Part shown: in pieces, positions 1 through 64,000 of the stretch
Position numbering within the stretch: the first letter of the stretch is position 1
Layout of the letters: each line of letters starts with the position of its first letter
IMG/VR virus record: IMGVR_UViG_3300042975_000098
DNA length: 64,000 bases
Source of the DNA: a virus
Reading direction: 5' to 3' (one strand)
Notes under the pieces: generated by a model
What the model was told of the DNA's origin: nothing
The model's database searches: none
What the model saw: the letters and a program-made list of their open reading frames with translations, nothing else
Translations under genes and position numbers: made by a program

Positions 1-367
1 AAGATACTCGTGGCCGCGCTCACGAAGTACGTCCGCGAGTTGAAGCTCGGCGAGCGCGACGTGTTCGTGAACGCTCTCGCCGGCGTGCGCGCGGTCGACC
101 CGAACGCCGACCTCGGCGTGGCGGCGGCGGTGGCGTCATCGGCTTTGGATCAGGCTCCGCGCTCGCGCACCATGTGGGTCGGCGAGGTGACGCTCACAGG
201 GCATGGTGGTGGGCCGTGGTCTCATCGAGAGCAAGGCGCGCGAGGCGATGCGATTGGGGTTCGAGCGCATCGTGATCCCCAAGTCGGCGATGTCGCCGGC
301 GCTGGGCTCCCTCGGCATCGAGGTGCGCCCCATCTCCCGGCTGTCCGACATCACGACCGTGCTGTGA
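1..367 (+). CDS. radA: RadA/Sms C-terminal Lon-like domain (5' part outside window; apparent +1 frameshift at G run 199-201)
   Basis: DVFVNALAG..DPNADLGVAAAVASS..GEVTLTG continues in the next frame as MVVGRGLIESKAREAMRLGFERIVIP..TTVL*, the typical RadA C-terminus. Confidence 0.8.
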
Positions 368-375
368 GCGCGACC

Positions 376-383
376 GGTATAAT
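376..383 (+). promoter_or_regulatory. GGTATAAT -10 element, leaderless spacing
   Basis: TATAAT at 378-383, 6 nt before ATG 390. Confidence 0.7.
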
Positions 384-389
384 GCCGAT

Positions 390-839
390 ATGGTTGACAG
401 CAATGACGGGACCGTGTACAGCGGCATCAAGATCGAGCTTCCGAGCTTCCCGGAGAGCAGGGGCGACGGGTACGTCCCGGAGAGGATCGTCGACCCGCAC
501 GGCGATTACCAGGACATCATCGCGGTGAACAAGGCCATCGACGGCGTGCGCATCCGGTTGTTCAAGGTGAATGCGCTGCTCAAGCACGTCGAGCGCAAGG
601 CCATCGAGGCGCAGGCCGCCTACGACCGCATGTTCAACAGGGCGTTTCTCGACGCCGAGGGGCGGACGGCGGAGATGAAGCGCTGTATCGCCCAGATTCA
701 GACGGAACCCGAGCAGAACAAGGTCCTCGTCGCGCAGCAGATGGCGAAGGAGCTTTCACGGCAGTCACGGCAGATGTCCATGGAACTGGAGGCGCTGAAA
801 ACCGTGTCCTATAACATCAGGAAGGTGAGTGACCTATGA
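390..839 (+). CDS. Coiled-coil protein, possibly UvsY-like recombination mediator
   Basis: 149 aa helical ORF with its own -10; C-terminal ALKTVSYNIRK is only loosely UvsY-like; function speculative. Confidence 0.4.
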   Translation: MVDSNDGTVYSGIKIELPSFPESRGDGYVPERIVDPHGDYQDIIAVNKAIDGVRIRLFKVNALLKHVERKAIEAQAAYDRMFNRAFLDAEGRTAEMKRCIAQIQTEPEQNKVLVAQQMAKELSRQSRQMSMELEALKTVSYNIRKVSDL

Positions 840-2353
840 TGAAACGAAGAATAGCGCTCGGCGGCATCATCGCCGCCATGGTCGCATGCGTGATCGCCAC
901 CATATGGTTCTCATGGTCGGCGTGGTCCGACTACCGCAGGCTTGTGGCGACGGCCAAGCCCACGAGCCGTTACTCGACCGCCTACCAGGCGAAGGACTTC
1001 CCCGGCATGTCCTACCCGAAGGCGCTCACCGATTCGATCGGCGGCGGCTGGAGGAACACCGGGGCCAAGAGCACGTCCATGATACCCGATTCATGCGTCG
1101 TGGTGCCCGACGCCGCGTCCATGCTCGTCCAGCAGACGTTCTCGTCCACGGCGGGCAAGCTGACCATACAGGTGTACGGCGCCGGTCAGGCCCGCAGACA
1201 GTACGATCAGTACGTGAACTCGCTGTCCAACTGCTACGCGGGGATGAAGGTCGATGGACAGACTACCATGTACCCCGACGGCATGCTGACCACCGCGGGC
1301 GACGTCATCGTGTCGTACACGGGCTCGGACGCCGGGCTGACGTCCAGGCTCCCCGGAGTGGTCCGCGACAGGCTGTCGGACTCCGGGTGCGTGGCGCTTG
1401 ACGAGCAGTCGGGCGACGCGACCAGATCGTTCTACTATGATGACAGGACCTACACGGGTCTCATCCAGCGGGAGACCGTCTCCATAGCGCCCACGTACGT
1501 CGACGAGGCGTCCCCGCAGTCGCTGGCGGACGCCGGCGGTCATCTGGAGGCGGTGTTCAAGGACCCGACCATCCAGTCGGTGTCGAAGCCCGAATCGCCG
1601 ACGCCCGGCGGCATGAAGACGTCGCTGCCGTCGGCGCCGTCGCAACCCACGTTGACGTCGGCGCCCACGAAGCCGTCGGCATCGAAGGTGATCTCATACC
1701 AGGTGGTGGACGCGAAGGGACCAGGATGCGGGTGGTCGTGGTCCGGCCAGTCGACGCCGAGGTTCGACTCGAAGCGGCTTGGCGCGAACAGCCGGACGCT
1801 AAGGGAGAACGCGAGGAACGACCTGCGAACCGCCGTGGCTTCGTACAATCAGCAGGCCGCGGCCTGGTCGGCGAACACGACGCTGGCGATGTCGTTCGCG
1901 ACGTCATGGGACTCCTACGTGTCGGACGTGAACGCCGTGTACGCGGCGTGGAACGACCTGAACGGCAAGCGCGACGCGTTCAAGCCGACGTGGGATGCCT
2001 ACATCGCCGAGTACACGGCATGGAAGCAGTGGGATGGCAAGCGAACTGACGCGGCGAACCAGTACGCGTCAGACCTTCAGAAGTGCGAGGCCGCGAAGAC
2101 CGGCTCGGCCACTCCGTCCCCGGACCCCTCGTCATCGGCATCGCCGACGGCCGGTGATGACACGCCGACGGGTTCGCCATCGGCGTCGCCGTCGCCGTCG
2201 CCGACCGCCACCGATGATGACAAGGCCAAGGCCGACTGCGCCGGGACGGTTGCGCGCCCGGCGATACTCGACCAGCAGAAACCGTCGAAGCCGGACCGGC
2301 CGCCCCTGCCATCCGGGATGACCATACCGGATTCGTGGACGCAGGATGACTGA
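836..2353 (+). CDS. Membrane-anchored/secreted protein with coiled coil and Pro/Ser/Thr-rich linkers
   Basis: N-terminal KRR plus hydrophobic helix; paired Cys; SPSASPSPSPT tracts; ATGA overlap with upstream gene. Confidence 0.65.
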   Translation: MMKRRIALGGIIAAMVACVIATIWFSWSAWSDYRRLVATAKPTSRYSTAYQAKDFPGMSYPKALTDSIGGGWRNTGAKSTSMIPDSCVVVPDAASMLVQQTFSSTAGKLTIQVYGAGQARRQYDQYVNSLSNCYAGMKVDGQTTMYPDGMLTTAGDVIVSYTGSDAGLTSRLPGVVRDRLSDSGCVALDEQSGDATRSFYYDDRTYTGLIQRETVSIAPTYVDEASPQSLADAGGHLEAVFKDPTIQSVSKPESPTPGGMKTSLPSAPSQPTLTSAPTKPSASKVISYQVVDAKGPGCGWSWSGQSTPRFDSKRLGANSRTLRENARNDLRTAVASYNQQAAAWSANTTLAMSFATSWDSYVSDVNAVYAAWNDLNGKRDAFKPTWDAYIAEYTAWKQWDGKRTDAANQYASDLQKCEAAKTGSATPSPDPSSSASPTAGDDTPTGSPSASPSPSPTATDDDKAKADCAGTVARPAILDQQKPSKPDRPPLPSGMTIPDSWTQDD

Positions 2354-2367
2354 TCTGCCGGTTTGGT

Positions 2368-2375
2368 GGTATAAT
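2368..2375 (+). promoter_or_regulatory. GGTATAAT -10 upstream of ssb
   Basis: TATAAT at 2370-2375, then SD-like AGGAAAGG before ATG 2416. Confidence 0.7.
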
Positions 2376-2415
2376 GTTGGTGAAGTCAATGACATGTTGT
2401 AGGAAAGGTTAAATA

Positions 2416-2988
2416 ATGGCACAGGCAAGCATGCAGGAGATCATCTACGGTGGCGTATCGTTCATCGGCGAGCCCCGCAAGTTCAACACCACGAACCGCG
2501 AGGGCAGGGAGGTGACGCGCACTGCTGTGAACATCAGCATCGCCGTCGCCCGCCGCCAGTTGAACCGCGACACCAACCAGTGGGAGGACACCGATAAGTT
2601 CTACGTGGACTGCTCGCTGTTCGACCGTCTCGCCGATAACGCGCTCGCTTCTCTTCACCTCGGTGACCGCGTGTTCGGCGTCGGCCGTCGCCAGTACAAG
2701 AAGCCGTGGACCGATAAGAACGGCGTGGAGCATAAGAACGACACGCAGGTGGTCCTCGACTACCTCGGTCCCGATCTGAACATGTGGCCATGGCAGGTGA
2801 ACCGTCCCGACCGCGCAGCCGGCTCCTCAAGCGCGCCGGCGAGCCGCCCGGCCCCAGCCAAGCGTCAGGCCACGGCCAAGGCACCGGCCGCGAAGACGCC
2901 GGTGACGAGCGCGCCCGCGGATGACCCGTTCGGCGATCTGGACATCGGCAAGGAGTTCGAGGCCGGCTCCGACCCTTGGGGCGACTGA
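2416..2988 (+). CDS. ssb: Single-stranded DNA-binding protein
   Basis: Actinobacterial SSB motifs (QWED..FYVDCSLFDRLADNALASLHLGDRV; LGPDL), Ala/Pro linker, acidic DDPF..DPWGD tail. Confidence 0.85.
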   Translation: MAQASMQEIIYGGVSFIGEPRKFNTTNREGREVTRTAVNISIAVARRQLNRDTNQWEDTDKFYVDCSLFDRLADNALASLHLGDRVFGVGRRQYKKPWTDKNGVEHKNDTQVVLDYLGPDLNMWPWQVNRPDRAAGSSSAPASRPAPAKRQATAKAPAAKTPVTSAPADDPFGDLDIGKEFEAGSDPWGD

Positions 2989-3017
2989 TTTTAATAGCGG
3001 TCTTGGTGACTCTGAAG

Positions 3018-3044
3018 GTGGGCGTGGGAATCCGCGCCCGCTTT
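3018..3044 (+). terminator. Probable terminator hairpin after ssb
   Basis: gtgggcgtgg..ccgcgcccgc stem followed by ttt. Confidence 0.55.
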
Positions 3045-3069
3045 CGTATATGGAAGGTATAATGCTGAC

Positions 3070-3870
3070 ATGGATAGAATCAACCCCTTCAACGGGAGAA
3101 CACCAGAGCAGGAAAACCGCCGTGCCGCGGACGATGAGTGGAAAAACCTCATCTCGGGACAGCCGTCGCCGGAGGAGACGCGACGAGCCGACCGCATCCG
3201 ACGACGGAGGACCGCGATCGGCATCACCATCGCCATCGTGGCGGTGCTCGCACTGTCTGTTGGCATGTTCCTCGCCGTGCGCGTTACGCTCAACCGTAAA
3301 CTTGACTATAACCAGCGTCAGTCGACGTCCACGTCGGCGCCGGCCTCGCCCACGGTGAAGCCGAACAAGGCGTCGCCGAACGGATCGTTCTCGAACCCGG
3401 CTGCGGCGGCGGACGGTATCGGCAATGCCCCCACCGGCGACGTCGGCGTCTCGTTCGACCTGTCGACCATGAAGTTCGTCAACCCGGACAAGACGTCGAG
3501 CGCGGTGTCGTTCCCGTTGTTCGAGTCGATGAAGGTGGTGTCCGAGCCGTGCGTGCTGAAGAGCGCCGCGGCGACATGCTACGTCGGCGTCGGCAAGGTG
3601 GGTTCGGCCGACGTGTCCGTGTACGCGTTCAGGAACGCGAAGACGTCCTCGCTGCTGTACTCGTCGGAGGCGAGCTCCAGCGTACCCAGCAATGGAGCCG
3701 CGTTCGCCTACACGCAGAAGGTGTCCGCGAATGGCAAGAGCCAGAACGGTCTGTTCATCGTGTTGAAGAACCAGAACGGCGTGCTGCTCACATCTTCGGA
3801 CGGGTCGGCGTTGTCATCGATCGCCAGCGATTCCGGCAAGCACTTCATGGTAACTGAGTCAGCGCAATGA
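3070..3870 (+). CDS. Single-pass membrane protein, unknown function
   Basis: RRRR plus TM helix; TATAAT at 3058-3063, 6 nt before ATG. Confidence 0.65.
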   Translation: MDRINPFNGRTPEQENRRAADDEWKNLISGQPSPEETRRADRIRRRRTAIGITIAIVAVLALSVGMFLAVRVTLNRKLDYNQRQSTSTSAPASPTVKPNKASPNGSFSNPAAAADGIGNAPTGDVGVSFDLSTMKFVNPDKTSSAVSFPLFESMKVVSEPCVLKSAAATCYVGVGKVGSADVSVYAFRNAKTSSLLYSSEASSSVPSNGAAFAYTQKVSANGKSQNGLFIVLKNQNGVLLTSSDGSALSSIASDSGKHFMVTESAQ

Positions 3871-4853
3871 CGGCGATTCTCACCAAGGATGGTCTGGAGC
3901 TTGATGACCCGGAGGTCATCGAGAAGATCGCCAAGTCGAAGATGTCGCCGTCAACGGTGTCGGGGCTGCTCCAGTGCCCGGCCCGGTTCATCGCCGCCAA
4001 GTACGTGGTCAAGGATCTCATTCCGCAGGACCCGCTCGGCGCCAACGTCCTCGGCACCACCTTCCACAAGGTCATGGAGTACTACTTCATGCTGCCGAAG
4101 GACAAGCGAACCACGCAGACGCTCCGCATGGCGCTCGCCAAGACCCTGCGCGATGACGAGTTCGCGCTGGTAAGGGATGACGATCAGGCCGTGGAGCGCG
4201 TGAAGGACATGGTTCGCGGCTTCTACCGGCTGAACACGCACCCGGAGACCGTGGACGTGGCCACCATCAAGAACGACTGGGGGTATGACAAGCGAGGGCT
4301 GGAACTGTACGTACAGGCCGACCTCGAGGATGGCATGCGCCCGGTCATGGGGTTCATCGACCGGTTGCGCGTCGGCGAGCGCGGGCTTATCATCGATGAC
4401 TGGAAGACCGGCGCCAAGGTGAAGGACTACGATCCGTCCTCACGGTTCCCCGATTTCGATTACGTTCGCCAGCAGACGTTGTACACGATGATTCTCGAGA
4501 AGATGGGCCATGAGGTGGAGTCCGCCAATCTCATATACCCTGTGGCGCGATGGTCGGATGGTTCCGGCGAGCATACCGGCAAGGTCACGTCGCTGCCGGT
4601 CCATGACAAGAAGATACGGTCCAAGGCGCTTGATGATGCCCGCAAGGCGAGCATGATGCTTGACTCGTCCGTGGAGAACAATCGTTACGAGTGCTCTCCG
4701 AGTCCGTTGTGCTCGTGGTGCCCGTTGGTGAACGTGTGCCCCGCGTCGTTGAAGATCAACAAGGAGAACGCCGTCGAATCGCGGGCGAAGCAGCCGGCGC
4801 CGGATGTGTTCTCCGGCCGGGTGACGTGGAGAAGCACGAAACCGGTCGAGTAG
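3867..4853 (+). CDS. PD-(D/E)XK RecB/AddB/Cas4-like exonuclease with probable Fe-S cysteines
   Basis: SPS..QCPARF, GTTFH, GFIDRL..IDDWKTG, Q..LY, CSWCP....C. Confidence 0.85.
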   Translation: MTAILTKDGLELDDPEVIEKIAKSKMSPSTVSGLLQCPARFIAAKYVVKDLIPQDPLGANVLGTTFHKVMEYYFMLPKDKRTTQTLRMALAKTLRDDEFALVRDDDQAVERVKDMVRGFYRLNTHPETVDVATIKNDWGYDKRGLELYVQADLEDGMRPVMGFIDRLRVGERGLIIDDWKTGAKVKDYDPSSRFPDFDYVRQQTLYTMILEKMGHEVESANLIYPVARWSDGSGEHTGKVTSLPVHDKKIRSKALDDARKASMMLDSSVENNRYECSPSPLCSWCPLVNVCPASLKINKENAVESRAKQPAPDVFSGRVTWRSTKPVE

Positions 4854-4899
4854 GGTACCATGGGGTGTCGGATGATGGAATCGCAGGAGGAGTCGTAAC

Positions 4900-6438
4900 G
4901 TGGCAATGAAAATAGAGGAGATGGCGCAGGAGGGGCTGGTATCCACGCTTCTCTACCTCCCCGAGAACGTCAAGGACGTGATGGGATTCCTTGGCGAGGA
5001 CGAGTTCAGCAATGGTCGGATGAAGACCATATACCATGCGGTGCTTGAACTCAGCAAGTCCAATCAGCCTATAACGTACGCCTCCGTGGTGTCCTGGCTT
5101 GACCTGAACGGCCGTCTGCAACCGGCCGGCGGGCCGGAGGAGCTTCGACGACTGTTCGGCGATGGAGCGATGAACGGCAGCGTACACACCATCGAGTACT
5201 GGGCGCGCATCGTCAAGGAGGCCGCGCTGAAGGAGCAGACGGGCGAGATTCTCGACAAGGCCAAGAAGGACTTGGCTAAGCCGGGCGTGCGGACGAAAAC
5301 CATCATCGGCAATGTCCAATCGGACTCTAATGACGTACTCATGCGCATCAGCGACAACGCCGATATCGTCGATCTGAAGGATTATTACCCCGAGTACTTC
5401 GACGAGATCAAGGAACGTCGCAGGATATACCAGGAATCGGGTGGCAATCCATTGGCGGCGAACCACGGCATACCATCCGGATTCCCCACCATCGACAAGA
5501 TCGTCGGCGGTTGGAAGCCCGGGCAATACATCACCGTGGCTGGAAGGACATCCGTGGGCAAGTCGTTCACCGTCTCCAACTTCCTCATCGCCGCCTGCGC
5601 CGACAACAAGTCGGTGCTCTTCTTCTCCGCAGAGATGCCGAAGAACGAGATCGTCGATCGTCTGCTCGCCGCCATTTCCAATGTGAAATATGCTCATGTC
5701 CAGAAGGGGAACCTCACTGACGAGGACATGGAGCACCTGTCGGCGGCGCACGAGACGTTCGATAAGATGAAAATAAAAATCGACTGCACTCCCGGTATGG
5801 ACATGAACCACATCAAGGCTGAGTCCATGAAGGCGGCCACCTCGGATAATGGTCTGGATATGGTCATCATCGATTATCTTCAGCTCATCACACCCGATAA
5901 CCCGCGCGACCAGCGCGAGCAGCAGGTGGCGAAGATATCATGGAGCATCAAGATGCTTGCGGCATCCCTGAAGATTCCGGTCATCTCCGTGTGCCAGCTT
6001 AACCGAATCAAGAAGGATGACGAGGACCCGACTCCCCGTATCGATGACATTCGCGAGAGTGGTCGTATTGCGCAGGATTCCGCGGTCATCATCCTCATCG
6101 ACAGGGACATTACGAACACTGACCCACACACACCGACAACATTCATCATCGGTAAGAATAGGAACGGCAAGACCGGAATACGCTTCAAATGCCATACGCT
6201 CCTGTCATACGGCAAGTTCAAGGAGATGAACGAAACCGGAGACATGTTCGACGAAGACGGTGAACCCAAGCAGATGGAAGATACCGGGAGCGCTGGCGAC
6301 AACGCCGACAAGCGGCCCGGCGTCACATCTGGATCGTCAACCGATGATGACAAGTACGCGCCCACGGACCCTGATAAGATGGATGCGTGGCTGGGCAGCG
6401 AATCATCGCCGTCCGACTTCGACAAGTTCGACTTTTAG
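4900..6438 (+). CDS. dnaB: Replicative DNA helicase
   Basis: GIPSGF, AGRTSVGKS (Walker A), FFSAEM, IIDYLQL, QLNR, DIRESGRIAQD, KNRNG; acidic tail. Confidence 0.93.
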   Translation: MAMKIEEMAQEGLVSTLLYLPENVKDVMGFLGEDEFSNGRMKTIYHAVLELSKSNQPITYASVVSWLDLNGRLQPAGGPEELRRLFGDGAMNGSVHTIEYWARIVKEAALKEQTGEILDKAKKDLAKPGVRTKTIIGNVQSDSNDVLMRISDNADIVDLKDYYPEYFDEIKERRRIYQESGGNPLAANHGIPSGFPTIDKIVGGWKPGQYITVAGRTSVGKSFTVSNFLIAACADNKSVLFFSAEMPKNEIVDRLLAAISNVKYAHVQKGNLTDEDMEHLSAAHETFDKMKIKIDCTPGMDMNHIKAESMKAATSDNGLDMVIIDYLQLITPDNPRDQREQQVAKISWSIKMLAASLKIPVISVCQLNRIKKDDEDPTPRIDDIRESGRIAQDSAVIILIDRDITNTDPHTPTTFIIGKNRNGKTGIRFKCHTLLSYGKFKEMNETGDMFDEDGEPKQMEDTGSAGDNADKRPGVTSGSSTDDDKYAPTDPDKMDAWLGSESSPSDFDKFDF

Positions 6439-6447
6439 GAGGATCGC

Positions 6448-6861
6448 ATGAGAAGGAGCACGCCGCGAAGCGCACGACCGGATGCGGCCGGCGCGCGCGG
6501 GCTATTCGGTGACGCTACGCCATCGGCCGACGTCGCCGCCAAGGCGTTCGTGGGACGCTTCCAATCAACCGACGCGTATGGCACGATGGTCGGGTCGTAC
6601 GCCGGGGCTTCGGGTGATTACGATATCGTGAACCACAAGATAGAAGCCGCATACCACCGGTTCGTCATCGTTCTCGGATGGCCGATGGATAAGTTCTTCA
6701 AGGTGCTGGCGAACGTGCTGACTCTCAAGATGGACGTCAGCCGTTACTCGTTCGGGCTTCTTGGAAGGAAATATGATGCCGGGCGCTTATCGAACGGCCC
6801 GCTTGAGGACATGGACATGAGGGATTACCACTACATCATAGGAGACCGACCATGCCGCTGA
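6448..6861 (+). CDS. Hypothetical protein
   Basis: SD AGGAGG; 137 aa ORF with the element's codon usage. Confidence 0.6.
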   Translation: MRRSTPRSARPDAAGARGLFGDATPSADVAAKAFVGRFQSTDAYGTMVGSYAGASGDYDIVNHKIEAAYHRFVIVLGWPMDKFFKVLANVLTLKMDVSRYSFGLLGRKYDAGRLSNGPLEDMDMRDYHYIIGDRPCR

Positions 6862-7547
6862 CATACGATGGCTCCGATGTCTTCCGCAAGAACGAGGACA
6901 ACATCGACGACTACACCAGGTTCCAGCAGCGTGACGATGCCGAGGTGGCCCGCATCCTACGCGAGGAGGAGGCCGCGAACCGCGCGAAGGCGGCGGCGGC
7001 ATGGAAGCGCTGGTGCCCGTCAACGTACGCCGACGCGACCATACGGAGCATAGCCGACTTCGACATCACGTCGGCGAGGACGCTGGCCTCGGCGGTGCGC
7101 GCATCCAAGTCGGATGCCCGGCCCCGTGGGATGCTCATCACGTCCGACGCTACATCCGGCGGCAAGACCTGGGCCATGTACGCGTACCTGTCGGCGCTGG
7201 TGAGGAACGGCGTGCTGACGAGACCGCTGGATGAGATCAGAATCACCACGGAATCGGACCTGTTCGACGGCCTGAGGAACTACTCGACCCGCGGCTCCAC
7301 GCTCCGATGGCTGTTCGCCGCAGGCGTCCGGCTCATCGCCGTCGACCCCATTCGCGGGGCAGAGGACAAGACCGGACTCGTATGGCCGCGAATCGTGGAC
7401 AAGGCGATGGCGACCGGCGTGTCGTTCGTGTTCTGCATGAACATCGACCGGAACAAGTTCGCTGGTGATGCGTTCCTCTCCAACGTCGACAAGCTTGTGT
7501 CGGATTCCGACAGCATCAACCTCACTGGCTGGCCGAACCATGGATGA
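6852..7547 (+). CDS. DnaC/IstB-like helicase-loader ATPase (divergent)
   Basis: W...CP..YADA, GMLITS..TSGGKT Walker A-like, LIAVD Walker B-like; downstream of dnaB. Confidence 0.55.
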   Translation: MPLTYDGSDVFRKNEDNIDDYTRFQQRDDAEVARILREEEAANRAKAAAAWKRWCPSTYADATIRSIADFDITSARTLASAVRASKSDARPRGMLITSDATSGGKTWAMYAYLSALVRNGVLTRPLDEIRITTESDLFDGLRNYSTRGSTLRWLFAAGVRLIAVDPIRGAEDKTGLVWPRIVDKAMATGVSFVFCMNIDRNKFAGDAFLSNVDKLVSDSDSINLTGWPNHG

Positions 7548-8383
7548 CGTCGATCGCGCCGACGTCATCACCATCGACAGCGTGAACCTTTCCCCCGAGC
7601 TCCCCGCCTACGACGCGCGCGCGAACGCCTACATGGAGTACGTGCTGGCGCGCGCCGCCGACGTCATCATGGTGCACGGGCTACGCGTCGGGTCGACGGT
7701 GCTGGACGCGGCCGGCGCGTACTCGGCGCATGTCGGCGAGGACCATGGCATGGGGTTCGTGAACGCCACGCTCATATCGTCGGCCGGCCGCATCGTGGGC
7801 TCGAAGGCGCTGCAGCTGTCGGCGAGACTGGGCGGCCGCACCGTCATCCTCGCACCGGATTGCCTGGTGGACCAAGTGTACTTCAATCGCCGGCCGGTCC
7901 GGCTGTACAACATGGAGAACGTCGCCGGGCCGTTCTTCGAGGCGCAGCGAACGTTCGTCGTCCGAAACGCTGGCGCGCGACTCGTATCTCACGCATCGCC
8001 GGGCGACCGGGCACGATGATGACCTCATGTACATGGCCGCGGACATGCATGCGCTGCCGGGCGCTGACTCCATGAGACTGCTCACCGGGCTGACCAGCCG
8101 GAAGGGAGTGCCGCCGTCGGCATGGTCGGACGTGTGGGACGAACTGCGTCATGGCGAGCCCGGGTACACGGATCGCGGGCGCGACGTGTTCAACGCGGAC
8201 ATCGTGCTCCCCGCCTACGTCCGTCAGCACAGGCGGTCGTACATGATGGCCTATGGCGATCTGTACGGTCGGGTCGGATCGCCGGTGAGCGTGGACGTCA
8301 TGGGCATGAAGTCCACCGCGAACGACATACCCTTCTCCGGGACGTATGGGCTCACCATGAGCGTGTACGTACCGAGGATATGA
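7540..8383 (+). CDS. Hypothetical protein, probably one gene with a +1 frameshift at G run 8009-8011
   Basis: Removing one G joins ..SPGDR to HDDDLMYMA.. of ORF 8027-8383. Confidence 0.5.
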
Positions 8384-8412
8384 ACATCAGTGAAATCGGA
8401 AAGGAACCGCAT

Positions 8413-9457
8413 ATGTCATCACCTGATCTCCATGATCTGGACGTCACCACCATCGAGGTGCCGTGGTCGAAGGGGAGGCGGGTTCGCGCCCGTTTCCATG
8501 ACCCTCGGCTCCATGGGCTTATGGTGCTCATGGTGGAGGATACCATCCCGTCGGGGGCGAGCGCCGGCGACCCGCTGGCCGCGGATCGTCTGGCGACGAT
8601 GATATGGAGGTTCCCGCGTAAGATCCTCCCCTGAGGTGAACACTCATCGCGTGTTCTCCCGTAACTCCGCATCGAGCCGTGCGCGCTCCATGAAGACGAC
8701 CCTGCGCCAGGTCATGACCGACCCGTACCTGCCGACGTGGACGTTGAACCGTCGCGGCATGACCGGCGAGTACGCCGATGACGGGACCGTCGCCGCCGCC
8801 GACAGGATAGCGCTGGCCGCGCGCGACTCGGCTGTGCTGTCCGTGCTCCGGCTGCTGCTGGGCAATGACCTCCCGGCCGATGCCCGCGCCGCCGACTGGG
8901 AACATTGGATCGACTGGTATAACGAGCACGTCTACAGAGCGGATACGCCGGATGCGGCGGCGCTGAGCATCCACAAGCAGGATGCGAACCGTTATCTGGA
9001 GCCATGGATGTGGCATGAGGCGCTGGTCACCTCATCGTACTGGGGCAACTTCCTCGACCTGCGGATATCCGATGCCGCGGAACCTTCCATCCACGCGCTC
9101 GCCGTGCTCGTGAAGGCCGTGCTGTCGGCCTCGACGCCATCACGGTCGTGGATACATGCTCCGTTCGTGGACGCTCCGGCCGCGATCACGCCGTCATTCG
9201 ATGACGTGCGCCCGCTGGTCATGCGATCGGCCAGCGAGTGCGCTCGCATCTCCTATAGGAACCGCTCCACGCTGGCGAACTCCGATTCCGGCGAACTGGG
9301 CGCGCGGCTTCTCCGCGATCGCCATCTCTCTCCGTTCGAGCATGTGGCGTTCGCGTCCGCCGACCTTCCGGAAGGCTGGGCTCCGGGCTCCCCGGCGTCA
9401 TGGGCATCCAACCTCGACCCGTCATGGCTGCAGCTCCGTCATGTCATCGCCGATTAA
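8413..9457 (+). CDS. thyX: Phage-type flavin-dependent thymidylate synthase (+1 frameshift at C run 8628-8631)
   Basis: RFPRKILP|EVNTHRVFSRNSASSRA, HKQDANRYLEPW, CARISY, HLSPFEH. Confidence 0.85.
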
Positions 9458-9471
9458 GGTATAATGGGTAA

Positions 9472-10710
9472 GTGGATAGCAATGGAAACTTCATACTGGC
9501 GCACATGTCGGACCTTCATCTGGGGTACCAGTCGGGCAGGAGACTGACCGACCGCGGCCTGAACCGCCGTGAGATGGATGGCTATAAGGCGCTCCACGTC
9601 ATGATCGATGACGTGATCGCGGACGGCGAGTCCGATGCCGTCCTTATCGCCGGCGACGTGTTCCACACGCCCTACCCGTCCATCATGTCGATCATGGTGG
9701 CGCAGAGCGAGATACGACGGCTGTCGGATGCGGGGATGCCGGTGTACATACTCACCGGGAACCACGATGTGTCCGACATCCAGTCAGAGCTTGCCGCGAC
9801 CGCGCTGCTGAACGACCCGGCGCGTTCCATATTCGCCCACTGGGAGGATTACGTGCTGCATAGGATCGGCGACGGAATCTACCTCCATATGGTGTCCCAT
9901 CATCTCTACAAGGATCAGGCGAGCACATGGGATAAGGTACGGCCGATTCCGGGGGCCATCAACATCTTCACCACGCACGGCGCGATGATCGACCCGCTCA
10001 CGAAGATGCAGCTCCACACGGAGCGGTCACCGCGCGAGGTCATCATCCCGAACGAGATCGTCATGAACCCGGCGTGGGACTACCGGCTGCTCGGCCACAT
10101 CCACGAGCGCGGTTTCGTCGGCTCGAAGGAGGCCGCCGAGGATGCTGGCAGCCTGCGAACATATTACAACGGCTCGCTCATCCGCCGCGGCTTCGCTGAC
10201 GGCATCACCGATCTCGGTCGCGGCTGGACGAAATGGACCATCACGCCGACAGGCGCGTTCTCCTTCGAGTCCAGGACGATAGCGCAGCGCCCGCAGATCG
10301 ATTTCCCCGTCATCGATGCGAGGACGCTGACGGCCTCGGAGGTCACCGACGTGATCCTTGACAATCTTGATTCGGTAAGGGCGGATGCAAACGTGCGCGC
10401 GGCTCCCATACTACGCCAGAGGGTCACGAACATCACCACGGATAAGAAGCGGGCGATCGACAACAACATGATATCGGATCACGCCTCGTTCGCCCTTGAA
10501 TGGCGTTCCGTGTTCAAGAAGGACGACTCGGATGACGCCGAGCATGAGACCATCGGCGCGCTGACCGGCAAGTCGCTGGACGAGCAGTACTCGAACTGGC
10601 TGGCCGATGCGAGCGCGTACAAGGATCTTCATGACTCCATCCGCGATGAGGTGGCCGATGATACGAAACGGTTCATAGCGATGGGCCAGGACTCGGTATT
10701 GGGGGATTAG
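9472..10710 (+). CDS. sbcD: SbcD/Mre11-like metallophosphoesterase nuclease
   Basis: SDLHLG, AGDVFH, GNHD, THG, LGHIH, YNGS; TATAAT at 9460-9465, 6 nt before GTG. Confidence 0.88.
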   Translation: MDSNGNFILAHMSDLHLGYQSGRRLTDRGLNRREMDGYKALHVMIDDVIADGESDAVLIAGDVFHTPYPSIMSIMVAQSEIRRLSDAGMPVYILTGNHDVSDIQSELAATALLNDPARSIFAHWEDYVLHRIGDGIYLHMVSHHLYKDQASTWDKVRPIPGAINIFTTHGAMIDPLTKMQLHTERSPREVIIPNEIVMNPAWDYRLLGHIHERGFVGSKEAAEDAGSLRTYYNGSLIRRGFADGITDLGRGWTKWTITPTGAFSFESRTIAQRPQIDFPVIDARTLTASEVTDVILDNLDSVRADANVRAAPILRQRVTNITTDKKRAIDNNMISDHASFALEWRSVFKKDDSDDAEHETIGALTGKSLDEQYSNWLADASAYKDLHDSIRDEVADDTKRFIAMGQDSVLGD

Positions 10711-10711
10711 C

Positions 10712-11491
10712 ATGCGTGATTTGAGGAGAATGCTTGATGTGAGGACCATCGTCATCATGGTGGTGGTGATGGCGATCGCCATCGGTGCGCCGGCGGCGTA
10801 CGTGCTCGGCGTACGCCCATGGCTGGAGCGCCGTGACGCCGCGCGCACCGCGGAGACCTCCATCGTGCCCGTGGGGCACACATGGAGCAAAACCACCGTG
10901 AAGACCGATGACGTGTCGGTGAACCCCACGCAGTACGTGATGTCCAACCATGACAAGCGTTTCTCGTGCTACGGGTTCAAGGGTTCCGACCGCTCGCCCG
11001 ATCATGTCGTCAAGGTCGTGCTGGCGTTCGGCGACGAGAAGAGCCGCGACTGGACGGGGCAGCAGTTCACCACGCTGGCCGGGGCCATGAAGACCGGTCG
11101 CATCGCGGTCGACGTGTGCTACCTGCTGTCATCGGACGCCTATTCGGCGTTGGCGATGGAGGCGCTCGCGGAGATCGATTACAACGATCCGGGGAACACG
11201 TGGTCGGCGATGTCGAAGCTCATGATGGTCGACGCGACCGACCTCGCGACGCAGAAGGCCAGGCTTGGCGCGGTCATGGATGTGGTGAAGTCGATATCGA
11301 ACGCGGACGGGAAGGTCGACATCTCGGAGAGTTCGCTGCGCACGGGGTCGTTCCTCCAATGGTCGCGCGTGATGACGTCCGCGAACCACACCGAGGTCAT
11401 CCCCGCGGTGTTCGCCGACGGGAAGAACATCACCGCGAAGTTCAGGCTGTACGACCCGGATTCGTTCACCGTGACCCTGAATGGCCTGTGA
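10712..11491 (+). CDS. Membrane-anchored DsbA-like thioredoxin-fold protein without CxxC
   Basis: N-terminal TM; VVKV..F, TGRIAVDV, IPAVFADGK match the actinobacterial DsbA-like layout. Confidence 0.5.
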   Translation: MRDLRRMLDVRTIVIMVVVMAIAIGAPAAYVLGVRPWLERRDAARTAETSIVPVGHTWSKTTVKTDDVSVNPTQYVMSNHDKRFSCYGFKGSDRSPDHVVKVVLAFGDEKSRDWTGQQFTTLAGAMKTGRIAVDVCYLLSSDAYSALAMEALAEIDYNDPGNTWSAMSKLMMVDATDLATQKARLGAVMDVVKSISNADGKVDISESSLRTGSFLQWSRVMTSANHTEVIPAVFADGKNITAKFRLYDPDSFTVTLNGL

Positions 11492-11495
11492 CCGA

Positions 11496-11502
11496 TGATA
11501 TT
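11496..11502 (+). promoter_or_regulatory. YGATATT-N8-ATG motif (tadA)
   Basis: GATATT at 11497-11502, ATG 11511, no SD. Confidence 0.75.
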
Positions 11503-11510
11503 CCCGTGCC

Positions 11511-13034
11511 ATGAACTATCTTTCCAATCTTCTTGATGATCAGAACGAGGAACAGCCGATAGCCAAGGCGCAGGAGTCCGTGGGCGACCTCAATCTGCGG
11601 AAGATCATGTCGCTTCCACCGAGGTTCTTCGATGGCTACTGGGATTACGTCGACGCGTGCGTGACATGGATCTACGGTTCCGTGACGAAGGCGGTATCGC
11701 CGATACTGGCGTCGGGCCGCTCCTCCGGCCACGATTCCGATGAGTACAAGCAGGCGGCCGGCGCGCTGCGATCGTTCGTGATGAGGTACGCGGGGCAGCA
11801 TCCGACAAGGCTTGACGTTGATATCGTATCCCAGATGGTGGAGTATCAGATACTCGGCATGGGCATCATCGAGCCCATATGGCGTGACGAGAACGTGGAG
11901 GAGCTTTTCATCGACGGGCCGAGCCGCGTGAACATCATCTATCATGGCAAGAAGCTCCGCGTGCCCGCGGTCACGTTCAAGAACAAGGATCACGTCTACC
12001 GCGTGGTGTCCAAGGTTCTGGAGGAGACCAACCGTAAGGACCTCGACTTCGGGCAGAACCACCCGTATCTCGACGCGCGCCTAGCCGACCTGTCCCGAGT
12101 CGCCGGCATACACGACACGATATGCCCCGGGGGGCCGGTCGTGGACATACGCCGCCACCCGACCCACTACTGGACGCTATCCGACATCGTGGCCAAGGGG
12201 ACCTGCAGCAGGGAGATGATACAGGACCTGGCCAAATGGATAGAGGCGAAGATGTCCATCCTCGTCATCGGCGAGACCGGCTCCGGCAAGACGACGTTCC
12301 TTGACGCGATCTCCGGGCTGTTCCCCGCATCGGCCAGGATATGGACGATAGAGGACGTTCAGGAGCTGGAGCTGAATCCGAACAAGCCATTCAAGGTGCC
12401 GGGGTGCGAGGTCAAGCTTCCCAACAAGGACGGCGGCAACGGGTTCACCATCAAGGACCACGTGAAGGCATCGCTGCGAATGATGCCGGATATCGTCGTC
12501 ATCGGCGAGACCAGGGACTCGTCCGCGTATGACCTCATGGATGCAGCGAACACCGGTCACCAGGTGTTCTCCACGCTGCACGCGAACAGCGCCGACAGCG
12601 CCATCGACCGTCTTGTGGACCTCATCTCCTCTGGCGGCGACATCAAGGGCCGTGACGCGCTGGGCATGATCGCGTCGGCGTTCGACGTCATCGTCCACAT
12701 CGGGCTCGACAAGCAGGATTACGTTCGCCGCGTCATGGAGATATCCGAGGTCGCGGCGCGTCCCGTGGCCGAGTCGTTCACGACCTCCGCCGGCAAGACG
12801 ATAACGGGCGACGCCACGGTTCCCACCACCGATCTCTGGCAGTTCCAGCAGACCGGGCTGGACGAGCATGGGCACGTCATAGGCGACTGGGTGAAGGTCG
12901 CGGACATCAGTCCGACGCTGGCGCGACGCAAGCGTCTCCCGTTCACCCGCGACTTCACGTGGGATGACTGCGTGGAGCTTGAGGGGTTCAAGGATCGGGA
13001 TACGACCATTCGTCATGGCGTCGGCGACGAGTGA
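11511..13034 (+). CDS. tadA: TadA/CpaF (VirB11-like) pilus assembly ATPase
   Basis: GMGIIEP, LDARL, GETGSGKTT, TIEDVQEL, LRMMPDIVVIGETR, NTGH..STLHANS. Confidence 0.92.
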   Translation: MNYLSNLLDDQNEEQPIAKAQESVGDLNLRKIMSLPPRFFDGYWDYVDACVTWIYGSVTKAVSPILASGRSSGHDSDEYKQAAGALRSFVMRYAGQHPTRLDVDIVSQMVEYQILGMGIIEPIWRDENVEELFIDGPSRVNIIYHGKKLRVPAVTFKNKDHVYRVVSKVLEETNRKDLDFGQNHPYLDARLADLSRVAGIHDTICPGGPVVDIRRHPTHYWTLSDIVAKGTCSREMIQDLAKWIEAKMSILVIGETGSGKTTFLDAISGLFPASARIWTIEDVQELELNPNKPFKVPGCEVKLPNKDGGNGFTIKDHVKASLRMMPDIVVIGETRDSSAYDLMDAANTGHQVFSTLHANSADSAIDRLVDLISSGGDIKGRDALGMIASAFDVIVHIGLDKQDYVRRVMEISEVAARPVAESFTTSAGKTITGDATVPTTDLWQFQQTGLDEHGHVIGDWVKVADISPTLARRKRLPFTRDFTWDDCVELEGFKDRDTTIRHGVGDE

Positions 13035-13044
13035 CGGCCACTGA

Positions 13045-13051
13045 CGATATT
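13045..13051 (+). promoter_or_regulatory. YGATATT-N8-ATG motif (tadB)
   Basis: GATATT at 13046-13051, ATG 13060. Confidence 0.75.
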
Positions 13052-13059
13052 CCGCAGGC

Positions 13060-14034
13060 ATGATGACAACAGTGCTCGCAGGCAACTCGCTACTCATATT
13101 CAAGATAGTCGCGGCGGTGGTCGTAGGCTTTCTCGTCGTGGTGGCGGGTCTTATCGTTCGTAGCTACTATGGCGGCTACAAGGCGAAGATGACCCTTGAG
13201 GATCAGCTTCGGCAGCAGCTTTCGCCGGATTACGATGAGACGGTTCATCTTGACAAGTCGATCCGCATGCGGTGGAACAAGTACTGGGAGAAGGCGCTCA
13301 TCGATTCCGGCGCCAACATATTGTCCGCGAACCGGCAGAACGCCGGCAACATCGTGCTCATCGGCATGGCCGCGATCACCGCGGTGCTCACCGTGCTCTT
13401 CCGCGGGCAGATACTCGGAGCCATCATCATCACGCTGCTGGCGTTGTTCGTCCTGGGCATCGTGCTGTCGTTCATGGCGGACAAGCGCATTGAGACGCTG
13501 ACCAATGAGATACCGCAGTTCATCAGCGGTCTTATCGCCGCCGATCAGACATCGAACTCGCCAAGAGTGGTTCTACAGTCCGGCATCAGGGCCGCTGCGC
13601 CCGAACTCCGCGAGGAGCTTGTGGTCATTGAGAACAAGCTTCATGACGGGGCCGGTCTGAAGGACACCCTTGAGGAGTATGTGAAGACAAGCCCCATATT
13701 CGTGCTCAGGTTCCTGATGATCTGCATCATCCTCGCCTCCGACGCGAACACGAGCATGACGCCGCAGTTGAAGAAGATACAGGAGATCGTGGACGCGCGC
13801 CAGCGTGTGGACCGCGCGCGCAGGCAGGCGGTCGCCAGCATCATGCCTACCATCTGGGTATCCACCATCTTCATTCCGGCGATGTTCCTGTACACGTACA
13901 TTCTGCAGCCGATCGCGAGGGCGTTCTGGTTCCACACGCTGTTCTCATGGCTCATCTTCCTGGTGGTCATCGTGCTGTACTGCTTCGGAATCTGGGTGAG
14001 CAAGCATCTCGTCGATAAAATCAAGAACATGTAG
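13060..14034 (+). CDS. tadB: TadB-like T2SS-F family membrane platform protein
   Basis: TM pattern with PELREEL cytoplasmic domain and two C-terminal TMs; follows tadA. Confidence 0.75.
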   Translation: MMTTVLAGNSLLIFKIVAAVVVGFLVVVAGLIVRSYYGGYKAKMTLEDQLRQQLSPDYDETVHLDKSIRMRWNKYWEKALIDSGANILSANRQNAGNIVLIGMAAITAVLTVLFRGQILGAIIITLLALFVLGIVLSFMADKRIETLTNEIPQFISGLIAADQTSNSPRVVLQSGIRAAAPELREELVVIENKLHDGAGLKDTLEEYVKTSPIFVLRFLMICIILASDANTSMTPQLKKIQEIVDARQRVDRARRQAVASIMPTIWVSTIFIPAMFLYTYILQPIARAFWFHTLFSWLIFLVVIVLYCFGIWVSKHLVDKIKNM

Positions 14035-14041
14035 GCGGCGC

Positions 14042-14170
14042 TACGTCGATTACGTTCGCACGGCAAGCATTCGCTTATCATATGAGCGTATTTTTCGTAC
14101 GACGTCGAAAAAACGGCGTTTTCGATGACGACATCACGAAAACGCGATCCGGCGTTCTGCGTGGCTCTCA
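14042..14170 (+). repeat. 129-bp dispersed intergenic repeat, copy 1
   Basis: Ungapped alignment to 41449-41577 and 53203-53331; imperfect 40-bp palindrome at 14051-14090. Confidence 0.9.
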
Positions 14171-14205
14171 CGCGATTCGCCGGGCGCGCGGGAAAGGGTA
14201 GGGCA

Positions 14206-15438
14206 ATGGATTTCAGCGAGCGCTACAAGCGGATGGACCGTTACACGAGGCTTGTCATCGACAGTCTCATCGCCGGCATCAAAGCGCATCAGAGCCAGAT
14301 GCTCGTCGCCAACCCCGGTACCGGTAAATCGGCGCTCGTATACGATCTCGCGAAGAACTTCCTGGGCTATGACGTCATCACCATCGTGGGCAGTCAGAAG
14401 GAGCCCACCGACATCACGGGGTTCCCGAAGACCGTGGGCAAGCCGCTGCCGAACGGCGACACCGTGAGCGTGACCGAGTACGCGATGGCCGAATGGCAGT
14501 TCAGGATACTGCAGACGCCCAAGCTGGTGCTGTTCCTTGATGAGTACTCGAACAGCAAGCCAGATGTTCAGGCGGCGCAGCTGCAGATCATCAACGAGCG
14601 CGTGTTCCCCGACCTGACGCCGGTGCCGAAGCAGACCGTCATCATCGGGGCCATGAACCCCGTGGAGACGGCCGCCGACGGGTACGAGATATCATTGCCG
14701 TCCGCGAACAGGATCAAGTTCATACCATGGGAGCCAAGCTTCACGTCATGGAAGAACGGGCTGCTCGACAACTGGGGGTCGCCCGACGCGATCAGCGCGG
14801 AGGAGATGAAATGGCGCCGGCGCGTGGTGGAGTTCCTCGGCAGGAACCCGGCGCTCGTGTACAAGCTCCCCGATGGCAAGGCGACGGCGAACGCGGGCTC
14901 CGTCTACGGCTTCGGCGGCTCGCCGGCGCAGGCGGACATATACAAGACCGCGTACCCGTCCAACCGCTCGTGGACGAATCTGGCGCGTGAGCTCCAGTAC
15001 TGCGAGCGCGGCGATAAGAAGTACACCTATGATCTCATCGAGCTCTCGGCGCGTGGCATCGTCGGGTATGAGGCCACGCGCAAGTTCATGGACTACCTGA
15101 TAAAATCCGATGACCAGACGCCCGACCTTCCGAACATCCTGCAGGACCCGTCGATCGTCAACTGGGCGGGGATGAACGGGAACACCAGAATCGGTCTGGT
15201 CCGAAGCCTTATGGATTACGTGCTGTCCACCGAGGCGCGCGTCGACCAGAAGAAACGGCTCGCGCTAGGCGTCCGGTTGTTCAGTTATCTTGGCAACCAC
15301 GATCAGGCCGCGCTCGTGGCCGGCTATCTGCAACGGCTCATCCAGGCGCTCGGCAACAACGACATGATCTCGGAGAGCCGGGAGCTTATACGCGTCCCCG
15401 CGTTCAAGGCCATGATGGGCCGGATGAGGGGAAGGTGA
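14206..15438 (+). CDS. MoxR/dynein-related AAA+ ATPase
   Basis: ANPGTGKS, EPTDITGFP, LFLDE, GAMNP, ANR, PSNRSW; ATG 14206 chosen because the longer ORF starts inside the repeat. Confidence 0.85.
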   Translation: MDFSERYKRMDRYTRLVIDSLIAGIKAHQSQMLVANPGTGKSALVYDLAKNFLGYDVITIVGSQKEPTDITGFPKTVGKPLPNGDTVSVTEYAMAEWQFRILQTPKLVLFLDEYSNSKPDVQAAQLQIINERVFPDLTPVPKQTVIIGAMNPVETAADGYEISLPSANRIKFIPWEPSFTSWKNGLLDNWGSPDAISAEEMKWRRRVVEFLGRNPALVYKLPDGKATANAGSVYGFGGSPAQADIYKTAYPSNRSWTNLARELQYCERGDKKYTYDLIELSARGIVGYEATRKFMDYLIKSDDQTPDLPNILQDPSIVNWAGMNGNTRIGLVRSLMDYVLSTEARVDQKKRLALGVRLFSYLGNHDQAALVAGYLQRLIQALGNNDMISESRELIRVPAFKAMMGRMRGR

Positions 15439-15445
15439 TCGCGCC

Positions 15446-16855
15446 ATGGCTTCGAATCTGACCGACGAGCAGCGCGCGGAATGGTCGGCGGCCGTCGCCG
15501 GCGCGGAGCTCAGCGCCTCGGAACTCAGCGTCGGCCTGGCGTCGATGGTGCCGTTCGCGTCGACCGTTGTTCGCGTGTCGGCCATCGATGAGTACTGGCG
15601 CGTGGCGCTCGGCCCCGGTTTCTGGCGATACCCGGAGCGCGAGCGGGAGGCGATCGTCATCCACGAATGCCTTCACGTGGTGTGCAACCATCACGCCCGC
15701 GCCAGGATAGCGCACCAGTCGGATGCCAAGACATCCAACATGGCGCAGGACCTTGAGATCAACCAGCTTATCACCACGCTGCCAAGGGTCCATCTTCCCG
15801 ATGATGCGCTCATGCCCGGTGAAACGCTGCGCGTCCCCCGGAACCGCACCATGGAGGAGTACTACGGCATTCTGTCCGACGGCGATGGCGATGGGGACGG
15901 CGGTGATGGCGCGGAGTCCAGCGAAGCATCGTCCGGCGCCGGCCCGAAACCGCCAGCGGACGCCGGCGGCGAGTCCGATGACGATTCGCGGTCGGATGCC
16001 GACGGGTCGCAAACGGGCGGCGGCGATGGCGGCCAGCGGGATCGCGGGCAGGGCACCCATGGAGGTCCTGGACCATGTGACGGCGACCGCGGCATGGAGG
16101 TCGAGAACGAGGCCGACGCGATCGGCATAGGGAAGCTTGATGGAACGAACCAGTCGTTCGCCCGCCAGCAGGTGGCCGAGGACACCCGCAAGTCGATGGC
16201 GCATGGCACGGGGTCCATGGATGGCTCCTTCGCCGCGCGGCTGCTTGACGGCATGAAGCCGCCGAGGGTCAACTGGCGCGAGGTGCTCACCCACGCGTAC
16301 TCAAGAGAATACTCGAAGGCCGCGAGGCGCTGTATCGACTATTCCTACAAGCGGGTGAACCGTCGCGGCACGGCGTTCGCCTCCGATCTCGTGTTCCCCG
16401 GACTCGTCGGCAGATCGCCCCGGACCATGGTCGCCGTGGACACCTCCGGCTCCATGGGCGAGAGGGATTACGACGCGATGCTCCGCGAGGTGTCCGCGCT
16501 GCTCAAGGAGGTGTCGCATTCCGAGAAGAACTCGATCGTGTTCTTCTGCGTGGACACGAAGATGAAGGACCCGGACCTGGTGACGGATATCGCCGACATC
16601 GATCTCAAGGGAGGAGGCGGCACCGACATGGCACCGGCGTTCGCCTACGTCAGCGGGCTGTCGCGCTCGAAACGCCCGGACGTGTTCGTGCTGGTGACGG
16701 ATGGCGGGTTCGACTGGAGCCGGTTGGAGAGGTCATGGCCGGCGGGCGTGAAGGTCATCATCGCGTTGACCTCCGACATGTCGCTGGGGTCGATCCCGGC
16801 GTTCGTGAGCGAGAACGCCACCGTGGTCGTCATCGGTGATTCCGCGCGCCGCTGA
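15446..16855 (+). CDS. Metallopeptidase-like (HExxH) plus VWA domain protein (DUF2201-type)
   Basis: IHECLH, NMAQDLEIN, WREVL, VDTSGSM (MIDAS), GGGGTD, VTDG; adjacent to the AAA ATPase. Confidence 0.85.
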   Translation: MASNLTDEQRAEWSAAVAGAELSASELSVGLASMVPFASTVVRVSAIDEYWRVALGPGFWRYPEREREAIVIHECLHVVCNHHARARIAHQSDAKTSNMAQDLEINQLITTLPRVHLPDDALMPGETLRVPRNRTMEEYYGILSDGDGDGDGGDGAESSEASSGAGPKPPADAGGESDDDSRSDADGSQTGGGDGGQRDRGQGTHGGPGPCDGDRGMEVENEADAIGIGKLDGTNQSFARQQVAEDTRKSMAHGTGSMDGSFAARLLDGMKPPRVNWREVLTHAYSREYSKAARRCIDYSYKRVNRRGTAFASDLVFPGLVGRSPRTMVAVDTSGSMGERDYDAMLREVSALLKEVSHSEKNSIVFFCVDTKMKDPDLVTDIADIDLKGGGGTDMAPAFAYVSGLSRSKRPDVFVLVTDGGFDWSRLERSWPAGVKVIIALTSDMSLGSIPAFVSENATVVVIGDSARR

Positions 16856-16930
16856 GCGTCTCTCCGTCACCACCATGCGGTATAATAAGGGTGTTAGCGA
16901 AGCGGGCAGATCGCCCGCGGCAGGCAAGGA

Positions 16931-17884
16931 GTGATGATGGCAGATACGTTCATGAGGACCCCGTTCGTCTCGCATGATCAGCCGGATGCGGATGGCGTCC
17001 GCGCGGAGGTCATGGTGCAGACCGGCGTGGCCATGGTCGCGTCGGTGGACAGCAATGGCAAGAACGCCAAGGTGGAGCTGAAGGCCGATAACCAGAAGTA
17101 CACGGTGAAGACGTGGATGACCCCCGGCAACAAGGCGTTCGACATTCTCGATGACGCCTATAAGAACAACAAGCCCATCAACGTCCGCGTCGAGCAGCGC
17201 AGGCTGAAGAGGAACCGCGACACGAAGGAGCCGATTCTTCGCTCGACCCCCATCAGGGAGCTTCTCGTGGACCCCACGACCCATAAGCAGACGAACGACC
17301 TGGCCCGCCGCAACGCGGTGAAGACGCTGGTCGGCGTCGCTCCCGTGGACGGCGACATGGAGTTCACCGGCGAGGAGGTGACGCTGCCATCCGAGGACCC
17401 GCAGGAGGGTTCGCACGCCGGCGTCATGTCATCGAACCCGGTGACCTCGACGCCGCCCGCCGGCTACCATTCCGATGGCTATGAGGCCCAGCCGTGGAAG
17501 GGCACGAACAACGATGGCACCGTGAACGCCGGCGCGTATGGCGTGGGCGCGGCCGCCGGGTTCTACTTCCTCGCGTTGGAGCAGAACGCGAAGATCGGCG
17601 ACGCGCTGGCGAAGACGTTGGCGTCGAAGCTGATGGTGGTGTGCGATTACATGCAGAAGAAGGTGTATGACGGCCGTCAGGAGTACGCCGAGCGGAACGC
17701 CGCATCGCATCTTCGCGCGCGCGAGGTGGTCACCGAGGTCATCAAGAGCCGTCTGCAGATCACCGATGAGGTCCTTGCCTCCAGCGAGTCGCTGGGCGAG
17801 TGGCTGAAGAAGGTTCTCGCCGCCTCCGAGGAGATATACCAGTGGGCTTACGAGGATTACGGGAAGTCCATCGCCAACCGGTGA
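16931..17884 (+). CDS. Hypothetical protein
   Basis: TATAAT at 16881-16886, SD AAGGAG; strongly biased codon usage. Confidence 0.7.
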   Translation: MMMADTFMRTPFVSHDQPDADGVRAEVMVQTGVAMVASVDSNGKNAKVELKADNQKYTVKTWMTPGNKAFDILDDAYKNNKPINVRVEQRRLKRNRDTKEPILRSTPIRELLVDPTTHKQTNDLARRNAVKTLVGVAPVDGDMEFTGEEVTLPSEDPQEGSHAGVMSSNPVTSTPPAGYHSDGYEAQPWKGTNNDGTVNAGAYGVGAAAGFYFLALEQNAKIGDALAKTLASKLMVVCDYMQKKVYDGRQEYAERNAASHLRAREVVTEVIKSRLQITDEVLASSESLGEWLKKVLAASEEIYQWAYEDYGKSIANR

Positions 17885-17896
17885 TATTGTCATGCT

Positions 17897-17989
17897 GTCC
17901 AGTCGATGAGGATTACGAAGGTCCGCGCTCAACGGAGTCCGAGACCATAGTGCCTCACTATGAATGACCTTACTCATCGGCTGGATTTT
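17897..17989 (+). ncRNA. Candidate structured small RNA
   Basis: 14-bp closing stem 17897-17910/17973-17986, inner stem aaggtc/gacctt, hairpin catagtg-cct-cactatg; GATATT 8 nt upstream; T run after. Confidence 0.5.
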
Positions 17990-17995
17990 CATTAC

Positions 17996-18035
17996 CAGTT
18001 CGGGGTCGGCGAATCACATCGTCGGCCCCGAACTG
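17996..18035 (+). terminator. 17-bp hairpin (terminator or part of the RNA)
   Basis: cagttcggggtcggcga/tcgtcggccccgaactg pairs fully on the + strand using two G-U pairs. Confidence 0.6.
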
Positions 18036-18060
18036 TATGCGTGACGGTATAATGCCGGTC

Positions 18061-19068
18061 ATGACAAGACTCGTGACGATCAACTACGAAACGCTTTCCT
18101 ACGCCGAGCAGCGGGCATCCGACATCATGGACGAATGGGGCATCGACCGAGCGTCGCGCAGGCACACCGATGACGTCGTCAAGCGCCCCGGCCGCACGCT
18201 GTTCGGCCCGCCCATGGCGTGCGTGCTCACCATCAGGGACAAGTCGATGCTTGAGGCCGCCACCAGCGCCATGGCGGCGGAGGGAGCGGCGTTCGCGGGC
18301 GCCGGCGTGGTCATGCTCGCGTCGTTCCCCGAGAACACGAAGGCCATGAAGTCGTTCACGGCCGCCGTGCGCGAACTCGGCGGGGTGGCGGAGACGCCCA
18401 AGAAGAACCGCGACGGCGAGATAACCGCGATCATGTCGACCATACACCTCAACGCGAGGTCCGCCGAGTTCCTGCTATCCTACGTTGGCGGCGATTACGA
18501 GATACTGCTGCCGTTGGCGAAGTCGATAGCCGTGCTGCCGCGCGCCGAGCAGGAGGCGCTGACGGTCGACGACCTCATCGTCAGGCTTCCCGACCATCCG
18601 GGGGAGATAACGGTGTGGGGCGATTTCCGCAAGCATGAGCAGGGGCTTGACGATCTGATCATGGCCGGCGATCGCGGCGCCGCGCTCGCCCGTCTTCGTC
18701 GTATACTCGCGGGCGGCACGCAGCCGCTTGTCGTACTCGCGTTCCTCCGCAACCGGTTCGCCGCGATGTACCAGTTGAAGACGATGCTGGCCGCCGGTGT
18801 CGACGCCAGCACCGCGGCGGTCACGCTTGGCCTTCCCGACCCGGCATACAGCGGCAAGGGCCGTAAGGACCCGAAGACCGGTAAGAGCGGGTACCCCACC
18901 TTGAAGACGATACGCGCGCTCGGCGGCGCATCGGAGAGCGCGCTGACCAATGACATGAGGGAGTTCGTCAGGATCTCGGAGATCATGAAGGGGCAGCACC
19001 CCACCATACGCATGGATGCCGCTGATGCCCTGATCCACCTTGTGGCCACCATCACCATGGAAGGATGA
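18061..19068 (+). CDS. DNA polymerase III delta (HolA)-like clamp-loader subunit
   Basis: TLFG motif, AEFLLSYVGGD, ALARLRRIL..G..PL.VL pattern; TATAAT at 18048-18053. Confidence 0.6.
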   Translation: MTRLVTINYETLSYAEQRASDIMDEWGIDRASRRHTDDVVKRPGRTLFGPPMACVLTIRDKSMLEAATSAMAAEGAAFAGAGVVMLASFPENTKAMKSFTAAVRELGGVAETPKKNRDGEITAIMSTIHLNARSAEFLLSYVGGDYEILLPLAKSIAVLPRAEQEALTVDDLIVRLPDHPGEITVWGDFRKHEQGLDDLIMAGDRGAALARLRRILAGGTQPLVVLAFLRNRFAAMYQLKTMLAAGVDASTAAVTLGLPDPAYSGKGRKDPKTGKSGYPTLKTIRALGGASESALTNDMREFVRISEIMKGQHPTIRMDAADALIHLVATITMEG

Positions 19069-19069
19069 C

Positions 19070-21286
19070 ATGCAGTTAGAGTTGGAATCCGTACACCTGC
19101 GGAACTTCAGAATACACGCCGATTACACATTCAAACCGGCTTCGACCGGCGTCACCGCCATCGTCGGCAAGAGCGGCCATGGCAAATCCACCATCACCGA
19201 CGGGCTCGCGTGGGCGCTGTTCGGCACGAAGCCGCACTCGACGGTCAAGTCGGACTCATGGCGGCGTCAGCTGGCCCCGGAATCCGAGCCATGCTACGTC
19301 GACGTGAGCATCAAGGTCAACGATCAGAAGGTTCGCATCAAGCGCAGCATCGTCAACATGTCCGGCGCGGCGCAATGCGAATGCTGGCTTGACGGCGAAC
19401 TGGTCGCCGGCCCGGCCGTGACCCATGCCGCGAAGTGGATCAGCAAGACGCTCGGCCTTGACGAGGACGGGTTCCTGTCCGCGGTATTCGTCCAGCAGAA
19501 GCAGTTGGAGACGATCGTCTCCGCATCGCCGACCGAACGGCGCACCATTCTGGAGAAGCTCACCGGAATCACCGCGGTGACGAAGGCCATGGACCTGGCT
19601 CATGACGAGGAGCGTGGCTACGCGAAGGTCGTCGGCACGCTGAGGACGGATGACACGAAGCTCCCATCACTGGAGAAGTCCATAGCCAAACTCACGAATC
19701 ACATGGCCGACCTCGAATCGGAGTCCGATGACATCGGCGCCCGCATGGCCAAGGCGAAGCAGGATGGCGTCGCCGCCCGCGAGCGGTTCGACGCGCTGGA
19801 CGATCAGCACACGAAGCTCGAATCCAGCCGGGCGCGCTTCGACACCATCGACAAGGAGTACTCGATGCTCTCGGACCGCCAGTCCGAACTGATGGACAAG
19901 CAGAAGGAGCTCAAGGCCGGGCTGCCGTCAACACCTGTTGACTCGGCCACCATCGCCAAGCTCGAATCCGATCTCGACGCGCTCGCCACCCGCCGCTCGC
20001 AGGCGGCGTCGATCGTGAACGACTGCCGCCGGCTGGTAGCGGCGCGGCCGACCGCCGGCGAACTGGCCGACCTCGAATCCAAGGCGAAGTCGGCCGCGGA
20101 GGCCGCGAACGCCGACGATGGCGACGCGCTGACCGCGGAGCATGACCGGGTGAAGTCCGAGCACGCCGTGGCGGCAAGCCAGCGGCGACAGTACGAGAAG
20201 TCGCTGAAGGCGTTCGAGTCCGGCGACGTGGGCATCTGCCCGACCTGCCTCCAGCCCATCAAGGATCTCGGTCACATCAGGAAGAGCCTTGATGACATGC
20301 GGACGCGCGAGATCGATGCGAAGTCGAGCATGAAGTCGCTGGAGAACCGCATCACGGAGCATGAAACCGCCGTGTCGGCATCGGCGACGGCGGCGGCGGC
20401 GCTGGCTGACGCACGCGAACGCGAGCGTGTCGGCTCCGATGCCGACGCGCGGCTCGTCGACGCGGACGCGGAGCTCCAGACGGTGAAGGCCGAGGAGAAG
20501 GCCGTGCGGCGCACGTTGTCCGGCGTGGATTCCGATCGCGTGAAACAGCGAAACTATGATGACGTTATCGCCGAGTTCGATCGCGTGGCCCGCAGGCTGT
20601 CATCGGTGGCGGCTTCGCGTTCGGCGTTGTCCAAGGAGATCAAGGAGGTCGGCGCCGGGTTCACCGATGCCAGGCTCGAACGCGCGCGCAAGGCCATAGA
20701 CAAGGCGAGGGCGTCCTATAACGAACTGGAGCGGCGGTCGATCAAGATGGATGGTGAGCGCAGTCTGACCGAGGAGAAACTCGACCGGGCCGTCGAGACG
20801 AAGAAGAGCATCGAGGAGCAGATCGAGCAGAAGCGCGACATGCTCAGGAAGCTTGAGGTGGCCACCGGTTCGACATCTGTGCTGTCCGGCTTCCGCCAGT
20901 ACATGATACTCAATTCCATCCCGCAGATCACCGATTACGCGTCCGACCTCATCACGAAGATCACGGACGGCGCGTTCACGCAGATCGACATCGACAGCAA
21001 GTTCAACATGTCCGTGACCACCGGGGACGGCGTTGCCCGAGGGGTGGGGCTGCTGTCGGGCGGCGAGCGCGACGTGGTGGCCCTGTGCATGAGGCTTGCC
21101 ATATCCACGTTGCTCAGCGGCGGCTCGCCATCGCTCATCATACTCGACGAACCCGTCACCGCGCAGGACGACGACCGCACGGAGGCGGCGCTGGCGGCCA
21201 TTCGCGACATGCGCATCGGGCAGACCATCATCATCGCCCACAACGAGATAGTGAAGTCCATCGCGGATAACGTGGTGGAACTGTAG
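19070..21286 (+). CDS. sbcC: SbcC/Rad50 SMC-like ATPase
   Basis: LRNFRIH, GKSGHGKST, coiled coils with CPTC zinc hook, LSGGE, ILDEP, IAH. Confidence 0.92.
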   Translation: MQLELESVHLRNFRIHADYTFKPASTGVTAIVGKSGHGKSTITDGLAWALFGTKPHSTVKSDSWRRQLAPESEPCYVDVSIKVNDQKVRIKRSIVNMSGAAQCECWLDGELVAGPAVTHAAKWISKTLGLDEDGFLSAVFVQQKQLETIVSASPTERRTILEKLTGITAVTKAMDLAHDEERGYAKVVGTLRTDDTKLPSLEKSIAKLTNHMADLESESDDIGARMAKAKQDGVAARERFDALDDQHTKLESSRARFDTIDKEYSMLSDRQSELMDKQKELKAGLPSTPVDSATIAKLESDLDALATRRSQAASIVNDCRRLVAARPTAGELADLESKAKSAAEAANADDGDALTAEHDRVKSEHAVAASQRRQYEKSLKAFESGDVGICPTCLQPIKDLGHIRKSLDDMRTREIDAKSSMKSLENRITEHETAVSASATAAAALADARERERVGSDADARLVDADAELQTVKAEEKAVRRTLSGVDSDRVKQRNYDDVIAEFDRVARRLSSVAASRSALSKEIKEVGAGFTDARLERARKAIDKARASYNELERRSIKMDGERSLTEEKLDRAVETKKSIEEQIEQKRDMLRKLEVATGSTSVLSGFRQYMILNSIPQITDYASDLITKITDGAFTQIDIDSKFNMSVTTGDGVARGVGLLSGGERDVVALCMRLAISTLLSGGSPSLIILDEPVTAQDDDRTEAALAAIRDMRIGQTIIIAHNEIVKSIADNVVEL

Positions 21287-21331
21287 TCGATATTCCGACG
21301 ACCTGATAACCAGCAGGGGAGGCGACCGGGC

Positions 21332-22334
21332 ATGGCCGATGCGAAGAGCGAAACGGGCAAGAGGAAGAAGAAGATACTCGACCTGAACGCGTCGAGGGTG
21401 GCGGCGACCGCCATCGCCTCGATAACCACCTCCATCATCGCGTCAAGGCTGACCACCACGGTGAACAGCCTGATAGCGCTCGCCATCGTGTCCGTGATCT
21501 CCACGCTGTCCATCGAAGTGTACTCGCGTGTCCTCCACGGCACCCGGAAGGTCGCGGTGAAGACGGCGGCGCTGATCCCGTACTCACGGATACTGCCGGA
21601 TGGCATGGCCGATTCCATCAACGCGCGGTTGGAGCACGCCCTCGATGACACCGCGGGGTCGATGCCGGCCATCGTCGGCGCGGAGCCGCCGACCGCCGAC
21701 ATCGAGAGACCGGCCGATGTCGATTCGCCGGCAACCGCGGCCGGCGATGACGCCGCCGTGCTGGTCGGACCCGATGGCGCCGCCGCGGTGGTGAAGGCCG
21801 AGACCGCCTGCCGGCGATGATGACGATCACGGCGAGCGCATCGGCAGGATCACGCAGACGGTGCTTCTGTTCGTGGTGGTGGCGCTGATGACGATACTCG
21901 GCAGCGGCATCGTGTCGTCGATGATACAGAAGCCGACCACGGAGACGAACGTGTACCCGAGGACGTCGCTGTCGACCGAGGACACCCGTAAGATCATCGA
22001 CTCGGCGTCGGCGTCCGCGGCCGACAAGGTGAACGCCGCGCAGTCGACGACCGATGCGCGGGTGTCGGCGCTGTCGGACAGGATATCGGCGCTGGAGTCG
22101 AAGCTGGATTCGCTGGAGTCCGCCGCTAGCGGCAAGCCATCCACGCCGACCGCGAGCGCGTCGCCATCACCGAGCGCGTCGGCGTCGCCGCCCGCATCGT
22201 CGGCGCCTACGCAGCAGCCATCGGGGGCGAGCGAGGCCGATCTGGAGGCGCTGCGCAAGCAGGTGAACGATCTGAAGGCCGAGGTGGACGAGTTGAAGGC
22301 CGCCGGCGCCACATCCACGGAGACGCAGAAGTAG
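21332..22334 (+). CDS. Membrane protein with coiled coil, probably one gene with a +1 frameshift near 21805
   Basis: ORF 21332-21820 runs on in the next frame as PAGDDDDHGERIGR into ORF 21861-22334; GATATT at 21289 and SD upstream. Confidence 0.55.
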
Positions 22335-22510
22335 AACGTGCCGCTCAGACGCGCGTTAAGGGGTCATAGGCGGCATTTGCCGTCATACGGGTGTAATCTC
22401 ACCGGCAGTGGCCGAAGGCACGCTGGCGCCCGCCAGCGAGCGATTCCGTTGTCGGTCTGGCGGCTTGGGTTTCTGGTATAATAAAATCACATGAAAGTAG
22501 AAGGAGCATT

Positions 22511-24649
22511 ATGACGAAGAAGGCGGAGGAGTATTCGGCTGACACCCTGCTCACCCTTGATGACCGTACCCATCTGATCAAGCGCATGGGCCTCACATTC
22601 GGCCCGGAGGGGACGAACCCGGATTATCCGTACTCGCAGCAGAAGACGGTGGCGGTCAGGGAGATCATCGATAACTCCACCGATGAGATCCGCTCCGGGT
22701 ACGGTTCGCACGTCAGGCTGACCATCAGGGCCGATCATGGCGTGGAGGTCATGGATTCCGGTCGCGGCATCCCCGTGGACGTGAACCACACCACGCATGA
22801 GTCCGGCATCTACATGTCGCTCGGCAAGACGCAATCCGGCGGCAAGTTCTCCACGGATTCCAACCGGTTCACCAGCGGGTTGAACGGCGTCGGCGGCGGT
22901 TCGGTGGCGTTGGTGTCGCAGGCCATGTTCGTGACGGTGTACCGCGCCGGCAAACGGTACTCGCTGGACTTCCATAACGGTCTGCCCGGGTTCTTCGCCA
23001 AGTACGGCGACCCGACGTCGAAGTTCACGTCGCTGAAGGACATGGGCAAGGACAACTCCTACCTGAAGGTGGAGAAGGACACCCGGCCGGCGTCGGTCCG
23101 CAAGGACTACAAGACCGGAACGACCGTGCTGTTCTGGCTGGACGACAGCGCGTTCGTCAGCTCGAAGCCGATCGATGACCTTGACCTGGTGAACCGTCTG
23201 AAGTTCACGGCGTTCCTCACGCCCGAACTGTCGGCGGAGGCCATCGACGAGTGCCATCCCGTTGACGGCGAGCCGCTCCGCGAACAGTTCCATTACCCCG
23301 ACGGCATCGTGAGCATGGTGGATTACCTGGCTCCGAACGACAAGCTCATCCCCATCCAGCACATCGTCACCGAGGGGCATTACGTCGAGCAGGCGAACGT
23401 GCTCACCCCGGACGGCAGTCGCGAGCGGGTCGTCAAGAAGCCGGTCGAGCGCCGCATACCCATCGAGGTCGCGTGGACATACTCGCCCGACGCGTCCAAG
23501 GACCGTGACTACCGCATGGAATCGTTCGTGAACTCCATCTACACGAAGCTCGGCGGCGTTCACGAGAAGGCGTTCGAGCGCGCGCTGGTGAAGTCGTTCG
23601 TACCGAACATGAAGCCCTCGCAGGGGCTGAAGAAGGCCGACGAGCCGCCTCGCATCGACGATTTCATGGAGGGCATGACCGTGGTCCTGTCCGTCCAGCA
23701 ATCCGAGCCCATGTTCGACTCGCAGGCCAAGGAGTCGCTGTCGGGCTCGGAGAACCAGAAGGCCATACAGGCGGCGCTGGAGCGATCGTTCACCGAGTGG
23801 ATCGAGACGCGGAAGAACAAGGAGCCGTTCGACCTGATGGCCCGCAAGGTCATCCAGGCGTCGCAGGTGCGCCAGCACGCCGAGGAGCAACGGCAGCTGA
23901 AGCGCAAGGCGAACGCCATCGCGTCATCGTCCATGCCATCGAAGCTCAAGGACTGCGAGTTCGCCGGCAGCGAGGGCACCGAACTGCTCATCTGCGAGGG
24001 CGATTCCGCGTCCGGCGCGCTGACGGCCGCGCGCGACGCGCAGTACCAGGCGGTGCTGCCGGTTCGAGGCAAGGGCATCAACGCCGCCAAGGCATCCGCG
24101 GCCCGGCTCATGGCCAACGAGGAGGTCCAGTTCATGATCAAGGCGCTCGGCGCCGGGTGGGGCAAGGACTTCCAGCTCGACAAGATGCGCTACTCGCGCG
24201 TCATCTTCGCCACCGATGCCGATGATGACGGGTACCATATTCAGGACCTTCTGCTCATCATCTTCTGGACGCTGTTCAAACCAGCCGTCCTCGACGGCCG
24301 CGTGTTCGTCGCGGTGCCGCCGTTGTACGAGGTGACCAGCAGGAGCGGCGATCTCATCACGACGCTGGTGACTCCGGCCGACTTGGAGGAGTTCAAGCAC
24401 AAGCAGGATAACGCCGGCAAGAAGCCGGGTTCTGATTACCTGGTCGACCGCACCAAGGGTCTTGGCCAGAACGACGCCGAGGTGCTGTGGGAGACCATGC
24501 TGAACCCGTTGAACCGGGTGCTCAAGCAGATCGATGCGAAGGACATCGAGGCAATCCAGTCGGCCCTCGCCGTGACGAACGGCAGTGACGTGTCAATAAG
24601 GAAGAACTGGATCGAATCGACGGCCGGCACCATCGAGGACGAGGACTGA
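22511..24649 (+). CDS. Type IIA topoisomerase B subunit (GyrB/ParE)
   Basis: EIIDNSTDE, DSGRGIP, GGKF, GLNGVG, EGDSA, PVRGK, TDADDDG, KGLG; TATAAT at 22477-22482. Confidence 0.93.
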   Translation: MTKKAEEYSADTLLTLDDRTHLIKRMGLTFGPEGTNPDYPYSQQKTVAVREIIDNSTDEIRSGYGSHVRLTIRADHGVEVMDSGRGIPVDVNHTTHESGIYMSLGKTQSGGKFSTDSNRFTSGLNGVGGGSVALVSQAMFVTVYRAGKRYSLDFHNGLPGFFAKYGDPTSKFTSLKDMGKDNSYLKVEKDTRPASVRKDYKTGTTVLFWLDDSAFVSSKPIDDLDLVNRLKFTAFLTPELSAEAIDECHPVDGEPLREQFHYPDGIVSMVDYLAPNDKLIPIQHIVTEGHYVEQANVLTPDGSRERVVKKPVERRIPIEVAWTYSPDASKDRDYRMESFVNSIYTKLGGVHEKAFERALVKSFVPNMKPSQGLKKADEPPRIDDFMEGMTVVLSVQQSEPMFDSQAKESLSGSENQKAIQAALERSFTEWIETRKNKEPFDLMARKVIQASQVRQHAEEQRQLKRKANAIASSSMPSKLKDCEFAGSEGTELLICEGDSASGALTAARDAQYQAVLPVRGKGINAAKASAARLMANEEVQFMIKALGAGWGKDFQLDKMRYSRVIFATDADDDGYHIQDLLLIIFWTLFKPAVLDGRVFVAVPPLYEVTSRSGDLITTLVTPADLEEFKHKQDNAGKKPGSDYLVDRTKGLGQNDAEVLWETMLNPLNRVLKQIDAKDIEAIQSALAVTNGSDVSIRKNWIESTAGTIEDED

Positions 24650-24693
24650 ACGACGTCGCCAGCGGTATGATGACAGCGGAGGCATAAACACAC

Positions 24694-27600
24694 ATGGACG
24701 GTTTCGTCAATCTTCACAACCACTCGGAGTACTCGCTGCTGGACGGGTTCTCCCACGTGGACGAGTACATCCACCGCGCGTGGTCGCTTGGCCAGGACGC
24801 CGTGGGTCTGACCGACCACGGCAACCTCCATGGCGTATACCAGCTTGTCTCGCGCGCGCTGGCGTCAAGCCATGTCGCCGACGGCAACGGACGGCCGCAG
24901 GAGCCGGTGTACGTGAAGCCGATACCGGGCGTGGAGGCGTACATGGCCCCGCTGAACCCTCTCGGCGCCAAGGTGCGCAAACCGGTGTACTACGGCACGC
25001 CAAGCCAGCGGCACATGGACGTCTCCGCCCGCGGGTCGTACCTTCACCTCACGCTGCTCGCGCAGAACGACACGGGATGGCATAACCTCATCAAACTGGT
25101 GACGGCCGGCAGCACCCCCGAGACGTTCCGCCAGCACCCCCGCATCGACATGGACATGCTGGCCCGGTATGCGGATGGTCTCATCGCGTTCACCGGCTGC
25201 CCGTCAGGAGAGATCGCCACGAGGTTCAGGCTCGGGCAGGATGACAAGGCCTACGAGTACGCGCGCCGCATGAAGGACCTGTTCCCCGGCCGCTACTACG
25301 TCGAGGTCATGAACCACCGGATGAAGTCCGACATCGAACGGGTCGTGCTCGGCAAGCTGCGCAGGATGTCCGATGACCTGTCCATCCCGCTGGTGGTGAC
25401 GAACGACTGCCATTACGCCATGCCCGAGGACGCGAAGCACCAGGAGGAGATGCTGGCCGCGCAGTCGAACGCGAGCATGCTGGACGCGGCCACCTATGAC
25501 GGCGGCCCCAGGTTCGCGTTCGACAGCCACCAGTACTACATGAAGTCCGCCGATGACATGCTGAAGCTGTTCCCGGAGTCCGAATGGCCGAACGCCGTCG
25601 CCGACGCCATCGCCATCCGTGACGGCGTTCACGTGAACCCGGATGATGACATGTCCGGTCGCATCGCCGACGGGCTGGCGGCCGCCGTCATGACCGGCTC
25701 CGGCGTGGCCGACGACGTGGTGTCGCTGGTGTCCATGCTGGGCGAGCGCATGACAGGCGAGGGCATACTGCGACGCTGCGCCGACGCCGGCGTGGCCGAG
25801 GGCGGCGCCGACGCGAGCACGGTTGGTCGGCGGGCGCTGGCGCTGTTCACGCCCGATGACGGCATCGACATCAAGCTGCGTCATGACCTCAGACCGGTGG
25901 TCCCGGTCCCCGATGGCGAGACCGAGGAGTCGATGTTCCAGAAGCAGATCAACGCGGGGTTCAAACGCAAGTACGTGGATGAGAAGGCCGACCCGGCGAT
26001 CATGGTCGAGGCGAAGAAGCGCATCGCGCACGAGTACCCGGTGTTCGCGAACAACAACTTCATCCAGTACATGCTCGTCGTCGCCGATTACATCAACAAG
26101 GCCCGCGAGATGGGCGTCAGCGTCGGCCGCGGCCGAGGAAGCGCTGGCGGCAGCATCATCGCGTACCTCATGGACATCGTTCGAGTGGATCCGATTAAGA
26201 ACAATCTGATCTTCGAGCGCTTCCTGAACCCCGAACGCTTGTCGCCACCCGACGTGGACACCGATTTCGCGTCATCGCGCAAGAACGACGTGCTCCAGTA
26301 CGTGCAGCGCAAGTACGGTAACGACAAGATATCCAACGTCATCGTCTTCACCACGTTCAAACCACGCACCGCATGGTCGGACATGGCGAGGATATACCGC
26401 ATCCCCATCTACGAGTCGAATCGCGTCAAGGGCCTCATACCGGAGGAGAAGGACATGACCCTGGCCTCGCTGTTCGACCGGAATAGCAAGTTCTACGACA
26501 AGGCCGCCGATTTCCGCGAGGCCGTGAAGGCGTACCCGCAGGTATTGGAGGCTGCGTTGGCGATAGAGGGCAGGGTGAAGACCACCACCATCCACCCGTG
26601 CGCCGTCATCATGGCCGACGTGCCGATCTCAGACGTGGCCCCGCTGGCATGGCGCCCGAAGCCCAAGGACCCATGGGGCGACTGGTATACGCAGTGGACG
26701 TACCAGGAGTGCGAGGCCCTTGGCCTCATCAAGATGGACTTCCTGTCGCTCATCGATCTCGACATCATCTCGTGGACGGTCGCCAACATCAAGAAGACCC
26801 GCGGCATCGACATATCCATGGAGGATGTCGTCAAGAACATGGATGACAAGCCCACGTATGACATGCTCGGTCGCGGCGACACGCTCGGCGTGTTCCAGAT
26901 GGGAAGCAGCAACTTCCAGGACCTCATGATACGCATGAAGCCTACCAGATTCGATGACATCTCCGCTGGCGTCGCTTTGTACCGACCGGGCCCGATGGAT
27001 ATGGGAGCCCACATCGCCTACGCGGACGCGAAGAACGGCCGGATCAAGCCCGAACTGCTCGACCCCTCGTTCAAGGACACCGCCATCGACCGCATTCTCG
27101 CGCCGACATACCAGAAGATCGTGTACCAGGAGCAGGTCATGCAGATATCGCAGCAGGCCGCAGGGTTCACCATGGGGCAGGCTGACGTGCTCCGCAAGGC
27201 CATGGGGCACAAGAAGCCGGAGACCATGGCGGCCATGCGCACCAAGTTCGTGAACGGATGCGTCGCCAACGGTTACGAGCGCGGTGCCGTCGAGAAGCTG
27301 TGGGGGTTCATCGAGGAGTTCTCGGCCTATGCGTTCAACAAGGCGCACTCGGCCGCGTACGGGCAGGTGTCCTACATGACCGCGTGGCTGAAATGCCACT
27401 ACCCGGCGGAGTTCATGAGCGCCTTCATGAGCGCCCACATCAAGGAGAAGTCGAAGCTCTCCGAGTTCGTTGATGACTGCGGCGCCATCGGGCTCAAGGT
27501 CTCCGGTATCGACATCAACGAATCCGAGGGCAAGATGACGCCCGTGAGAAAGACCGCGCCGGACTCGCCGGACATCGTGTTCGGGCTTGAGGGGCTGAAC

Positions 27601-28569
27601 GGAATCTCCGAGAAGCTGTCGGCCGATATCGTCGCGTACCGCCAGCGTCACGGCCGGTTCGCAAGCGTTGATGACTTCATGCGCAACGCGCCGGACGGAC
27701 TCATCAACGCGGCGACGCTGACCACGCTGGCGAACGTAGGCGCGTTCGACGGGCTGGGCGTGAACAGGCGCGCGCTCGCCACGTCGGCGGCCGAGGTCGT
27801 GGCGTTCTACAAGGACGTGTCGAGGAACGCGACCAGGGGGCAGCGCTCCATCTTCGACGTCATGGGGTCGAACGACCATGACGTGTACCAGTTCCCGGAC
27901 ATCGAGGACTGGTCGTTCATCGACAAGCTGAAGATGGAGAAGACGATCGCCGGCACGTACGTGTCCGCCCGTCCGCTGCAGAACGTGGGCCGCGGCATGT
28001 CCTACCTGCGGGCGGCGTCGAACATCCCCATCATCGCCGCCGACGATCTGAGCAGGGCCACCGGCCGCGGCACGTTCCGCACGCTCGCGTTCCTCACCGG
28101 CATCGAACGCAGGACGAGCCGTAAGGGAACGCCGTTCTACCGTCTGAACATCGATGGTGATGAGACGTCGACCCCGGCCATGATATTCGGCGGTCAGGTT
28201 GATGCTATCGAGCAGTCCGACGCGAACCTCGTCGACGGGTCTCTCTACCTGGTGTCCGGGAAGTACTACAACGGGTACAACGACCGCATGACCTACTCGA
28301 TCGAATCGGTGACGCCGATGGAGCTCGCACGGGACGGCCGCATGCCGCTATGGGTGCGACTCACCGAGGCCAGCGCCGAAGCCGCCGAGAAGATCATCAA
28401 GCGCGAACTCGCCCGCCACCCCGGTGACCTGCCGGTGTTCTTCTCCGTGAAGCTTCACGATGGCACCATCGACAACCACTATAGCGGCCTGTCGATAAGC
28501 GATGACGATGAATCGATCATGGAACTAGAGGACGCCATCGGTAGCAAGCGCATGGGCGTTTGGGAATGA
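24694..28569 (+). CDS. dnaE: DNA polymerase III alpha subunit
   Basis: HNHSEYSLLDG, TDHG (PHP), GRGSAGGS, FERFLNPER..PDVDTDF, KMDFL, YRPGPM, YQEQ, YAFNKAHS. Confidence 0.96.
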   Translation: MDGFVNLHNHSEYSLLDGFSHVDEYIHRAWSLGQDAVGLTDHGNLHGVYQLVSRALASSHVADGNGRPQEPVYVKPIPGVEAYMAPLNPLGAKVRKPVYYGTPSQRHMDVSARGSYLHLTLLAQNDTGWHNLIKLVTAGSTPETFRQHPRIDMDMLARYADGLIAFTGCPSGEIATRFRLGQDDKAYEYARRMKDLFPGRYYVEVMNHRMKSDIERVVLGKLRRMSDDLSIPLVVTNDCHYAMPEDAKHQEEMLAAQSNASMLDAATYDGGPRFAFDSHQYYMKSADDMLKLFPESEWPNAVADAIAIRDGVHVNPDDDMSGRIADGLAAAVMTGSGVADDVVSLVSMLGERMTGEGILRRCADAGVAEGGADASTVGRRALALFTPDDGIDIKLRHDLRPVVPVPDGETEESMFQKQINAGFKRKYVDEKADPAIMVEAKKRIAHEYPVFANNNFIQYMLVVADYINKAREMGVSVGRGRGSAGGSIIAYLMDIVRVDPIKNNLIFERFLNPERLSPPDVDTDFASSRKNDVLQYVQRKYGNDKISNVIVFTTFKPRTAWSDMARIYRIPIYESNRVKGLIPEEKDMTLASLFDRNSKFYDKAADFREAVKAYPQVLEAALAIEGRVKTTTIHPCAVIMADVPISDVAPLAWRPKPKDPWGDWYTQWTYQECEALGLIKMDFLSLIDLDIISWTVANIKKTRGIDISMEDVVKNMDDKPTYDMLGRGDTLGVFQMGSSNFQDLMIRMKPTRFDDISAGVALYRPGPMDMGAHIAYADAKNGRIKPELLDPSFKDTAIDRILAPTYQKIVYQEQVMQISQQAAGFTMGQADVLRKAMGHKKPETMAAMRTKFVNGCVANGYERGAVEKLWGFIEEFSAYAFNKAHSAAYGQVSYMTAWLKCHYPAEFMSAFMSAHIKEKSKLSEFVDDCGAIGLKVSGIDINESEGKMTPVRKTAPDSPDIVFGLEGLNGISEKLSADIVAYRQRHGRFASVDDFMRNAPDGLINAATLTTLANVGAFDGLGVNRRALATSAAEVVAFYKDVSRNATRGQRSIFDVMGSNDHDVYQFPDIEDWSFIDKLKMEKTIAGTYVSARPLQNVGRGMSYLRAASNIPIIAADDLSRATGRGTFRTLAFLTGIERRTSRKGTPFYRLNIDGDETSTPAMIFGGQVDAIEQSDANLVDGSLYLVSGKYYNGYNDRMTYSIESVTPMELARDGRMPLWVRLTEASAEAAEKIIKRELARHPGDLPVFFSVKLHDGTIDNHYSGLSISDDDESIMELEDAIGSKRMGVWE

Positions 28570-28576
28570 GGTTCAC

Positions 28577-30070
28577 ATGTCTGATGACGATTCACTGAGC
28601 GGGCTGTTCGACTTCGCCGACGCCGCGCCCGCCGATGATGGCGGTTCGACGCCGGAGTCATCGGGCGCCATGCCATCGACTGACGGGCCGTCTCCGAGCG
28701 ACTCGAACTCCGTGCCGGCGTCATCGCCGAGTATCGATGACGTGCCCGCGGACGTTGACGGATCGCCGTCGGCGCCGGCCGCGCCGGCAGTCGATGACAC
28801 CGTGTTCCCGCTCGGCGACGATCAGCCGCTGGCGTCCCCGTTCACGCCCGCGGACGAGGCGGAGCAGCCGCTCAGCGATGATAGGCTTGCGGCGCTGCTC
28901 GATGACGGGTACGACATGGATTCCGATGATGACCTGTCGGCGCCGGAACCGCAGGAGGACATGATTCTCGGCGATGACGAGGAACTGCCCGCACCGAGCG
29001 TGCCCGACGTGCCGCCCGCGGTCGCGCTCGACGACGTGACCGGCCTGCCCATCCCCGAACTGCCGGCCATAGGCGTCGACGACGACGCCGCCGGCTCGCC
29101 AGGCAGCCCGGACATGCCGGCGCCGCCCATCGATGACGATCTGCCGTCGCCGGTGACGACATCGCTACCGACGCCGATGGACATGGGCGAGGATGACGAG
29201 CCATCCACCGCTGATGGCGATGACATCGATGAGGATGATACGCAGTTGTTCGATGACGACCAGTCAACAGATGTTGACGGCGACGACCCCGACGATGACG
29301 ATACGCCAGCCGCCGAGCCTGACGGTGATGACGGAACCGAGTCCGGTGAGAGCGACGACGATGCGGGTGGTAATCCCGGGAAGATCGACGCGCTGAAATC
29401 CAAGTTGGCTTCGTTCTGGCGGCAGGTGAAGACCGAGTTCACTTCCCCGGAGGCGGCGGAGAGAGCCATGAGGGGAGGCGACGGGTCGGAGCCGACGAAC
29501 GCCGACACGGGCGAGTCCGATGATGGCGATGTCGATTCCGATGACGAGCCATCCAAGGAACTGGTGGCGGAACCTGCCGGCGCGAAGAGCAAACCGGGCG
29601 CTGGCGGCGCCGGCAAGGGCGGCGGTTGGCTTGCGCCGTGGAGACTGCTCATCGGCCTGTTCAGAACGGCGGGCAAACTGGTCAGGATAGCCGTGTCGCT
29701 CGCCGGCGTGTTCGCCGTGCTGCTCGTGGTATGGCTAGTGCTCAACGTTCCCGTGGCGATGAACCACACCGAGGCGAACACGATCGCCGCCGACGAGGGT
29801 TCGGTCACCGTGGCCGCGGCGGATTACCATGATGGTCGGGTCAACGTCGAGTTGAGGAACGGCGGCGACATGATAGCGCACGTCCACGCGACCGTGCGAC
29901 TCTACGCCTGGGCACCGCGGTCTGCCGTCACGCTGCTCGCGCCCCGGCGGACCGCCGAGTGCGAACTGGGGTCGGCCGATATCGACCCGGGAGCGGATAG
30001 GACGTTCACCGTCGAATGCCCGGCCGCCGGTCACTGGGTGCGCCCGCGGGTGGTGGTTCAATACCAGTGA
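28577..30070 (+). CDS. Membrane protein with long acidic/Pro-rich disordered N-terminus and C-terminal Ig-like domain
   Basis: About 330 aa D/E/P-rich region, one TM, beta-rich C-terminus with two Cys. Confidence 0.65.
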   Translation: MSDDDSLSGLFDFADAAPADDGGSTPESSGAMPSTDGPSPSDSNSVPASSPSIDDVPADVDGSPSAPAAPAVDDTVFPLGDDQPLASPFTPADEAEQPLSDDRLAALLDDGYDMDSDDDLSAPEPQEDMILGDDEELPAPSVPDVPPAVALDDVTGLPIPELPAIGVDDDAAGSPGSPDMPAPPIDDDLPSPVTTSLPTPMDMGEDDEPSTADGDDIDEDDTQLFDDDQSTDVDGDDPDDDDTPAAEPDGDDGTESGESDDDAGGNPGKIDALKSKLASFWRQVKTEFTSPEAAERAMRGGDGSEPTNADTGESDDGDVDSDDEPSKELVAEPAGAKSKPGAGGAGKGGGWLAPWRLLIGLFRTAGKLVRIAVSLAGVFAVLLVVWLVLNVPVAMNHTEANTIAADEGSVTVAAADYHDGRVNVELRNGGDMIAHVHATVRLYAWAPRSAVTLLAPRRTAECELGSADIDPGADRTFTVECPAAGHWVRPRVVVQYQ

Positions 30071-30089
30071 TCCGTATATTGAACTGTGT

Positions 30090-31874
30090 ATGAGAACTAT
30101 TCTTGACGTCCCGTACATGGAGTCGATGGCCGCTCGCGCGGCCGGCGCCAGGTACGACGCGAAACTGAAGATCACCTATTACGATGGAGCGGCGCCGGCG
30201 GCGCTGGCACGCTGGCTCACCGATGACTACTCGTACTCGCGGTGGGTTGAGGATTCCATGAACGGGGCGGTACGCCCGGTGGCCATGTCGAGCACCGCGT
30301 TCACGCCAAAGCCCCATCAGGTCACCGCGGCGCATGCGATCGCCAGCGCGTGGGCCAAGGGTTCGCCCGGCTTCCTCATCGCCGATTCCACCGGTCTTGG
30401 CAAGACGCTCTCGGTCATCGCCGGCGTGTGCGCGATCGCCAGCGTCCGCGGGTGCTCGAGCGCGCGCCCGTTGAAGACGCTCATCGTCAGCCCGCTCGGC
30501 GCTAAGGGCGTGTGGTCGCAGACGTTGAAATCCTACCCGCCGTCATCGTGTCTTCGCCCGCTGATCATCAACTACCAGCAGTTGAACAAACTGGTGAAGC
30601 CGCCGACGGCTGAGATTCGGCAGCGTTCGCGGGCGAATAAGAGCGGCAGGATATCGACGCATACGAAGAACATGCTCGTGGCTCGCGACGGCACCATGAG
30701 AATACATTTCGACGTCATCGTGTTCGATGAGTCGCATTACCTGAAGAACTACGGTTCCAGCGCGGTGTCCATGCTAGCGGCCACCATCGGCGGGTTGAAC
30801 GCCGAGTATGTTCGCGGTAAATCACCGTTCATCGTGTACAGCACGGCCACACCGGCGTCCACGCCATTCCATTACGCGATCATGGCGCCCACGTTGTCCA
30901 TGCTGCTGAACCCGCGGCTGAAGCATCCGGTGACGCCGGTGAAATGGCCCGAGTTTCTGAAACGCGAGGGGTTCCACGTTCACAAGGCGAAAACATGGTC
31001 ATGGGCGACGGTGCCGTACTGGGGCGCGAAGAGCGATGACCCGAGGGCGGTGGAACGCTACCGCGCCGGCAAGACGAAAGCGGAGCGCGAGCGAAGAGAG
31101 GACTCGGAGCGTATCGGCAAGGCCTGGTCGAGCGAGGGCGCACCGTACATAGCGCGTGAGCCCACCGATCTGCGCGGCTGGCCCAAGCAGCCGGTGAACC
31201 CGTATTACATCTCGCCGACCGCCGACGATCGCGCGCGGTACGAGGAATCGTGGCTTGAGTTCCGGGCATGGCTGAAACTCAAGCGGGCTGGGCAGTCGAA
31301 CCCGCGCGACGGGCTGACGAAACGGCTGCGATTCCGTCAGAAGGCCTCGCTCATCAAGGCCCCCTACGTGGCCGAGCACGCCATCGAACTCGTGGAATCG
31401 GGCATGCAGGTGTTCATCGGCGTCCAGTTCCTCGATACGGTTCGCATCATGGAGCAGGCGCTCGCCAAGGCGCGGGTGTCGTTCGCCGACTGCACGGGAC
31501 TCAGTGATGACAAGCAGGCCGAGCGGCTGAGATTCCAGCGGGGCGAGGCGAAGGTCGTGTTGTGTACGGTCAAGGAGGCCATGTCCTTCCACGCCGGCGA
31601 GATACTGCCCGATGGCACCAGGGCATCCTCCGCACCGCGTATGACCATCATCGCCGACGTTCGCGAGAACCCGAACGATTGCGTCCAGCAGATGGGCAGG
31701 GCCCATAGGGACGGGCAGGAGTCGCCGTGCGAGTTCCCGTTGCTGCTGGGCACTGTCGACGAGAAGGTCATGGGGTCGTTCATCCGGTCGTGCGCGAACA
31801 TGAAGACCATGAAGGCCGACTCGGACCCCGAGTATCTCGACCGCATATTCCTTGGATCGGGCGGGCATCAATAA
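30090..31874 (+). CDS. SF2 (SNF2-like) helicase
   Basis: KPHQ, ADSTGLGKT, VFDESH, STATP, QQMGRAHRDGQ; N-terminal LDVPY..ARAAGARYD module. Confidence 0.85.
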   Translation: MRTILDVPYMESMAARAAGARYDAKLKITYYDGAAPAALARWLTDDYSYSRWVEDSMNGAVRPVAMSSTAFTPKPHQVTAAHAIASAWAKGSPGFLIADSTGLGKTLSVIAGVCAIASVRGCSSARPLKTLIVSPLGAKGVWSQTLKSYPPSSCLRPLIINYQQLNKLVKPPTAEIRQRSRANKSGRISTHTKNMLVARDGTMRIHFDVIVFDESHYLKNYGSSAVSMLAATIGGLNAEYVRGKSPFIVYSTATPASTPFHYAIMAPTLSMLLNPRLKHPVTPVKWPEFLKREGFHVHKAKTWSWATVPYWGAKSDDPRAVERYRAGKTKAERERREDSERIGKAWSSEGAPYIAREPTDLRGWPKQPVNPYYISPTADDRARYEESWLEFRAWLKLKRAGQSNPRDGLTKRLRFRQKASLIKAPYVAEHAIELVESGMQVFIGVQFLDTVRIMEQALAKARVSFADCTGLSDDKQAERLRFQRGEAKVVLCTVKEAMSFHAGEILPDGTRASSAPRMTIIADVRENPNDCVQQMGRAHRDGQESPCEFPLLLGTVDEKVMGSFIRSCANMKTMKADSDPEYLDRIFLGSGGHQ

Positions 31875-32018
31875 GTGATCGCACAAGTTGTTAGATGGTG
31901 TTCCAGTGGGCATCCAGCCGGAGTTGGTCGCATGTCGTTGGGTAACTGGTAATCGACGTGATATTGGACGGTCGGACATGCTCACGTATGTTCATGTTTG
32001 CAAACATAAGGAGTTATT

Positions 32019-32270
32019 ATGAACAGAGTAATGGAAACCATGAAGTCCGAGAGGGGTGCGGATACCGTCGAGGTCATCATCGGCATCGTCGTGTTCGTGG
32101 TCTTCGGTCTCGCGGTGTTCGGCATGGTGACGAAGGCGGCCGGCAACAAGATGGCCGATACGTCGAACTGCCTGCAGGACTCGGGCAACATCATCACCAA
32201 CACCGGCAACAATGCTACAAGCAGCAATAAGTGCAAGACTACCCAAAACGGTACTTACAAGTACAACTGA
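32019..32270 (+). CDS. Flp/Tad-type pilin
   Basis: Class III signal SERG|ADTVE with E+5, hydrophobic helix, two Cys; SD AAGGAG; GATATT at 31960. Confidence 0.8.
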   Translation: MNRVMETMKSERGADTVEVIIGIVVFVVFGLAVFGMVTKAAGNKMADTSNCLQDSGNIITNTGNNATSSNKCKTTQNGTYKYN

Positions 32271-32291
32271 TCTACGGTTGTATCGGTTTCG

Positions 32292-32331
32292 AAGAGTGTG
32301 GCGGTCCTCCCGGGAGGACCGCCACACTCTT
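32292..32331 (+). terminator. Perfect 40-bp palindrome after the pilin gene
   Basis: aagagtgtggcggtcctccc/gggaggaccgccacactctt. Confidence 0.7.
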
Positions 32332-32364
32332 GTCTTTCCATGACATCAACGGAACGGTCGAGCG

Positions 32365-32371
32365 CGATATT
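32365..32371 (+). promoter_or_regulatory. YGATATT-N8-ATG motif (tadC)
   Basis: GATATT at 32366-32371, ATG 32380. Confidence 0.75.
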
Positions 32372-32379
32372 GCCATGGC

Positions 32380-33279
32380 ATGATGTTAGCTAATCCGCTG
32401 TTCGTAGCCATCCTCGTCGGGCTCATGGTCCTGCTCCTCGGGTACATCGCCACGTTCCGCAAGCACATGGTCGACGCGCAGTTCGACGGTTTCGACGGGT
32501 CCAAGGGCTTCATGAAATACCTCGCCGCGCTTGGCAAGAGCGCCGCCGAGGTGATGCCCGAAGGGGCGACGAGAATGAGCGATCGCTATCGATCGCAACT
32601 CGAACTCAGGCTCCGCAAGGCCGGCAACCCGTGGGGCATGTCCCCCGTGGAGTTCCGACTGCTCCAGATAGGCTGCCTGATAGCGGGAGCCGTGTTCGGC
32701 GGCGTAGCCTACTATCTTGTGTACGATGAACTCTCCATGATCCCATGGCCTGTGTTCATCCTCATATCCTCGGTGGTGGGGTGGATCATACCCGGTCGCG
32801 AGCTTAAGAAGCGAATCGCGGACCGTCTCATCTCGTTCAGGCGCGCGCTGCCGGATGCGCTGGACTTCATTCAGATTCAGAACACCATCCACGCGAACGT
32901 GCTGAACTCGATCATCACCATCACGCCGCGACTGGAGAAAAGCGTGGTCAAGGATGAGTTCACCATCCTATGTAATGACCTGAAATCAGGCCGCGACCCG
33001 AAGCTGGCGCTGGAGGACATGGCGGAACGCGCGCCGTCACCGGAGATGGAATCGTTCGTCAACGTCATCATCCAATCCATCACCATGAGCACATCCGCGA
33101 ACGCCGCCCTCGAGGAGCGCTCGAAGACAGCACGCGAGGAGTACATCGGTCTCATCAACGAGAAGATCGCCTCACTGTCCTCCAGAATCATGCTGTACCT
33201 TGGACCGTCGATGATCATGGCGCTGGTTCTCGTGTCCATCGCGCCATCGATGATATCGATCATGAGTTCGCTCTCGTGA
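32380..33279 (+). CDS. tadC: TadC-like T2SS-F family membrane protein
   Basis: LRKAGNPW, LPDALD, ALEDMAER..PEMESFV, C-terminal TM. Confidence 0.82.
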   Translation: MMLANPLFVAILVGLMVLLLGYIATFRKHMVDAQFDGFDGSKGFMKYLAALGKSAAEVMPEGATRMSDRYRSQLELRLRKAGNPWGMSPVEFRLLQIGCLIAGAVFGGVAYYLVYDELSMIPWPVFILISSVVGWIIPGRELKKRIADRLISFRRALPDALDFIQIQNTIHANVLNSIITITPRLEKSVVKDEFTILCNDLKSGRDPKLALEDMAERAPSPEMESFVNVIIQSITMSTSANAALEERSKTAREEYIGLINEKIASLSSRIMLYLGPSMIMALVLVSIAPSMISIMSSLS

Positions 33280-33340
33280 TCGCCGTCGAACGATAACGGA
33301 CGATATAGTAAGCATACCAATAGGAAACGGAGATAACAAG

Positions 33341-35026
33341 ATGACATTCGACCCAACCGAAACAGCCGCGAAGACCCATGCGACCATCGACAGGCTCACG
33401 TCGCTGGCGAAGGAATACGAGGGCGCCACGCACGTCAACGTGCTTGCCGGCGATTCCACCATCGTGCTGCTGACCTCTACCTCCGGCGTGTGGGGATTGT
33501 ACTCGACCTCGAAGCCGCTCAACGTGAAGAACCGCGCGAGCTTCGCCGTAGATCATGACGTGTATCATCTCGGCGCGGAGGTAGGCACGGCCGATCTGGT
33601 TGCGAAACATGCCGATGTCGTGACCGACTGGGTTCGACGATACATGATCGACACGCTTGCGGATATCGTGGACGGCGTGAATCTTGAGAGCATTCAATCC
33701 TCATACACGAAGACGGAACTCAGCGATTACGAGCAGGTGTTCGCCGATACCGTAGGCGATGCCAACGACATCTCGACGCTGGCGGATGATGTGACCGAGG
33801 AACTTGGCCGCCGAGCCGATCTTGAGCACCGGCTCGGGTTGGACGCCGTTGACTGGTCCACGCTGCTGTTCAGCAACACCGCCCTCCAATCCGACACGGA
33901 TGCCAGCAACTTCATCCTCATGGCATCGGCGTCGACCAACGTGAACCTGAAGAAGTCGATCGACTACTCATCGGGATTCCTGCTCTCCGACATTCTTGAA
34001 TCCATATACGCGAACACCGATAAGCATCGCATGCGTCTGGTGAACGGCGATGGCGATGAGTTGACATTCACGCCGCTGGAGAATCAGGAGCAGTCAGGCA
34101 TCGTCACCATCGATGCGGATGTCGCCGATGCGCCGGCGGCCGCGACCGATGATGAAGACGGGCATGACGAAACCGATGAGCCGACCGCCACGCATGATGA
34201 GGAGGCCGATGACATTCTCGGTCTCGGTAGCCATCTGTCGGTGCCGCCGTTGAGCCTTGACTTTCATGTCGAGGATGCCGGTCATGATGCTGGGGATGAG
34301 CATGCCGAGGGGGCGACGAGCGAAGACGACGATCGTGATTCGGTCGAGGACCGCGCCCGTGAGCGTGGATGATGCGACCGCCACGACGGCTGGTGACGCC
34401 GACGAACCAGTGGTCATGCAGGAAGACCAGCATGAGGATGAGCAGCGTCCTGACTGCGGAAGTTGACGTGGACGTCGATTCCGAGTCCTGATGCCCGCGA
34501 TGTCGAAGATGACGAACCGAAGCCGGCCGATGACGCTGAGGGCGTCGGTGACGCGGAGCCGTCGACCGTTGGCGCGACGCCATCGGAACCGACGTATGAG
34601 CAGCCGTCCGTGGAATCCGTGGTCGGTGACGTTCCCGACGTGGATTCCCTGCTTGTCGGAATCGCCCGGACGCGGAAGACCATGGAGGACATTCGCCGCG
34701 CGCAGGAGCATGTGCGCAAGGAGGTCGATGCCGCCCAGGCACGGCTCGATGCTCTTAAGGCGGAGAGGCAGGTGGTTTCCGCGAGGATCGAGAAGCTACC
34801 CGCTGCGCAGCCCGACATCGACGGTAAGATCGCATCGGTCGGCGCCCGCCGCGATGACATCAAGTCGCAGATCGAGTCGCTGCAGGATGAGGTGCAGCGT
34901 CTTGATGACGAGGAGCGTCAACTGGTCGCCGAGAAGACCGCCGAGGTCGATCGCAAGGTGCTGGAGGAGTCCGCCGGCCGACTGGATACGGTCATTGAAC
35001 GCCTGACCGATGCTCTGAAGTTCTGA
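33341..35026 (+). CDS. Hypothetical protein with acidic linker and C-terminal coiled coil (three apparent +1 frameshifts at 34345-34490)
   Basis: Acidic sequence passes through all three frames and returns to the starting frame, joining ORFs 33341-34372 and 34463-35026. Confidence 0.5.
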
Positions 35027-35047
35027 TCATAACGGGGGCGGTGGATC

Positions 35048-35479
35048 ATGGATGACGAGCAGACTTCGGTGAGCACGATACCGGTGTACGTGTTCACCGA
35101 GTTCTTCAACCGCGAGGCGCAGATGTACGCGCTCGGCGACATACCGCTGCGCAAGCCGAAGTCCATCAAGGCCATGATCTACACCATCGTGCTGTTGCTG
35201 ATCTATAGTGTGCCGATGCTGTTCATCGTGGGCATAGGCACCGTTCTCACCGGTCCGATCCCGGCGGCGATCGTCTTCGGGCCGCCGTTGGTCGCCGGCC
35301 CGTTCGTATCGAAGCCGAACTTCCATAACAAGACGTTCATGAAGCACATGACGGCGATCGTGAGGTGGATGGGGCTGGCGGACATGTACTGCGACATGCG
35401 GGAGATGCAGTACGCGGAATCATCGTCCGCCGATATCGGCCTGTGGCTGGCCAACGATAGCGATATTCACCATGCATGA
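35048..35479 (+). CDS. TcpE/VirB3-like conjugation membrane protein
   Basis: YVFT.FF.RE..MY..GDI.L.KP, two TMs, coupled to the VirB4-like ATPase. Confidence 0.65.
   Translation: MDDEQTSVSTIPVYVFTEFFNREAQMYALGDIPLRKPKSIKAMIYTIVLLLIYSVPMLFIVGIGTVLTGPIPAAIVFGPPLVAGPFVSKPNFHNKTFMKHMTAIVRWMGLADMYCDMREMQYAESSSADIGLWLANDSDIHHA
35461..35467 (+). promoter_or_regulatory. YGATATT-N8-ATG motif (VirB4 C-half)
   Basis: GATATT at 35462-35467, ATG 35476. Confidence 0.7.
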
Positions 35480-36648
35480 GAAACAATGAACCTGAGTGGG
35501 TGGGGCCGCTTGTAGGTGTGAACCTGCAGGGGTACCCCACCCCTTTCATGTTCGATCCGCATTCCAGCATCAACTCGCCGCTGAGCAAATCTCATTCAAG
35601 CGGCATCCTCATCACCGGTGGTCCGGGTTCCGGGAAATCGTTCCTTGGCTATACGCTGGCGATGATATCGGCGATATCCGGCAAGGACACCATCATCGTC
35701 GACCCGAAGAACGATGCGCGTAACATAATCAAACTGTCCGATGAACTGGATGGTCTCGTCCATTCCATCGACATGAGCTCCGGCGGGCAGAACGGGGCGA
35801 TGGACCCGTTCGTCAGCGACAAGGATCGCGCCGAGCGCGTCGCCCGCGTCTCCAATCTCACGAAGATCCTCCTGGGCGATCTCGATTCCGAGGAAAGCAC
35901 CGGTCTGTACGCGAAGATACAGGACGTGGCGAACATGCCCGACCCGTCCCTCAGCCTGCTCTGCGACGAACTCGCGAGGAATCAGAACCGCAAGGTATCG
36001 AATCTTGGCATACGACTGAAGAAGATCGGCAAGTCGGACCCCAAGGTCGGCAGCGCCATCTTCCGTTCCAGCCGCGCCCGATCCCGACCGCAGAAGATAG
36101 GCAAGGGACTCACCATCATCACCACGCTGGGCATGGATATACCCAACGAGGGAACGGACGCGAGCATGTACACCGACCAGAACCGTCTCGCCATGGGCAT
36201 CATGTATCTCATCGCCAACTACCTGTGGGATACGGTATCCGACCCATCCCAGTACGATCTGCCCAAGACCATTCTCATGGATGAGGCATGGGCGCTGCTC
36301 GCCACGCAGCAGGGCCTTGAAATCGCGAACACCATTCTCCGCAAGTCCAGATCGTTCAACGCCGTGCTTATCCTCATGACGCAGAACATCAAGGAGATCA
36401 ACGATTCCGATTTCCAATCGCTCATGTCCACGCGATTCGCGTTCCACGCCGACGACCCGGATACGGAGGGTCGGGAACTATGCAAGTCACTGCGAATCGA
36501 CCCCGGTTACGCGCAGACGTTCCCCGACCTGGCGCAGGGGCAGTGCTTCGTACGCGATTACAAGAACCGCGTGTCAGTCATCCAGATCATAGAGCAATCA
36601 CCGTTATGGACGCGTGCGTTCGACCCGCATTCGGGATCGAGGGTATGA
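35476..36648 (+). CDS. VirB4-like ATPase, C-terminal ATPase half only
   Basis: ITGGPGSGKS, IVDPKND, MDEAW, RKSRSFN..TQN, GQCFVRD; only 390 aa. Confidence 0.85.
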   Translation: MRNNEPEWVGPLVGVNLQGYPTPFMFDPHSSINSPLSKSHSSGILITGGPGSGKSFLGYTLAMISAISGKDTIIVDPKNDARNIIKLSDELDGLVHSIDMSSGGQNGAMDPFVSDKDRAERVARVSNLTKILLGDLDSEESTGLYAKIQDVANMPDPSLSLLCDELARNQNRKVSNLGIRLKKIGKSDPKVGSAIFRSSRARSRPQKIGKGLTIITTLGMDIPNEGTDASMYTDQNRLAMGIMYLIANYLWDTVSDPSQYDLPKTILMDEAWALLATQQGLEIANTILRKSRSFNAVLILMTQNIKEINDSDFQSLMSTRFAFHADDPDTEGRELCKSLRIDPGYAQTFPDLAQGQCFVRDYKNRVSVIQIIEQSPLWTRAFDPHSGSRV

Positions 36649-37412
36649 TGAAGCGAAAACGCATGATGGTCATCGCCATCGCCACGTTGGCGGTCGTGTT
36701 CACCGGGTTCACCGCAGCGGCGAGCATGCACAAGACCAAGGTCGATGCGGCCGGCGCCAGCGTGGTCCGCATCGATAAGAAGGCGGCGCGGGAGATCAGC
36801 GACACGACGCGCGGCTTCATCACCGCAGCCGGCACGTTCGGGGTCGACTACGGAACGCTGCCGAACGATGACACCGCGCCGCTGTACGCCGCGTACTCGG
36901 CGTACGCGACCGCCGGTTCCCCCATGCCATCGACGTTGACGCCATACGTCACCACGCGGTTCGCATCGTACGCGAAACTGCTGGCGACCGGTCTGCTTGA
37001 CCGGTCCTCGCCGCTCGCCGGCCGTGGCGAGGACTCGCTCAGGTCGGATAGCGACGCTTCGCGCCTCACCGGGTTCGCGGTCGATGGCGCGAGTATACGC
37101 ATATCCGACCCCGCTGACTCCGTGACCACGTATGACGCGAACGGCGACCCCATGGTGAAGGTGAACGCATCATGGTCGACCACGGTGTCCACGATCGCCG
37201 ACGCCCCCGGCGACCCGGGACAGTCAGGCAAGCCACGCGAGCAGGTACAATGGCATCATGATGACAAGTCATACCGGTTCGATGACGTGCCGGTGACGCT
37301 CGTCCGCACCGGCGGCAAGTGGAGGGTATCCGATGTCGGCGATGGCGGCACGTCAACGTTCTACGGCCGGCACGAATGGATGCTGAGCGCGTCGAACACG
37401 ATCGAGTACTAA
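36645..37412 (+). CDS. Membrane-anchored protein, possibly VirB8/TcpC-like NTF2 fold
   Basis: N-terminal TM; VTLVRTGGKWRVSDV C-terminal strand motif; T4SS context. Confidence 0.5.
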   Translation: MMKRKRMMVIAIATLAVVFTGFTAAASMHKTKVDAAGASVVRIDKKAAREISDTTRGFITAAGTFGVDYGTLPNDDTAPLYAAYSAYATAGSPMPSTLTPYVTTRFASYAKLLATGLLDRSSPLAGRGEDSLRSDSDASRLTGFAVDGASIRISDPADSVTTYDANGDPMVKVNASWSTTVSTIADAPGDPGQSGKPREQVQWHHDDKSYRFDDVPVTLVRTGGKWRVSDVGDGGTSTFYGRHEWMLSASNTIEY

Positions 37413-37416
37413 AAGG

Positions 37417-38013
37417 ATGGACATCATGGACAACGAGAACGATGATCTCACCATGGAAGACGTCGACGAGACGTCGGGAACGGGTGAGGCCGCGCCGACT
37501 GACCCGCGTGATGACGACCGCGGCCACGTCGACAATGGCGAGCGGTCAGTGGACGATGACAAGCCGGACCTGAACGATGATGATGAAACCGATGAAGGGG
37601 CGATCTATGATTCGGATCGCGAGATAGCCGCGAAGGTCATGGATCACGTCATCGACATCCGAGTGGATGGACTGTATGGCGATGACGGCCAAACCCGCGG
37701 CCGGCTGCGGCTCCGCCGCCACCCGCCGACGATGGTGTTCTCAAAGCACCGGAGCGGTGACGAGAGCGATCGTGACGCGGAGGTCAGGGTGATGATGAAT
37801 CAGGCGCTGGCGCACCGGCTGTCAATCATCTTCCATGATATGGACATGGCGTTCGATGGCATCCGCAAGACGGAGAAACGCCGGTTCACATGGGAATCGT
37901 TCAGGAAGTCGGTACGTGACTACTGGACTTACCAGCCGCTCAAGTTCGTGGGCGGCGTGCTATTGGCGGTCGTGGTGGTCGCGCTGGTCATATTCGGGTT
38001 CATCGTATCATAA
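37417..38013 (+). CDS. Hypothetical protein, acidic N-terminus, C-terminal TM
   Basis: ORF with hydrophobic C-terminal anchor. Confidence 0.6.
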   Translation: MDIMDNENDDLTMEDVDETSGTGEAAPTDPRDDDRGHVDNGERSVDDDKPDLNDDDETDEGAIYDSDREIAAKVMDHVIDIRVDGLYGDDGQTRGRLRLRRHPPTMVFSKHRSGDESDRDAEVRVMMNQALAHRLSIIFHDMDMAFDGIRKTEKRRFTWESFRKSVRDYWTYQPLKFVGGVLLAVVVVALVIFGFIVS

Positions 38014-38023
38014 GGGGCATTTC

Positions 38024-38851
38024 ATGGATGTCAACAGCAACATCGTCTTCGTAGCGATGTTCGGCGACGGCCGGTTGGACACTTCGGTGTGGGATTTCTT
38101 CCACGTCGAACGTCTGGTCCACCGCGAGGACATCGTTGACGCCGATGCGGCCGTCATCAGGATTCGAGAGCGGTTCGAGGAGTCATGTCCGGCGACGACG
38201 GAGATGATCGTCGCCCTCGACTCACCGGTGCGAGATGGCGTTCTGCGCGGTGATGATTCCGTGCGCATGGCCGACATCGTGGGCGGTCTCATGCCATACT
38301 CCGTGCACATCGCGAACGTCGATGACCTGCTGGCGATGGCATCATGGGAAAACATCGGCATGGGAATGGGATCATGGCCCGACAAATCGTTATGGGCTCA
38401 TTCATCGCGACTGCTCCATGTCGGGTTGCATCGCCGCGACATCGGCATATCGCTGGTGGAGGCGGGACGTGCGATCACCGGGCTGTCCTACAGGGAAGAC
38501 GATATCTACTCGAAGCAGCTTTCGGTCGTTAACTACGGCAAGTCGCCACGATACTACCTATGGATACTGCGCGACTTCCTGGAGCACGCGAGCCTGTTAT
38601 GGTCGCCCGACATGATATCGGTGGTCCCGTTCATGGAACCCGCGGAAGCCGACCTGGTGCTGGCCGGCGTCTCGTCGGATAAGGTGACTTCGCCGTTGCT
38701 TGACTCGGGGTATTACTCGACGATCGTCGAATGGGTGGGCGTCGGAGCAAGCCTCACCGAGCAGAAGGACCTCATAGGCGACACCCCGGTATTCATACGC
38801 AACGATTCGGCGGTCCAAGATGACGGCATAGTGGAAATGAGGTTGGGTTGA
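38024..38851 (+). CDS. Hypothetical protein (weak ROK/sugar-kinase-like fold)
   Basis: ATG 38024 follows the upstream stop; VALDSPV..G and VHIAN loosely ROK-like. Confidence 0.45.
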   Translation: MDVNSNIVFVAMFGDGRLDTSVWDFFHVERLVHREDIVDADAAVIRIRERFEESCPATTEMIVALDSPVRDGVLRGDDSVRMADIVGGLMPYSVHIANVDDLLAMASWENIGMGMGSWPDKSLWAHSSRLLHVGLHRRDIGISLVEAGRAITGLSYREDDIYSKQLSVVNYGKSPRYYLWILRDFLEHASLLWSPDMISVVPFMEPAEADLVLAGVSSDKVTSPLLDSGYYSTIVEWVGVGASLTEQKDLIGDTPVFIRNDSAVQDDGIVEMRLG

Positions 38852-39528
38852 TCGTATTCGTACTTATCGTGCTCGCGGCGCTGACCGCGTGCTCTATCCC
38901 GTTCCTCCTCGCGTGGGGGAAGATGCCGGTGCGAAAACGCGCCATGCTGGTGGGGGCCGGCGTTCTGCTCTCGCTCCTGTCCGGTCTGCTGGCATCCACG
39001 CTGACGACCGCGACCGGGGACGCGGCGCTCGCGGTCGTGGAACCGATCATGATGTTCGCATTCTACCTTGGTGCGTTCGCGCCCGTGGACTGGAGGATGC
39101 AGCTCATCCCCAGATGGTCATCGGTCGCGCTCATGATCGCGCAGAACGTGTTCGCCACGGTCATGCTGGCCAGAGCGCATTCCCATCTCCTATGGTTCTC
39201 CCTGATCGTTTCGGCCATGCTCTGGGCGTTGCCGCTCGTGCTCGCCGCGCTGAACATGCCCAACATGTTCGGCATGAGCGACGGTCGACTGCTCGCAGCG
39301 TTCACGCCGGCGGCGCTGCTGGCGTTCGGGTACGCGGCATGGATACCGTTCGTGGCCATGGGCGCGGCGCAGTTCGTGTACTCGGTGATCGCGGCGCTGA
39401 CGGCGGGCGGCAGGGACCTGCGTTCGCCCAGCGCCCGCCGGGACAAGAGCATACGCCATGCGAGCGCGCCGCTGGCTCCGTTCGCGTCCGCCGCCTTCCT
39501 CGCCGCCGCGTTCCTCGTCGTGGTATGA
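38848..39528 (+). CDS. Prepilin peptidase (A24, TadV/CpaA-like)
   Basis: Multi-TM; DWRMQLIP and GMSDGRL catalytic Asp motifs; PLAPF. Confidence 0.78.
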   Translation: MIVFVLIVLAALTACSIPFLLAWGKMPVRKRAMLVGAGVLLSLLSGLLASTLTTATGDAALAVVEPIMMFAFYLGAFAPVDWRMQLIPRWSSVALMIAQNVFATVMLARAHSHLLWFSLIVSAMLWALPLVLAALNMPNMFGMSDGRLLAAFTPAALLAFGYAAWIPFVAMGAAQFVYSVIAALTAGGRDLRSPSARRDKSIRHASAPLAPFASAAFLAAAFLVVV

Positions 39529-39535
39529 TGACGGT

Positions 39536-39964
39536 ATGACAAGACGAAGCGTTAACAGGTTGCGGCGTATCATCAAGGCCATCCGGTCCGGCGGCGACAT
39601 GACCACGATCAACGCCAGCGAGGCCGAGGTGATCGCCCATGCCGATCGGGTCCGCGCGCTTGACGTGAAGACCAACGGCAGATTGCTCAACATGCTTGAA
39701 TCACCGGACGTATCGTGGATGGCGGGCATAGAGATACTGCGCTTCGCCGCGAAATCCACATGGAACGACGAGGACACCATCGAACTCGCGTTCGCGTCGT
39801 TGAAGAGCGATCTCGACTTCAAGCTCGGCGTTCTCGATGAGGTCATGCGGCTGGCGGACGCCGATGGCGTGCCCCCGACCATAGCCCTGTCCATGATGTT
39901 GAAATCGAAGCGATATCACACCAACAAGCCAGCACCGTTCACCATCAACAAGGAGGGACTATAG
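39536..39964 (+). CDS. Hypothetical protein
   Basis: GGTATGAT with 6 nt before ATG 39536. Confidence 0.55.
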   Translation: MTRRSVNRLRRIIKAIRSGGDMTTINASEAEVIAHADRVRALDVKTNGRLLNMLESPDVSWMAGIEILRFAAKSTWNDEDTIELAFASLKSDLDFKLGVLDEVMRLADADGVPPTIALSMMLKSKRYHTNKPAPFTINKEGL

Positions 39965-40474
39965 ATGCCGCTTCGCAGACACAGGCAGCAACCGCCCAGC
40001 GCCGGGGCCGTCGGACCGGAACCACCACGTCGGGCCACGCCGACCGAGCCGCCGATGCCCGTTGGCACCGATCGCGAAGAGCCCGCGGCCGGGTCGTGGA
40101 CACTGCTGGACTCCTATGATGGGGATGGCTACCCCAAGGGACTCGGGCACGGTCCGCGCGTGAGAATGGTCAAATCCAATGGCCGCACCAAGATCGTCGA
40201 GGGACTGTCCTATGAGGAGATGCCTTCCCGGATGAAGAGCCGCATGGACGCGCGGCCATGCGATGACGCCGGGCAGCTTCGCATCTGGTTGCGATCGAAG
40301 AGTTCCGTCGGCATGCCGTATTATGAACTCGGCTCAAGCCAGCACGCCGACAAACTCGCCGCCAGTCTGCGCGCCCGCGAGTCCGATCTCGCCGATTCGA
40401 ACGTGGACCTCTCATATGCCACGCGGCCAGCCCTTGGCGACGTCAAGGATCGCAAGTTCCCCGGGGAGGAATAG
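39965..40474 (+). CDS. Hypothetical protein
   Basis: SD AGGAGG; abuts both neighbours. Confidence 0.55.
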   Translation: MPLRRHRQQPPSAGAVGPEPPRRATPTEPPMPVGTDREEPAAGSWTLLDSYDGDGYPKGLGHGPRVRMVKSNGRTKIVEGLSYEEMPSRMKSRMDARPCDDAGQLRIWLRSKSSVGMPYYELGSSQHADKLAASLRARESDLADSNVDLSYATRPALGDVKDRKFPGEE

Positions 40475-40475
40475 C

Positions 40476-41336
40476 ATGGCCGACGGCAAACGATGCTACC
40501 TCGTCATCGATGGCAACAACATCTCGGTCAGGGCGGCCTCGGTGATTCCCCCTCAACGACTCATCGACGACGACCCGAGCACGAAACTCCTATGGGGAAT
40601 GCTCGGGAAACGCATGAGGATACTTGGCGAGCAGGGGTACGAGGGCATCATCCCCGTGTTCACGTTCGACGCGGGCTTCACCAACACCGGCGATGATGAC
40701 GCAGCAGTGAACAGGTACGAGTTCGATGGTCACTACAAGGAGAACCGCCGCGATGACGGTACCGACCCGGCGAGGACGGCGCTCGACCGCGCCCGCGCGC
40801 GCTGGCGCGACCAGTGGATACGCGAGATCGGCGAACGCGGCATGGTGCTGGCACGTCACGTGAACACCGAGGCCGATGACATCATGGCGTACATGGCGAA
40901 TGCGCTCTCCGACGATGCCGACGTGGCTCTGTGGACCATGGATAAGGATCTCATGCAGTGCGTCGATGACGAGCGCGGCGTGTTCATGATTCGTTACCGG
41001 CGCGGGAGCGGCGACGTCAACGTCCGCGCCGCCGACGTGATGGCGGACAAGGGCGTCCCGCCGACGAAGATACGGCTCCAACTGGCCCTGCAGGGAGATG
41101 CCGCCGACAACTACGACCGCATTCCCGGGTACGGTGGCAAGCGTGGACTGGCGATGCTCACGGACGCGAGCAGCATGGATGATCTGGTGGCCGCGCTGCC
41201 CAAGTACGAGGATCAGCTGCGGTTCAACTGGACGCTCGCCGGCGTCGGCGCCGACTACATGCCGTCGGCGGCGCGAGCGCAGGTCGATTCATGCGTGGCG
41301 GACTGCGTGTGGCGTCAGCCCGAAAGCCATGCGTGA
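40476..41336 (+). CDS. 5'-3' exonuclease / flap endonuclease (PolI N-terminal-like)
   Basis: LVIDGNN, FD, YKENR, EADD, DKDLMQ, LQGDAADN..IPGYG. Confidence 0.88.
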   Translation: MADGKRCYLVIDGNNISVRAASVIPPQRLIDDDPSTKLLWGMLGKRMRILGEQGYEGIIPVFTFDAGFTNTGDDDAAVNRYEFDGHYKENRRDDGTDPARTALDRARARWRDQWIREIGERGMVLARHVNTEADDIMAYMANALSDDADVALWTMDKDLMQCVDDERGVFMIRYRRGSGDVNVRAADVMADKGVPPTKIRLQLALQGDAADNYDRIPGYGGKRGLAMLTDASSMDDLVAALPKYEDQLRFNWTLAGVGADYMPSAARAQVDSCVADCVWRQPESHA

Positions 41337-41448
41337 ACCCGCATGTTTCAGCCGGCGACCGCTTTCACGGAGGATTCCCACTGGTCCACGCTGGCGCTGC
41401 GTGGACTTCAATGAAAATTGATGGAGAACGGTCAAATCGGAATCGCTC

Positions 41449-41577
41449 TACGTCGATTGCGCTCACACGGCAAGCGTTTGCTTATCGTATGAGCGTATTT
41501 TCTCGATGGCGTCGGAAAAACGGCGTTTTCGATGCCACGGTCACAAAACCATGTTTTGGCGTTCTACGTTGCTCTCA
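41449..41577 (+). repeat. 129-bp dispersed intergenic repeat, copy 2
   Basis: Palindrome at 41458-41497; aligns with copies 1 and 3. Confidence 0.9.
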
Positions 41578-41640
41578 GCGCGCGTCGTTGCCGGACGCTC
41601 GCATTGGACTTCGCGCCTGATTCCGTGATATAATGAAGAC

Positions 41641-42060
41641 ATGCTGACATTCAACGCGCGGGAGCTTCTGCCCCCGGATTCACACACCGATTACTCCACC
41701 ACGATTCGACGACTCGCGGGACTCGCCATCGACGCCGACGGCGGGGTCCTCCGGTTCAACAGTCCCGAATCGCTCGCGGAGGAGATCATGAGGCTGATGG
41801 TGAAATGGCTGCCGCGGGCCCGCGCGCTGAAGATCATGAGCCGCGTGGATTCCTCGGCACCGGTCGGCGCGGGGACGCCGGCGGCGTTCGCGCGCGGCGT
41901 GAGGACTCGCGTGGAGGACACGATCATCCATTACCACCGTGGCGGTGACGTGTGGGAGGTCGACGAGGACGTGCGCAAGACCATGGCGCTCATCATACTC
42001 TACCTCGCCGTCCGCGCCGACGGCGAATGCGGTCTCGCGCTCGATGCCGAGCGCCGCTGA
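41641..42060 (+). CDS. Hypothetical protein
   Basis: TATAAT at 41629-41634, 6 nt before ATG. Confidence 0.6.
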   Translation: MLTFNARELLPPDSHTDYSTTIRRLAGLAIDADGGVLRFNSPESLAEEIMRLMVKWLPRARALKIMSRVDSSAPVGAGTPAAFARGVRTRVEDTIIHYHRGGDVWEVDEDVRKTMALIILYLAVRADGECGLALDAERR

Positions 42061-42134
42061 TCGGCGTGCTCGATCGGAGCGTGATATGATGATGTCATAC
42101 GTCCACCGTGGGCGTCAAGGAATAGGGAGGAACG

Positions 42135-42344
42135 ATGGGTAGCAATCTCATCTCCAAGTTGGCGAAGGACGCCGGCAAGATCGCCGGCAAGGTAGCCAAG
42201 AACGTGACCAAGGAAACGGCGACCGACGTGTGGTCGAGCACGAGGACCGCCGCCACGAAGCTCGCGGCCGGCGCCAAGGAGTTCGCCTCCGGCGCCAAGG
42301 ATGCGTTCAATGACGAGCTTAACGGCAAGGGAGGTGAACAATGA
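42135..42344 (+). CDS. Small Lys/Ala-rich amphipathic protein
   Basis: SD GGGAGG; typical codon usage. Confidence 0.6.
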   Translation: MGSNLISKLAKDAGKIAGKVAKNVTKETATDVWSSTRTAATKLAAGAKEFASGAKDAFNDELNGKGGEQ

Positions 42345-42493
42345 GTTCGAACTCCGGTACCGCACTGCGACGTCGCGCGGAGAAGAAGGCCGCGAACAAG
42401 AAGATCGATGACGACAAGGATAGGGTCGCACGACTCAATCGCATGATCCAGCATCGTGGCGAACGTTACGATGACGAGGTTCACGCCGACTGA
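42341..42493 (+). CDS. Small charged protein (50 aa, not in ORF track)
   Basis: SD GGAGGTG, ATGA overlap; MSSNSGTALRRRAEKKAANKKIDDDKDRVARL.. Confidence 0.55.
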   Translation: MSSNSGTALRRRAEKKAANKKIDDDKDRVARLNRMIQHRGERYDDEVHAD

Positions 42494-42514
42494 CCGCTGG
42501 CTGATCGATAACCG

Positions 42515-42550
42515 GGGGCACCGGGAATCCATGTGGTTCCCGGTGCCCCT
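42515..42550 (+). terminator. Hairpin terminator
   Basis: ggggcaccgggaa..ttcccggtgcccc stem. Confidence 0.6.
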
Positions 42551-42619
42551 TATCATGTCCTCACGCCCGTTGGATCGGTATAATATACTCACGATCCGAT
42601 AACGATGGAAGGATAATGG

Positions 42620-43774
42620 ATGGCCAAGAAGAAGGAAACGAACGATTCCGAGCTGTCAGAGAAGGACAGGCTCAACAAGGAGTTCATCGAGCAACTCAAC
42701 AAAAGCTTCAAGGACCCCGGCATGGCGTTCCTGCTCGGCAGCAACACGCGGCTTGACGTGAAGACCGTATCCACGGGATCACTGGCCGTCGACAGCATCG
42801 CCGGCGGCGGCCTGCCCTACGGGCGCGTCATCGAGATATACGGTCCCGAGGCGTCGGGTAAGACGTCGCTGGCGCTGACGGCGGTCGGCAACGTGCAGAA
42901 GAGCGGCGGCAACGCGTTCTACATCGACGTGGAGCATGCGCTCGATCCCGTGTACGCCCGACGCCTTGGCGTGAACACCGCGAAGCTCGGCTTCTCACAG
43001 CCATCGTATGCGGAGCAGGCGCTGAACATTCTCAATGAGGTCGTCAAGTCCGGTGTGTATGACATCGTGGTGCTCGATTCGGTGGCGTCGCTGACGCCGC
43101 TGGCGGAGCTCAGCGGCACGCTGGATGACAACTCGGTCGGTCTGCTGGCCCGCAAGATGGGGCAGGCGTTGAGAATGATCACTCCGGCCGCCTCGAAGAC
43201 GAACACCATCGTCGTGTTCATCAACCAGACGCGCGAGAAGGTCGGCGTCATGTTCGGAAGCCCGGAGACCACGCCCGGTGGCAAGGCGCTGAAGTTCTAC
43301 GCCAGCCTGCGACTCCGCGTCCAGAAGCTCAAGGTGAAGAAGGATAAGGACGTCGCCATCGGCACGCTGGTGAAGGTGGAGTGCAAGAAGAACAAGATCG
43401 CCCCGCCGTATGGCAAGGCGGAGACGGTGCTCACGTTCGCCCGCGGCATCAACGTGTCCGCAGAGGTCATCGAGATATGCGTGGCGCACCATATCATCAA
43501 CAACGCTCGCGGGAGGTTCACGGATGCGGAGACCGGCGAGTCGCTGGCGTTCGGCGAGCAGAAATTCATCGATCTGCTGGACGATAGGTCGAACGGACTG
43601 TATGATAAGTACTACGCGAAGGCCAAGAAGGTTCTGGATGACCGGTCCGCCGAGGAGGAAGCCGAACCCGATGACATCGACTCAGATGACGGTGATTCGA
43701 CGGCGCTCGCGGACGGGTCGGCCTTGATGGACCCGGTTCTGGACGCCGCCGACGCAGCCATCGACGCGGCCTGA
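42620..43774 (+). CDS. recA: Recombinase A
   Basis: STGSLAVD..GGLPYGRVIEIYGPEASGKT, IDVEHALD, DSVA, FINQTREKVGVMFGSPETTPGGKALKFYAS; TATAAT at 42579-42584. Confidence 0.96.
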   Translation: MAKKKETNDSELSEKDRLNKEFIEQLNKSFKDPGMAFLLGSNTRLDVKTVSTGSLAVDSIAGGGLPYGRVIEIYGPEASGKTSLALTAVGNVQKSGGNAFYIDVEHALDPVYARRLGVNTAKLGFSQPSYAEQALNILNEVVKSGVYDIVVLDSVASLTPLAELSGTLDDNSVGLLARKMGQALRMITPAASKTNTIVVFINQTREKVGVMFGSPETTPGGKALKFYASLRLRVQKLKVKKDKDVAIGTLVKVECKKNKIAPPYGKAETVLTFARGINVSAEVIEICVAHHIINNARGRFTDAETGESLAFGEQKFIDLLDDRSNGLYDKYYAKAKKVLDDRSAEEEAEPDDIDSDDGDSTALADGSALMDPVLDAADAAIDAA

Positions 43775-43835
43775 CCGGAACCAGGTCGGCAACCGGCCCT
43801 GACTGGCCATGGGATGAGAGAGTTGAGAGGGAACG

Positions 43836-45593
43836 ATGGTCGAACTGAGCGTGGATGATGCGAAGCGCGAGATCAAGGAACGGGTGAGTCTTGTCGACTT
43901 CTTCCGCGGCAACGGATTCGAGCTGCGGAAGAAGGGCGGACGATACTGGGCGCTGTGCCCGTTCCATGACGAGAAGACGCCATCGTTCTCCGTCAACGAC
44001 GAGACCCGCTCCTACCATTGCTTCGGCTGTGGCAAGAGCGGTGACGTGTTCACCTACATGGAGGAGAAGGAGAACCTGTCGTTCATGGAGGCCGTGGATA
44101 GTCTCGCCGCCGGCCTTGACATTCAGCTTAAACGAACCCAGCGGGACGAGAACGAACCCGATAGGAAGACCCTCCTGCGCATCGTCAAGGCGACCGCCGC
44201 ATGGTACTGGCAGCGGTACGCCGAACTTCCAGAGGATCACCCGGCGAAGATCGAGGTGTCCAAGCGCGGCCTGTCCACCGACAACAAGGATCACTATGAC
44301 CTCCTTGGCTGGGCGCCCGAGAACTCCAAGTCGCTCATCGACCATCTCCATTCGCTTGGTTTCAAGGATGATGACATGGTGGCATCCGGGGTGATCAGGC
44401 GATCGGATGACGGCAGACTGTACTCGCTGCTGCGAGCGCGGCTCACGTTCGTCATCACCGACATCCTCAACCGTCCCATCGGGTTCAGCGGGCGTCGCAT
44501 ATTCGGCGACACGAAGGACCGCAAGTACGTGAACTCACCGGACTCGACGCTGTTCCACAAGGCCGGCGTGCTGTTCTGCGAGTCGATCGCGAAGAAGCAG
44601 GCGGCCAAGGACCACGAGATGTTCGTAGTGGAGGGGCAGTTCGACGTGCTGGCGATGCAATCGGTCGGCAAGACGAACACGGTCGCGTCATCGGGCACGG
44701 CGTTCACGGAATCGCACGCCGGCCTCATGCGCCGGTTCGTCGGCGAGAAGGGGCGCGTGGTGTTCTGCTTCGACGCGGATGATGCGGGGCAGGCGGCGGC
44801 GATGAAGGCGTTCGTCAACCTACCCAGCCTACAGGGGCAGGCGTACGCGACGATCACGAAGGACAAGGACCCCTCGGACATGTACCGTGATGACCCGAAG
44901 AGTCTGCTGAACCAGGTGAGCACCATCACGCCACTGTGGAAGCACGTGCTGCTGCATGTGGTCGGCCAGCATGACATGACCACCGATCAGGGTCGCAAGG
45001 CGTTCATCGTGGACTTCGCCAAACTGTACGAGGCCACCACCGACTCCTACACGGCCGACTCCATGTTGAAACTCGCCTCCGTGCTGTCCAGCGTGCCCGT
45101 GGACGTGCTGTCATCCAAGGGACGGTCGCAGACCGCCGCCGAGCCGACGGCCCCCATGATCGATGCGGTCGAGACCGATACCGGGGTGGACGCGCTCGTG
45201 GACAATCTGCTGGCGCTGATGCTGGAGAACCCGGATCTGAGGTCGAGACTGCCGGAGGTCGATCTGCGCGGCGTGCGCGCCCGCAGGTTCGCCCTGTGGA
45301 TGACGAATCATCAGAACGTCAAGGTGATCCCCGAACTGTTCGCCGGCACGGCGGCGGAGGCGTACGTGCGCCGGCTGGACGCGCTGGCGCAACGGCTGCA
45401 CGAGTATGACGAGTTCATGATCCCCGCCGACCCTGCGGAACTCTTCGAGCAGCAGAAGACCATCATCGCACGCGAGCAGGTGCGTCGACGGACAAGGGAC
45501 GCGCTCCTGTCGACGGCGGCAACGGCCGACAGCGCCGACCCTGATGTCCTCGCCGCCGTCGAGGACAAGGTGAGACGTTCCCGTGCGTCATGA
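43836..45593 (+). CDS. dnaG: DNA primase
   Basis: CPFHDEKTPSF..YHCFGCG zinc finger, GFSGR, KYVNSP, VEGQFDV, FDADDAG, KDP. Confidence 0.95.
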   Translation: MVELSVDDAKREIKERVSLVDFFRGNGFELRKKGGRYWALCPFHDEKTPSFSVNDETRSYHCFGCGKSGDVFTYMEEKENLSFMEAVDSLAAGLDIQLKRTQRDENEPDRKTLLRIVKATAAWYWQRYAELPEDHPAKIEVSKRGLSTDNKDHYDLLGWAPENSKSLIDHLHSLGFKDDDMVASGVIRRSDDGRLYSLLRARLTFVITDILNRPIGFSGRRIFGDTKDRKYVNSPDSTLFHKAGVLFCESIAKKQAAKDHEMFVVEGQFDVLAMQSVGKTNTVASSGTAFTESHAGLMRRFVGEKGRVVFCFDADDAGQAAAMKAFVNLPSLQGQAYATITKDKDPSDMYRDDPKSLLNQVSTITPLWKHVLLHVVGQHDMTTDQGRKAFIVDFAKLYEATTDSYTADSMLKLASVLSSVPVDVLSSKGRSQTAAEPTAPMIDAVETDTGVDALVDNLLALMLENPDLRSRLPEVDLRGVRARRFALWMTNHQNVKVIPELFAGTAAEAYVRRLDALAQRLHEYDEFMIPADPAELFEQQKTIIAREQVRRRTRDALLSTAATADSADPDVLAAVEDKVRRSRAS

Positions 45594-45597
45594 TATT
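45591..45597 (+). promoter_or_regulatory. YGATATT-N8-ATG motif (VirB4 N-half)
   Basis: GATATT at 45592-45597, ATG 45606. Confidence 0.7.
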
Positions 45598-45605
45598 CTA
45601 CGAGC

Positions 45606-46940
45606 ATGGCCAACATGAAGAAAATAGTCCCGCCGCCCATCGCCATCGTCGATAACATCGTGTTCTCGAAGACCGAGGCGTGGGCGTTCTGGAACCTGCC
45701 GCTGACGGCCTACGACTTCCTGTCGATGCAGGGGAAGTCGGCCATCCTCGCGCAGGATTCCAACGCGCTGATCTCGCTCATGAAGGGGCGTGACGAGCCG
45801 GTGGACTGCAAGCTCATCCTCACGAACAGCCCGTTGGACGTGAACCACTGGGAGGAGAACTACATCGCCCTGTCCTCGACGTGGAACCACCGGTCGGGTT
45901 TCGACGAGTTCATCAGGAACCAGATCGACCTCATGAAGCACGAGTACAGCTTCGTGGATAAGCGGGTGTTCTTCGGCGTGAAGCTCAACAACCGGCTCGC
46001 CCTCGATTTCGACGCCATCAACCCGTTCCAGAAAGGGTTCAAGGATGCCATGGAGTACACGAAGCGGTTCCTCAACTCGATGCTCGCCGTCCCCAACAAC
46101 GTCATTCCCGACGAGGAGATAGAACGGGAGCACGCGCTTGAGGAATCGTACAATACCATCATCTCGAACAGCGCACTCAATGGCGTTCGCTCGACCACCG
46201 AGGAACTCGCCCTGCTCATCAAGCAGACGCTGTACCCCGCCATGCCCGTGCCCAACATCCAGCTTGAAGACGATAGCCGCTGGGGGGCCGGCGACGCGTA
46301 TGAGGACCTGATAAGCGACATCAGACCACGGGAGAACCCGAAGTACATTCGCATCAACCAGACCATCGGCGGACGCCCCTACACCGGCTACCGGGCCACG
46401 CTCACGTTCAAGTCGTTCCCGCCGAAGATGCAGCCGCCCATCAGCGAACCATGGATATACTATTCCGTCAACAGCGGCGTGTCCAACCCGTTCGACGTGT
46501 TCTCCACGTTCACCATCGTCCCCAACGCCGTCATCCGCAAGGAGATCGAGAAGAACAAGAAGATCCGGCAGGATGGCTTCGACAACGCCACGAAAGCGGG
46601 AGTCGACCCGTCATCGGAACTCGTCAGCGACCTCGATGAGGCCACGGAGCTTGACGCGTTCGCCGCGCAGAACCACCAGCCATGGGTGAAATCGACCACG
46701 AGAATGGTGCTCACCGCCAGCAGCGTGGAGCAGCTGGAGAAGGACGCCGAGACCATGATCCAGAAGTACGGCGACCGCGGCGTCGGCATCAAACTCATAT
46801 GGACCACGCACGATCAGGTGGACCTGCTGCTGGAATCCATGCCCGGCGCGAACCTCATGGAGAAAAGCTTCGTCCAGATGTCCACGATGTCGCTCATCTC
46901 GGCATCCGGCTTCAACGTGTACAACGAGATCGGCGACTGA
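45606..46940 (+). CDS. VirB4/TcpF-like protein, N-terminal half (no Walker motifs)
   Basis: DNIVFS..EAWA...LP...YDFLS, FFGVKL, Q..LLLESMPG, ends ..EIGD. Confidence 0.65.
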   Translation: MANMKKIVPPPIAIVDNIVFSKTEAWAFWNLPLTAYDFLSMQGKSAILAQDSNALISLMKGRDEPVDCKLILTNSPLDVNHWEENYIALSSTWNHRSGFDEFIRNQIDLMKHEYSFVDKRVFFGVKLNNRLALDFDAINPFQKGFKDAMEYTKRFLNSMLAVPNNVIPDEEIEREHALEESYNTIISNSALNGVRSTTEELALLIKQTLYPAMPVPNIQLEDDSRWGAGDAYEDLISDIRPRENPKYIRINQTIGGRPYTGYRATLTFKSFPPKMQPPISEPWIYYSVNSGVSNPFDVFSTFTIVPNAVIRKEIEKNKKIRQDGFDNATKAGVDPSSELVSDLDEATELDAFAAQNHQPWVKSTTRMVLTASSVEQLEKDAETMIQKYGDRGVGIKLIWTTHDQVDLLLESMPGANLMEKSFVQMSTMSLISASGFNVYNEIGD

Positions 46941-46941
46941 C

Positions 46942-47502
46942 ATGGGTTGGAAGGGAAGCCTCGCCGCGCTGCTGACCGGCGCGATCATCGCCGCGGCGTT
47001 CATGCTCGGCATGAACGCCGCGGGCGTCGGCGCGTGGACCGTCGTCGGCTCGTCCATGGAGGATACGCTCCACTCCGGCGACATCGTGTTCGGGGAGCGC
47101 CGTCCCGCCGCCATCGCCGTCAACGACGTCATCGTGTTCACGGACGCCGGCGACTGGAGCGGTTCCACGAGAAGCCACATCATCAAACGGGTCATCGCGG
47201 TCGCCGGCGACCGCGTGCGAATAGACGCGCGCGGCGTCATCACCGTCAACGGGAAACGCCAGCATGACGTGCACGGCGAGTACGCGATGTCCTGTCAGGC
47301 GGCGCCGATCGACATGACGATACCGGCCGGCCGCGTGTTCGCGCGCGGCGACAACGCCAGCGTCTCCGATGACAGCCGGTACCAGGCGTGTAACGGGGAC
47401 GTCGCGAACGCGCTCGTCCCCGTTGCCGACGTGATGCTACGCGCCGGCGGGTTCCGTCTGCCGATAGGCTCATGGGCGAACGCCATAGAGGAGGCCTTGT
47501 GA
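46942..47502 (+). CDS. Signal peptidase I (S26)
   Basis: GSSMEDTL..GD, IKRVIAVAGD, GDN...SDDSR. Confidence 0.9.
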   Translation: MGWKGSLAALLTGAIIAAAFMLGMNAAGVGAWTVVGSSMEDTLHSGDIVFGERRPAAIAVNDVIVFTDAGDWSGSTRSHIIKRVIAVAGDRVRIDARGVITVNGKRQHDVHGEYAMSCQAAPIDMTIPAGRVFARGDNASVSDDSRYQACNGDVANALVPVADVMLRAGGFRLPIGSWANAIEEAL

Positions 47503-47504
47503 CC

Positions 47505-48674
47505 ATGTTCCCGAGAATGCTGCTCATAGCCGCCATCGTCTACACGATAGGCGTGCTCGTCATCGTCAACATCGCGCTCGGCGTGGTCGACCGGGTGGCG
47601 GCCGACAGGGCCGCGCAGTCCCGTGATCCCACGCCGCCGAAACGCCGGCGACACGCGTTCTCCGAGAGCCTGCGGAAAGCGCTCGCCGACGATCGCCTGC
47701 TCCCGATCACCAGGAGCGTCGGCGAGACCGATGACCAGGGCAAGCCGGTGATGGACGGCAAGGGCAAGCCGAAGAAGACGAAGGAGTACGTGCTTGAGAA
47801 GCACGACGCGTACGGCATCCTCATCGACCCCGGGCGCGGCGCCCTCACGTGGCGCAAGCTCTACGCGGCGCTGCTGGTAGCGTCCGTCATCATCACGGCC
47901 GCCGGCGTGATCTCGCCGGCGCTCTACGGGGTGGGGTTCATGGCGTCGCTCGTCATGGACTCGCTCATCATCCATAACGGCGGGAAGCTGATCGCGGCGG
48001 AATCGAAGGCGTTCGACGACGTGCTGGCGATATCCCGGCTGAAGCTCGGAGCCGACGCCACGGACCCGCATGAGATCATCAACATCACCGACTGGGAGTT
48101 CGCCGGCGAGGCCGCCAGCATCGCGAACGGCACCGTGAGGGCATCGGAGGACGGTCAGACCGAGGCCATCGCCAAGGAGGTCGATGCGTATAGTAAGGGG
48201 CATAGGCCGCGGATAGCGAGGATACGCGACGTGCCGGCGGCGATGACGATCGCGTTCCCCATCTCGTTCATGAAGTCAAGCACCGACGCGTTCATCACGC
48301 ACATCAACCAGAACGTCGGCGGCGGCACCGTGGAATGGGTGGCGCAGAAGCGGACCAGCCAGCCGGATGGCTCGGTGAGGATAGAGAACGGCTGGGACTT
48401 CACGGCGCGCATGGTGACGTTGCGGACGATGCCGCCGCTCCCGGACATGGCGAAGCTTCCCATGGACATCGGGGACGGGCCATGGAACGCGATACGACTC
48501 GGCAAGACCGTCGAGGGCGAGGCCGTGTGGGATCTGAGCGGTCAGGGCGGGTCGGTGAACGGCCGCCCGCTCCACGGCGGCGGCGTCGGCGTGACCACCC
48601 CGATGTCGCTGGTGCCGCTGGCCACGGACACGAAGGTCATCGTCGTGGACAGCCGCCATGATTCACGTCCATGA
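47505..48674 (+). CDS. FtsK/SpoIIIE-like membrane ATPase N-terminal fragment ending in a short split-intein N-part
   Basis: TMs, PPLP..A, IRLG...GEAVWD, TPMSLV (pre-Walker A), then PLATDTKV..*. Confidence 0.65.
   Translation: MFPRMLLIAAIVYTIGVLVIVNIALGVVDRVAADRAAQSRDPTPPKRRRHAFSESLRKALADDRLLPITRSVGETDDQGKPVMDGKGKPKKTKEYVLEKHDAYGILIDPGRGALTWRKLYAALLVASVIITAAGVISPALYGVGFMASLVMDSLIIHNGGKLIAAESKAFDDVLAISRLKLGADATDPHEIINITDWEFAGEAASIANGTVRASEDGQTEAIAKEVDAYSKGHRPRIARIRDVPAAMTIAFPISFMKSSTDAFITHINQNVGGGTVEWVAQKRTSQPDGSVRIENGWDFTARMVTLRTMPPLPDMAKLPMDIGDGPWNAIRLGKTVEGEAVWDLSGQGGSVNGRPLHGGGVGVTTPMSLVPLATDTKVIVVDSRHDSRP
48615..48671 (+). mobile_element. Split intein N-fragment (19 aa, Pro-initiated block A)
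   Basis: PLATDTKVIV matches block A (xLxxDTxV/I); too short to be certain on its own. Confidence 0.6.
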
Positions 48675-48678
48675 TATT
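48672..48678 (+). promoter_or_regulatory. YGATATT-N8-ATG motif (cpaB)
   Basis: GATATT at 48673-48678, ATG 48687. Confidence 0.7.
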
Positions 48679-48686
48679 ACCCACGC

Positions 48687-49793
48687 ATGTTCAAGAAGAA
48701 GTCGGTAGACATAGATGCGGCGCCAGCTGCCGCCAAGCAATCAGCATCGCTCAAGGACAAGCGGCCGTTGTGGTTCCTGTTCTTCGCGCTGGCTATCATC
48801 GCAGCGTTCTCGACATGGCTGATACTCAACACCGTGTCCAAGCAGGACACGTATTACGTGCTGTCCCACGCCGTCGCGGCGCAGACGAAGATCACGACCG
48901 ATGACGTCACCGCGCAGACGCTCAGCGGGCAGAAGCCGCCGAACGCGCTGACCGTATCGGACATCCAGCAGGGCAACGTGTACAGCAAGTACCCGCTGAA
49001 CGCGGGCGATGTCCTCGCCGGGTCGAACGCGGGCACGTTGGACTCGTTGAACGAGGGCATTCCCGACAACTGGGTCATCACGTCGTTCACGGTCGCGTCC
49101 GATGACATGCCGACAAGCCTGCAGCGAAGCGATTACTTCGACATGATCGTGCCGGCGACCTCGGCGGTGTCCGACGCGAAGACCGAGCAGGTGCAGGCCA
49201 CGAAGTACCTGTTCCGCAACGTCATGGTTCTGCAGACGTCGGCAACCACCGCAGGAACCGCCGACGCCGCCAAGAACGGGCAGGCCGCGAGTTCATCGGG
49301 GAGCGACAACTCGGCGAACGTGACGCTCGTGGTAGGCATGTCGCCGAAGAACGCCGCGATTCTGCAGACCGTCATGAACCAGAACTACAACGTGAAGCTG
49401 GTCATCTCCCCGAAGCAGACCACGTATCAGGACCCGACCACGCTGAACGGGCTGTATGACTTCGATTACCAGCAGGTGGTGGATGATGCGGTCGACCCGG
49501 CCAAGCCGAGCATCGTGGCATCGCAATGCACGAAGAACAACGGTGCGGACGAGAACAAGAACTGCACCGATCCGACGTTCACCACGACGAAGCGCGATGC
49601 GTTCGGCGTTCCCTACAACGCCAAGGCGTCCGACCTTGACGAGAACGGCGATGTGAAGAAACTTACCGATTTCGAGAAGGAATGGTGCCAGCAGCTCTAC
49701 TCCAACGACTACTACAACGGCAGCAAGTGGGAGTCGGCCAAGGCGTACTGCGCCAAGGGCGGCGTGAAGTCCGGCGAGTCATCGGCCGAGTAG
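48687..49793 (+). CDS. CpaB/RcpC-like SAF-domain Flp pilus assembly protein
   Basis: TM, SAF-like YYVL...V.A...IT..D..PPNAL..PL.AGDVL, NVMVL. Confidence 0.75.
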   Translation: MFKKKSVDIDAAPAAAKQSASLKDKRPLWFLFFALAIIAAFSTWLILNTVSKQDTYYVLSHAVAAQTKITTDDVTAQTLSGQKPPNALTVSDIQQGNVYSKYPLNAGDVLAGSNAGTLDSLNEGIPDNWVITSFTVASDDMPTSLQRSDYFDMIVPATSAVSDAKTEQVQATKYLFRNVMVLQTSATTAGTADAAKNGQAASSSGSDNSANVTLVVGMSPKNAAILQTVMNQNYNVKLVISPKQTTYQDPTTLNGLYDFDYQQVVDDAVDPAKPSIVASQCTKNNGADENKNCTDPTFTTTKRDAFGVPYNAKASDLDENGDVKKLTDFEKEWCQQLYSNDYYNGSKWESAKAYCAKGGVKSGESSAE

Positions 49794-49814
49794 TATCGTG
49801 TCGTCGCGCTGAAT

Positions 49815-49847
49815 AACGGCGGCCCGTCATGATGGCGGGCCGCCGTT
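49815..49847 (+). terminator. Hairpin terminator
   Basis: aacggcggcccgtcat/atggcgggccgccgtt. Confidence 0.6.
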
Positions 49848-49919
49848 CCATGTCGTGAGCGATATTCTATTGACGCCCGCGGTATACTGTTATGGCACGG
49901 CGTTATAAGGAGTGGAAAC

Positions 49920-51455
49920 ATGACATCAGGAAAGGCGAAGGCCCTTTTCATCGGGAACCATGACACATGGTCGGCTCTTCAGAAGACCATGCGCCCCGAA
50001 TGGGATTGGCAGCAGCCGATCGACAATGTATCCGTCTTCGCCTCATGGTTGCGCGGCGAGGACGTCAAGATGCCGTTCGAGATCAGCGAGGACACGTCGA
50101 TCATAGTCATCTCGACCGAGTTCTACAAGGCCGGACTCAACCCGAAGCCGCAGTACGCCAAGCTCCGTGATGACTTCCTCGCCGCGGTCGCGTACTCGTC
50201 CAGTGAGACGATGTGCATGGTTCTTAACTACTGGCCTGAGCTGCAGAAGCGCATCCAGCAGGATATCGTCATGTGGGGGCAGGACCACCGGTCCGAGGAC
50301 GTCACCATCGGTAAGTACTACTGGGTGCAGTCCTCACGACCTAACGCCTACATCGACAGGGCCATAACCGAGTACCTGTCGGACCCGGAATCGGACCCCA
50401 CGGCCAAGATGATCGTCGCCGAGAGCGAAGGGCTCCAGCTTCCCTCGGCCACGCCGGAGACGAAGACGGCCGAGGTCGAACCGGCGCCCGGCGAGTTCTC
50501 GGATTACATGACCGAGGACACAGATTCCAAGCCGTTCACGAACTCGTTCGGGCGGAACGCGCTGATCGTCGCGAGCACCTCCACCAAGGGCGGGGTCGGC
50601 AAGACCACCATGGCGATGCTGACGGGAACGTGGTTCGTCCGGTCGAGCGACCTCGCCGTGAGGAACGGTTCGCTCAAACAGCCTCTCAAGGTGTGCATCG
50701 TAGATCTGGACATGAAGGACACGCAGATAGCGACCATGCTCAACCTCACCGCGCAGTCCGCTAAGAAGAACGTCATGCGCATCATCGGGTCGCCCGTGTT
50801 CACCGATAAGACGGTCGCCGACAACCTCGTGTACGACAAGCGCATGAAGTGCTGGTTCCTCCTCGGACCCAAGCAGGCGTCCAACGCCGCGGCGATCAAA
50901 CCGTCCAAGTACGCCCAGATATTCGGCGTGCTCCAGCGCATGTTCGACATCGTCATCATGGATACGTCAGCGGCCCCCATGGGGGTGAAGCTGTTCTCCG
51001 ATGTCGTCTACCCGATGGCGAATGAGATCATGTTCATCACTTCGCTGGACAGGCGTTCGGTGGTCGGCATGTCCAAGTGGATCATAGCCGAGGGAAGCCC
51101 GAAGGAGCATGGAGGCAACGGCATCGCCCTTGATAAGATGAAGATCGTCATCAACGTCAACAACGGCAGCGATGTGGAGATGAGCGCCGAGGAGATCCAG
51201 AACTCCATCAAGTTCCCGCTGGTGACCGTGTACGGCAAGTTCCCCACGAAGATGGCCGAGGAGGAATGGAAGAAGCCGCAGCTTGTAGGGGTGGTGAAGT
51301 ACATGGGTTCCACGATCACGAAATGGTCCAACCTCCAGGAGATGCCGATGGCGCTGAACACGCCGACGCTGGAGCGTTCGATCTCCAACATATGCCGGTC
51401 ACTCGTCCCGAAGTCACTCGCGGACATTCTGCCGAACATCGAGAAGGTCGAGTAG
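49920..51455 (+). CDS. CpaE/TadZ-like ParA/MinD family ATPase
   Basis: STKGGVGKTT, VCIVDLD, FDIVIMDT; follows cpaB; GATATT at 49861 and TATACT at 49883 upstream. Confidence 0.8.
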   Translation: MTSGKAKALFIGNHDTWSALQKTMRPEWDWQQPIDNVSVFASWLRGEDVKMPFEISEDTSIIVISTEFYKAGLNPKPQYAKLRDDFLAAVAYSSSETMCMVLNYWPELQKRIQQDIVMWGQDHRSEDVTIGKYYWVQSSRPNAYIDRAITEYLSDPESDPTAKMIVAESEGLQLPSATPETKTAEVEPAPGEFSDYMTEDTDSKPFTNSFGRNALIVASTSTKGGVGKTTMAMLTGTWFVRSSDLAVRNGSLKQPLKVCIVDLDMKDTQIATMLNLTAQSAKKNVMRIIGSPVFTDKTVADNLVYDKRMKCWFLLGPKQASNAAAIKPSKYAQIFGVLQRMFDIVIMDTSAAPMGVKLFSDVVYPMANEIMFITSLDRRSVVGMSKWIIAEGSPKEHGGNGIALDKMKIVINVNNGSDVEMSAEEIQNSIKFPLVTVYGKFPTKMAEEEWKKPQLVGVVKYMGSTITKWSNLQEMPMALNTPTLERSISNICRSLVPKSLADILPNIEKVE

Positions 51456-51510
51456 CCGACGACGCGCGCACGAGTGCGTATCGAAGAGCAGCGGGGAGAG
51501 GAACTCGTAC

Positions 51511-52296
51511 ATGATTGATCTTATGGACATCGAGAGCACCGATGTCGTCGACGAACGGCGCGCCCGGATAGTCCATGACGCCATCGCCAAGGGCAAACGT
51601 CATTTCGGTGTGGCCGGCGCATCCCTCACATGGATGAACTCGCCCAAGCAGAAGGAGATGCTGCCCGAGGGATGGAAGCCCAAGATACTCGAGGAGGCCA
51701 TGCTCGCCGAGCAGAGGACGTCGGACACGCTGCGTGACTGGATCAAGGACAAGCCATCCGCCGTGCTCATCGACAGCACGCACATCCGCGGACTCGGCAA
51801 GGAGCGCATCGACAAGGACACCGGTCTCATCGAGGGCGGCGACACCGATCACGTGCTCATCATCGGCGGGGCTATCTTCATCATCGACACGAAGAACTGG
51901 CGCAAGAAGGCGACGTACACGGTCAGTGACAAGGGCGCGGTTCTCAGGAACTCCAAGACGTTCCCGGGAGGGCGGGTCCATATCGAACGAGCGGTCCACA
52001 TGTGGCTCGATTACGTCGACCCGATCATCGATGACGTGTCCATCAAAGGCGCCATATACATCAACAACGACGATGACGAGACCACCAGGGTGTTCCGCGG
52101 CCCGACATGGTACAAGCATCACTGGTTCCTTCTCGAACACTCACGGTTCATCAAGTGGATGGACGAGAGCTACGCCGCGCTCAGCGACACGGACAGGAAC
52201 ACCATCGACCCGACCATGATCGCCGAAGTGGCGCAGTGCTGCGTGAAGCCATACAACCGCCGCGACGGGCTCATCAACACGAAGGCGCTCCGCTGA
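51511..52296 (+). CDS. NERD-like nuclease
   Basis: DTDHVLIIGGAIFIIDTKNW. Confidence 0.75.
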   Translation: MIDLMDIESTDVVDERRARIVHDAIAKGKRHFGVAGASLTWMNSPKQKEMLPEGWKPKILEEAMLAEQRTSDTLRDWIKDKPSAVLIDSTHIRGLGKERIDKDTGLIEGGDTDHVLIIGGAIFIIDTKNWRKKATYTVSDKGAVLRNSKTFPGGRVHIERAVHMWLDYVDPIIDDVSIKGAIYINNDDDETTRVFRGPTWYKHHWFLLEHSRFIKWMDESYAALSDTDRNTIDPTMIAEVAQCCVKPYNRRDGLINTKALR

Positions 52297-52336
52297 CGTT
52301 CGCCGACCAACCCGTCGATCGCGCATATTGATCAGC

Positions 52337-52370
52337 AGGCGACCCCGTTCCATGGAACGGGGTCGCCTTT
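52337..52370 (+). terminator. Perfect 32-bp palindrome plus short T run
   Basis: aggcgaccccgttcca/tggaacggggtcgcct then tt. Confidence 0.7.
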
Positions 52371-52459
52371 CCATAAGCATCGCCGCCGGCGCGTCGATGC
52401 CATGGCCAAGAGTACCATGTGAACCATAAGATCATTCCACACGAGGAAAGCGGGATTCC

Positions 52460-53179
52460 ATGTACGACGCGAACGGCCAGCACGCGATGATCACCAAGGC
52501 GGAGGCGCGCGCGGTTTTGAAAATCGTCGGCGACACGACAGCGGACAGGATCGCCAAAGGCAAGACCATAAACCCGACGTTCCACTCGATCATGCCGTTC
52601 GCCAGCGACGAACGACGCCCGTCGGATGGCATACCCGACACCACGGAGCCATACGGGTATGCCTACATCACGAACCGATTCGCCATCGTTCGCTGGCGAA
52701 TCGATATCGACGCGGCTCGCCGACATCTCGCCGACGGGGAGACCATCAGCGAGCAGGCGCTCTCCGCCGCGATCAAGGTCATGCGAAGCTCCGAGCGACT
52801 CAATCTCAATGATGATGCGCTGTGGTCGGCGGGCGAGGGGTTCGACAGGGAGATACCACGCTCCGTCGACCTGAGCTTCGAGCACATCGCCGGGTCGGCG
52901 AGCGCGACCGCAGACGACCGTCAACACATGTACGCGCTTCGCTTCCCCGGTGATGATGGCTCCGGGCTGAGCAAGCACGCCGACGATGGTCATGACCGGT
53001 TCGACGTGAACACGATCATGATGTCGAAAGCAGGCGCCGCCATCGAGCCGCGGGCGCGCGTCCACGCATCGCTGATCACGATGAAAGGCGGCATGACCGC
53101 CATTCGACTCGACCCCTATGAGCGCCATGACGGCGTCGAGGTGGAGGCGTTGCTGCTTGGCATGACCCCACATCGGTGA
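52460..53179 (+). CDS. Hypothetical protein
   Basis: 239 aa ORF between the terminator and repeat copy 3. Confidence 0.55.
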   Translation: MYDANGQHAMITKAEARAVLKIVGDTTADRIAKGKTINPTFHSIMPFASDERRPSDGIPDTTEPYGYAYITNRFAIVRWRIDIDAARRHLADGETISEQALSAAIKVMRSSERLNLNDDALWSAGEGFDREIPRSVDLSFEHIAGSASATADDRQHMYALRFPGDDGSGLSKHADDGHDRFDVNTIMMSKAGAAIEPRARVHASLITMKGGMTAIRLDPYERHDGVEVEALLLGMTPHR

Positions 53180-53202
53180 TATCGCCATCGGCAACGGCCG
53201 TT

Positions 53203-53331
53203 TACGTCGATTACGCTCATACGATAAGCAAACGCTTGCCGTGTGAGCGTATTTTTTATGCGACGTCGGGAAAACGCCGTTTTCGATGCCACGGTCACAA
53301 AACCGCGTTTCCGTGTTCTACGTGGCTTACA
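53203..53331 (+). repeat. 129-bp dispersed intergenic repeat, copy 3 (core inverted)
   Basis: 53220-53243 is the exact reverse complement of 41466-41489 while the flanks are co-oriented. Confidence 0.9.
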
Positions 53332-53349
53332 GCACGCGCCGGCGCCGAA

Positions 53350-53356
53350 CGATATT
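53350..53356 (+). promoter_or_regulatory. YGATATT-N8-ATG motif (FtsK C-fragment)
   Basis: GATATT at 53351-53356, ATG 53365. Confidence 0.75.
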
Positions 53357-53364
53357 GACCGGTC

Positions 53365-53499
53365 ATGACAGACGGCATGGAGACATTCACCCTTGAGGAC
53401 ATCCACGAGATCGACGCCGATGACGATCTCGTGTGCATCAGCGTCGACTCGCCCGGGCACGAGTTCCTGATAGGCGACACGCTCGTCCCCACGCACAAC
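53365..53499 (+). mobile_element. Split intein C-fragment, class 3 type (45 aa)
   Basis: Block F LVCISVDSPGHEFLIG with Cys, block G VPTHN with Thr-His-Asn, +1 Ser. Confidence 0.88.
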
Positions 53500-54315
53500 A
53501 GCGATGACACCGCCGATCTGAAATCCGAGGCGCAGTCGATCGTCGGCTCGATCGCCCGACTCGGGCGAGCGGCCGGCGTGTTCCTCACGCTGGCCACGCA
53601 GCGCCCTGATGCGAAGATGCTCCCCGGCGAGACCAAGGCCAACCTCGGAGCGCGCATCGCCTGCGGGCAGATGAACGCGACCGCCAGCGACATGGTTCTC
53701 GGCAGCGGCAGCGCCGTGTCGACGCCTGGGCATCCGAAGGGCCGAGGCATATACAGCGACTACGGGGCCGAGGAGAAGATGCAGATATACTTCGCCAACG
53801 AAACGTGGATCGATCAGTGGCTCAAGGACCACAACATGAACCCGGACGGCTCGCCATTGTCATCGGGCCCGGCGTCGCTGCTCCCGGACGAGGAGGACAT
53901 CGCACGCCTGCGCGGCACGCACCTCGACGAGATGGAGGGCGTCGACAACAGCGAGTACAAGGCCGAGTTGAAGAAGAAGGACGCCGAGGTACGCGCCGAG
54001 CACGCCCGCAGACTGGCCGAACTGAACGGCGAACCAGTCGACGACGATGACATCGATGACGGCATATCGGACGATGACGCCGTTGACGGCGACGTCGAAG
54101 ACGCCGCGGCGCCGATGCCGAGCGAGCCAGAACTTCCGCCGATGGTCGACGGGATGAAGCGTCCGAACCTCACGGGCGGCGATGGCAAGAAGACGGAGAA
54201 CCCGTTGGACGAGTGGGATGACACCATGGGCGAACTCTACGCGCCGGCCGACGCCGAGGGCGACGACCTCATCACCACGGGCGACGATGAGGATGAGGAT
54301 GAGGATGACGACTGA
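53365..54315 (+). CDS. Split-intein C-part fused to FtsK/SpoIIIE C-terminal fragment
   Basis: ..VPTHN|S, then IARLGRAAGVFLTLATQRPDA, GETKANL, KGRG; no Walker A or B; acidic tail. Confidence 0.85.
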   Translation: MTDGMETFTLEDIHEIDADDDLVCISVDSPGHEFLIGDTLVPTHNSDDTADLKSEAQSIVGSIARLGRAAGVFLTLATQRPDAKMLPGETKANLGARIACGQMNATASDMVLGSGSAVSTPGHPKGRGIYSDYGAEEKMQIYFANETWIDQWLKDHNMNPDGSPLSSGPASLLPDEEDIARLRGTHLDEMEGVDNSEYKAELKKKDAEVRAEHARRLAELNGEPVDDDDIDDGISDDDAVDGDVEDAAAPMPSEPELPPMVDGMKRPNLTGGDGKKTENPLDEWDDTMGELYAPADAEGDDLITTGDDEDEDEDDD

Positions 54316-54357
54316 CGTTAGATTCACCTTACACGAGGCCGCAGGGAATCGGAGGAC

Positions 54358-54558
54358 ATGATGGGAACGATCTGGAAGATCATAGGCACGATAGTGGGAC
54401 TCGGCGTGCTCATGGCCGTGCTCACCATGTTCGGCATGAACCCGTTCGCCGTGCTCATCTGGGTGGGCAAGTGGTTCTACTGGGCCGTCAAATCGGTGGC
54501 TGACGCCCTGTTGGGCAGTCAATCTTTCCGCGATGCCATGACCACCCGGCCGATATGA
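54358..54558 (+). CDS. Small hydrophobic membrane protein
   Basis: SD GGAGG; two hydrophobic segments in 66 aa. Confidence 0.65.
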   Translation: MMGTIWKIIGTIVGLGVLMAVLTMFGMNPFAVLIWVGKWFYWAVKSVADALLGSQSFRDAMTTRPI

Positions 54559-54583
54559 TGACGCGCAACGGTATGATGACGGC

Positions 54584-54976
54584 ATGACGACAAGCAGAGA
54601 CAACCCATGGCACGACGCGTTCATACTCCTGGAATGGAACGTCACGGATGACGATGGGCGGCCGAGAACCACGATGATGCCCATCGTGGGGCTCACGCCG
54701 CTCATCATGACGAGAATCATCAACACGAACGGCGACGCATGGTCGCGCCTCGCCGGCTCCGGCGTCCGCATCATGCCGCCGATCGATCTCGGCGCGCTGA
54801 CGGACGGCGAACGCTGGCGCGATTACCACGAGAACGCCGAGCGCGACAAGGTGTCCATGCTGACGTCCGCCGACCTTCGCATGGCCAGCATCGTCGGCGG
54901 CATCGATGGCGATCTGCGGACGTTCGGCATGCCACGGCCGGACGACCGCGTGCTAGCCGACCTCACACGCCGATGA
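54584..54976 (+). CDS. Hypothetical protein
   Basis: GGTATGAT with 6 nt before ATG. Confidence 0.6.
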   Translation: MTTSRDNPWHDAFILLEWNVTDDDGRPRTTMMPIVGLTPLIMTRIINTNGDAWSRLAGSGVRIMPPIDLGALTDGERWRDYHENAERDKVSMLTSADLRMASIVGGIDGDLRTFGMPRPDDRVLADLTRR

Positions 54977-55068
54977 CGTTCGCCCACGACACGCCGGCGA
55001 ACCCGCATGACACCGGCGATTTCGGCCCGATCCGGTACGGGCGATAGATACCACAAGCAGTATTGATA

Positions 55069-55116
55069 ACACTATATACAGGGTCTTCGAACGATTCCGG
55101 ACGGAACATCTGGTGA
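55069..55116 (+). promoter_or_regulatory. Tandem NrdR-box-like sites
   Basis: acactatatacagggt (55069) and acggaacatctggtga (55101), 32 bp apart, resemble acaCwAtATaTwGtgt. Confidence 0.6.
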
Positions 55117-55161
55117 TATTCGACGAGACGCACATATAAGGTCAGGAATGAGAGAAACACT

Positions 55162-55245
55162 ATGGGAACGATGGTAGCAAGCAGGGGAAACGAAGTGCTA
55201 GCGCACGGCGGCGATGACGTCGCGAAACCGCTTGCAACCCGTTAG
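55162..55245 (+). pseudogene. Probable remnant of the original nrdD 5' end
   Basis: MGTMVASRGNEVLAHGGDDVAKPL vs NrdD MTVSTVSTMEATAASSENSDDVARPL; both have gagagaaa upstream. Confidence 0.55.
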
Positions 55246-55282
55246 GAACCGTGACCTCCAATCATGATCGGGGAATAGCAGA

Positions 55283-57244
55283 ATGGCATCGGTAGCATCA
55301 TATAAGGCCATGGCCGAGGATAATCTCGCCTATGGTAAGGCGCCGCGGTTCAGCGCGATGCGCAAGCATGCCCAACCGTTGTCGGAGCGCGCGCCTGGCG
55401 TCATCGATGAGTGGATGCTCGTGAACGGGGTCGACCCCAGTCTGGTCGGCTCCATGGACCACACGAAGGCATGGTGGAAGTGCAGAACATGCGGCGGCGA
55501 GTGGCGTGCGGCCGTGTACTCGCGGGCAATGGGATCGGGCTGCCCTTACTGCTCCGGACGCCGTGTAAGCGCCGGTTTGAATGACCTTGCAACGGTTGAC
55601 CCCGAACTTGCAGGGCAGTGGGATTACGAGCGGAATGGAAACGTCAAGCCACAGGATGTGGGAATCGGCTCGAAACGTATGACGTGGTGGATAGTGGATG
55701 GAGTTCATGTAAGGAAGAGCGTGGCGTACATGCACGGACTTAAGAAGAAGCCCGTCGAGGTGCGCATGATCTCGGAGAGCATAGCAGCCAGCCGACCTGA
55801 CCTCATGAGCGAATGGGACAGCCGTAACACGGCGAACCCGCAGGTCGTCAGCGTGTATTCCAACGCGGCGGCATGGTGGCATTGCGAGAACGGGCACGTA
55901 TGGAAGGCGCGAATCGCCAACAGAGCCAACGGAAGCGGCTGCCCCTACTGCTCATGGCGTCGTGCTATCACCGGGGTCAACGATCTTCGCACAAAAAGAC
56001 CCGACGTCATGGAGTCATGGTCGGATGACAACACCTTGGACCCGGGAAAAGTGACGCCAGGGTCCAATCGTAAGGCGACATGGGTATGTCCAAAAGGACA
56101 TGATTATGAGATGACCATCGTAAACAGGTGTGGACATGGCAACCACTGCCCGGTTTGCAATGGTTCGAAGCTGCTCAAGGGCTATAACGATCTGGCTACG
56201 GTAAGGCACGATGCCGCGCGCCTATGGGCTGACGATCTGAATGGAGGAGTTCACCCATGTGATGTTCAATCGCAATCACACCGCGTGTTCTGGTGGAGAT
56301 GTGACAGAGGGCATGAATGGCGGGACATGGTGAATGGACCGCTGGTCTGCCCGGAGTGCTGGGCCGACAATCGGAGCGCGGGTGAAACCGAACTCTATGA
56401 TGCGATCGTCAACATGCTTCCGGTCGCCATGAGGGGCGAGGTCATAAGGAACAATCGCACGGTGCTTGCGGGGCGGGAACTGGATGTGTACATACCATCC
56501 ATGAGACTGGCCTTCGAATACAACGGTGTGTACTGGCACGATGAGGAGCATCATGACCGCCACTATCACGAGGACAAGTGGCGTGACTGTAAACATGTCG
56601 GCGTAACGCTGATGCAGATATGGGAGGATGACTGGATGAATCGGCGGGGTATCATCATGGACCACATTCAGGTGTTGCTTCATCAAGCGAACGATAACGC
56701 TCGCATAGGCGCTCGACAATGCTCCGTCGCTGACGTGTCCGCGCACGATGTCGGTGCGTTCATGGATCGGTATCACATTCAAGGGCGCGTGGGAGGTTCC
56801 ATACGCAAAGCGCTCATGCATGATGGCGTTATGGTCGCCGCCATCATATGCAGTAGACGGAATGCGAGCACCATGGTCATCGAACGGTACGCGACTCAAT
56901 CACACACGCTTGTCCAAGGAGGGTTCACGAAACTGCTGACCAGTATTCTCAGGGAGAACACCAACATCGACACCGTGCTGACATTCTCCGATCACTCCCT
57001 GTCCGATGGCCACTTGTACTCAAGGAACGGGTTCACGGACGACGGGATGATTCCGGCGGACTACTCGTATGTGATTCACGGGAACAGGGCGCATAAGTTC
57101 GGGTACAGGTTGTCGAGGTTCAAATCGGATCCCGCATTAAAGTACGTGAGCGGATGCTCCGAGAAGGAGTTGGCTCGTATGAACGGAATTCACTGGATCT
57201 GGGATGCCGGGAAGACCAGATGGCTTCTCAAAGTGAAAAGGTGA
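55283..57244 (+). CDS. Free-standing homing endonuclease-like protein: zinc-ribbon (DUF4379-like) repeats, Vsr/PD-(D/E)XK-like nuclease, Hef-like C-terminal domain
   Basis: Repeated WWKC..GH.W..GCPYC, RELDVYIP..LAFEYNGVYWH, IWEDDW, YHIQG..GGFTKLL..SD..G.LY..GF..WDAGK; less GC-biased codons. Confidence 0.75.
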   Translation: MASVASYKAMAEDNLAYGKAPRFSAMRKHAQPLSERAPGVIDEWMLVNGVDPSLVGSMDHTKAWWKCRTCGGEWRAAVYSRAMGSGCPYCSGRRVSAGLNDLATVDPELAGQWDYERNGNVKPQDVGIGSKRMTWWIVDGVHVRKSVAYMHGLKKKPVEVRMISESIAASRPDLMSEWDSRNTANPQVVSVYSNAAAWWHCENGHVWKARIANRANGSGCPYCSWRRAITGVNDLRTKRPDVMESWSDDNTLDPGKVTPGSNRKATWVCPKGHDYEMTIVNRCGHGNHCPVCNGSKLLKGYNDLATVRHDAARLWADDLNGGVHPCDVQSQSHRVFWWRCDRGHEWRDMVNGPLVCPECWADNRSAGETELYDAIVNMLPVAMRGEVIRNNRTVLAGRELDVYIPSMRLAFEYNGVYWHDEEHHDRHYHEDKWRDCKHVGVTLMQIWEDDWMNRRGIIMDHIQVLLHQANDNARIGARQCSVADVSAHDVGAFMDRYHIQGRVGGSIRKALMHDGVMVAAIICSRRNASTMVIERYATQSHTLVQGGFTKLLTSILRENTNIDTVLTFSDHSLSDGHLYSRNGFTDDGMIPADYSYVIHGNRAHKFGYRLSRFKSDPALKYVSGCSEKELARMNGIHWIWDAGKTRWLLKVKR

Positions 57245-57352
57245 TTCCACGCCAAAGTCACGATGGGTTCCACGCATAATGTGGATCACCTATAAAGAGT
57301 TTTATCATAAGTAATATGTTGGCGCAACGCCGACGGGTAGGTAGGAGAGAAA

Positions 57353-59863
57353 ATGACAGTTTCAACAGTTTCGACAATGGAAGCCACGGCCGCGTCAAGT
57401 GAAAACTCAGATGATGTCGCACGCCCGCTGGACGAGGACACGATACTCGTCCGGAAGCGCGATGGACGCATCGTGGATTTCGATGAGTACAACATCTACC
57501 ATGCAGTGGTCATGGCCCTACGAGAGACGAACACCGAGGTCACCGACGACATCGCAGCCGACATCAACGACATCGCCACGCAGGTCAAGAAGGCCATCAC
57601 GGAACGGTACACGCAGCCGGTCCACATCGAGGACATCCAGACGCTCGTGGAGCAGGGCATCATCGGCAAGGGCTGGTATGACACCGCGAAGCACTACTCG
57701 TCATACCGCACCAGCCGCGATATCAAACGCGCGAAGGCGAAGGATGTCAACCATGCGGTGGAATCGCTAATAAGGAAGGATGAATCTATTGTAAATGAGA
57801 ACGCGAACAAAGACGCCAACATTTATTCCACGCAAAGGGATCTACTTTCCGGCGCCATCTCCAAGGCCGAGGCGCTCAAACTGCTGCCCGCCGACGTCGC
57901 CAACGCCCACATGAAGGGCGACATCCATTATCATGACGCGGACTACTCGCCGTTCACCGCCATGAGCAACTGCTCGCTGCCCGATTTCGCCGGCATGCTC
58001 GCCAACGGGTTCTCGCTCGGCAACGCGCAGATGGACTCGCCGCACAGCATCGAGACCGCCGCCACGCAGATCACGCAGATCATGCAGGACGTCGCCAGCA
58101 GCCAGTACGGCGGGCAGACGCTCAACCGGGCCGACGAGGTGCTCGCGCGGTACGCCATGCTCAACTACGCGAAGAACCTCGACAGCGCCAGCATGGTCAT
58201 GCCCGACGGCATGGGCGTCGGCACCGCCGCCGGCATCGTCTCCGGGTTCAAGAAGCGTGAGAACAGCACCCTTCACATCGCCGACAGGCCGGCGATCGTC
58301 GACGAACCCGAGGACGGGCTTACGGGCCTCGCGGCGCAGCGTGACCTGTACGCGAAGATCCTCACGCGCAAGGACATCTATGACGCCATGCAGACCATGG
58401 AGTACCAGATCAACTCGAACAGGACGTCATGCGGGCAGACCCCGTTCGTCACCGTCGGCTTCGGTCTCGGCACCACATGGGCCGCCCGCGAGGTCACGCG
58501 ATGCATCTTCCTCATCCGCATCGGCGGTCTCGGCAAGGAGCACCGCACCGCCATCTTCCCCAAGCTCACCTACACCATCAGGCACGGCGTGAACAGCGAG
58601 CCCGGCGACCCGAACTACGATCTCAAGCAACTGGCGCTCGAATGCTCCACCAAGCGCATGTACCCCGACATCCTCTTCTACGACAACATCGTGAAGGTCA
58701 CCGGCTCATTCAAGGCCCCAATGGGCTGCCGATCCTTCCTGCAGGGCTGGATCAACCCGGAGACAGGCGAGGACGAGGAGGAGGGCCGCATGAACCTCGG
58801 CGTCGTCACCGTCAACCTTCCGCGAATCGCGCTGGAATCACACGGGGACGTCAGGAAGTTCTGGAGGAAGCTCAACCAGCGGCTGACGATCGCCCACCAT
58901 GCGCTCGCGTTCCGCATCAAGCGGTGCCGGGAGGCGCAGCCGATCAACGCGCCCACGCTGTGGCAGTACGGCGCGTTCGGACGGCTGGCGCATGACGGCG
59001 ATGTGGACTCGCTCATGAGGAACTCGCGGTCCACCGTATCACTCGGCTACATCGGTCTCTACGAGACCACGGCCGCGTTCTACGGGCGCGATTGGGTCAA
59101 CGACTGGGGCTGGGATGACGATGCGCACGACTTCGCGATCAGCGTCATCAGGCACATGGACGAACTGTGCAAGAAGTGGGAGGACGCCGAGGGCTACCAT
59201 TACTCCGTGTACGGCACGCCGGCGGAATCGCTCACGGACCGTTTCTCCAAGGCCGATCGGGTCAAGTTCGGTAGCGTGCCCGGCATCACCGACCACGACT
59301 TCTACACGAACTCGTTCCACCGCCCCGTGTGGCTGAGCGGCAACCCGGGCGCCGGCGAGCCGTCAGCGTCCGTCCGCGAAGTGATGGCGCGCCCGCGATG
59401 GCACGCGGCCGAGGACGGCGGCGCGTTCTCGAAGCTCGACTTCGAGCAGCCGTTCCTCAAGTACACGGCCGGCGGGCACATCGTGTACGTGGAATACCCG
59501 TCGCTCCAACAGAACCCGAAGGCGCTCGAAGCGGTGTGGGACTATGCGTACTCCATCGGCATCGATTACCTCGGCTCGAACTCGCCCATCGACCATTGCT
59601 TCAAGTGCGGGTACGAGGGTGATTTCAAGCCGACCGAGGATGGCTATGAGTGCCCGACGTGCGGGAACCACGACCCGTTGAAATGCGATGTTACTAAGCG
59701 CACATGCGGGTACCTAGGTAACCCGGTCCAGCGTCCCATGATTCATGGTCGGCATGAGGAACTGATTCATCGTCGCAAGGAGATGCAAGGCGAGACCGGT
59801 AAGATATCCCTGAAAAACGGCGGTACCAAAGAGTTCTACGATGATCGCGCAGTGAATATGTGA
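57353..59863 (+). CDS. nrdD: Anaerobic (class III) ribonucleotide reductase
   Basis: ATP cone VRKRDGR, NENANKD, HYHD, NCSL, PMGCRSFL, YGTPAESL, YTNSFH, C..C..CPTC, RTCGYLG. Confidence 0.97.
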   Translation: MTVSTVSTMEATAASSENSDDVARPLDEDTILVRKRDGRIVDFDEYNIYHAVVMALRETNTEVTDDIAADINDIATQVKKAITERYTQPVHIEDIQTLVEQGIIGKGWYDTAKHYSSYRTSRDIKRAKAKDVNHAVESLIRKDESIVNENANKDANIYSTQRDLLSGAISKAEALKLLPADVANAHMKGDIHYHDADYSPFTAMSNCSLPDFAGMLANGFSLGNAQMDSPHSIETAATQITQIMQDVASSQYGGQTLNRADEVLARYAMLNYAKNLDSASMVMPDGMGVGTAAGIVSGFKKRENSTLHIADRPAIVDEPEDGLTGLAAQRDLYAKILTRKDIYDAMQTMEYQINSNRTSCGQTPFVTVGFGLGTTWAAREVTRCIFLIRIGGLGKEHRTAIFPKLTYTIRHGVNSEPGDPNYDLKQLALECSTKRMYPDILFYDNIVKVTGSFKAPMGCRSFLQGWINPETGEDEEEGRMNLGVVTVNLPRIALESHGDVRKFWRKLNQRLTIAHHALAFRIKRCREAQPINAPTLWQYGAFGRLAHDGDVDSLMRNSRSTVSLGYIGLYETTAAFYGRDWVNDWGWDDDAHDFAISVIRHMDELCKKWEDAEGYHYSVYGTPAESLTDRFSKADRVKFGSVPGITDHDFYTNSFHRPVWLSGNPGAGEPSASVREVMARPRWHAAEDGGAFSKLDFEQPFLKYTAGGHIVYVEYPSLQQNPKALEAVWDYAYSIGIDYLGSNSPIDHCFKCGYEGDFKPTEDGYECPTCGNHDPLKCDVTKRTCGYLGNPVQRPMIHGRHEELIHRRKEMQGETGKISLKNGGTKEFYDDRAVNM

Positions 59864-59878
59864 CGCATCGACTCCATG

Positions 59879-59926
59879 GCGCGGGCGGGGAACCATTCAC
59901 ACTGGTTTCCCGCCCGCGCTTTTTTG
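59879..59926 (+). terminator. Rho-independent terminator after nrdD
   Basis: gcgggcgggg-aacca..tggtt-tcccgcccgc stem followed by tttttt. Confidence 0.75.
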
Positions 59927-59984
59927 TCTTCCTTCGCATACGCGCTTAGTAACGTCGTATGTTGTTTTATGGTATCATGGAGAC

Positions 59985-61773
59985 ATGAAAATACATGATG
60001 TGCTGGCGAACGCCATCGAACAGGGAATCGGCGAGCGCGCGGCGGCAAGAGCAAACGACATCCCTCTACATGAACTCCGACGCGAGGAATCGAGGACTGG
60101 CGATCATCTCCGCGGATTCCCGAAAAGCACTGCGACTCATCCCCTATGAGCAGCTTCTTCATATGCTCACGGTCGATCAGACCCCTATGGCGGGGATATC
60201 GGACGAACTGCAGGTATCGCGTTCGATGGTGGGATCGGCCATCAAGTTCTACCGAATCGATATAAGCCCGGAGACCAAGGCGGTGATGAGGAGGAAGGCG
60301 TATGACATAGCGCGGAGCAAGTATCGCGCCATGTGCGCCGATCCCGTGAGAGGCAAGAAGATTCGAGAGAAGACCAAGGCCACGAACATGCGCAAGTACG
60401 GCGTGGAATCCCCAACCCAATCTCCTGACGTCAAGGCACGGATTAACAAGACGCTGCGAAGGAAATACGGGAAGGGCGGGAGTCCGTTCGCCAACAAGTC
60501 GGTGCGCGACAAGGCGACGAAGACCATGATTGAACGTTACGGCGTTGACATCTCATGGAAATCGGAAGAAGTCAAAGCGAAGATACGCCGAACTAACATA
60601 CAACGCTACGGCGATGCAGTCGCCACGCGTTCGCCTGCGGTGAAGAACAAGTCCATGAACACCAACATGGAACGGTACGGCGTGAAATGGAATACCGTGT
60701 CGCCTGAGGCTAGGGCGAAAGCCAAGGCATCGTACATGCGCCATTACGGCGTGGATAACCCGTCGAAATCACCGGAAGTCCTTAACAAGATCGCCAAATC
60801 CATGAACAGGGGCGAATCAGCCAACGAGAAGATGGTCGCCGACCTTCTCGATTCCATTGGGGTGGCTTACAGGGTGAACGACCATGGCATGATTGGTCAG
60901 GAACTCGATTTCGTCATCCCCTCCGCGAAACTTGCGATAGAAGTATCACCATGTTTCACTCATCATAGCAATGAATCACAGGTTCTCACCATCAAGCCCA
61001 AGAAGAGATCCTACCATAAGCATAAGCATGATATGGTCGAACAGCTTGGTTACGAACTCATCACGCTGACGGATTCGCATATGACGAGGGACCGGTGGCG
61101 CGACCTGACCGCACCGTTCCTCACGCTGAAGACAACGGGAAGAGCCGAACATGTCATGTACGGTCGTAACGTCACGATATCACACGAGACCACGAGAAGC
61201 GGAAGACGCGAATGCGGATCGTTCATAGACAAGTATCACTTCAGCGGCAACACGCCGGCGAGCGATTATTTCTCGGTGCGCGATGCTGGCGGGGCGATGG
61301 TCGGCGCGTTCTCCCTACGGAAGCCGAGGAAGTCAACAGGCGGCGTCATCGAACTCGCCAGACTCGTATGGCGCAATGACGTACAGGTAAGGTACGGTCT
61401 GTCAAAAATCGTCCACACGATAGCAAGAACCATACCCGCCAACACTCTGCTATCCTACTCGGATAACTCCATGGGCAACGGCTACTCGTACATGAGGGCC
61501 GGCTTCGCATATCAGGGCGACACGGAGCCCGGTCTCCACTTCGTGAACCCGCATGACCCGATGGACAACTACTCGTGGCAGGTGGCGACGCCATGGGGAG
61601 CCAAGAGCGGCATCATAGCAAGACTGATACGCCCCATGGAGATCACGAAGAAAGAAGCGAAGATCATCGTGGAGAAAGACCTCCCCCATAGAAGCGATGA
61701 CGGTAAGGGATACTTCGCCTATTATGACACCGGCAGTAAAAGATGGGAATATGATCTTCGCTCCCTACGGTGA
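59985..61773 (+). CDS. Second free-standing endonuclease-like protein with (K/R)YG helical repeats, nuclease and Hef-like C-terminal domain (probable +1 frameshift near 60087)
   Basis: Six T...(K/R/H)YG repeats, ELDFVIP..LAIEV, FIDKYHFSG..ELAR..GLSK..SYSD..G..Y..GF..YDTG; GGTATCAT with 6 nt before ATG 59985. Confidence 0.7.
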
Positions 61774-61859
61774 CCGCTGATACCCCCTGACCGCAACCGC
61801 CTGTGGACCCGCGCATCCCGTTGATATTAGTGCTTCACCAAACGATTCTGGAGGACCAA

Positions 61860-62288
61860 ATGGCTGATGAACTGAAGAACGACACTGTGAAGACCGAGAC
61901 CGAGACCGTCGCGCCGGACGGGGACGCCGCGGAAACGGCGACGCCGGCCGCTGGCGATGCGGGTCTCGCCGAACGGCTGGACACGCTGGAGCGCGAGTCC
62001 ACGACGAAGACGAGCTGGCTTCGCTCCGTGCTCGTGATGGCGGCCTCCGTCCTGCTGGTGGTGCCCATTCCCGTCACCTACCTCACCGTGAAGGTGCTGC
62101 TGTTCGTGGCGTTGATCTACGGTTCGGTGTTCTCGTTGAAGAACGATTGGGTCGACAAGGAGACCGGCAAGCTGTCCCGCGGCGCGTGGACGCTGAGCGT
62201 GGTGTCATCGATCACCGTGGTGCTCTGCGTGACGTTCCTGTTCACGAAGGTCGCGTGGATGCTGCAGGCGCTGGCCCTGCTTCGCTGA
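61860..62288 (+). CDS. Three-TM membrane protein
   Basis: SD GGAGG, ATG 61860; GATATT at 61823. Confidence 0.65.
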   Translation: MADELKNDTVKTETETVAPDGDAAETATPAAGDAGLAERLDTLERESTTKTSWLRSVLVMAASVLLVVPIPVTYLTVKVLLFVALIYGSVFSLKNDWVDKETGKLSRGAWTLSVVSSITVVLCVTFLFTKVAWMLQALALLR

Positions 62289-62383
62289 CCCCGGCAAGGT
62301 AGGCACGACGGGCGCCCCGTTCGACATGACGTCGGCGGGGCGTTCGCGACCGCGGGCGGCGGCGGCGACGCGCGCACGCGACG

Positions 62384-63145
62384 ATGAGTGGAATCGATGA
62401 GCCATGTGAGGATTGGTTCGGGAATGGGGATGTTGCGGTGAGTGATGGGTTCAGGCATGTGTCAAGACGTGACTACGCCGCCGGCGAGAGCGGTCGCGGG
62501 CCATCGGTGCCGTACGCCGGCGCGAACAACCCGAGGGCGGGGCAGTGGGACGGGCGGCGCATGAGCAGGAGCATGGTGGCCGATTACAAGCCGTTCGTGG
62601 TCACGGACGGCGAGGGGATGCGATGCTCGATCTATGTGAGTGGGTGCTCGTTCGCCTGTCTTCACTGCTTCAACGAGTCGATATGGGATTACCGGGCCGG
62701 CAGACCATATGATGACGATCTCGAGGAGCGGATCATGCGTGACCTGTCGATACGCCAGGTCGCCGGGCTCACCCTGCTGGGCGGCGAGCCGTTCCTGAAC
62801 ACGCCGATGCTCCTGCGGCTGTGCCATAGGGTGCGCGAGGAGTTCGGCCATGACAAGACGATATGGTCGTGGACCGGGTACGCGTTCGAGGAGCTCATGC
62901 GCCCCGGTGAGACGCCGGATAAGCGCGCGCTGCTCGATTACGTTGACGTCCTCGTCGACGGTCGCTTCGTGGACGCGTTGAAGGACCCGTCCCTCCAGTT
63001 CCGCGGCTCGGGCAACCAGCGTATCCTCGACATGCCGGCGTCGTTGGCGGCCGGCCGCCCGGTGCCGTGGTCGCGTCTTCATGACGGTGCGCCGGTGAGA
63101 TACATGCATGGTGATGACCGGACGGCGGCGGAGGGCGGCGACTGA
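62384..63145 (+). CDS. nrdG: Anaerobic RNR activating radical-SAM protein (true start probably further downstream)
   Basis: DGEGMRCSIYVSGCSFACLHCFN, LLGGEP, WSWTGY, DVLVDGRF, FRGSGNQR. Confidence 0.95.
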   Translation: MSGIDEPCEDWFGNGDVAVSDGFRHVSRRDYAAGESGRGPSVPYAGANNPRAGQWDGRRMSRSMVADYKPFVVTDGEGMRCSIYVSGCSFACLHCFNESIWDYRAGRPYDDDLEERIMRDLSIRQVAGLTLLGGEPFLNTPMLLRLCHRVREEFGHDKTIWSWTGYAFEELMRPGETPDKRALLDYVDVLVDGRFVDALKDPSLQFRGSGNQRILDMPASLAAGRPVPWSRLHDGAPVRYMHGDDRTAAEGGD

Positions 63146-63328
63146 CGTTCGCGGGCGAATCGTAGGCGAACTCGGCGGCGGCTCCATGAGACTCGGCGAC
63201 CCGCAGGTCATTACGTATGATCTGCGGGCCGCCGAGTCATCTCCGATGCTGGACGGCTACATGTCCGGCCAGACCGTCGGGCGAACGCCAACGGGGGCGG
63301 GGCGAGAACCGGGACGAGGGGGCGGGGT

Positions 63329-64000
63329 TCAGAAGCTCCCTCCGAACCCGCCCCCTGATGAGGACCCGCCGTCGAAGCCGCCCGAGAACGATGAAATGGA
63401 TGATGACCCGTAATCATAATTGTCCGATGACGAGGAGGCTGACGAGTACGATGGCGAACTGTGCGGGGTGTTCGCAGCGATGCTGTAGTCCGATTGGTTC
63501 GACTGGTACATGAGCCACATCCACATCCACATGCTCGTGTTGTTAAGCGCGACATCGCCGTTCAGCGATCTCGATTCCGCATTTTCGATGAACCTGTTCT
63601 TATCGAAATCGGGGTCGTTCACGACCTTCGGGTGCTTCGCCGCGAACTCGTCATACGCCTTGGACACCTTGCTCTTGTTGTCCTCGATGCGATCGAGCGC
63701 GTTATCCACGTCCCTGTTGACGGTTCCCATGGCGATGGCGCCGCCAAGCCACCATCGGCTCGTGTCGCACAGGCCGATGGCCTGCTCGATGTCATCAGAG
63801 GATACCGAGCGGCTCTTTGAAAGCTGATCGGGAAGCACGTACTTTATGTAGTATTCGTGGGCGTTCTTCTCGAAATCATCGTCGCCGGGCTTCGACTCAT
63901 CGTTGACGAGGCGACGGCATATGTCATCGAGGCCCTCCGAAGGCACCGTCGACTCGTCCATGCCGATGGCGGACAGCCCGTCCATGATCGATTTCCTCCG
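63329..64000 (-). CDS. C-terminal part of a protein with a Ser/Gly-rich tail (DUF5129/TPM-associated type); start outside window
   Basis: Open frame to the window edge, ends SSFSGGFDGGSSSGGGFGGSF; only credible minus-strand gene. Confidence 0.6.
   Translation of the reverse strand, partial: RRKSIMDGLSAIGMDESTVPSEGLDDICRRLVNDESKPGDDDFEKNAHEYYIKYVLPDQLSKSRSVSSDDIEQAIGLCDTSRWWLGGAIAMGTVNRDVDNALDRIEDNKSKVSKAYDEFAAKHPKVVNDPDFDKNRFIENAESRSLNGDVALNNTSMWMWMWLMYQSNQSDYSIAANTPHSSPSYSSASSSSDNYDYGSSSISSFSGGFDGGSSSGGGFGGSF

Follow-up and report, generated by a model that had tools for sequence, protein, structure and literature searches.

The window analysed here is a stretch of 64,000 nt from an uncultured giant mobile element (GC 0.62), and all features described below lie on its plus strand. 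At seven places the motif YGATATT is separated by exactly eight nucleotides from an ATG. We refer to this motif as class II, the canonical GGTATRAT of the element being class I. The site TGATATT-N8-ATG at 11496-11513 (GATATT at 11497) is followed by the gene of a TadA/CpaF-like ATPase (11511-13034). CGATATT-N8-ATG at 13045-13062 (13046) and at 32365-32382 (32366) precedes the genes of a TadB-like (13060-14034) and a TadC-like (32380-33279) platform protein, respectively; all three gene names were upheld when checked. The sites at 35461-35478 (35462) and 45591-45608 (45592) lead into the C-terminal (AAA_10; 35476-36648) and N-terminal (45606-46940) halves of a VirB4-like protein. Both halves match phrog_24614, covering 470-797 and 224-428, respectively, of the 815 profile positions, which confirms the split. 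The site at 48672-48689 (48673) stands before a CpaB/RcpC-like gene (48687-49793), a name that a weak match supports (E 0.003) and whose product carries an N-terminal membrane helix. The seventh site, 53350-53367 (53351), opens the gene 53365-54315, which encodes the C-terminal piece of an FtsK/TcpA-like coupling protein with a weak intein-C-like stretch ahead of it. Most class II sites fall in intergenic gaps that are very short or overlap the 3' end of the preceding gene, as at 35461; at 45591, the stop codon of dnaG is the TGA of the motif.

At other sites the motif is followed by a leader, and the four copies of this kind claimed in the initial annotation (GATATT at 31960, 49861, 21289 and 61823) were all found. 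The unit 31959-32270 comprises the motif (31959-31965), a leader of about 45 nt with AAGGAG and a Flp-like pilin gene (32019-32270). At 49815-49874, CGATATT (49860-49866) is followed by a leader, AAGGAG and the gene of a TadZ/CpaE-like ATPase (49920-51455). The stretches 21288-21820 and 61822-62288 combine the motif, a leader and a Shine-Dalgarno (SD) sequence (GGGGAGG and TGGAGG, respectively) with genes for a 162-aa protein with one membrane helix and a 142-aa protein with three (61860-62288). A class II-like site with a 154-nt leader (55114-55282) lies ahead of a DUF4379 zinc-finger gene. Within the 3' end of dnaE, TGATATT-N7-C at 28181-28195 lies 380 nt before gene 28577 and is possibly an internal promoter, as predicted from the sequence.

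Class II sites are accompanied by RNA structures. A perfect 17-bp GC-rich hairpin with a T-rich tail (32293-32330; -39.7 kcal/mol, z -6.3) resembles a terminator and is placed 3' of the pilin gene, between the pilin unit and the putative TadC promoter, the TadC site following 36 nt past it. A 15-bp hairpin (49815-49847) lies upstream of the site at 49860-49866. Since these hairpins stand directly 5' of two sites, the TadC and CpaE units would need new initiation. At 17882-17992, TGATATT (17882-17888) precedes a structured non-coding RNA of about 95 nt (z -6.9), whose closing stem starts at the predicted +1 (17897) and which ends in a U run. This arrangement is also present in two relatives (L003 and G001), with 10 base pairs kept through changes on both sides. 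The motif is thus found ahead of SD-led genes, at 28-150 nt, and of a non-coding RNA, which argues against a ribosome signal; it also has no complementarity to the anti-SD sequence. Judged by this arrangement, the class II motif acts at the level of the transcript and not of the ribosome.

The frequency of the motif was compared with dinucleotide shuffles of the window. Seven copies of GATATT-N8-ATG were observed and 0.17 expected on average; the shuffle maximum was 2, and none of 100 shuffles contained at least seven. Every other distance between GATATT and ATG is represented by two copies at most. The non-randomness claimed for the single offset was thereby confirmed, whereas the total number of GATATT on both strands is not in excess (15 observed, 15.06 expected). 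All 15 copies are on the coding strand and none on the opposite strand, 13 of them at or between gene ends; the reverse complement AATATC, for which 3.5-8.6 copies are expected in the window, does not occur. As the total count is at chance level, the signal consists of strand, placement and fixed spacing rather than abundance. Depletion of the antisense orientation is what would be expected of a promoter acting at the DNA level.

All seven N8 sites have the C or T before the motif and the C before the ATG that had been described. In none of the seven open frames does a start codon precede the ATG, no SD-like word is present at any of them, as had been claimed, and a -10-like element lies 6-8 nt upstream, so that all seven have the sequence characteristics expected of leaderless genes. 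Across the 15 window sites, Y is found at -15 in 14 and G at -14 in all, corresponding to an extended -10 of the TGn or CGn/SRn type. C occupies -1 in 13 of the 15, leadered sites included, and is mostly followed by a purine. T-10 and Y-9 are invariant. The flanks are asymmetric, T being found upstream, whereas the downstream side is rich in pyrimidines and has Y at -1. The reported lack of a shared -35 also held, there being no information at any position upstream of -15 in the 15 sites. Sigma70-type factors normally need T-7, but this position is free in the window, with T at 3 of 15 sites and at one of the seven leaderless ones.

The class I motif GGTATRAT is found 13 times in the window (1.39 expected), at 376, 2368, 3056, 9458, 16879, 18046, 22475, 24664, 36642, 39522, 42577 and 54570, with a variant, GATATAAT, at 41627; the set spans 376-54577. 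Six sites are leaderless at N6 (starts 390, 3070, 9472, 39536, 41641 and 54584) and one at N7 (start 18061), and others have a leader and SD, among them those of SSB, GyrB, Pol III alpha and RecA. Consistent with the initial annotation, no replication gene in the window has the class II motif at N8; an SD or the canonical GGTATRAT is found there instead. An unbiased position-specific 5-mer scan of the window ranked GATAT/ATATT at -14/-13 first and GGTAT at -14 second, so G-14, T-12, A-11 and T-10, numbered from the start codon, are common to both classes. In this numbering, the T and A of GATATT coincide with T-12 and A-11 of GGTATRAT-N6-ATG. Since it lies in register with the canonical -10 of the element, class II appears to be a variant -10 rather than a signal unrelated to it. 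Class I and class II sites are discrete and form no continuum; the site at 41627 (TGATATAAT) is a hybrid of both. The motif could alternatively be placed in the register G-12 A-11 ... T-7, with a predicted start 2 nt before the ATG. The spacing TATRAT-N6-start agrees with leaderless promoters of Actinobacteria (PMC3898074), and the missing -35 is no mark of oddity, since its absence is normal for actinobacterial-type promoters (PMC3898074). Of the -10-only leaderless promoter originally proposed, the distinct -10-type element without a -35 is supported by the sequence; some transcripts are predicted to be leadered, however, and the element appears to be a variant of the canonical -10.

Conservation was examined in very distant relatives, in particular in the complete 420-kb element G001 (GC 0.49) and in L003 (GC 0.45). 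TGATATC at -15 is the top position-specific signal before G001 starts (z 11.7; 26 sites). Among the G001 orthologs of the seven genes, five have the motif at N8 (P = 1.7e-5 against a background of 6.2%), and a sixth has it at N9. The TadA site reads CGATATT-N8-ATG in L003 and CATATC-N8-ATG in G001, and the TadB site TGATATT in L003, TGATATC in G001 and L001 and TATATT in L005. In G001, TGATATC-N8-ATG is found at TadC, CATATC at N9 before the VirB4 C-terminal half, and CATATC-N8-ATG ahead of the VirB4 N-terminal half and the FtsK/TcpA-like piece; the CpaB ortholog has an SD-led start in place of the motif. Positions -15 and -14 are mostly T-G in G001, with some C at -14, and L028 has A at -14. 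Unlike in the window, class II in G001 has T at -7 (TGATATCTT; 0.84 bit). No information was detected upstream of -15 in the 26 G001 sites. The antisense orientation is depleted here as well (73 TGATATC and 25 GATATCA), and about 50 sense-strand copies lie away from gene starts, which shows that the 7-mer is not enough by itself. Further G001 genes preceded by the motif are those for an SNF2 helicase, MoxR, an ABC ATPase, an exo/endo-phosphatase and LemA, YdjM and CrgA-like proteins. The link to pilus and conjugation genes drawn in the initial annotation is thus supported, but not its exclusivity, as the window sites include the non-coding RNA and small membrane proteins, and more gene classes are added in G001.

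An element-encoded sigma factor had been suggested as the reader of the motif. There is no sigma gene within the 64-kb window, but the relatives encode a divergent sigma70-fold protein of 361 aa beside their transfer genes, its gene belonging to a conserved block with those for dUTPase, HU, a secretion ATPase and the coupling protein. The motif is present at N8 before the sigma gene in five lineages (G001, L027, L028, L029 and L030) and absent from this position in the sigma-bearing lineage L032-L034. The AF2 model of the protein (mean pLDDT 73) retrieved 60 sigma chains at E <= 1e-3 with Foldseek, the best matches being SigB and SigA of M. tuberculosis (E 5e-6, probability 1.0, 318 columns, the SigB comparison chain having 300 residues). 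According to the model, the candidate has the helical domains sigma2, sigma3 and sigma4 of the sigma fold. Profile searches did not reach curated thresholds: Pfam Sigma70_r2 scored 13.4 bits (cut-off 24), with no Pfam match at E below 1, and NCBIfam TIGR02937 scored 21.5 bits (cut-off 42.9). The hhalign probability against an RpoD-like sigma was 15%; no PHROG match to phage sigma families was obtained, and the protein does not score as FliA/WhiG. Its region 2.3-2.4 motif SAVNYLMQW aligns to FSTYAIWW, retaining the sigma70 residues Y430 and W434, with W433, R436 and Q437, next to the -12 base, altered.

Could the motif be read by a sigma factor of the host, namely the housekeeping SigA or a group 2 factor, either of them on an extended -10 (CGN/TGN-TA), or a WhiG/FliA-type group 3 factor (-10 GCCGATAA)? 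In that case, the transfer genes of the element would be tied into a programme of the host. YG-A-TA does fit SRN/CGN/TGN-TANNNT, an extension often seen in the promoters of M. tuberculosis, where a -35 is likewise missing (PMC3898074), and CGATAT shares 5 of 6 bases with the core CGATAA of sigma28, a factor without need for -7 (PMC12784957). Type IV pilus genes are moreover under WhiG control in Rubrobacter (PMC8325347), and the 41627 site mixes both classes. However, T-10 and Y-9 are invariant although free in TANNNT promoters, T-7 is free in the window, the two classes do not grade into each other and TAAA is missing at the sigma28 -35 position. The motif is also kept across elements of GC 0.45 to 0.62, probably in different hosts, and all those elements apparently carry the divergent sigma factor with the motif on its own gene. 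Reading by a host sigma factor is thus rather improbable, though it deserves more weight than the two explanations that follow.

A signal in the RNA would be a site for an endoribonuclease cutting polycistronic transcripts 8 nt downstream, which would yield leaderless mRNAs and release the non-coding RNA, or a non-SD site for the ribosome or an activator. Sites in tiny gaps and upstream gene ends, where read-through transcripts must exist, the fixed distance to the AUG and a location overlapping the usual SD window would suit this explanation. It is made very unlikely by the copies before SD-led genes and the non-coding RNA, the register shared with the canonical -10, the strong terminator-like hairpins, the antisense depletion and the lack of anti-SD complementarity. 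We consider equally slim the chance that the motif serves as an operator, bound by a repressor or activator and overlapping weak, otherwise unrecognised promoters. The G001 variant GATATC is palindromic and the placement at the start codon would suit a roadblock repressor, but GATATT of the window is not palindromic, its flanks are asymmetric and its use is strictly strand-specific. Furthermore, the window sites share no other promoter-like element.

Our data favour the reading, with a probability of roughly 0.68, that YGATATT is the core of a second class of -10-type promoters on a giant extrachromosomal element, probably read by the element's own divergent sigma factor. In this mechanism, the holoenzyme would bind Y-15 G-14 A-13 T-12 A-11 T-10 T-9, needing neither a -35 nor T-7, open the DNA and start at the purine after the conserved C at -1. 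That conservation at -7 can be missing from a -10 element is known from sigma28 (PMC12784957). In seven genes the start purine would be the A of the ATG, resulting in a leaderless mRNA that is translated as such; in the other units, the same element would be followed by a leader with SD or by the non-coding RNA. Class II would drive the Tad-like pilus, T4SS-like transfer genes and small envelope proteins, with replication genes on the canonical class. The most likely reader is the divergent sigma70-family protein encoded beside the coupling-protein gene, and the motif on its own gene might lead to positive autoregulation and thus a switch for the transfer apparatus. A further-reaching version falls, in our view, somewhat short of even odds. 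Here, the candidate would represent an undescribed sigma70-fold clade confined to uncultured elements of 0.17-0.5 Mb and not represented in 185,579 species genomes. Such a factor would start transcription at the start-codon A independently of T-7 and a -35, and form a self-activating bistable switch for the whole transfer apparatus (Tad-like pilus, split VirB4, intein-split coupling protein and non-coding RNA), leaving replication to an RpoD-type programme.

Giant extrachromosomal elements of uncultured bacteria have so far been represented almost only by gene lists. For one of them, a readable regulatory code can be given, with two promoter classes visible by eye: class I marks replication genes and class II, with which the candidate dedicated sigma factor would pair, transfer and envelope genes. 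In annotation, the code helps to correct start codons, to delimit transcription units and to detect unannotated non-coding RNAs, and it allows a prediction as to which uncharacterised genes are part of the transfer programme. The proposed sigma/promoter pair is simple and testable, with a strictly leaderless output, and could be reconstituted in vitro or moved to an actinobacterial host.

Leaderless promoters of Actinobacteria and Deinococcus-Thermus carry a TANNNT -10 directly 5' of the start codon (Cortes et al. 2013, PMC3898074; PMC12340547). Class II resembles them in having T-12/A-11 at a short, constant distance from the start codon, in lacking a -35 and an SD and in the G or C-G extension at -14/-15; class I GGTATRAT-N6-ATG represents textbook promoters of this type. 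It differs from them in that A-13, T-10 and T/C-9 are invariant whereas T-7 is not conserved in the window, and in forming a separate, gene-set-specific class kept across mobile elements of very different GC. SPO1 late promoters, as cited in PMC3601020, have CGTTAGA-N17-19-GATATT and are read by the phage sigma gp34 with gp33. Going by that citation, the -10 hexamer is identical, and a sigma factor encoded by a mobile element, here a candidate, redirects the host RNA polymerase to a gene class. In contrast to the cited SPO1 arrangement, neither CGTTAGA nor another -35 is found here, the candidate sigma has no PHROG phage-sigma match and the transcripts are predicted to be leaderless; the common GATATT is probably fortuitous, the word being short and AT-rich. 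A -35 TAAA and a -10 GCCGATAA at -15 to -8 characterise sigma28 (FliA/WhiG) promoters (PMC12784957). In group 3 sigmas, the residue corresponding to sigma70 W434 is Arg (PMC12784957), whereas the candidate has Trp. Class II shares the core CGATA and the non-conserved -7 with sigma28 promoters, as well as, if the candidate pairing is correct, the use of an alternative sigma for a surface appendage, as for pili in an actinobacterium. However, the last core base is T and not A, and TAAA was not found about 15-16 nt upstream of the -10 at the 15 window and 26 G001 sites. T4 late promoters have TATAAATA at -10 only and are read by gp55 with gp33 and the sliding clamp. They resemble class II in a -10-only element scattered before individual genes and in a dedicated small sigma factor. 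The sequence differs, T4 transcripts are not leaderless and, unlike in T4, the candidate sigma has a full-length sigma fold (318 columns on the SigB chain). The likeness to phage late promoters, which had been drawn initially, holds only as an analogy. The proposed sigma/promoter pair would itself be new; the way in which it would switch on a gene set is a familiar one.

The initial annotation had reported GATATT exactly eight nucleotides before the ATG of seven scattered genes, and this arrangement was confirmed at 11497 (TadA), 13046 (TadB), 32366 (TadC), 35462 (VirB4 C-half), 45592 (VirB4 N-half), 48673 (CpaB-like) and 53351 (FtsK/TcpA-like piece). Seven GATATT-N8-ATG arrangements compared with 0.17 expected are clearly non-random. 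All seven sites carry C or T before the motif (YGATATT, hereafter class II), C at -1 and no Shine-Dalgarno (SD) sequence, as had been described, and in no case does an earlier start codon precede the ATG in its open frame. The total number of GATATT copies in the window is at chance level, so the signal lies in placement and strand and not in number. All 15 copies are found on the plus strand, and the reverse complement AATATC does not occur on this strand (0 vs 3.5-8.6 expected). Eight of the 15 copies have no ATG at N8. In agreement with the initial annotation, the pilin gene, the TadZ-like (cpaE) gene and the genes of two small membrane proteins carry the motif with a leader, and their own SD lies 28-60 nt downstream of it. 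C at -1 was observed in 13 of the 15 sites, with or without an adjoining ATG, and the following base is mostly a purine, which fits the usual start preference for a pyrimidine at -1 and a purine at +1. Folding established strong terminator-like hairpins 36 nt upstream of the TadC site and 14 nt upstream of the TadZ site, so that both units need fresh initiation; a promoter/terminator scan was uninformative and missed these hairpins.

Where T precedes GATAT, a TGA arises four codons before the downstream start and in its reading frame (window 11496, 45591, 48672 and 17882; 17 sites in G001, a 420-kb relative). In three of the window cases this TGA also terminates the preceding gene. The in-frame TGA may be selected or may be a by-product of T-15 and the fixed spacing. 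A 154-nt untranslated stretch (55129-55282) separates a class II-like site from a DUF4379 zinc-finger gene and may represent either a leader or a small RNA.

The window also carries a canonical -10 element, GGTATRAT (class I), in 13 copies compared with 1.39 expected, 12 of them on the plus strand (376-54577). In six genes it is followed after exactly six nucleotides by the start codon (starts at 390, 3070, 9472, 39536 and 54584, plus a GATATAAT variant at 41641) and in one gene after seven (18061); the leaderless gene at 9472 starts with GTG. Class I is also found upstream of the SD-led genes for SSB, GyrB, Pol III alpha and RecA. Its counterpart in G001 is GGTACCAT, one base further upstream (N7). 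Leaderless promoters of Actinobacteria have a TATAAT-N6-start layout without a conserved -35 and commonly with a G or CG extension (PMC3898074). An unbiased search of the window for position-specific 5-mers ranked GATAT at -14 and ATATT at -13 highest, followed by GGTAT at -14. Classes I and II therefore share one frame, with G-14, T-12, A-11 and T-10 counted from the start codon. Class II has in addition A-13 and T-9, whereas A-8 and T-7 are unconserved. If the TA of GATATT corresponds to T-12 A-11, transcription would start at the A of the ATG with C at -1, as predicted in the initial annotation; T-7 would then be unconserved in the window and present in G001 (TATCTT). If, alternatively, GATATT itself is the hexamer, which satisfies A-11 and T-7, transcription would begin 2 nt upstream of the ATG.

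The genes under class II had been described as a pilus/conjugation regulon. This stands for TadA, TadB, TadC, the pilin, the TadZ-like and CpaB-like proteins, both VirB4 halves and the FtsK/TcpA-like piece, but two small membrane proteins and a non-coding RNA are included too. Replication genes of the window lack the motif at N8, as had been noted, and carry class I or an SD instead. Further class II genes in G001 encode TcpC-like, CrgA-like, YdjM, LemA, ABC ATPase, SNF2, MoxR and exo/endo-phosphatase proteins. Taken together, the two gene lists indicate a regulon that is enriched in transfer and envelope functions and not confined to them. The gene of the 83-aa Flp-like pilin (ERG/ADTVEV and then a hydrophobic helix) has a strong SD, and a perfect 17-bp terminator-like hairpin lies behind it; together they make up a short unit (32019-32330) that is probably highly expressed. 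The VirB4-like ATPase is encoded by two genes (C-half 35476-36648 and N-half 45606-46940, matching positions 470-797 and 224-428 of the 815 of phrog_24614). These halves lie 10 kb apart in reversed order, the C-half first, each with its own class II site, and the same split is found in G001. The FtsK/TcpA-like coupling protein is also in pieces (47472-48674 and 53365-54315). The piece at 53365 starts with a stretch weakly resembling the C-terminus of DnaB inteins, and the G001 gene at L011:862-1818 joins FtsK_SpoIIIE to a Hint domain.

Every long open frame of the window lies on the plus strand, and its GC content is ~0.62. Pfam searches identified a replication/nucleotide module comprising DnaB, DnaG, Pol III alpha, a delta-like protein, GyrB, RecA, SSB, SbcC, an Mre11-like nuclease, a 5'-3' exonuclease and NrdD/NrdG. 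Scattered between these genes are those of a TadA/CpaF ATPase, two TadB/C-like platform proteins, a ParA-type TadZ/CpaE-like ATPase and a VirB4-like AAA_10 ATPase. Contigs bearing TadA relatives span 170-493 kb. Megablast gave no plasmid match to the window, and scans of IMG/VR that used Pol III alpha or a VirB4 half as query were also without a match. The sole IMG/VR relative found, G001 (IMGVR_UViG_3300044557_000292), is a complete record of 419,707 bp with terminal repeats, listed as a virus, with a GC content of 0.49 and orthologs of nearly all window genes (25-65% identity). No match to the Terminase_6N and HK97-capsid Pfam models was obtained in G001, whereas T4SS-like genes are present; genes for a coupling protein and for VirB4-like, TcpC-like and Tad proteins were identified. 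For this reason we dropped the phage label and refer to giant extrachromosomal elements; G001 itself is possibly a conjugative, plasmid-like element of giant size.

The motif is retained in relatives. In the syntenic relative L003 (GC 0.45, TadA 52% identical), TadA is preceded by CGATATT-N8-ATG and TadB by TGATATT-N8-ATG, with C at -1 in both. G001 shows no enrichment of the exact GATATT-N8-ATG (3 matches vs 2 in the control), which looked like a refutation. A spacing scan, however, identified GATATC as the G001 variant, with 17 GATATC-N8-ATG matches at a distance of 8 compared with ~4 at other distances. Among position-specific signals before candidate starts of G001, TGATATCTT at -15 to -7 ranks first, above GGAGG, and ~25 of roughly 405 genes (6.2%) carry the motif. 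It is kept at N8 in five of the seven orthologs (TadA, TadB, TadC, VirB4 N-half and FtsK piece; P = 1.7e-5); the VirB4 C-half has it at N9 and one of the seven has switched to an SD. SD-led genes remain SD-led in both window and G001. The -14 base varies by lineage (G, C or A). In G001, antisense GATATCA is 2.9-fold rarer than TGATATC (25 vs 73), where equal numbers are expected. The depletion of the antisense orientation in window and G001 suggests selection against antisense promoters.

Downstream of one GATATT copy lies a structured RNA (z -6.9); its 14-bp closing stem starts at the predicted +1 (17897), and the RNA ends in a U-run. This conserved non-coding RNA of ~95 nt lies between a 317-aa gene and the delta-like gene (window 17897-17992; L003:16508-16608; L011:17571-17668). 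In the corresponding intergenic region of L003 and G001, the motif, N8 and an RNA with a matching closing stem follow one another, and 10 pairs of this stem are compensatory, with changes on both sides, across the three elements. An Rfam search of the window gave no match, the non-coding RNA included. A ribosome-binding role of the motif was rejected in view of the copies with leaders and the copy before the non-coding RNA; class II most probably acts on transcripts, not ribosomes. A palindromic operator was likewise rejected, given the asymmetry and strand specificity of the variant in the window. Sequence, comparison and context lend good support to the initial proposal that YGATATT marks a dedicated promoter class, predicted to give mostly leaderless transcripts; the transcription start site and the identity of the sigma factor reading it are what we infer.

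An element-encoded sigma factor had also been proposed. The window contains no sigma gene, but G001 has two, one for a 276-aa RpoD-like protein (Sigma70_r2 E 1e-11; phrog_351) and one for a divergent 361-aa protein that scores under every curated cut-off and has no PHROGs match. The AF2 model of the latter matches M. tuberculosis SigB and SigA best among sigma factors (E 5e-6, probability 1.0, ~320 columns). All 18 members of its family are encoded on giant elements of this type, and an alignment scan of 185,579 species genomes found no relative. When aligned to the RpoD-like sigma, residues at sigma70 Y430 and W434 are kept, and W433, R436 and Q437 (beside the -12 base) are changed. A block coding for dUTPase, divergent sigma, small protein, HU-like protein, T2SSE-type secretion ATPase and TraG/TrwB coupling protein is conserved around the gene in all sigma-bearing lineages (L028-L034). 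Genes of alternative sigma factors are typically preceded by a promoter of the class that the factor itself reads. The motif precedes the sigma gene at N8 in five lineages, as TGATATC (G001, L027, L029), CGATATT-N8-GTG (L030) or GAATATC (L028), and the coupling-protein gene at N8 in L029 and L030 and at N9 in L028. The L032-L034 lineage has no N8 motif at the sigma gene, only YGATATA 60-95 nt upstream. The 361-aa protein is the best candidate reader of class II, paired with it by association only.

Known promoters offer two points of comparison. For sigma28, a -10 element whose -7 is neither conserved nor flipped is established, the element being (-15)GCCGATAA(-8) (PMC12784957). The core CGATA is common to both, but the TAAA -35 is absent from class II sites. 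In Rubrobacter, type IV pili are under the control of WhiG, the sigma28 of Actinobacteria (PMC8325347). The late -10 consensus of SPO1 is also GATATT and is read by the phage sigma gp34 (PMC3601020), but neither the accompanying -35 nor a gp34-like protein is found here. For lack of a matching -35, identity of class II with sigma28 or SPO1 late promoters was rejected. Class II and its candidate sigma factor would constitute a new pair of sigma factor and promoter, of a kind already familiar, useful for the annotation and eventual manipulation of these giant elements.

Follow-up and report, generated by a model that had tools for sequence, protein, structure and literature searches.

How can an FtsK-like DNA translocase be encoded by an open reading frame that stops just before its P-loop, when the remainder of the protein resumes four genes downstream, beyond the Walker B motif and behind the end of an intein? 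The question arises from a 64,000-nt stretch of DNA (the window, meaning the whole stretch analysed) from the virus record IMGVR_UViG_3300042975_000098. A sequence-only reading had proposed that two ORFs are parts of one translocase, joined by split class 3 inteins and completed by a third gene located elsewhere. Both ORFs were the same on re-reading, the first (N) lacking Walker A onward and the second (C) beginning within an intein C-terminus. The ATPase is encoded in three, most likely four, scattered genes and, judging from sequence, we consider it probable that four separate genes yield one coupling ATPase by trans-splicing through three class-3-type split inteins. The relevant features are as follows.

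45592-45608, + strand: promoter-like motif GATATT-N8-ATG at the head of an operon made up of TcpF N-half, signal peptidase and N piece
47505-48674, + strand: N-piece ORF; the 47505 start agrees with the public gene call (389 aa), with an alternative ATG at 47472
47505-48614, + strand: extein part of the N piece, with two hydrophobic segments and the pre-P-loop region, ending ...TTPMSLV
48615-48674, + strand: IntN-a, the 19-aa N-piece of split intein a, plus stop codon; block A, with Pro at position 1
48687-53179, + strand: four intervening genes (CpaB/RcpC-like, ParA/TadZ-like, NERD-domain and unknown function), not ATPase parts
53351-53367, + strand: GATATT-N8-ATG motif directly upstream of the C piece
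53365-53499, + strand: IntC-d, C-piece (45 aa) of intein d, a split intein of class 3; Cys24 in block F, Thr43-His44-Asn45 in block G
53500-54315, + strand: extein part of the C piece: Ser+1, the remaining FtsK-type ATPase domain with ARLGRAAG and ATQRPD, then an acidic tail

The N ORF ends in ...TTPMSLV followed by PLATDTKVIVVDSRHDSRP and a stop codon, and its extein aligns collinearly with unsplit FtsK-type proteins as far as the strand preceding Walker A; in the relatives P0283 and P0285 this region is fused with the ATPase core in a single chain. The C ORF opens with 45 residues leading to ...VPTHN, then S and the ARLGRAAG / ATQRPD region, and its extein shows 35% identity to a Rhodococcus plasmid FtsK/SpoIIIE protein. 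Walker A was found in neither window ORF by a six-frame motif scan, Walker B is likewise absent from both, and neither ORF on its own matched a Pfam family; similarity searches gave no match in plasmids or phages for the N-piece protein and none in plasmids for the DNA of the region. A complete RecA-type domain, comprising Walker A, Walker B and the ATQRP region, exists only across the pieces combined. The exteins are collinear with unsplit members, and the proposal that the two ORFs are parts of one FtsK/TcpA-type ATPase is supported: N corresponds to the N-terminal, membrane-anchored portion of a coupling ATPase of the TcpA/FtsK type, and C is a class 3 intein C-piece joined to its post-Walker-B part. 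The intein-free relative P0285 has as best matches 6O1W-6O1Z (E 2e-23), which we take to be TcpA of pCW3, and the FtsK motor 2IUS (E 5e-21). Known members of this group, the TcpA-type proteins deposited as 'DNA translocase coupling protein' and FtsK, are closest to P0285; each consists of one polypeptide chain and has no intein.

The four genes between the ORFs yielded only weak Pfam matches (RcpC/CpaB weak, ParA-like P-loop weak, NERD borderline), with neither FtsK nor intein similarity and with no endonuclease family apart from the borderline NERD match; the earlier statement that they are unrelated to the translocase is borne out. A split TcpF-like ATPase and pilus genes also lie close to the ATPase pieces.

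That the ends of the two ORFs derive from inteins is confirmed by relatives carrying complete inteins at the same two host sites, with the same block A start or the same block F/G end. In P0283 and P0280, each a single chain, a complete intein a stands where the window N piece ends, and the IntN-a motif also starts the complete intein a of P0283, P0279, P0281 and the N piece of locus L018; in the last three, complete intein a, CGS and IntN-b follow in sequence. Within IntN-a, P382, L383 and T387 are invariant across 10 relatives, there is no conservation past about 10 residues, and the window tail has Ile at a block A position where relatives have Trp. The possibility that its PLATDTKV block is ordinary extein is excluded because the intein-free P0285 lacks it. 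An interpretation of 'TDTKVIVVD' as the FtsK strand following Walker A was rejected: comparison with relatives that lack the intein or carry it complete assigns this segment to intein a. A glycine-rich insert before TTPM was considered as a substitute P-loop and rejected, as it is also present in relatives having the additional gene described below. In P0134, P0142, P0079 and others, complete inteins occupy the host site of IntC-d; it aligns with their C-terminal ends, and C, T, H and N are invariant.

Assignment to class 3 rests on structures and on sequence positions. The Hint/horseshoe beta fold was demonstrated not on the split pieces but on natural homologues that sit, complete, at the corresponding host sites. 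The model of a complete intein a (P0283; pLDDT 85.5) best matched 6RIY and 6BS8, with target TM 0.82-0.86, and that of a complete intein d (P0134; pLDDT 63) best matched 6RIX and 6BS8; for both models the best matches were class 3 DnaB inteins. In sequence, intein d has the class 3 triad, with Trp in block B, Cys at position 4 of block F and Thr at position 5 of block G, as well as the terminal His-Asn. All these inteins are paralogous; every one of them, including those of distant lineages, conserves the His and Trp of block B, the Cys of block F, the His-Asn terminus and a +1 nucleophile, and the catalytic positions are kept across lineages of 35-57% identity. In the window IntN-a the first residue is Pro382, so that residue 1 is not a nucleophile; Pro at this position is unusual, and no documentation of it was found in the literature.

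A third gene, combining an IntC, TGGGKS through the Walker B acidic pair and an IntN, had been predicted and was found (M; P0248, 322 aa). It consists of an 87-aa IntC-b, the extein from TGGGKS through Walker B, and a 128-aa IntN-d, and it scores 34.9 bits against Pfam FtsK_SpoIIIE PF01580 (cut-off 24). IntC-b sits at site b, which adjoins site a, and begins only at block B; it has His11, Trp13 and Cys64, with Ser replacing Thr ahead of His-Asn, while IntN-d has Ala at position 1 and NHDW in block B. No middle piece occurs inside the 64-kb window. The one contig recorded for P0248 measures 347,100 nt. The window's exact N protein occurs on a single contig, which has this length too, as does the longest of the contigs with its exact C protein; the identical lengths suggest that M and the window share one element. 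On a sister contig (346,143 nt; 3300051660, Ga0527070_018) M is located at 121.3 kb.

Aligning the concatenated exteins, as had been suggested, gave a divided outcome. The M|C junction at site d is seamless against the intein-free P0146, whereas at the N|M junction the three known exteins leave a gap of 3 residues against P0285, exactly at the P-loop/Walker A. In three related elements (G001, L034 and L036) this hole is filled by a fourth, stand-alone gene, L, which consists of IntC-a, the three extein residues CGG and IntN-b, and reads ...THN|CGG|PL..T..., with Pro opening IntN-b; the three L proteins are encoded at L022:1417-2316 (minus strand), L034:5114-5791 (minus strand) and L036:6285-7118. 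The N pieces of G001 and L034 end in a short tail like that of the window, also of 19 aa in L034, and the four L034 exteins leave no gap against P0285 at the P-loop, sites a and b being seamless.

The sequence-only reading had envisaged three pieces and two reactions, the short IntN pairing with the long IntC of M to form, in effect, an ultra-small intein of ~106 aa (19 + 87) and a P-loop three residues shorter. In its favour, only N, M and C have been observed for the window's element, an IntN as short as 15 aa is functional (PMC10189870), and the inteins are paralogous, which makes cross-pairing conceivable. However, such a pair would be without the hairpin and strand between blocks A and B that IntN-b supplies in relatives, Walker A would retain its 3-residue gap, and an L gene is present in all relatives with identical N and M architecture. 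Moreover, the N tail bears the signature of intein a, not of IntN-b, and the IntC of M belongs to site b, so the proposed partnership is probably wrong, although an intein with an atypically short N-piece does exist, namely the one begun by the 19-aa IntN-a. A complex prediction for the N tail (residues 335-400) and IntC-b with the M core scored 0.00 and speaks neither for nor against. We regard the three-piece arrangement as unlikely; the intein a signature of the N tail, the site b position of the IntC of M, the 3-residue hole and the L genes make four pieces and three splicing reactions the better reading.

In the four-piece reading the window genes N and C would encode the beginning and the end of an ATPase that forms part of a Tcp-like transfer apparatus, carried by a ~347-kb mobile element, with M ~180 kb upstream of N, and N, M and C spread over ~185 kb. 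Piece N would provide the membrane domain and the 19-aa IntN-a; piece L, predicted here and seen in the three relatives, IntC-a, CGG and IntN-b; piece M the 87-aa IntC-b, TGGGKS through Walker B and the 128-aa IntN-d; and piece C the 45-aa IntC-d and the remaining ATPase. Residue 1 is non-nucleophilic (Pro in inteins a and b, Ala in d); each intein would instead react at the upstream junction through its block F cysteine. From there the acyl group would be handed on to the +1 Cys, Thr or Ser, with cyclisation of the terminal Asn as the last step. A still more divided case may be the related element G002, in which a single intein would be spread over three genes (15 + 208 + 40 aa).

Splicing and this order of steps are what we infer from the sequences, and the halves of split inteins bind tightly even if inactive; the inteins could dock without splicing, or only cleave, leaving the ATPase as a non-covalent multi-subunit assembly. 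Catalytic residues and the +1 nucleophile are, however, conserved in every intein and would not be needed for pure docking, and nucleotide binding is improbable for a P-loop that bulky domains break up at two points. We consider docking a little less probable than the three-piece arrangement.

The dispersed genes share a candidate regulatory signal. The window contains the motif GATATT-N8-ATG 7 times, where chance alone would give 0.17 occurrences; the motif also occurs upstream of the M gene on the 346,143-nt sister contig and, in the relative L034, precedes 4/4 piece genes or operons. The L gene predicted for the window's element was seen neither in the 64-kb window nor in the 101.5-142 kb region of the sister contig, which cover ~30% of the element, nor within 10 kb past both ends of the L011 locus on the sister contig. 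A scan of metagenomes for L genes returned only L018, whose N piece has a complete intein a, and one irrelevant locus, while that of GTDB genomes returned nothing and that of viruses only G001 itself; an index of scanned sequences, queried with the L-piece sequence, gave no match. That the window's element carries the decaying, non-functional remnant of an intein-ridden gene, its L gene for example having been lost, would agree with these searches, with the scatter of N, M and C across ~185 kb and with the IS605/TnpB elements on either side of M on the sister contig, but we judge it the least probable explanation, as the N, M and C genes are intact and near-identical in many samples without frameshifts (their variants show only 0-6 differences, so that dN/dS is uninformative), all catalytic residues are retained, and each gene retains the transfer-regulon motif.

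Among known systems, metagenomic-phage fractured genes provide a precedent: there an intein marks the point at which an essential gene of a mobile element is split in two, trans-splicing reunites the halves, and the model foresees later dispersal of both parts (Dassa et al. 2009, PMC2677866). Fractured genes have two parts with a free-standing endonuclease gene between (PMC2677866), whereas here there are three or four, one of which gives only three residues, and cognate halves have no endonuclease gene between them; the window N and C pieces hold halves of different inteins. AceL NrdHF (PMC7891396) is a naturally split class 3 intein that starts with Ala, has a cysteine in block F and is split where an endonuclease is usually inserted; intein d (128 + 45 aa) is of the same type. 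The AceL NrdHF intein lies in a 'fractured' gene of two pieces, which flank an endonuclease gene (PMC7891396); here three class-3-type split inteins would serve one protein, halves lie up to ~185 kb apart and intein d retains the canonical W-C-T residues.

The structural matches to the intein a model include that of VidaL (6VGV). Atypically split inteins with a very short IntN are known as class 1 inteins, whose first residue is Ser or Cys; intein a differs in having Pro at position 1 together with class 3 features, and in that its long partner lies in a gene ending with half of another intein. Its break just past block A, giving an IntN of ~12-19 aa, resembles those of VidaL and of PolB16 OarG, an atypically split intein with a 15-aa IntN (PMC10189870). 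Tandem trans-splicing of three segments (PMC12707363, PMC7210297) and three-fragment inteins (bioRxiv 10.1101/2023.01.30.526203) have been engineered; the tandem systems follow the same logic, a middle segment lying between the IntC and IntN of two orthogonal inteins, but are laboratory constructs. According to the same preprint, natural inteins were known only in one-gene or two-gene forms (bioRxiv 10.1101/2023.01.30.526203). The literature searched named one natural split class 3 intein, treated multi-segment ligation only as a laboratory method, and described no natural protein with a multi-gene assembly through three split inteins.

Natural trans-splicing is known only as two-piece joins. 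On the sequence evidence we incline, somewhat less firmly than to the four-piece reading as such, to a natural protein built from four polypeptides by three mutually specific class-3-type split inteins, in which an adapter, made up for the rest of halves from two different inteins, would give only three P-loop residues and the ATPase would form only when all four genes, sharing the transfer-regulon motif, are co-expressed. If true, inteins can fragment a gene far beyond two parts with function retained, and the locus would offer a ready set of presumably orthogonal split inteins, useful for multi-fragment protein ligation, among them an N-piece of 12-19 aa for which no N-terminal cysteine is required, and one with a new break point immediately ahead of block B. 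For the element itself, the coupling ATPase that commits it, giant as it is, to DNA transfer would exist only with four dispersed genes co-expressed.

The two genes of the ATPase that lie in the window are as follows:

47472 or 47505 to 48674, plus strand, N ORF (400 or 389 aa)
53365-54315, plus strand, C ORF (316 aa)

The N ORF encodes two hydrophobic segments and then a region similar to the stretch upstream of the P-loop in FtsK-type ATPases, and it ends with ...TTPMSLV, 19 residues opening with PLATDTKV, and a stop codon. The first 45 residues of the C ORF read as intein blocks F and G (Cys24 and Thr43-His44-Asn45) and are followed by Ser and the ARLGRAAG / ATQRPD region; residues ~36-47 to 156 align to plasmid FtsK/SpoIIIE proteins. 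Walker A and Walker B are absent from both ORFs, neither of which matches a Pfam family when taken singly, and four unrelated genes lie between them. The ORF ends, the missing Walker motifs, the FtsK/SpoIIIE alignment and the intervening genes therefore confirm what the sequence-only reading had described, namely an N ORF stopping at the P-loop with a block-A-like tail, and a C ORF opening with a 45-aa intein C-terminus before the post-Walker-B part of FtsK. A NERD (nuclease-related) domain protein is encoded between the N and C genes at 51511-52296, a borderline assignment (Pfam 22.7 against a cut-off of 22.1), and no link between it and inteins was found.

The N ORF tail and the C ORF start are real intein pieces. 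The same 40-45 residues open hundreds of stand-alone C ORF relatives, and a complete intein occupies the C ORF's host position, site d, in P0134, P0142, P0079, P0117, P0127 and about fifteen other proteins. Complete inteins at this site start with Ala-Leu and carry an invariant block B (G..H.W), the block F Cys and T-H-N; in P0146 and P0017 the site is empty and the host sequence is uninterrupted. Two single-chain proteins, P0283 and P0280, comprise the N domain, a complete intein with a block A of the window's type, CGS-TGGGKS and the ATPase, while P0285 is a full-length relative devoid of any intein. Structure models were made of complete inteins from homologues: an AlphaFold model of intein d (pLDDT 63) best matched the class 3 DnaB inteins 6RIX and 6BS8, and intein a (pLDDT 85.5) matched class 3 DnaB inteins with a target TM of 0.82-0.86. 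Pro382, Leu383 and Thr387 do not vary among ten relatives of the N piece, in which conservation ceases after about 10 intein residues. From the conserved catalytic residues, we infer that the ATPase pieces would be spliced.

Some of the complete inteins are enlarged. P0280 (1106 aa) carries, within its intein a (residues ~480-760), a Ser/Thr/Asn-rich low-complexity insert of ~250 aa between the two lobes. Larger versions of intein d (alignment A4, columns ~150-280) have ~110 extra residues where the window's intein is split, with an ELLxGIFG-like motif resembling a degenerate LAGLIDADG endonuclease.

A third gene, encoding an IntC, Walker A and B and an IntN, had been predicted. No middle gene was found within the 64-kb window; a query with the P0017 core yielded a family of ~320-aa proteins, and P0248 (322 aa), a member of this middle-gene (M) cluster, has the predicted form:

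Part 1, 87-aa IntC, beginning at block B and ending ...SHN
Part 2, 107-residue extein, from TGGGKS through Walker B to ...GGGK
Part 3, 128-aa IntN, with an Ala-Leu start and block B NHDW

P0248 scores high enough to pass the Pfam threshold for FtsK_SpoIIIE. It is recorded on a single contig, 347,100 nt long. The window's N protein is on only one contig, which has exactly this length, as has the longest of the contigs carrying the window's C protein; on a sister contig (346,143 nt) the M gene lies at 121.3 kb. M very likely resides with the window's N and C on one element. On the sister contig, M is flanked by IS605-type TnpB genes (L011:8341-9801 and 15297-17125), one accompanied by a resolvase; they may account for M lying so far from the other two genes of this element, the pieces being adjacent in L034.

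The arrangement originally proposed was of three pieces, with the N tail paired with M's IntC. Joined end to end, the three exteins (759 aa) indeed run collinear with both an unsplit FtsK protein of Rhodococcus (E 1e-22) and P0146 (53% identity), and the M|C junction is seamless, but the N|M junction is three P-loop residues short. The P-loop region has adjacent insertion sites, a after ...LV and b three residues on, before TGGGKS, and other lineages use further sites in this region. In P0279, P0281 and L018 a complete intein a is followed by CGS and a ~60-aa IntN-b ending just before block B. The block A of the window's N tail is of the intein a type, and the IntC of M begins at block B and occupies site b. 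By these features the N tail and this IntC do not seem to be partner halves, and the proposed pairing is probably wrong.

A fourth gene, L, made up of IntC-a, three residues and IntN-b, was predicted and then found in three relatives, G001, L034 and L036, that of G001 being:

L022:1417-2316, minus strand, L gene (299-aa ORF, E 5e-33)

In each of the three L proteins, ...PTHN is followed by CGG and next by PL..T.... In G001 (419,707 nt with terminal repeats) L lies ~3.6 kb from M, with C ~8 kb beyond and N ~104 kb off on the opposite strand, and in L036 (a 491,046-nt contig) L is 3 kb upstream of M. L034, a 111,568-nt contig of the closest lineage among the long contigs, carries N, L, M and C inside 11 kb, shares the window's gene order (primase, an ORF resembling the TcpF N half, signal peptidase, N) and has an N tail likewise of 19 aa; its four exteins align with the intein-free P0285 with no gap at the P-loop. 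For the window's element, no L gene was found in the window or in 101.5-142 kb of the sister contig (~30% of the element). Four pieces with three inteins are more likely than three pieces with two, and the sequence-only interpretation was largely right.

Another related element, G002, carries a candidate natural three-piece intein (L028:976-2406, L024:1483-2109, L031:1060-2271). In its N gene, ...TGGGK is followed by just 15 intein residues, which end the protein; a 40-aa IntC opens the M+C gene, which lies far away; and a stand-alone 208-aa ORF constitutes only the block A-to-block F part, including block B (GNHLW), with no extein. The P-loop of a DnaB-type helicase of G002 (L023:811-3114) is interrupted, between GK and T, by a complete class-3-type intein (ALSLDT ... 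VPTHN) that has a large middle insert.

One natural split class 3 intein, AceL NrdHF, has been described, and 0 of the 1701 class 3 inteins surveyed in the same paper were split (PMC7891396); 15-aa N-pieces are known for class 1 inteins (PMC10189870). Fractured genes have two parts (PMC2677866), and three-segment ligation and three-fragment inteins are engineered (PMC12707363; bioRxiv 10.1101/2023.01.30.526203). No natural protein derived from more than two intein-bearing genes was found in the literature searched, but its coverage was limited and the absence of precedent is therefore no proof. Within that literature, the split ATPase appears to be an unreported variation on known intein trans-splicing.

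Other proteins encoded in the window are DnaB, Pol III alpha, GyrB, an SbcC-like protein, TadA, DnaG and NrdD. The IMG/VR records of relatives span 310-420 kb, and one has direct terminal repeats. P0285 best matched 6O1W-Z ('DNA translocase coupling protein') and next the FtsK motor, and the conjugal ATPase TcpF is represented in the window by two ORFs, one matching its N half and the other its C half. On these grounds the most fitting name for the host protein is a TcpA/FtsK-type coupling ATPase from a Tcp-like transfer system. The TcpF/VirB4-like ATPase is itself encoded by two genes, at 35476-36648 and 45606-46940, in reverse order and ~9 kb apart, with no intein pieces in either; in the TcpF profile, the match of the 444-aa ORF spans positions 6-428 and that of the 390-aa ORF, which includes Walker A, positions 468-794.

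Both of these ORFs are preceded by the motif GATATT-N8-ATG. The window has 7 copies (11497, 13046, 32366, 35462, 45592, 48673 and 53351) where 0.17 would be expected, and every one lies at the beginning of a pilus or transfer gene. Copies stand ahead of the C gene and the N-containing operon in the window, ahead of M on the sister contig and, in L034, ahead of the N operon, L, M and C. The motif is likely to be an element-specific promoter or leaderless-start signal, and its pattern fits co-expression of the ATPase pieces with the pilus and transfer genes.
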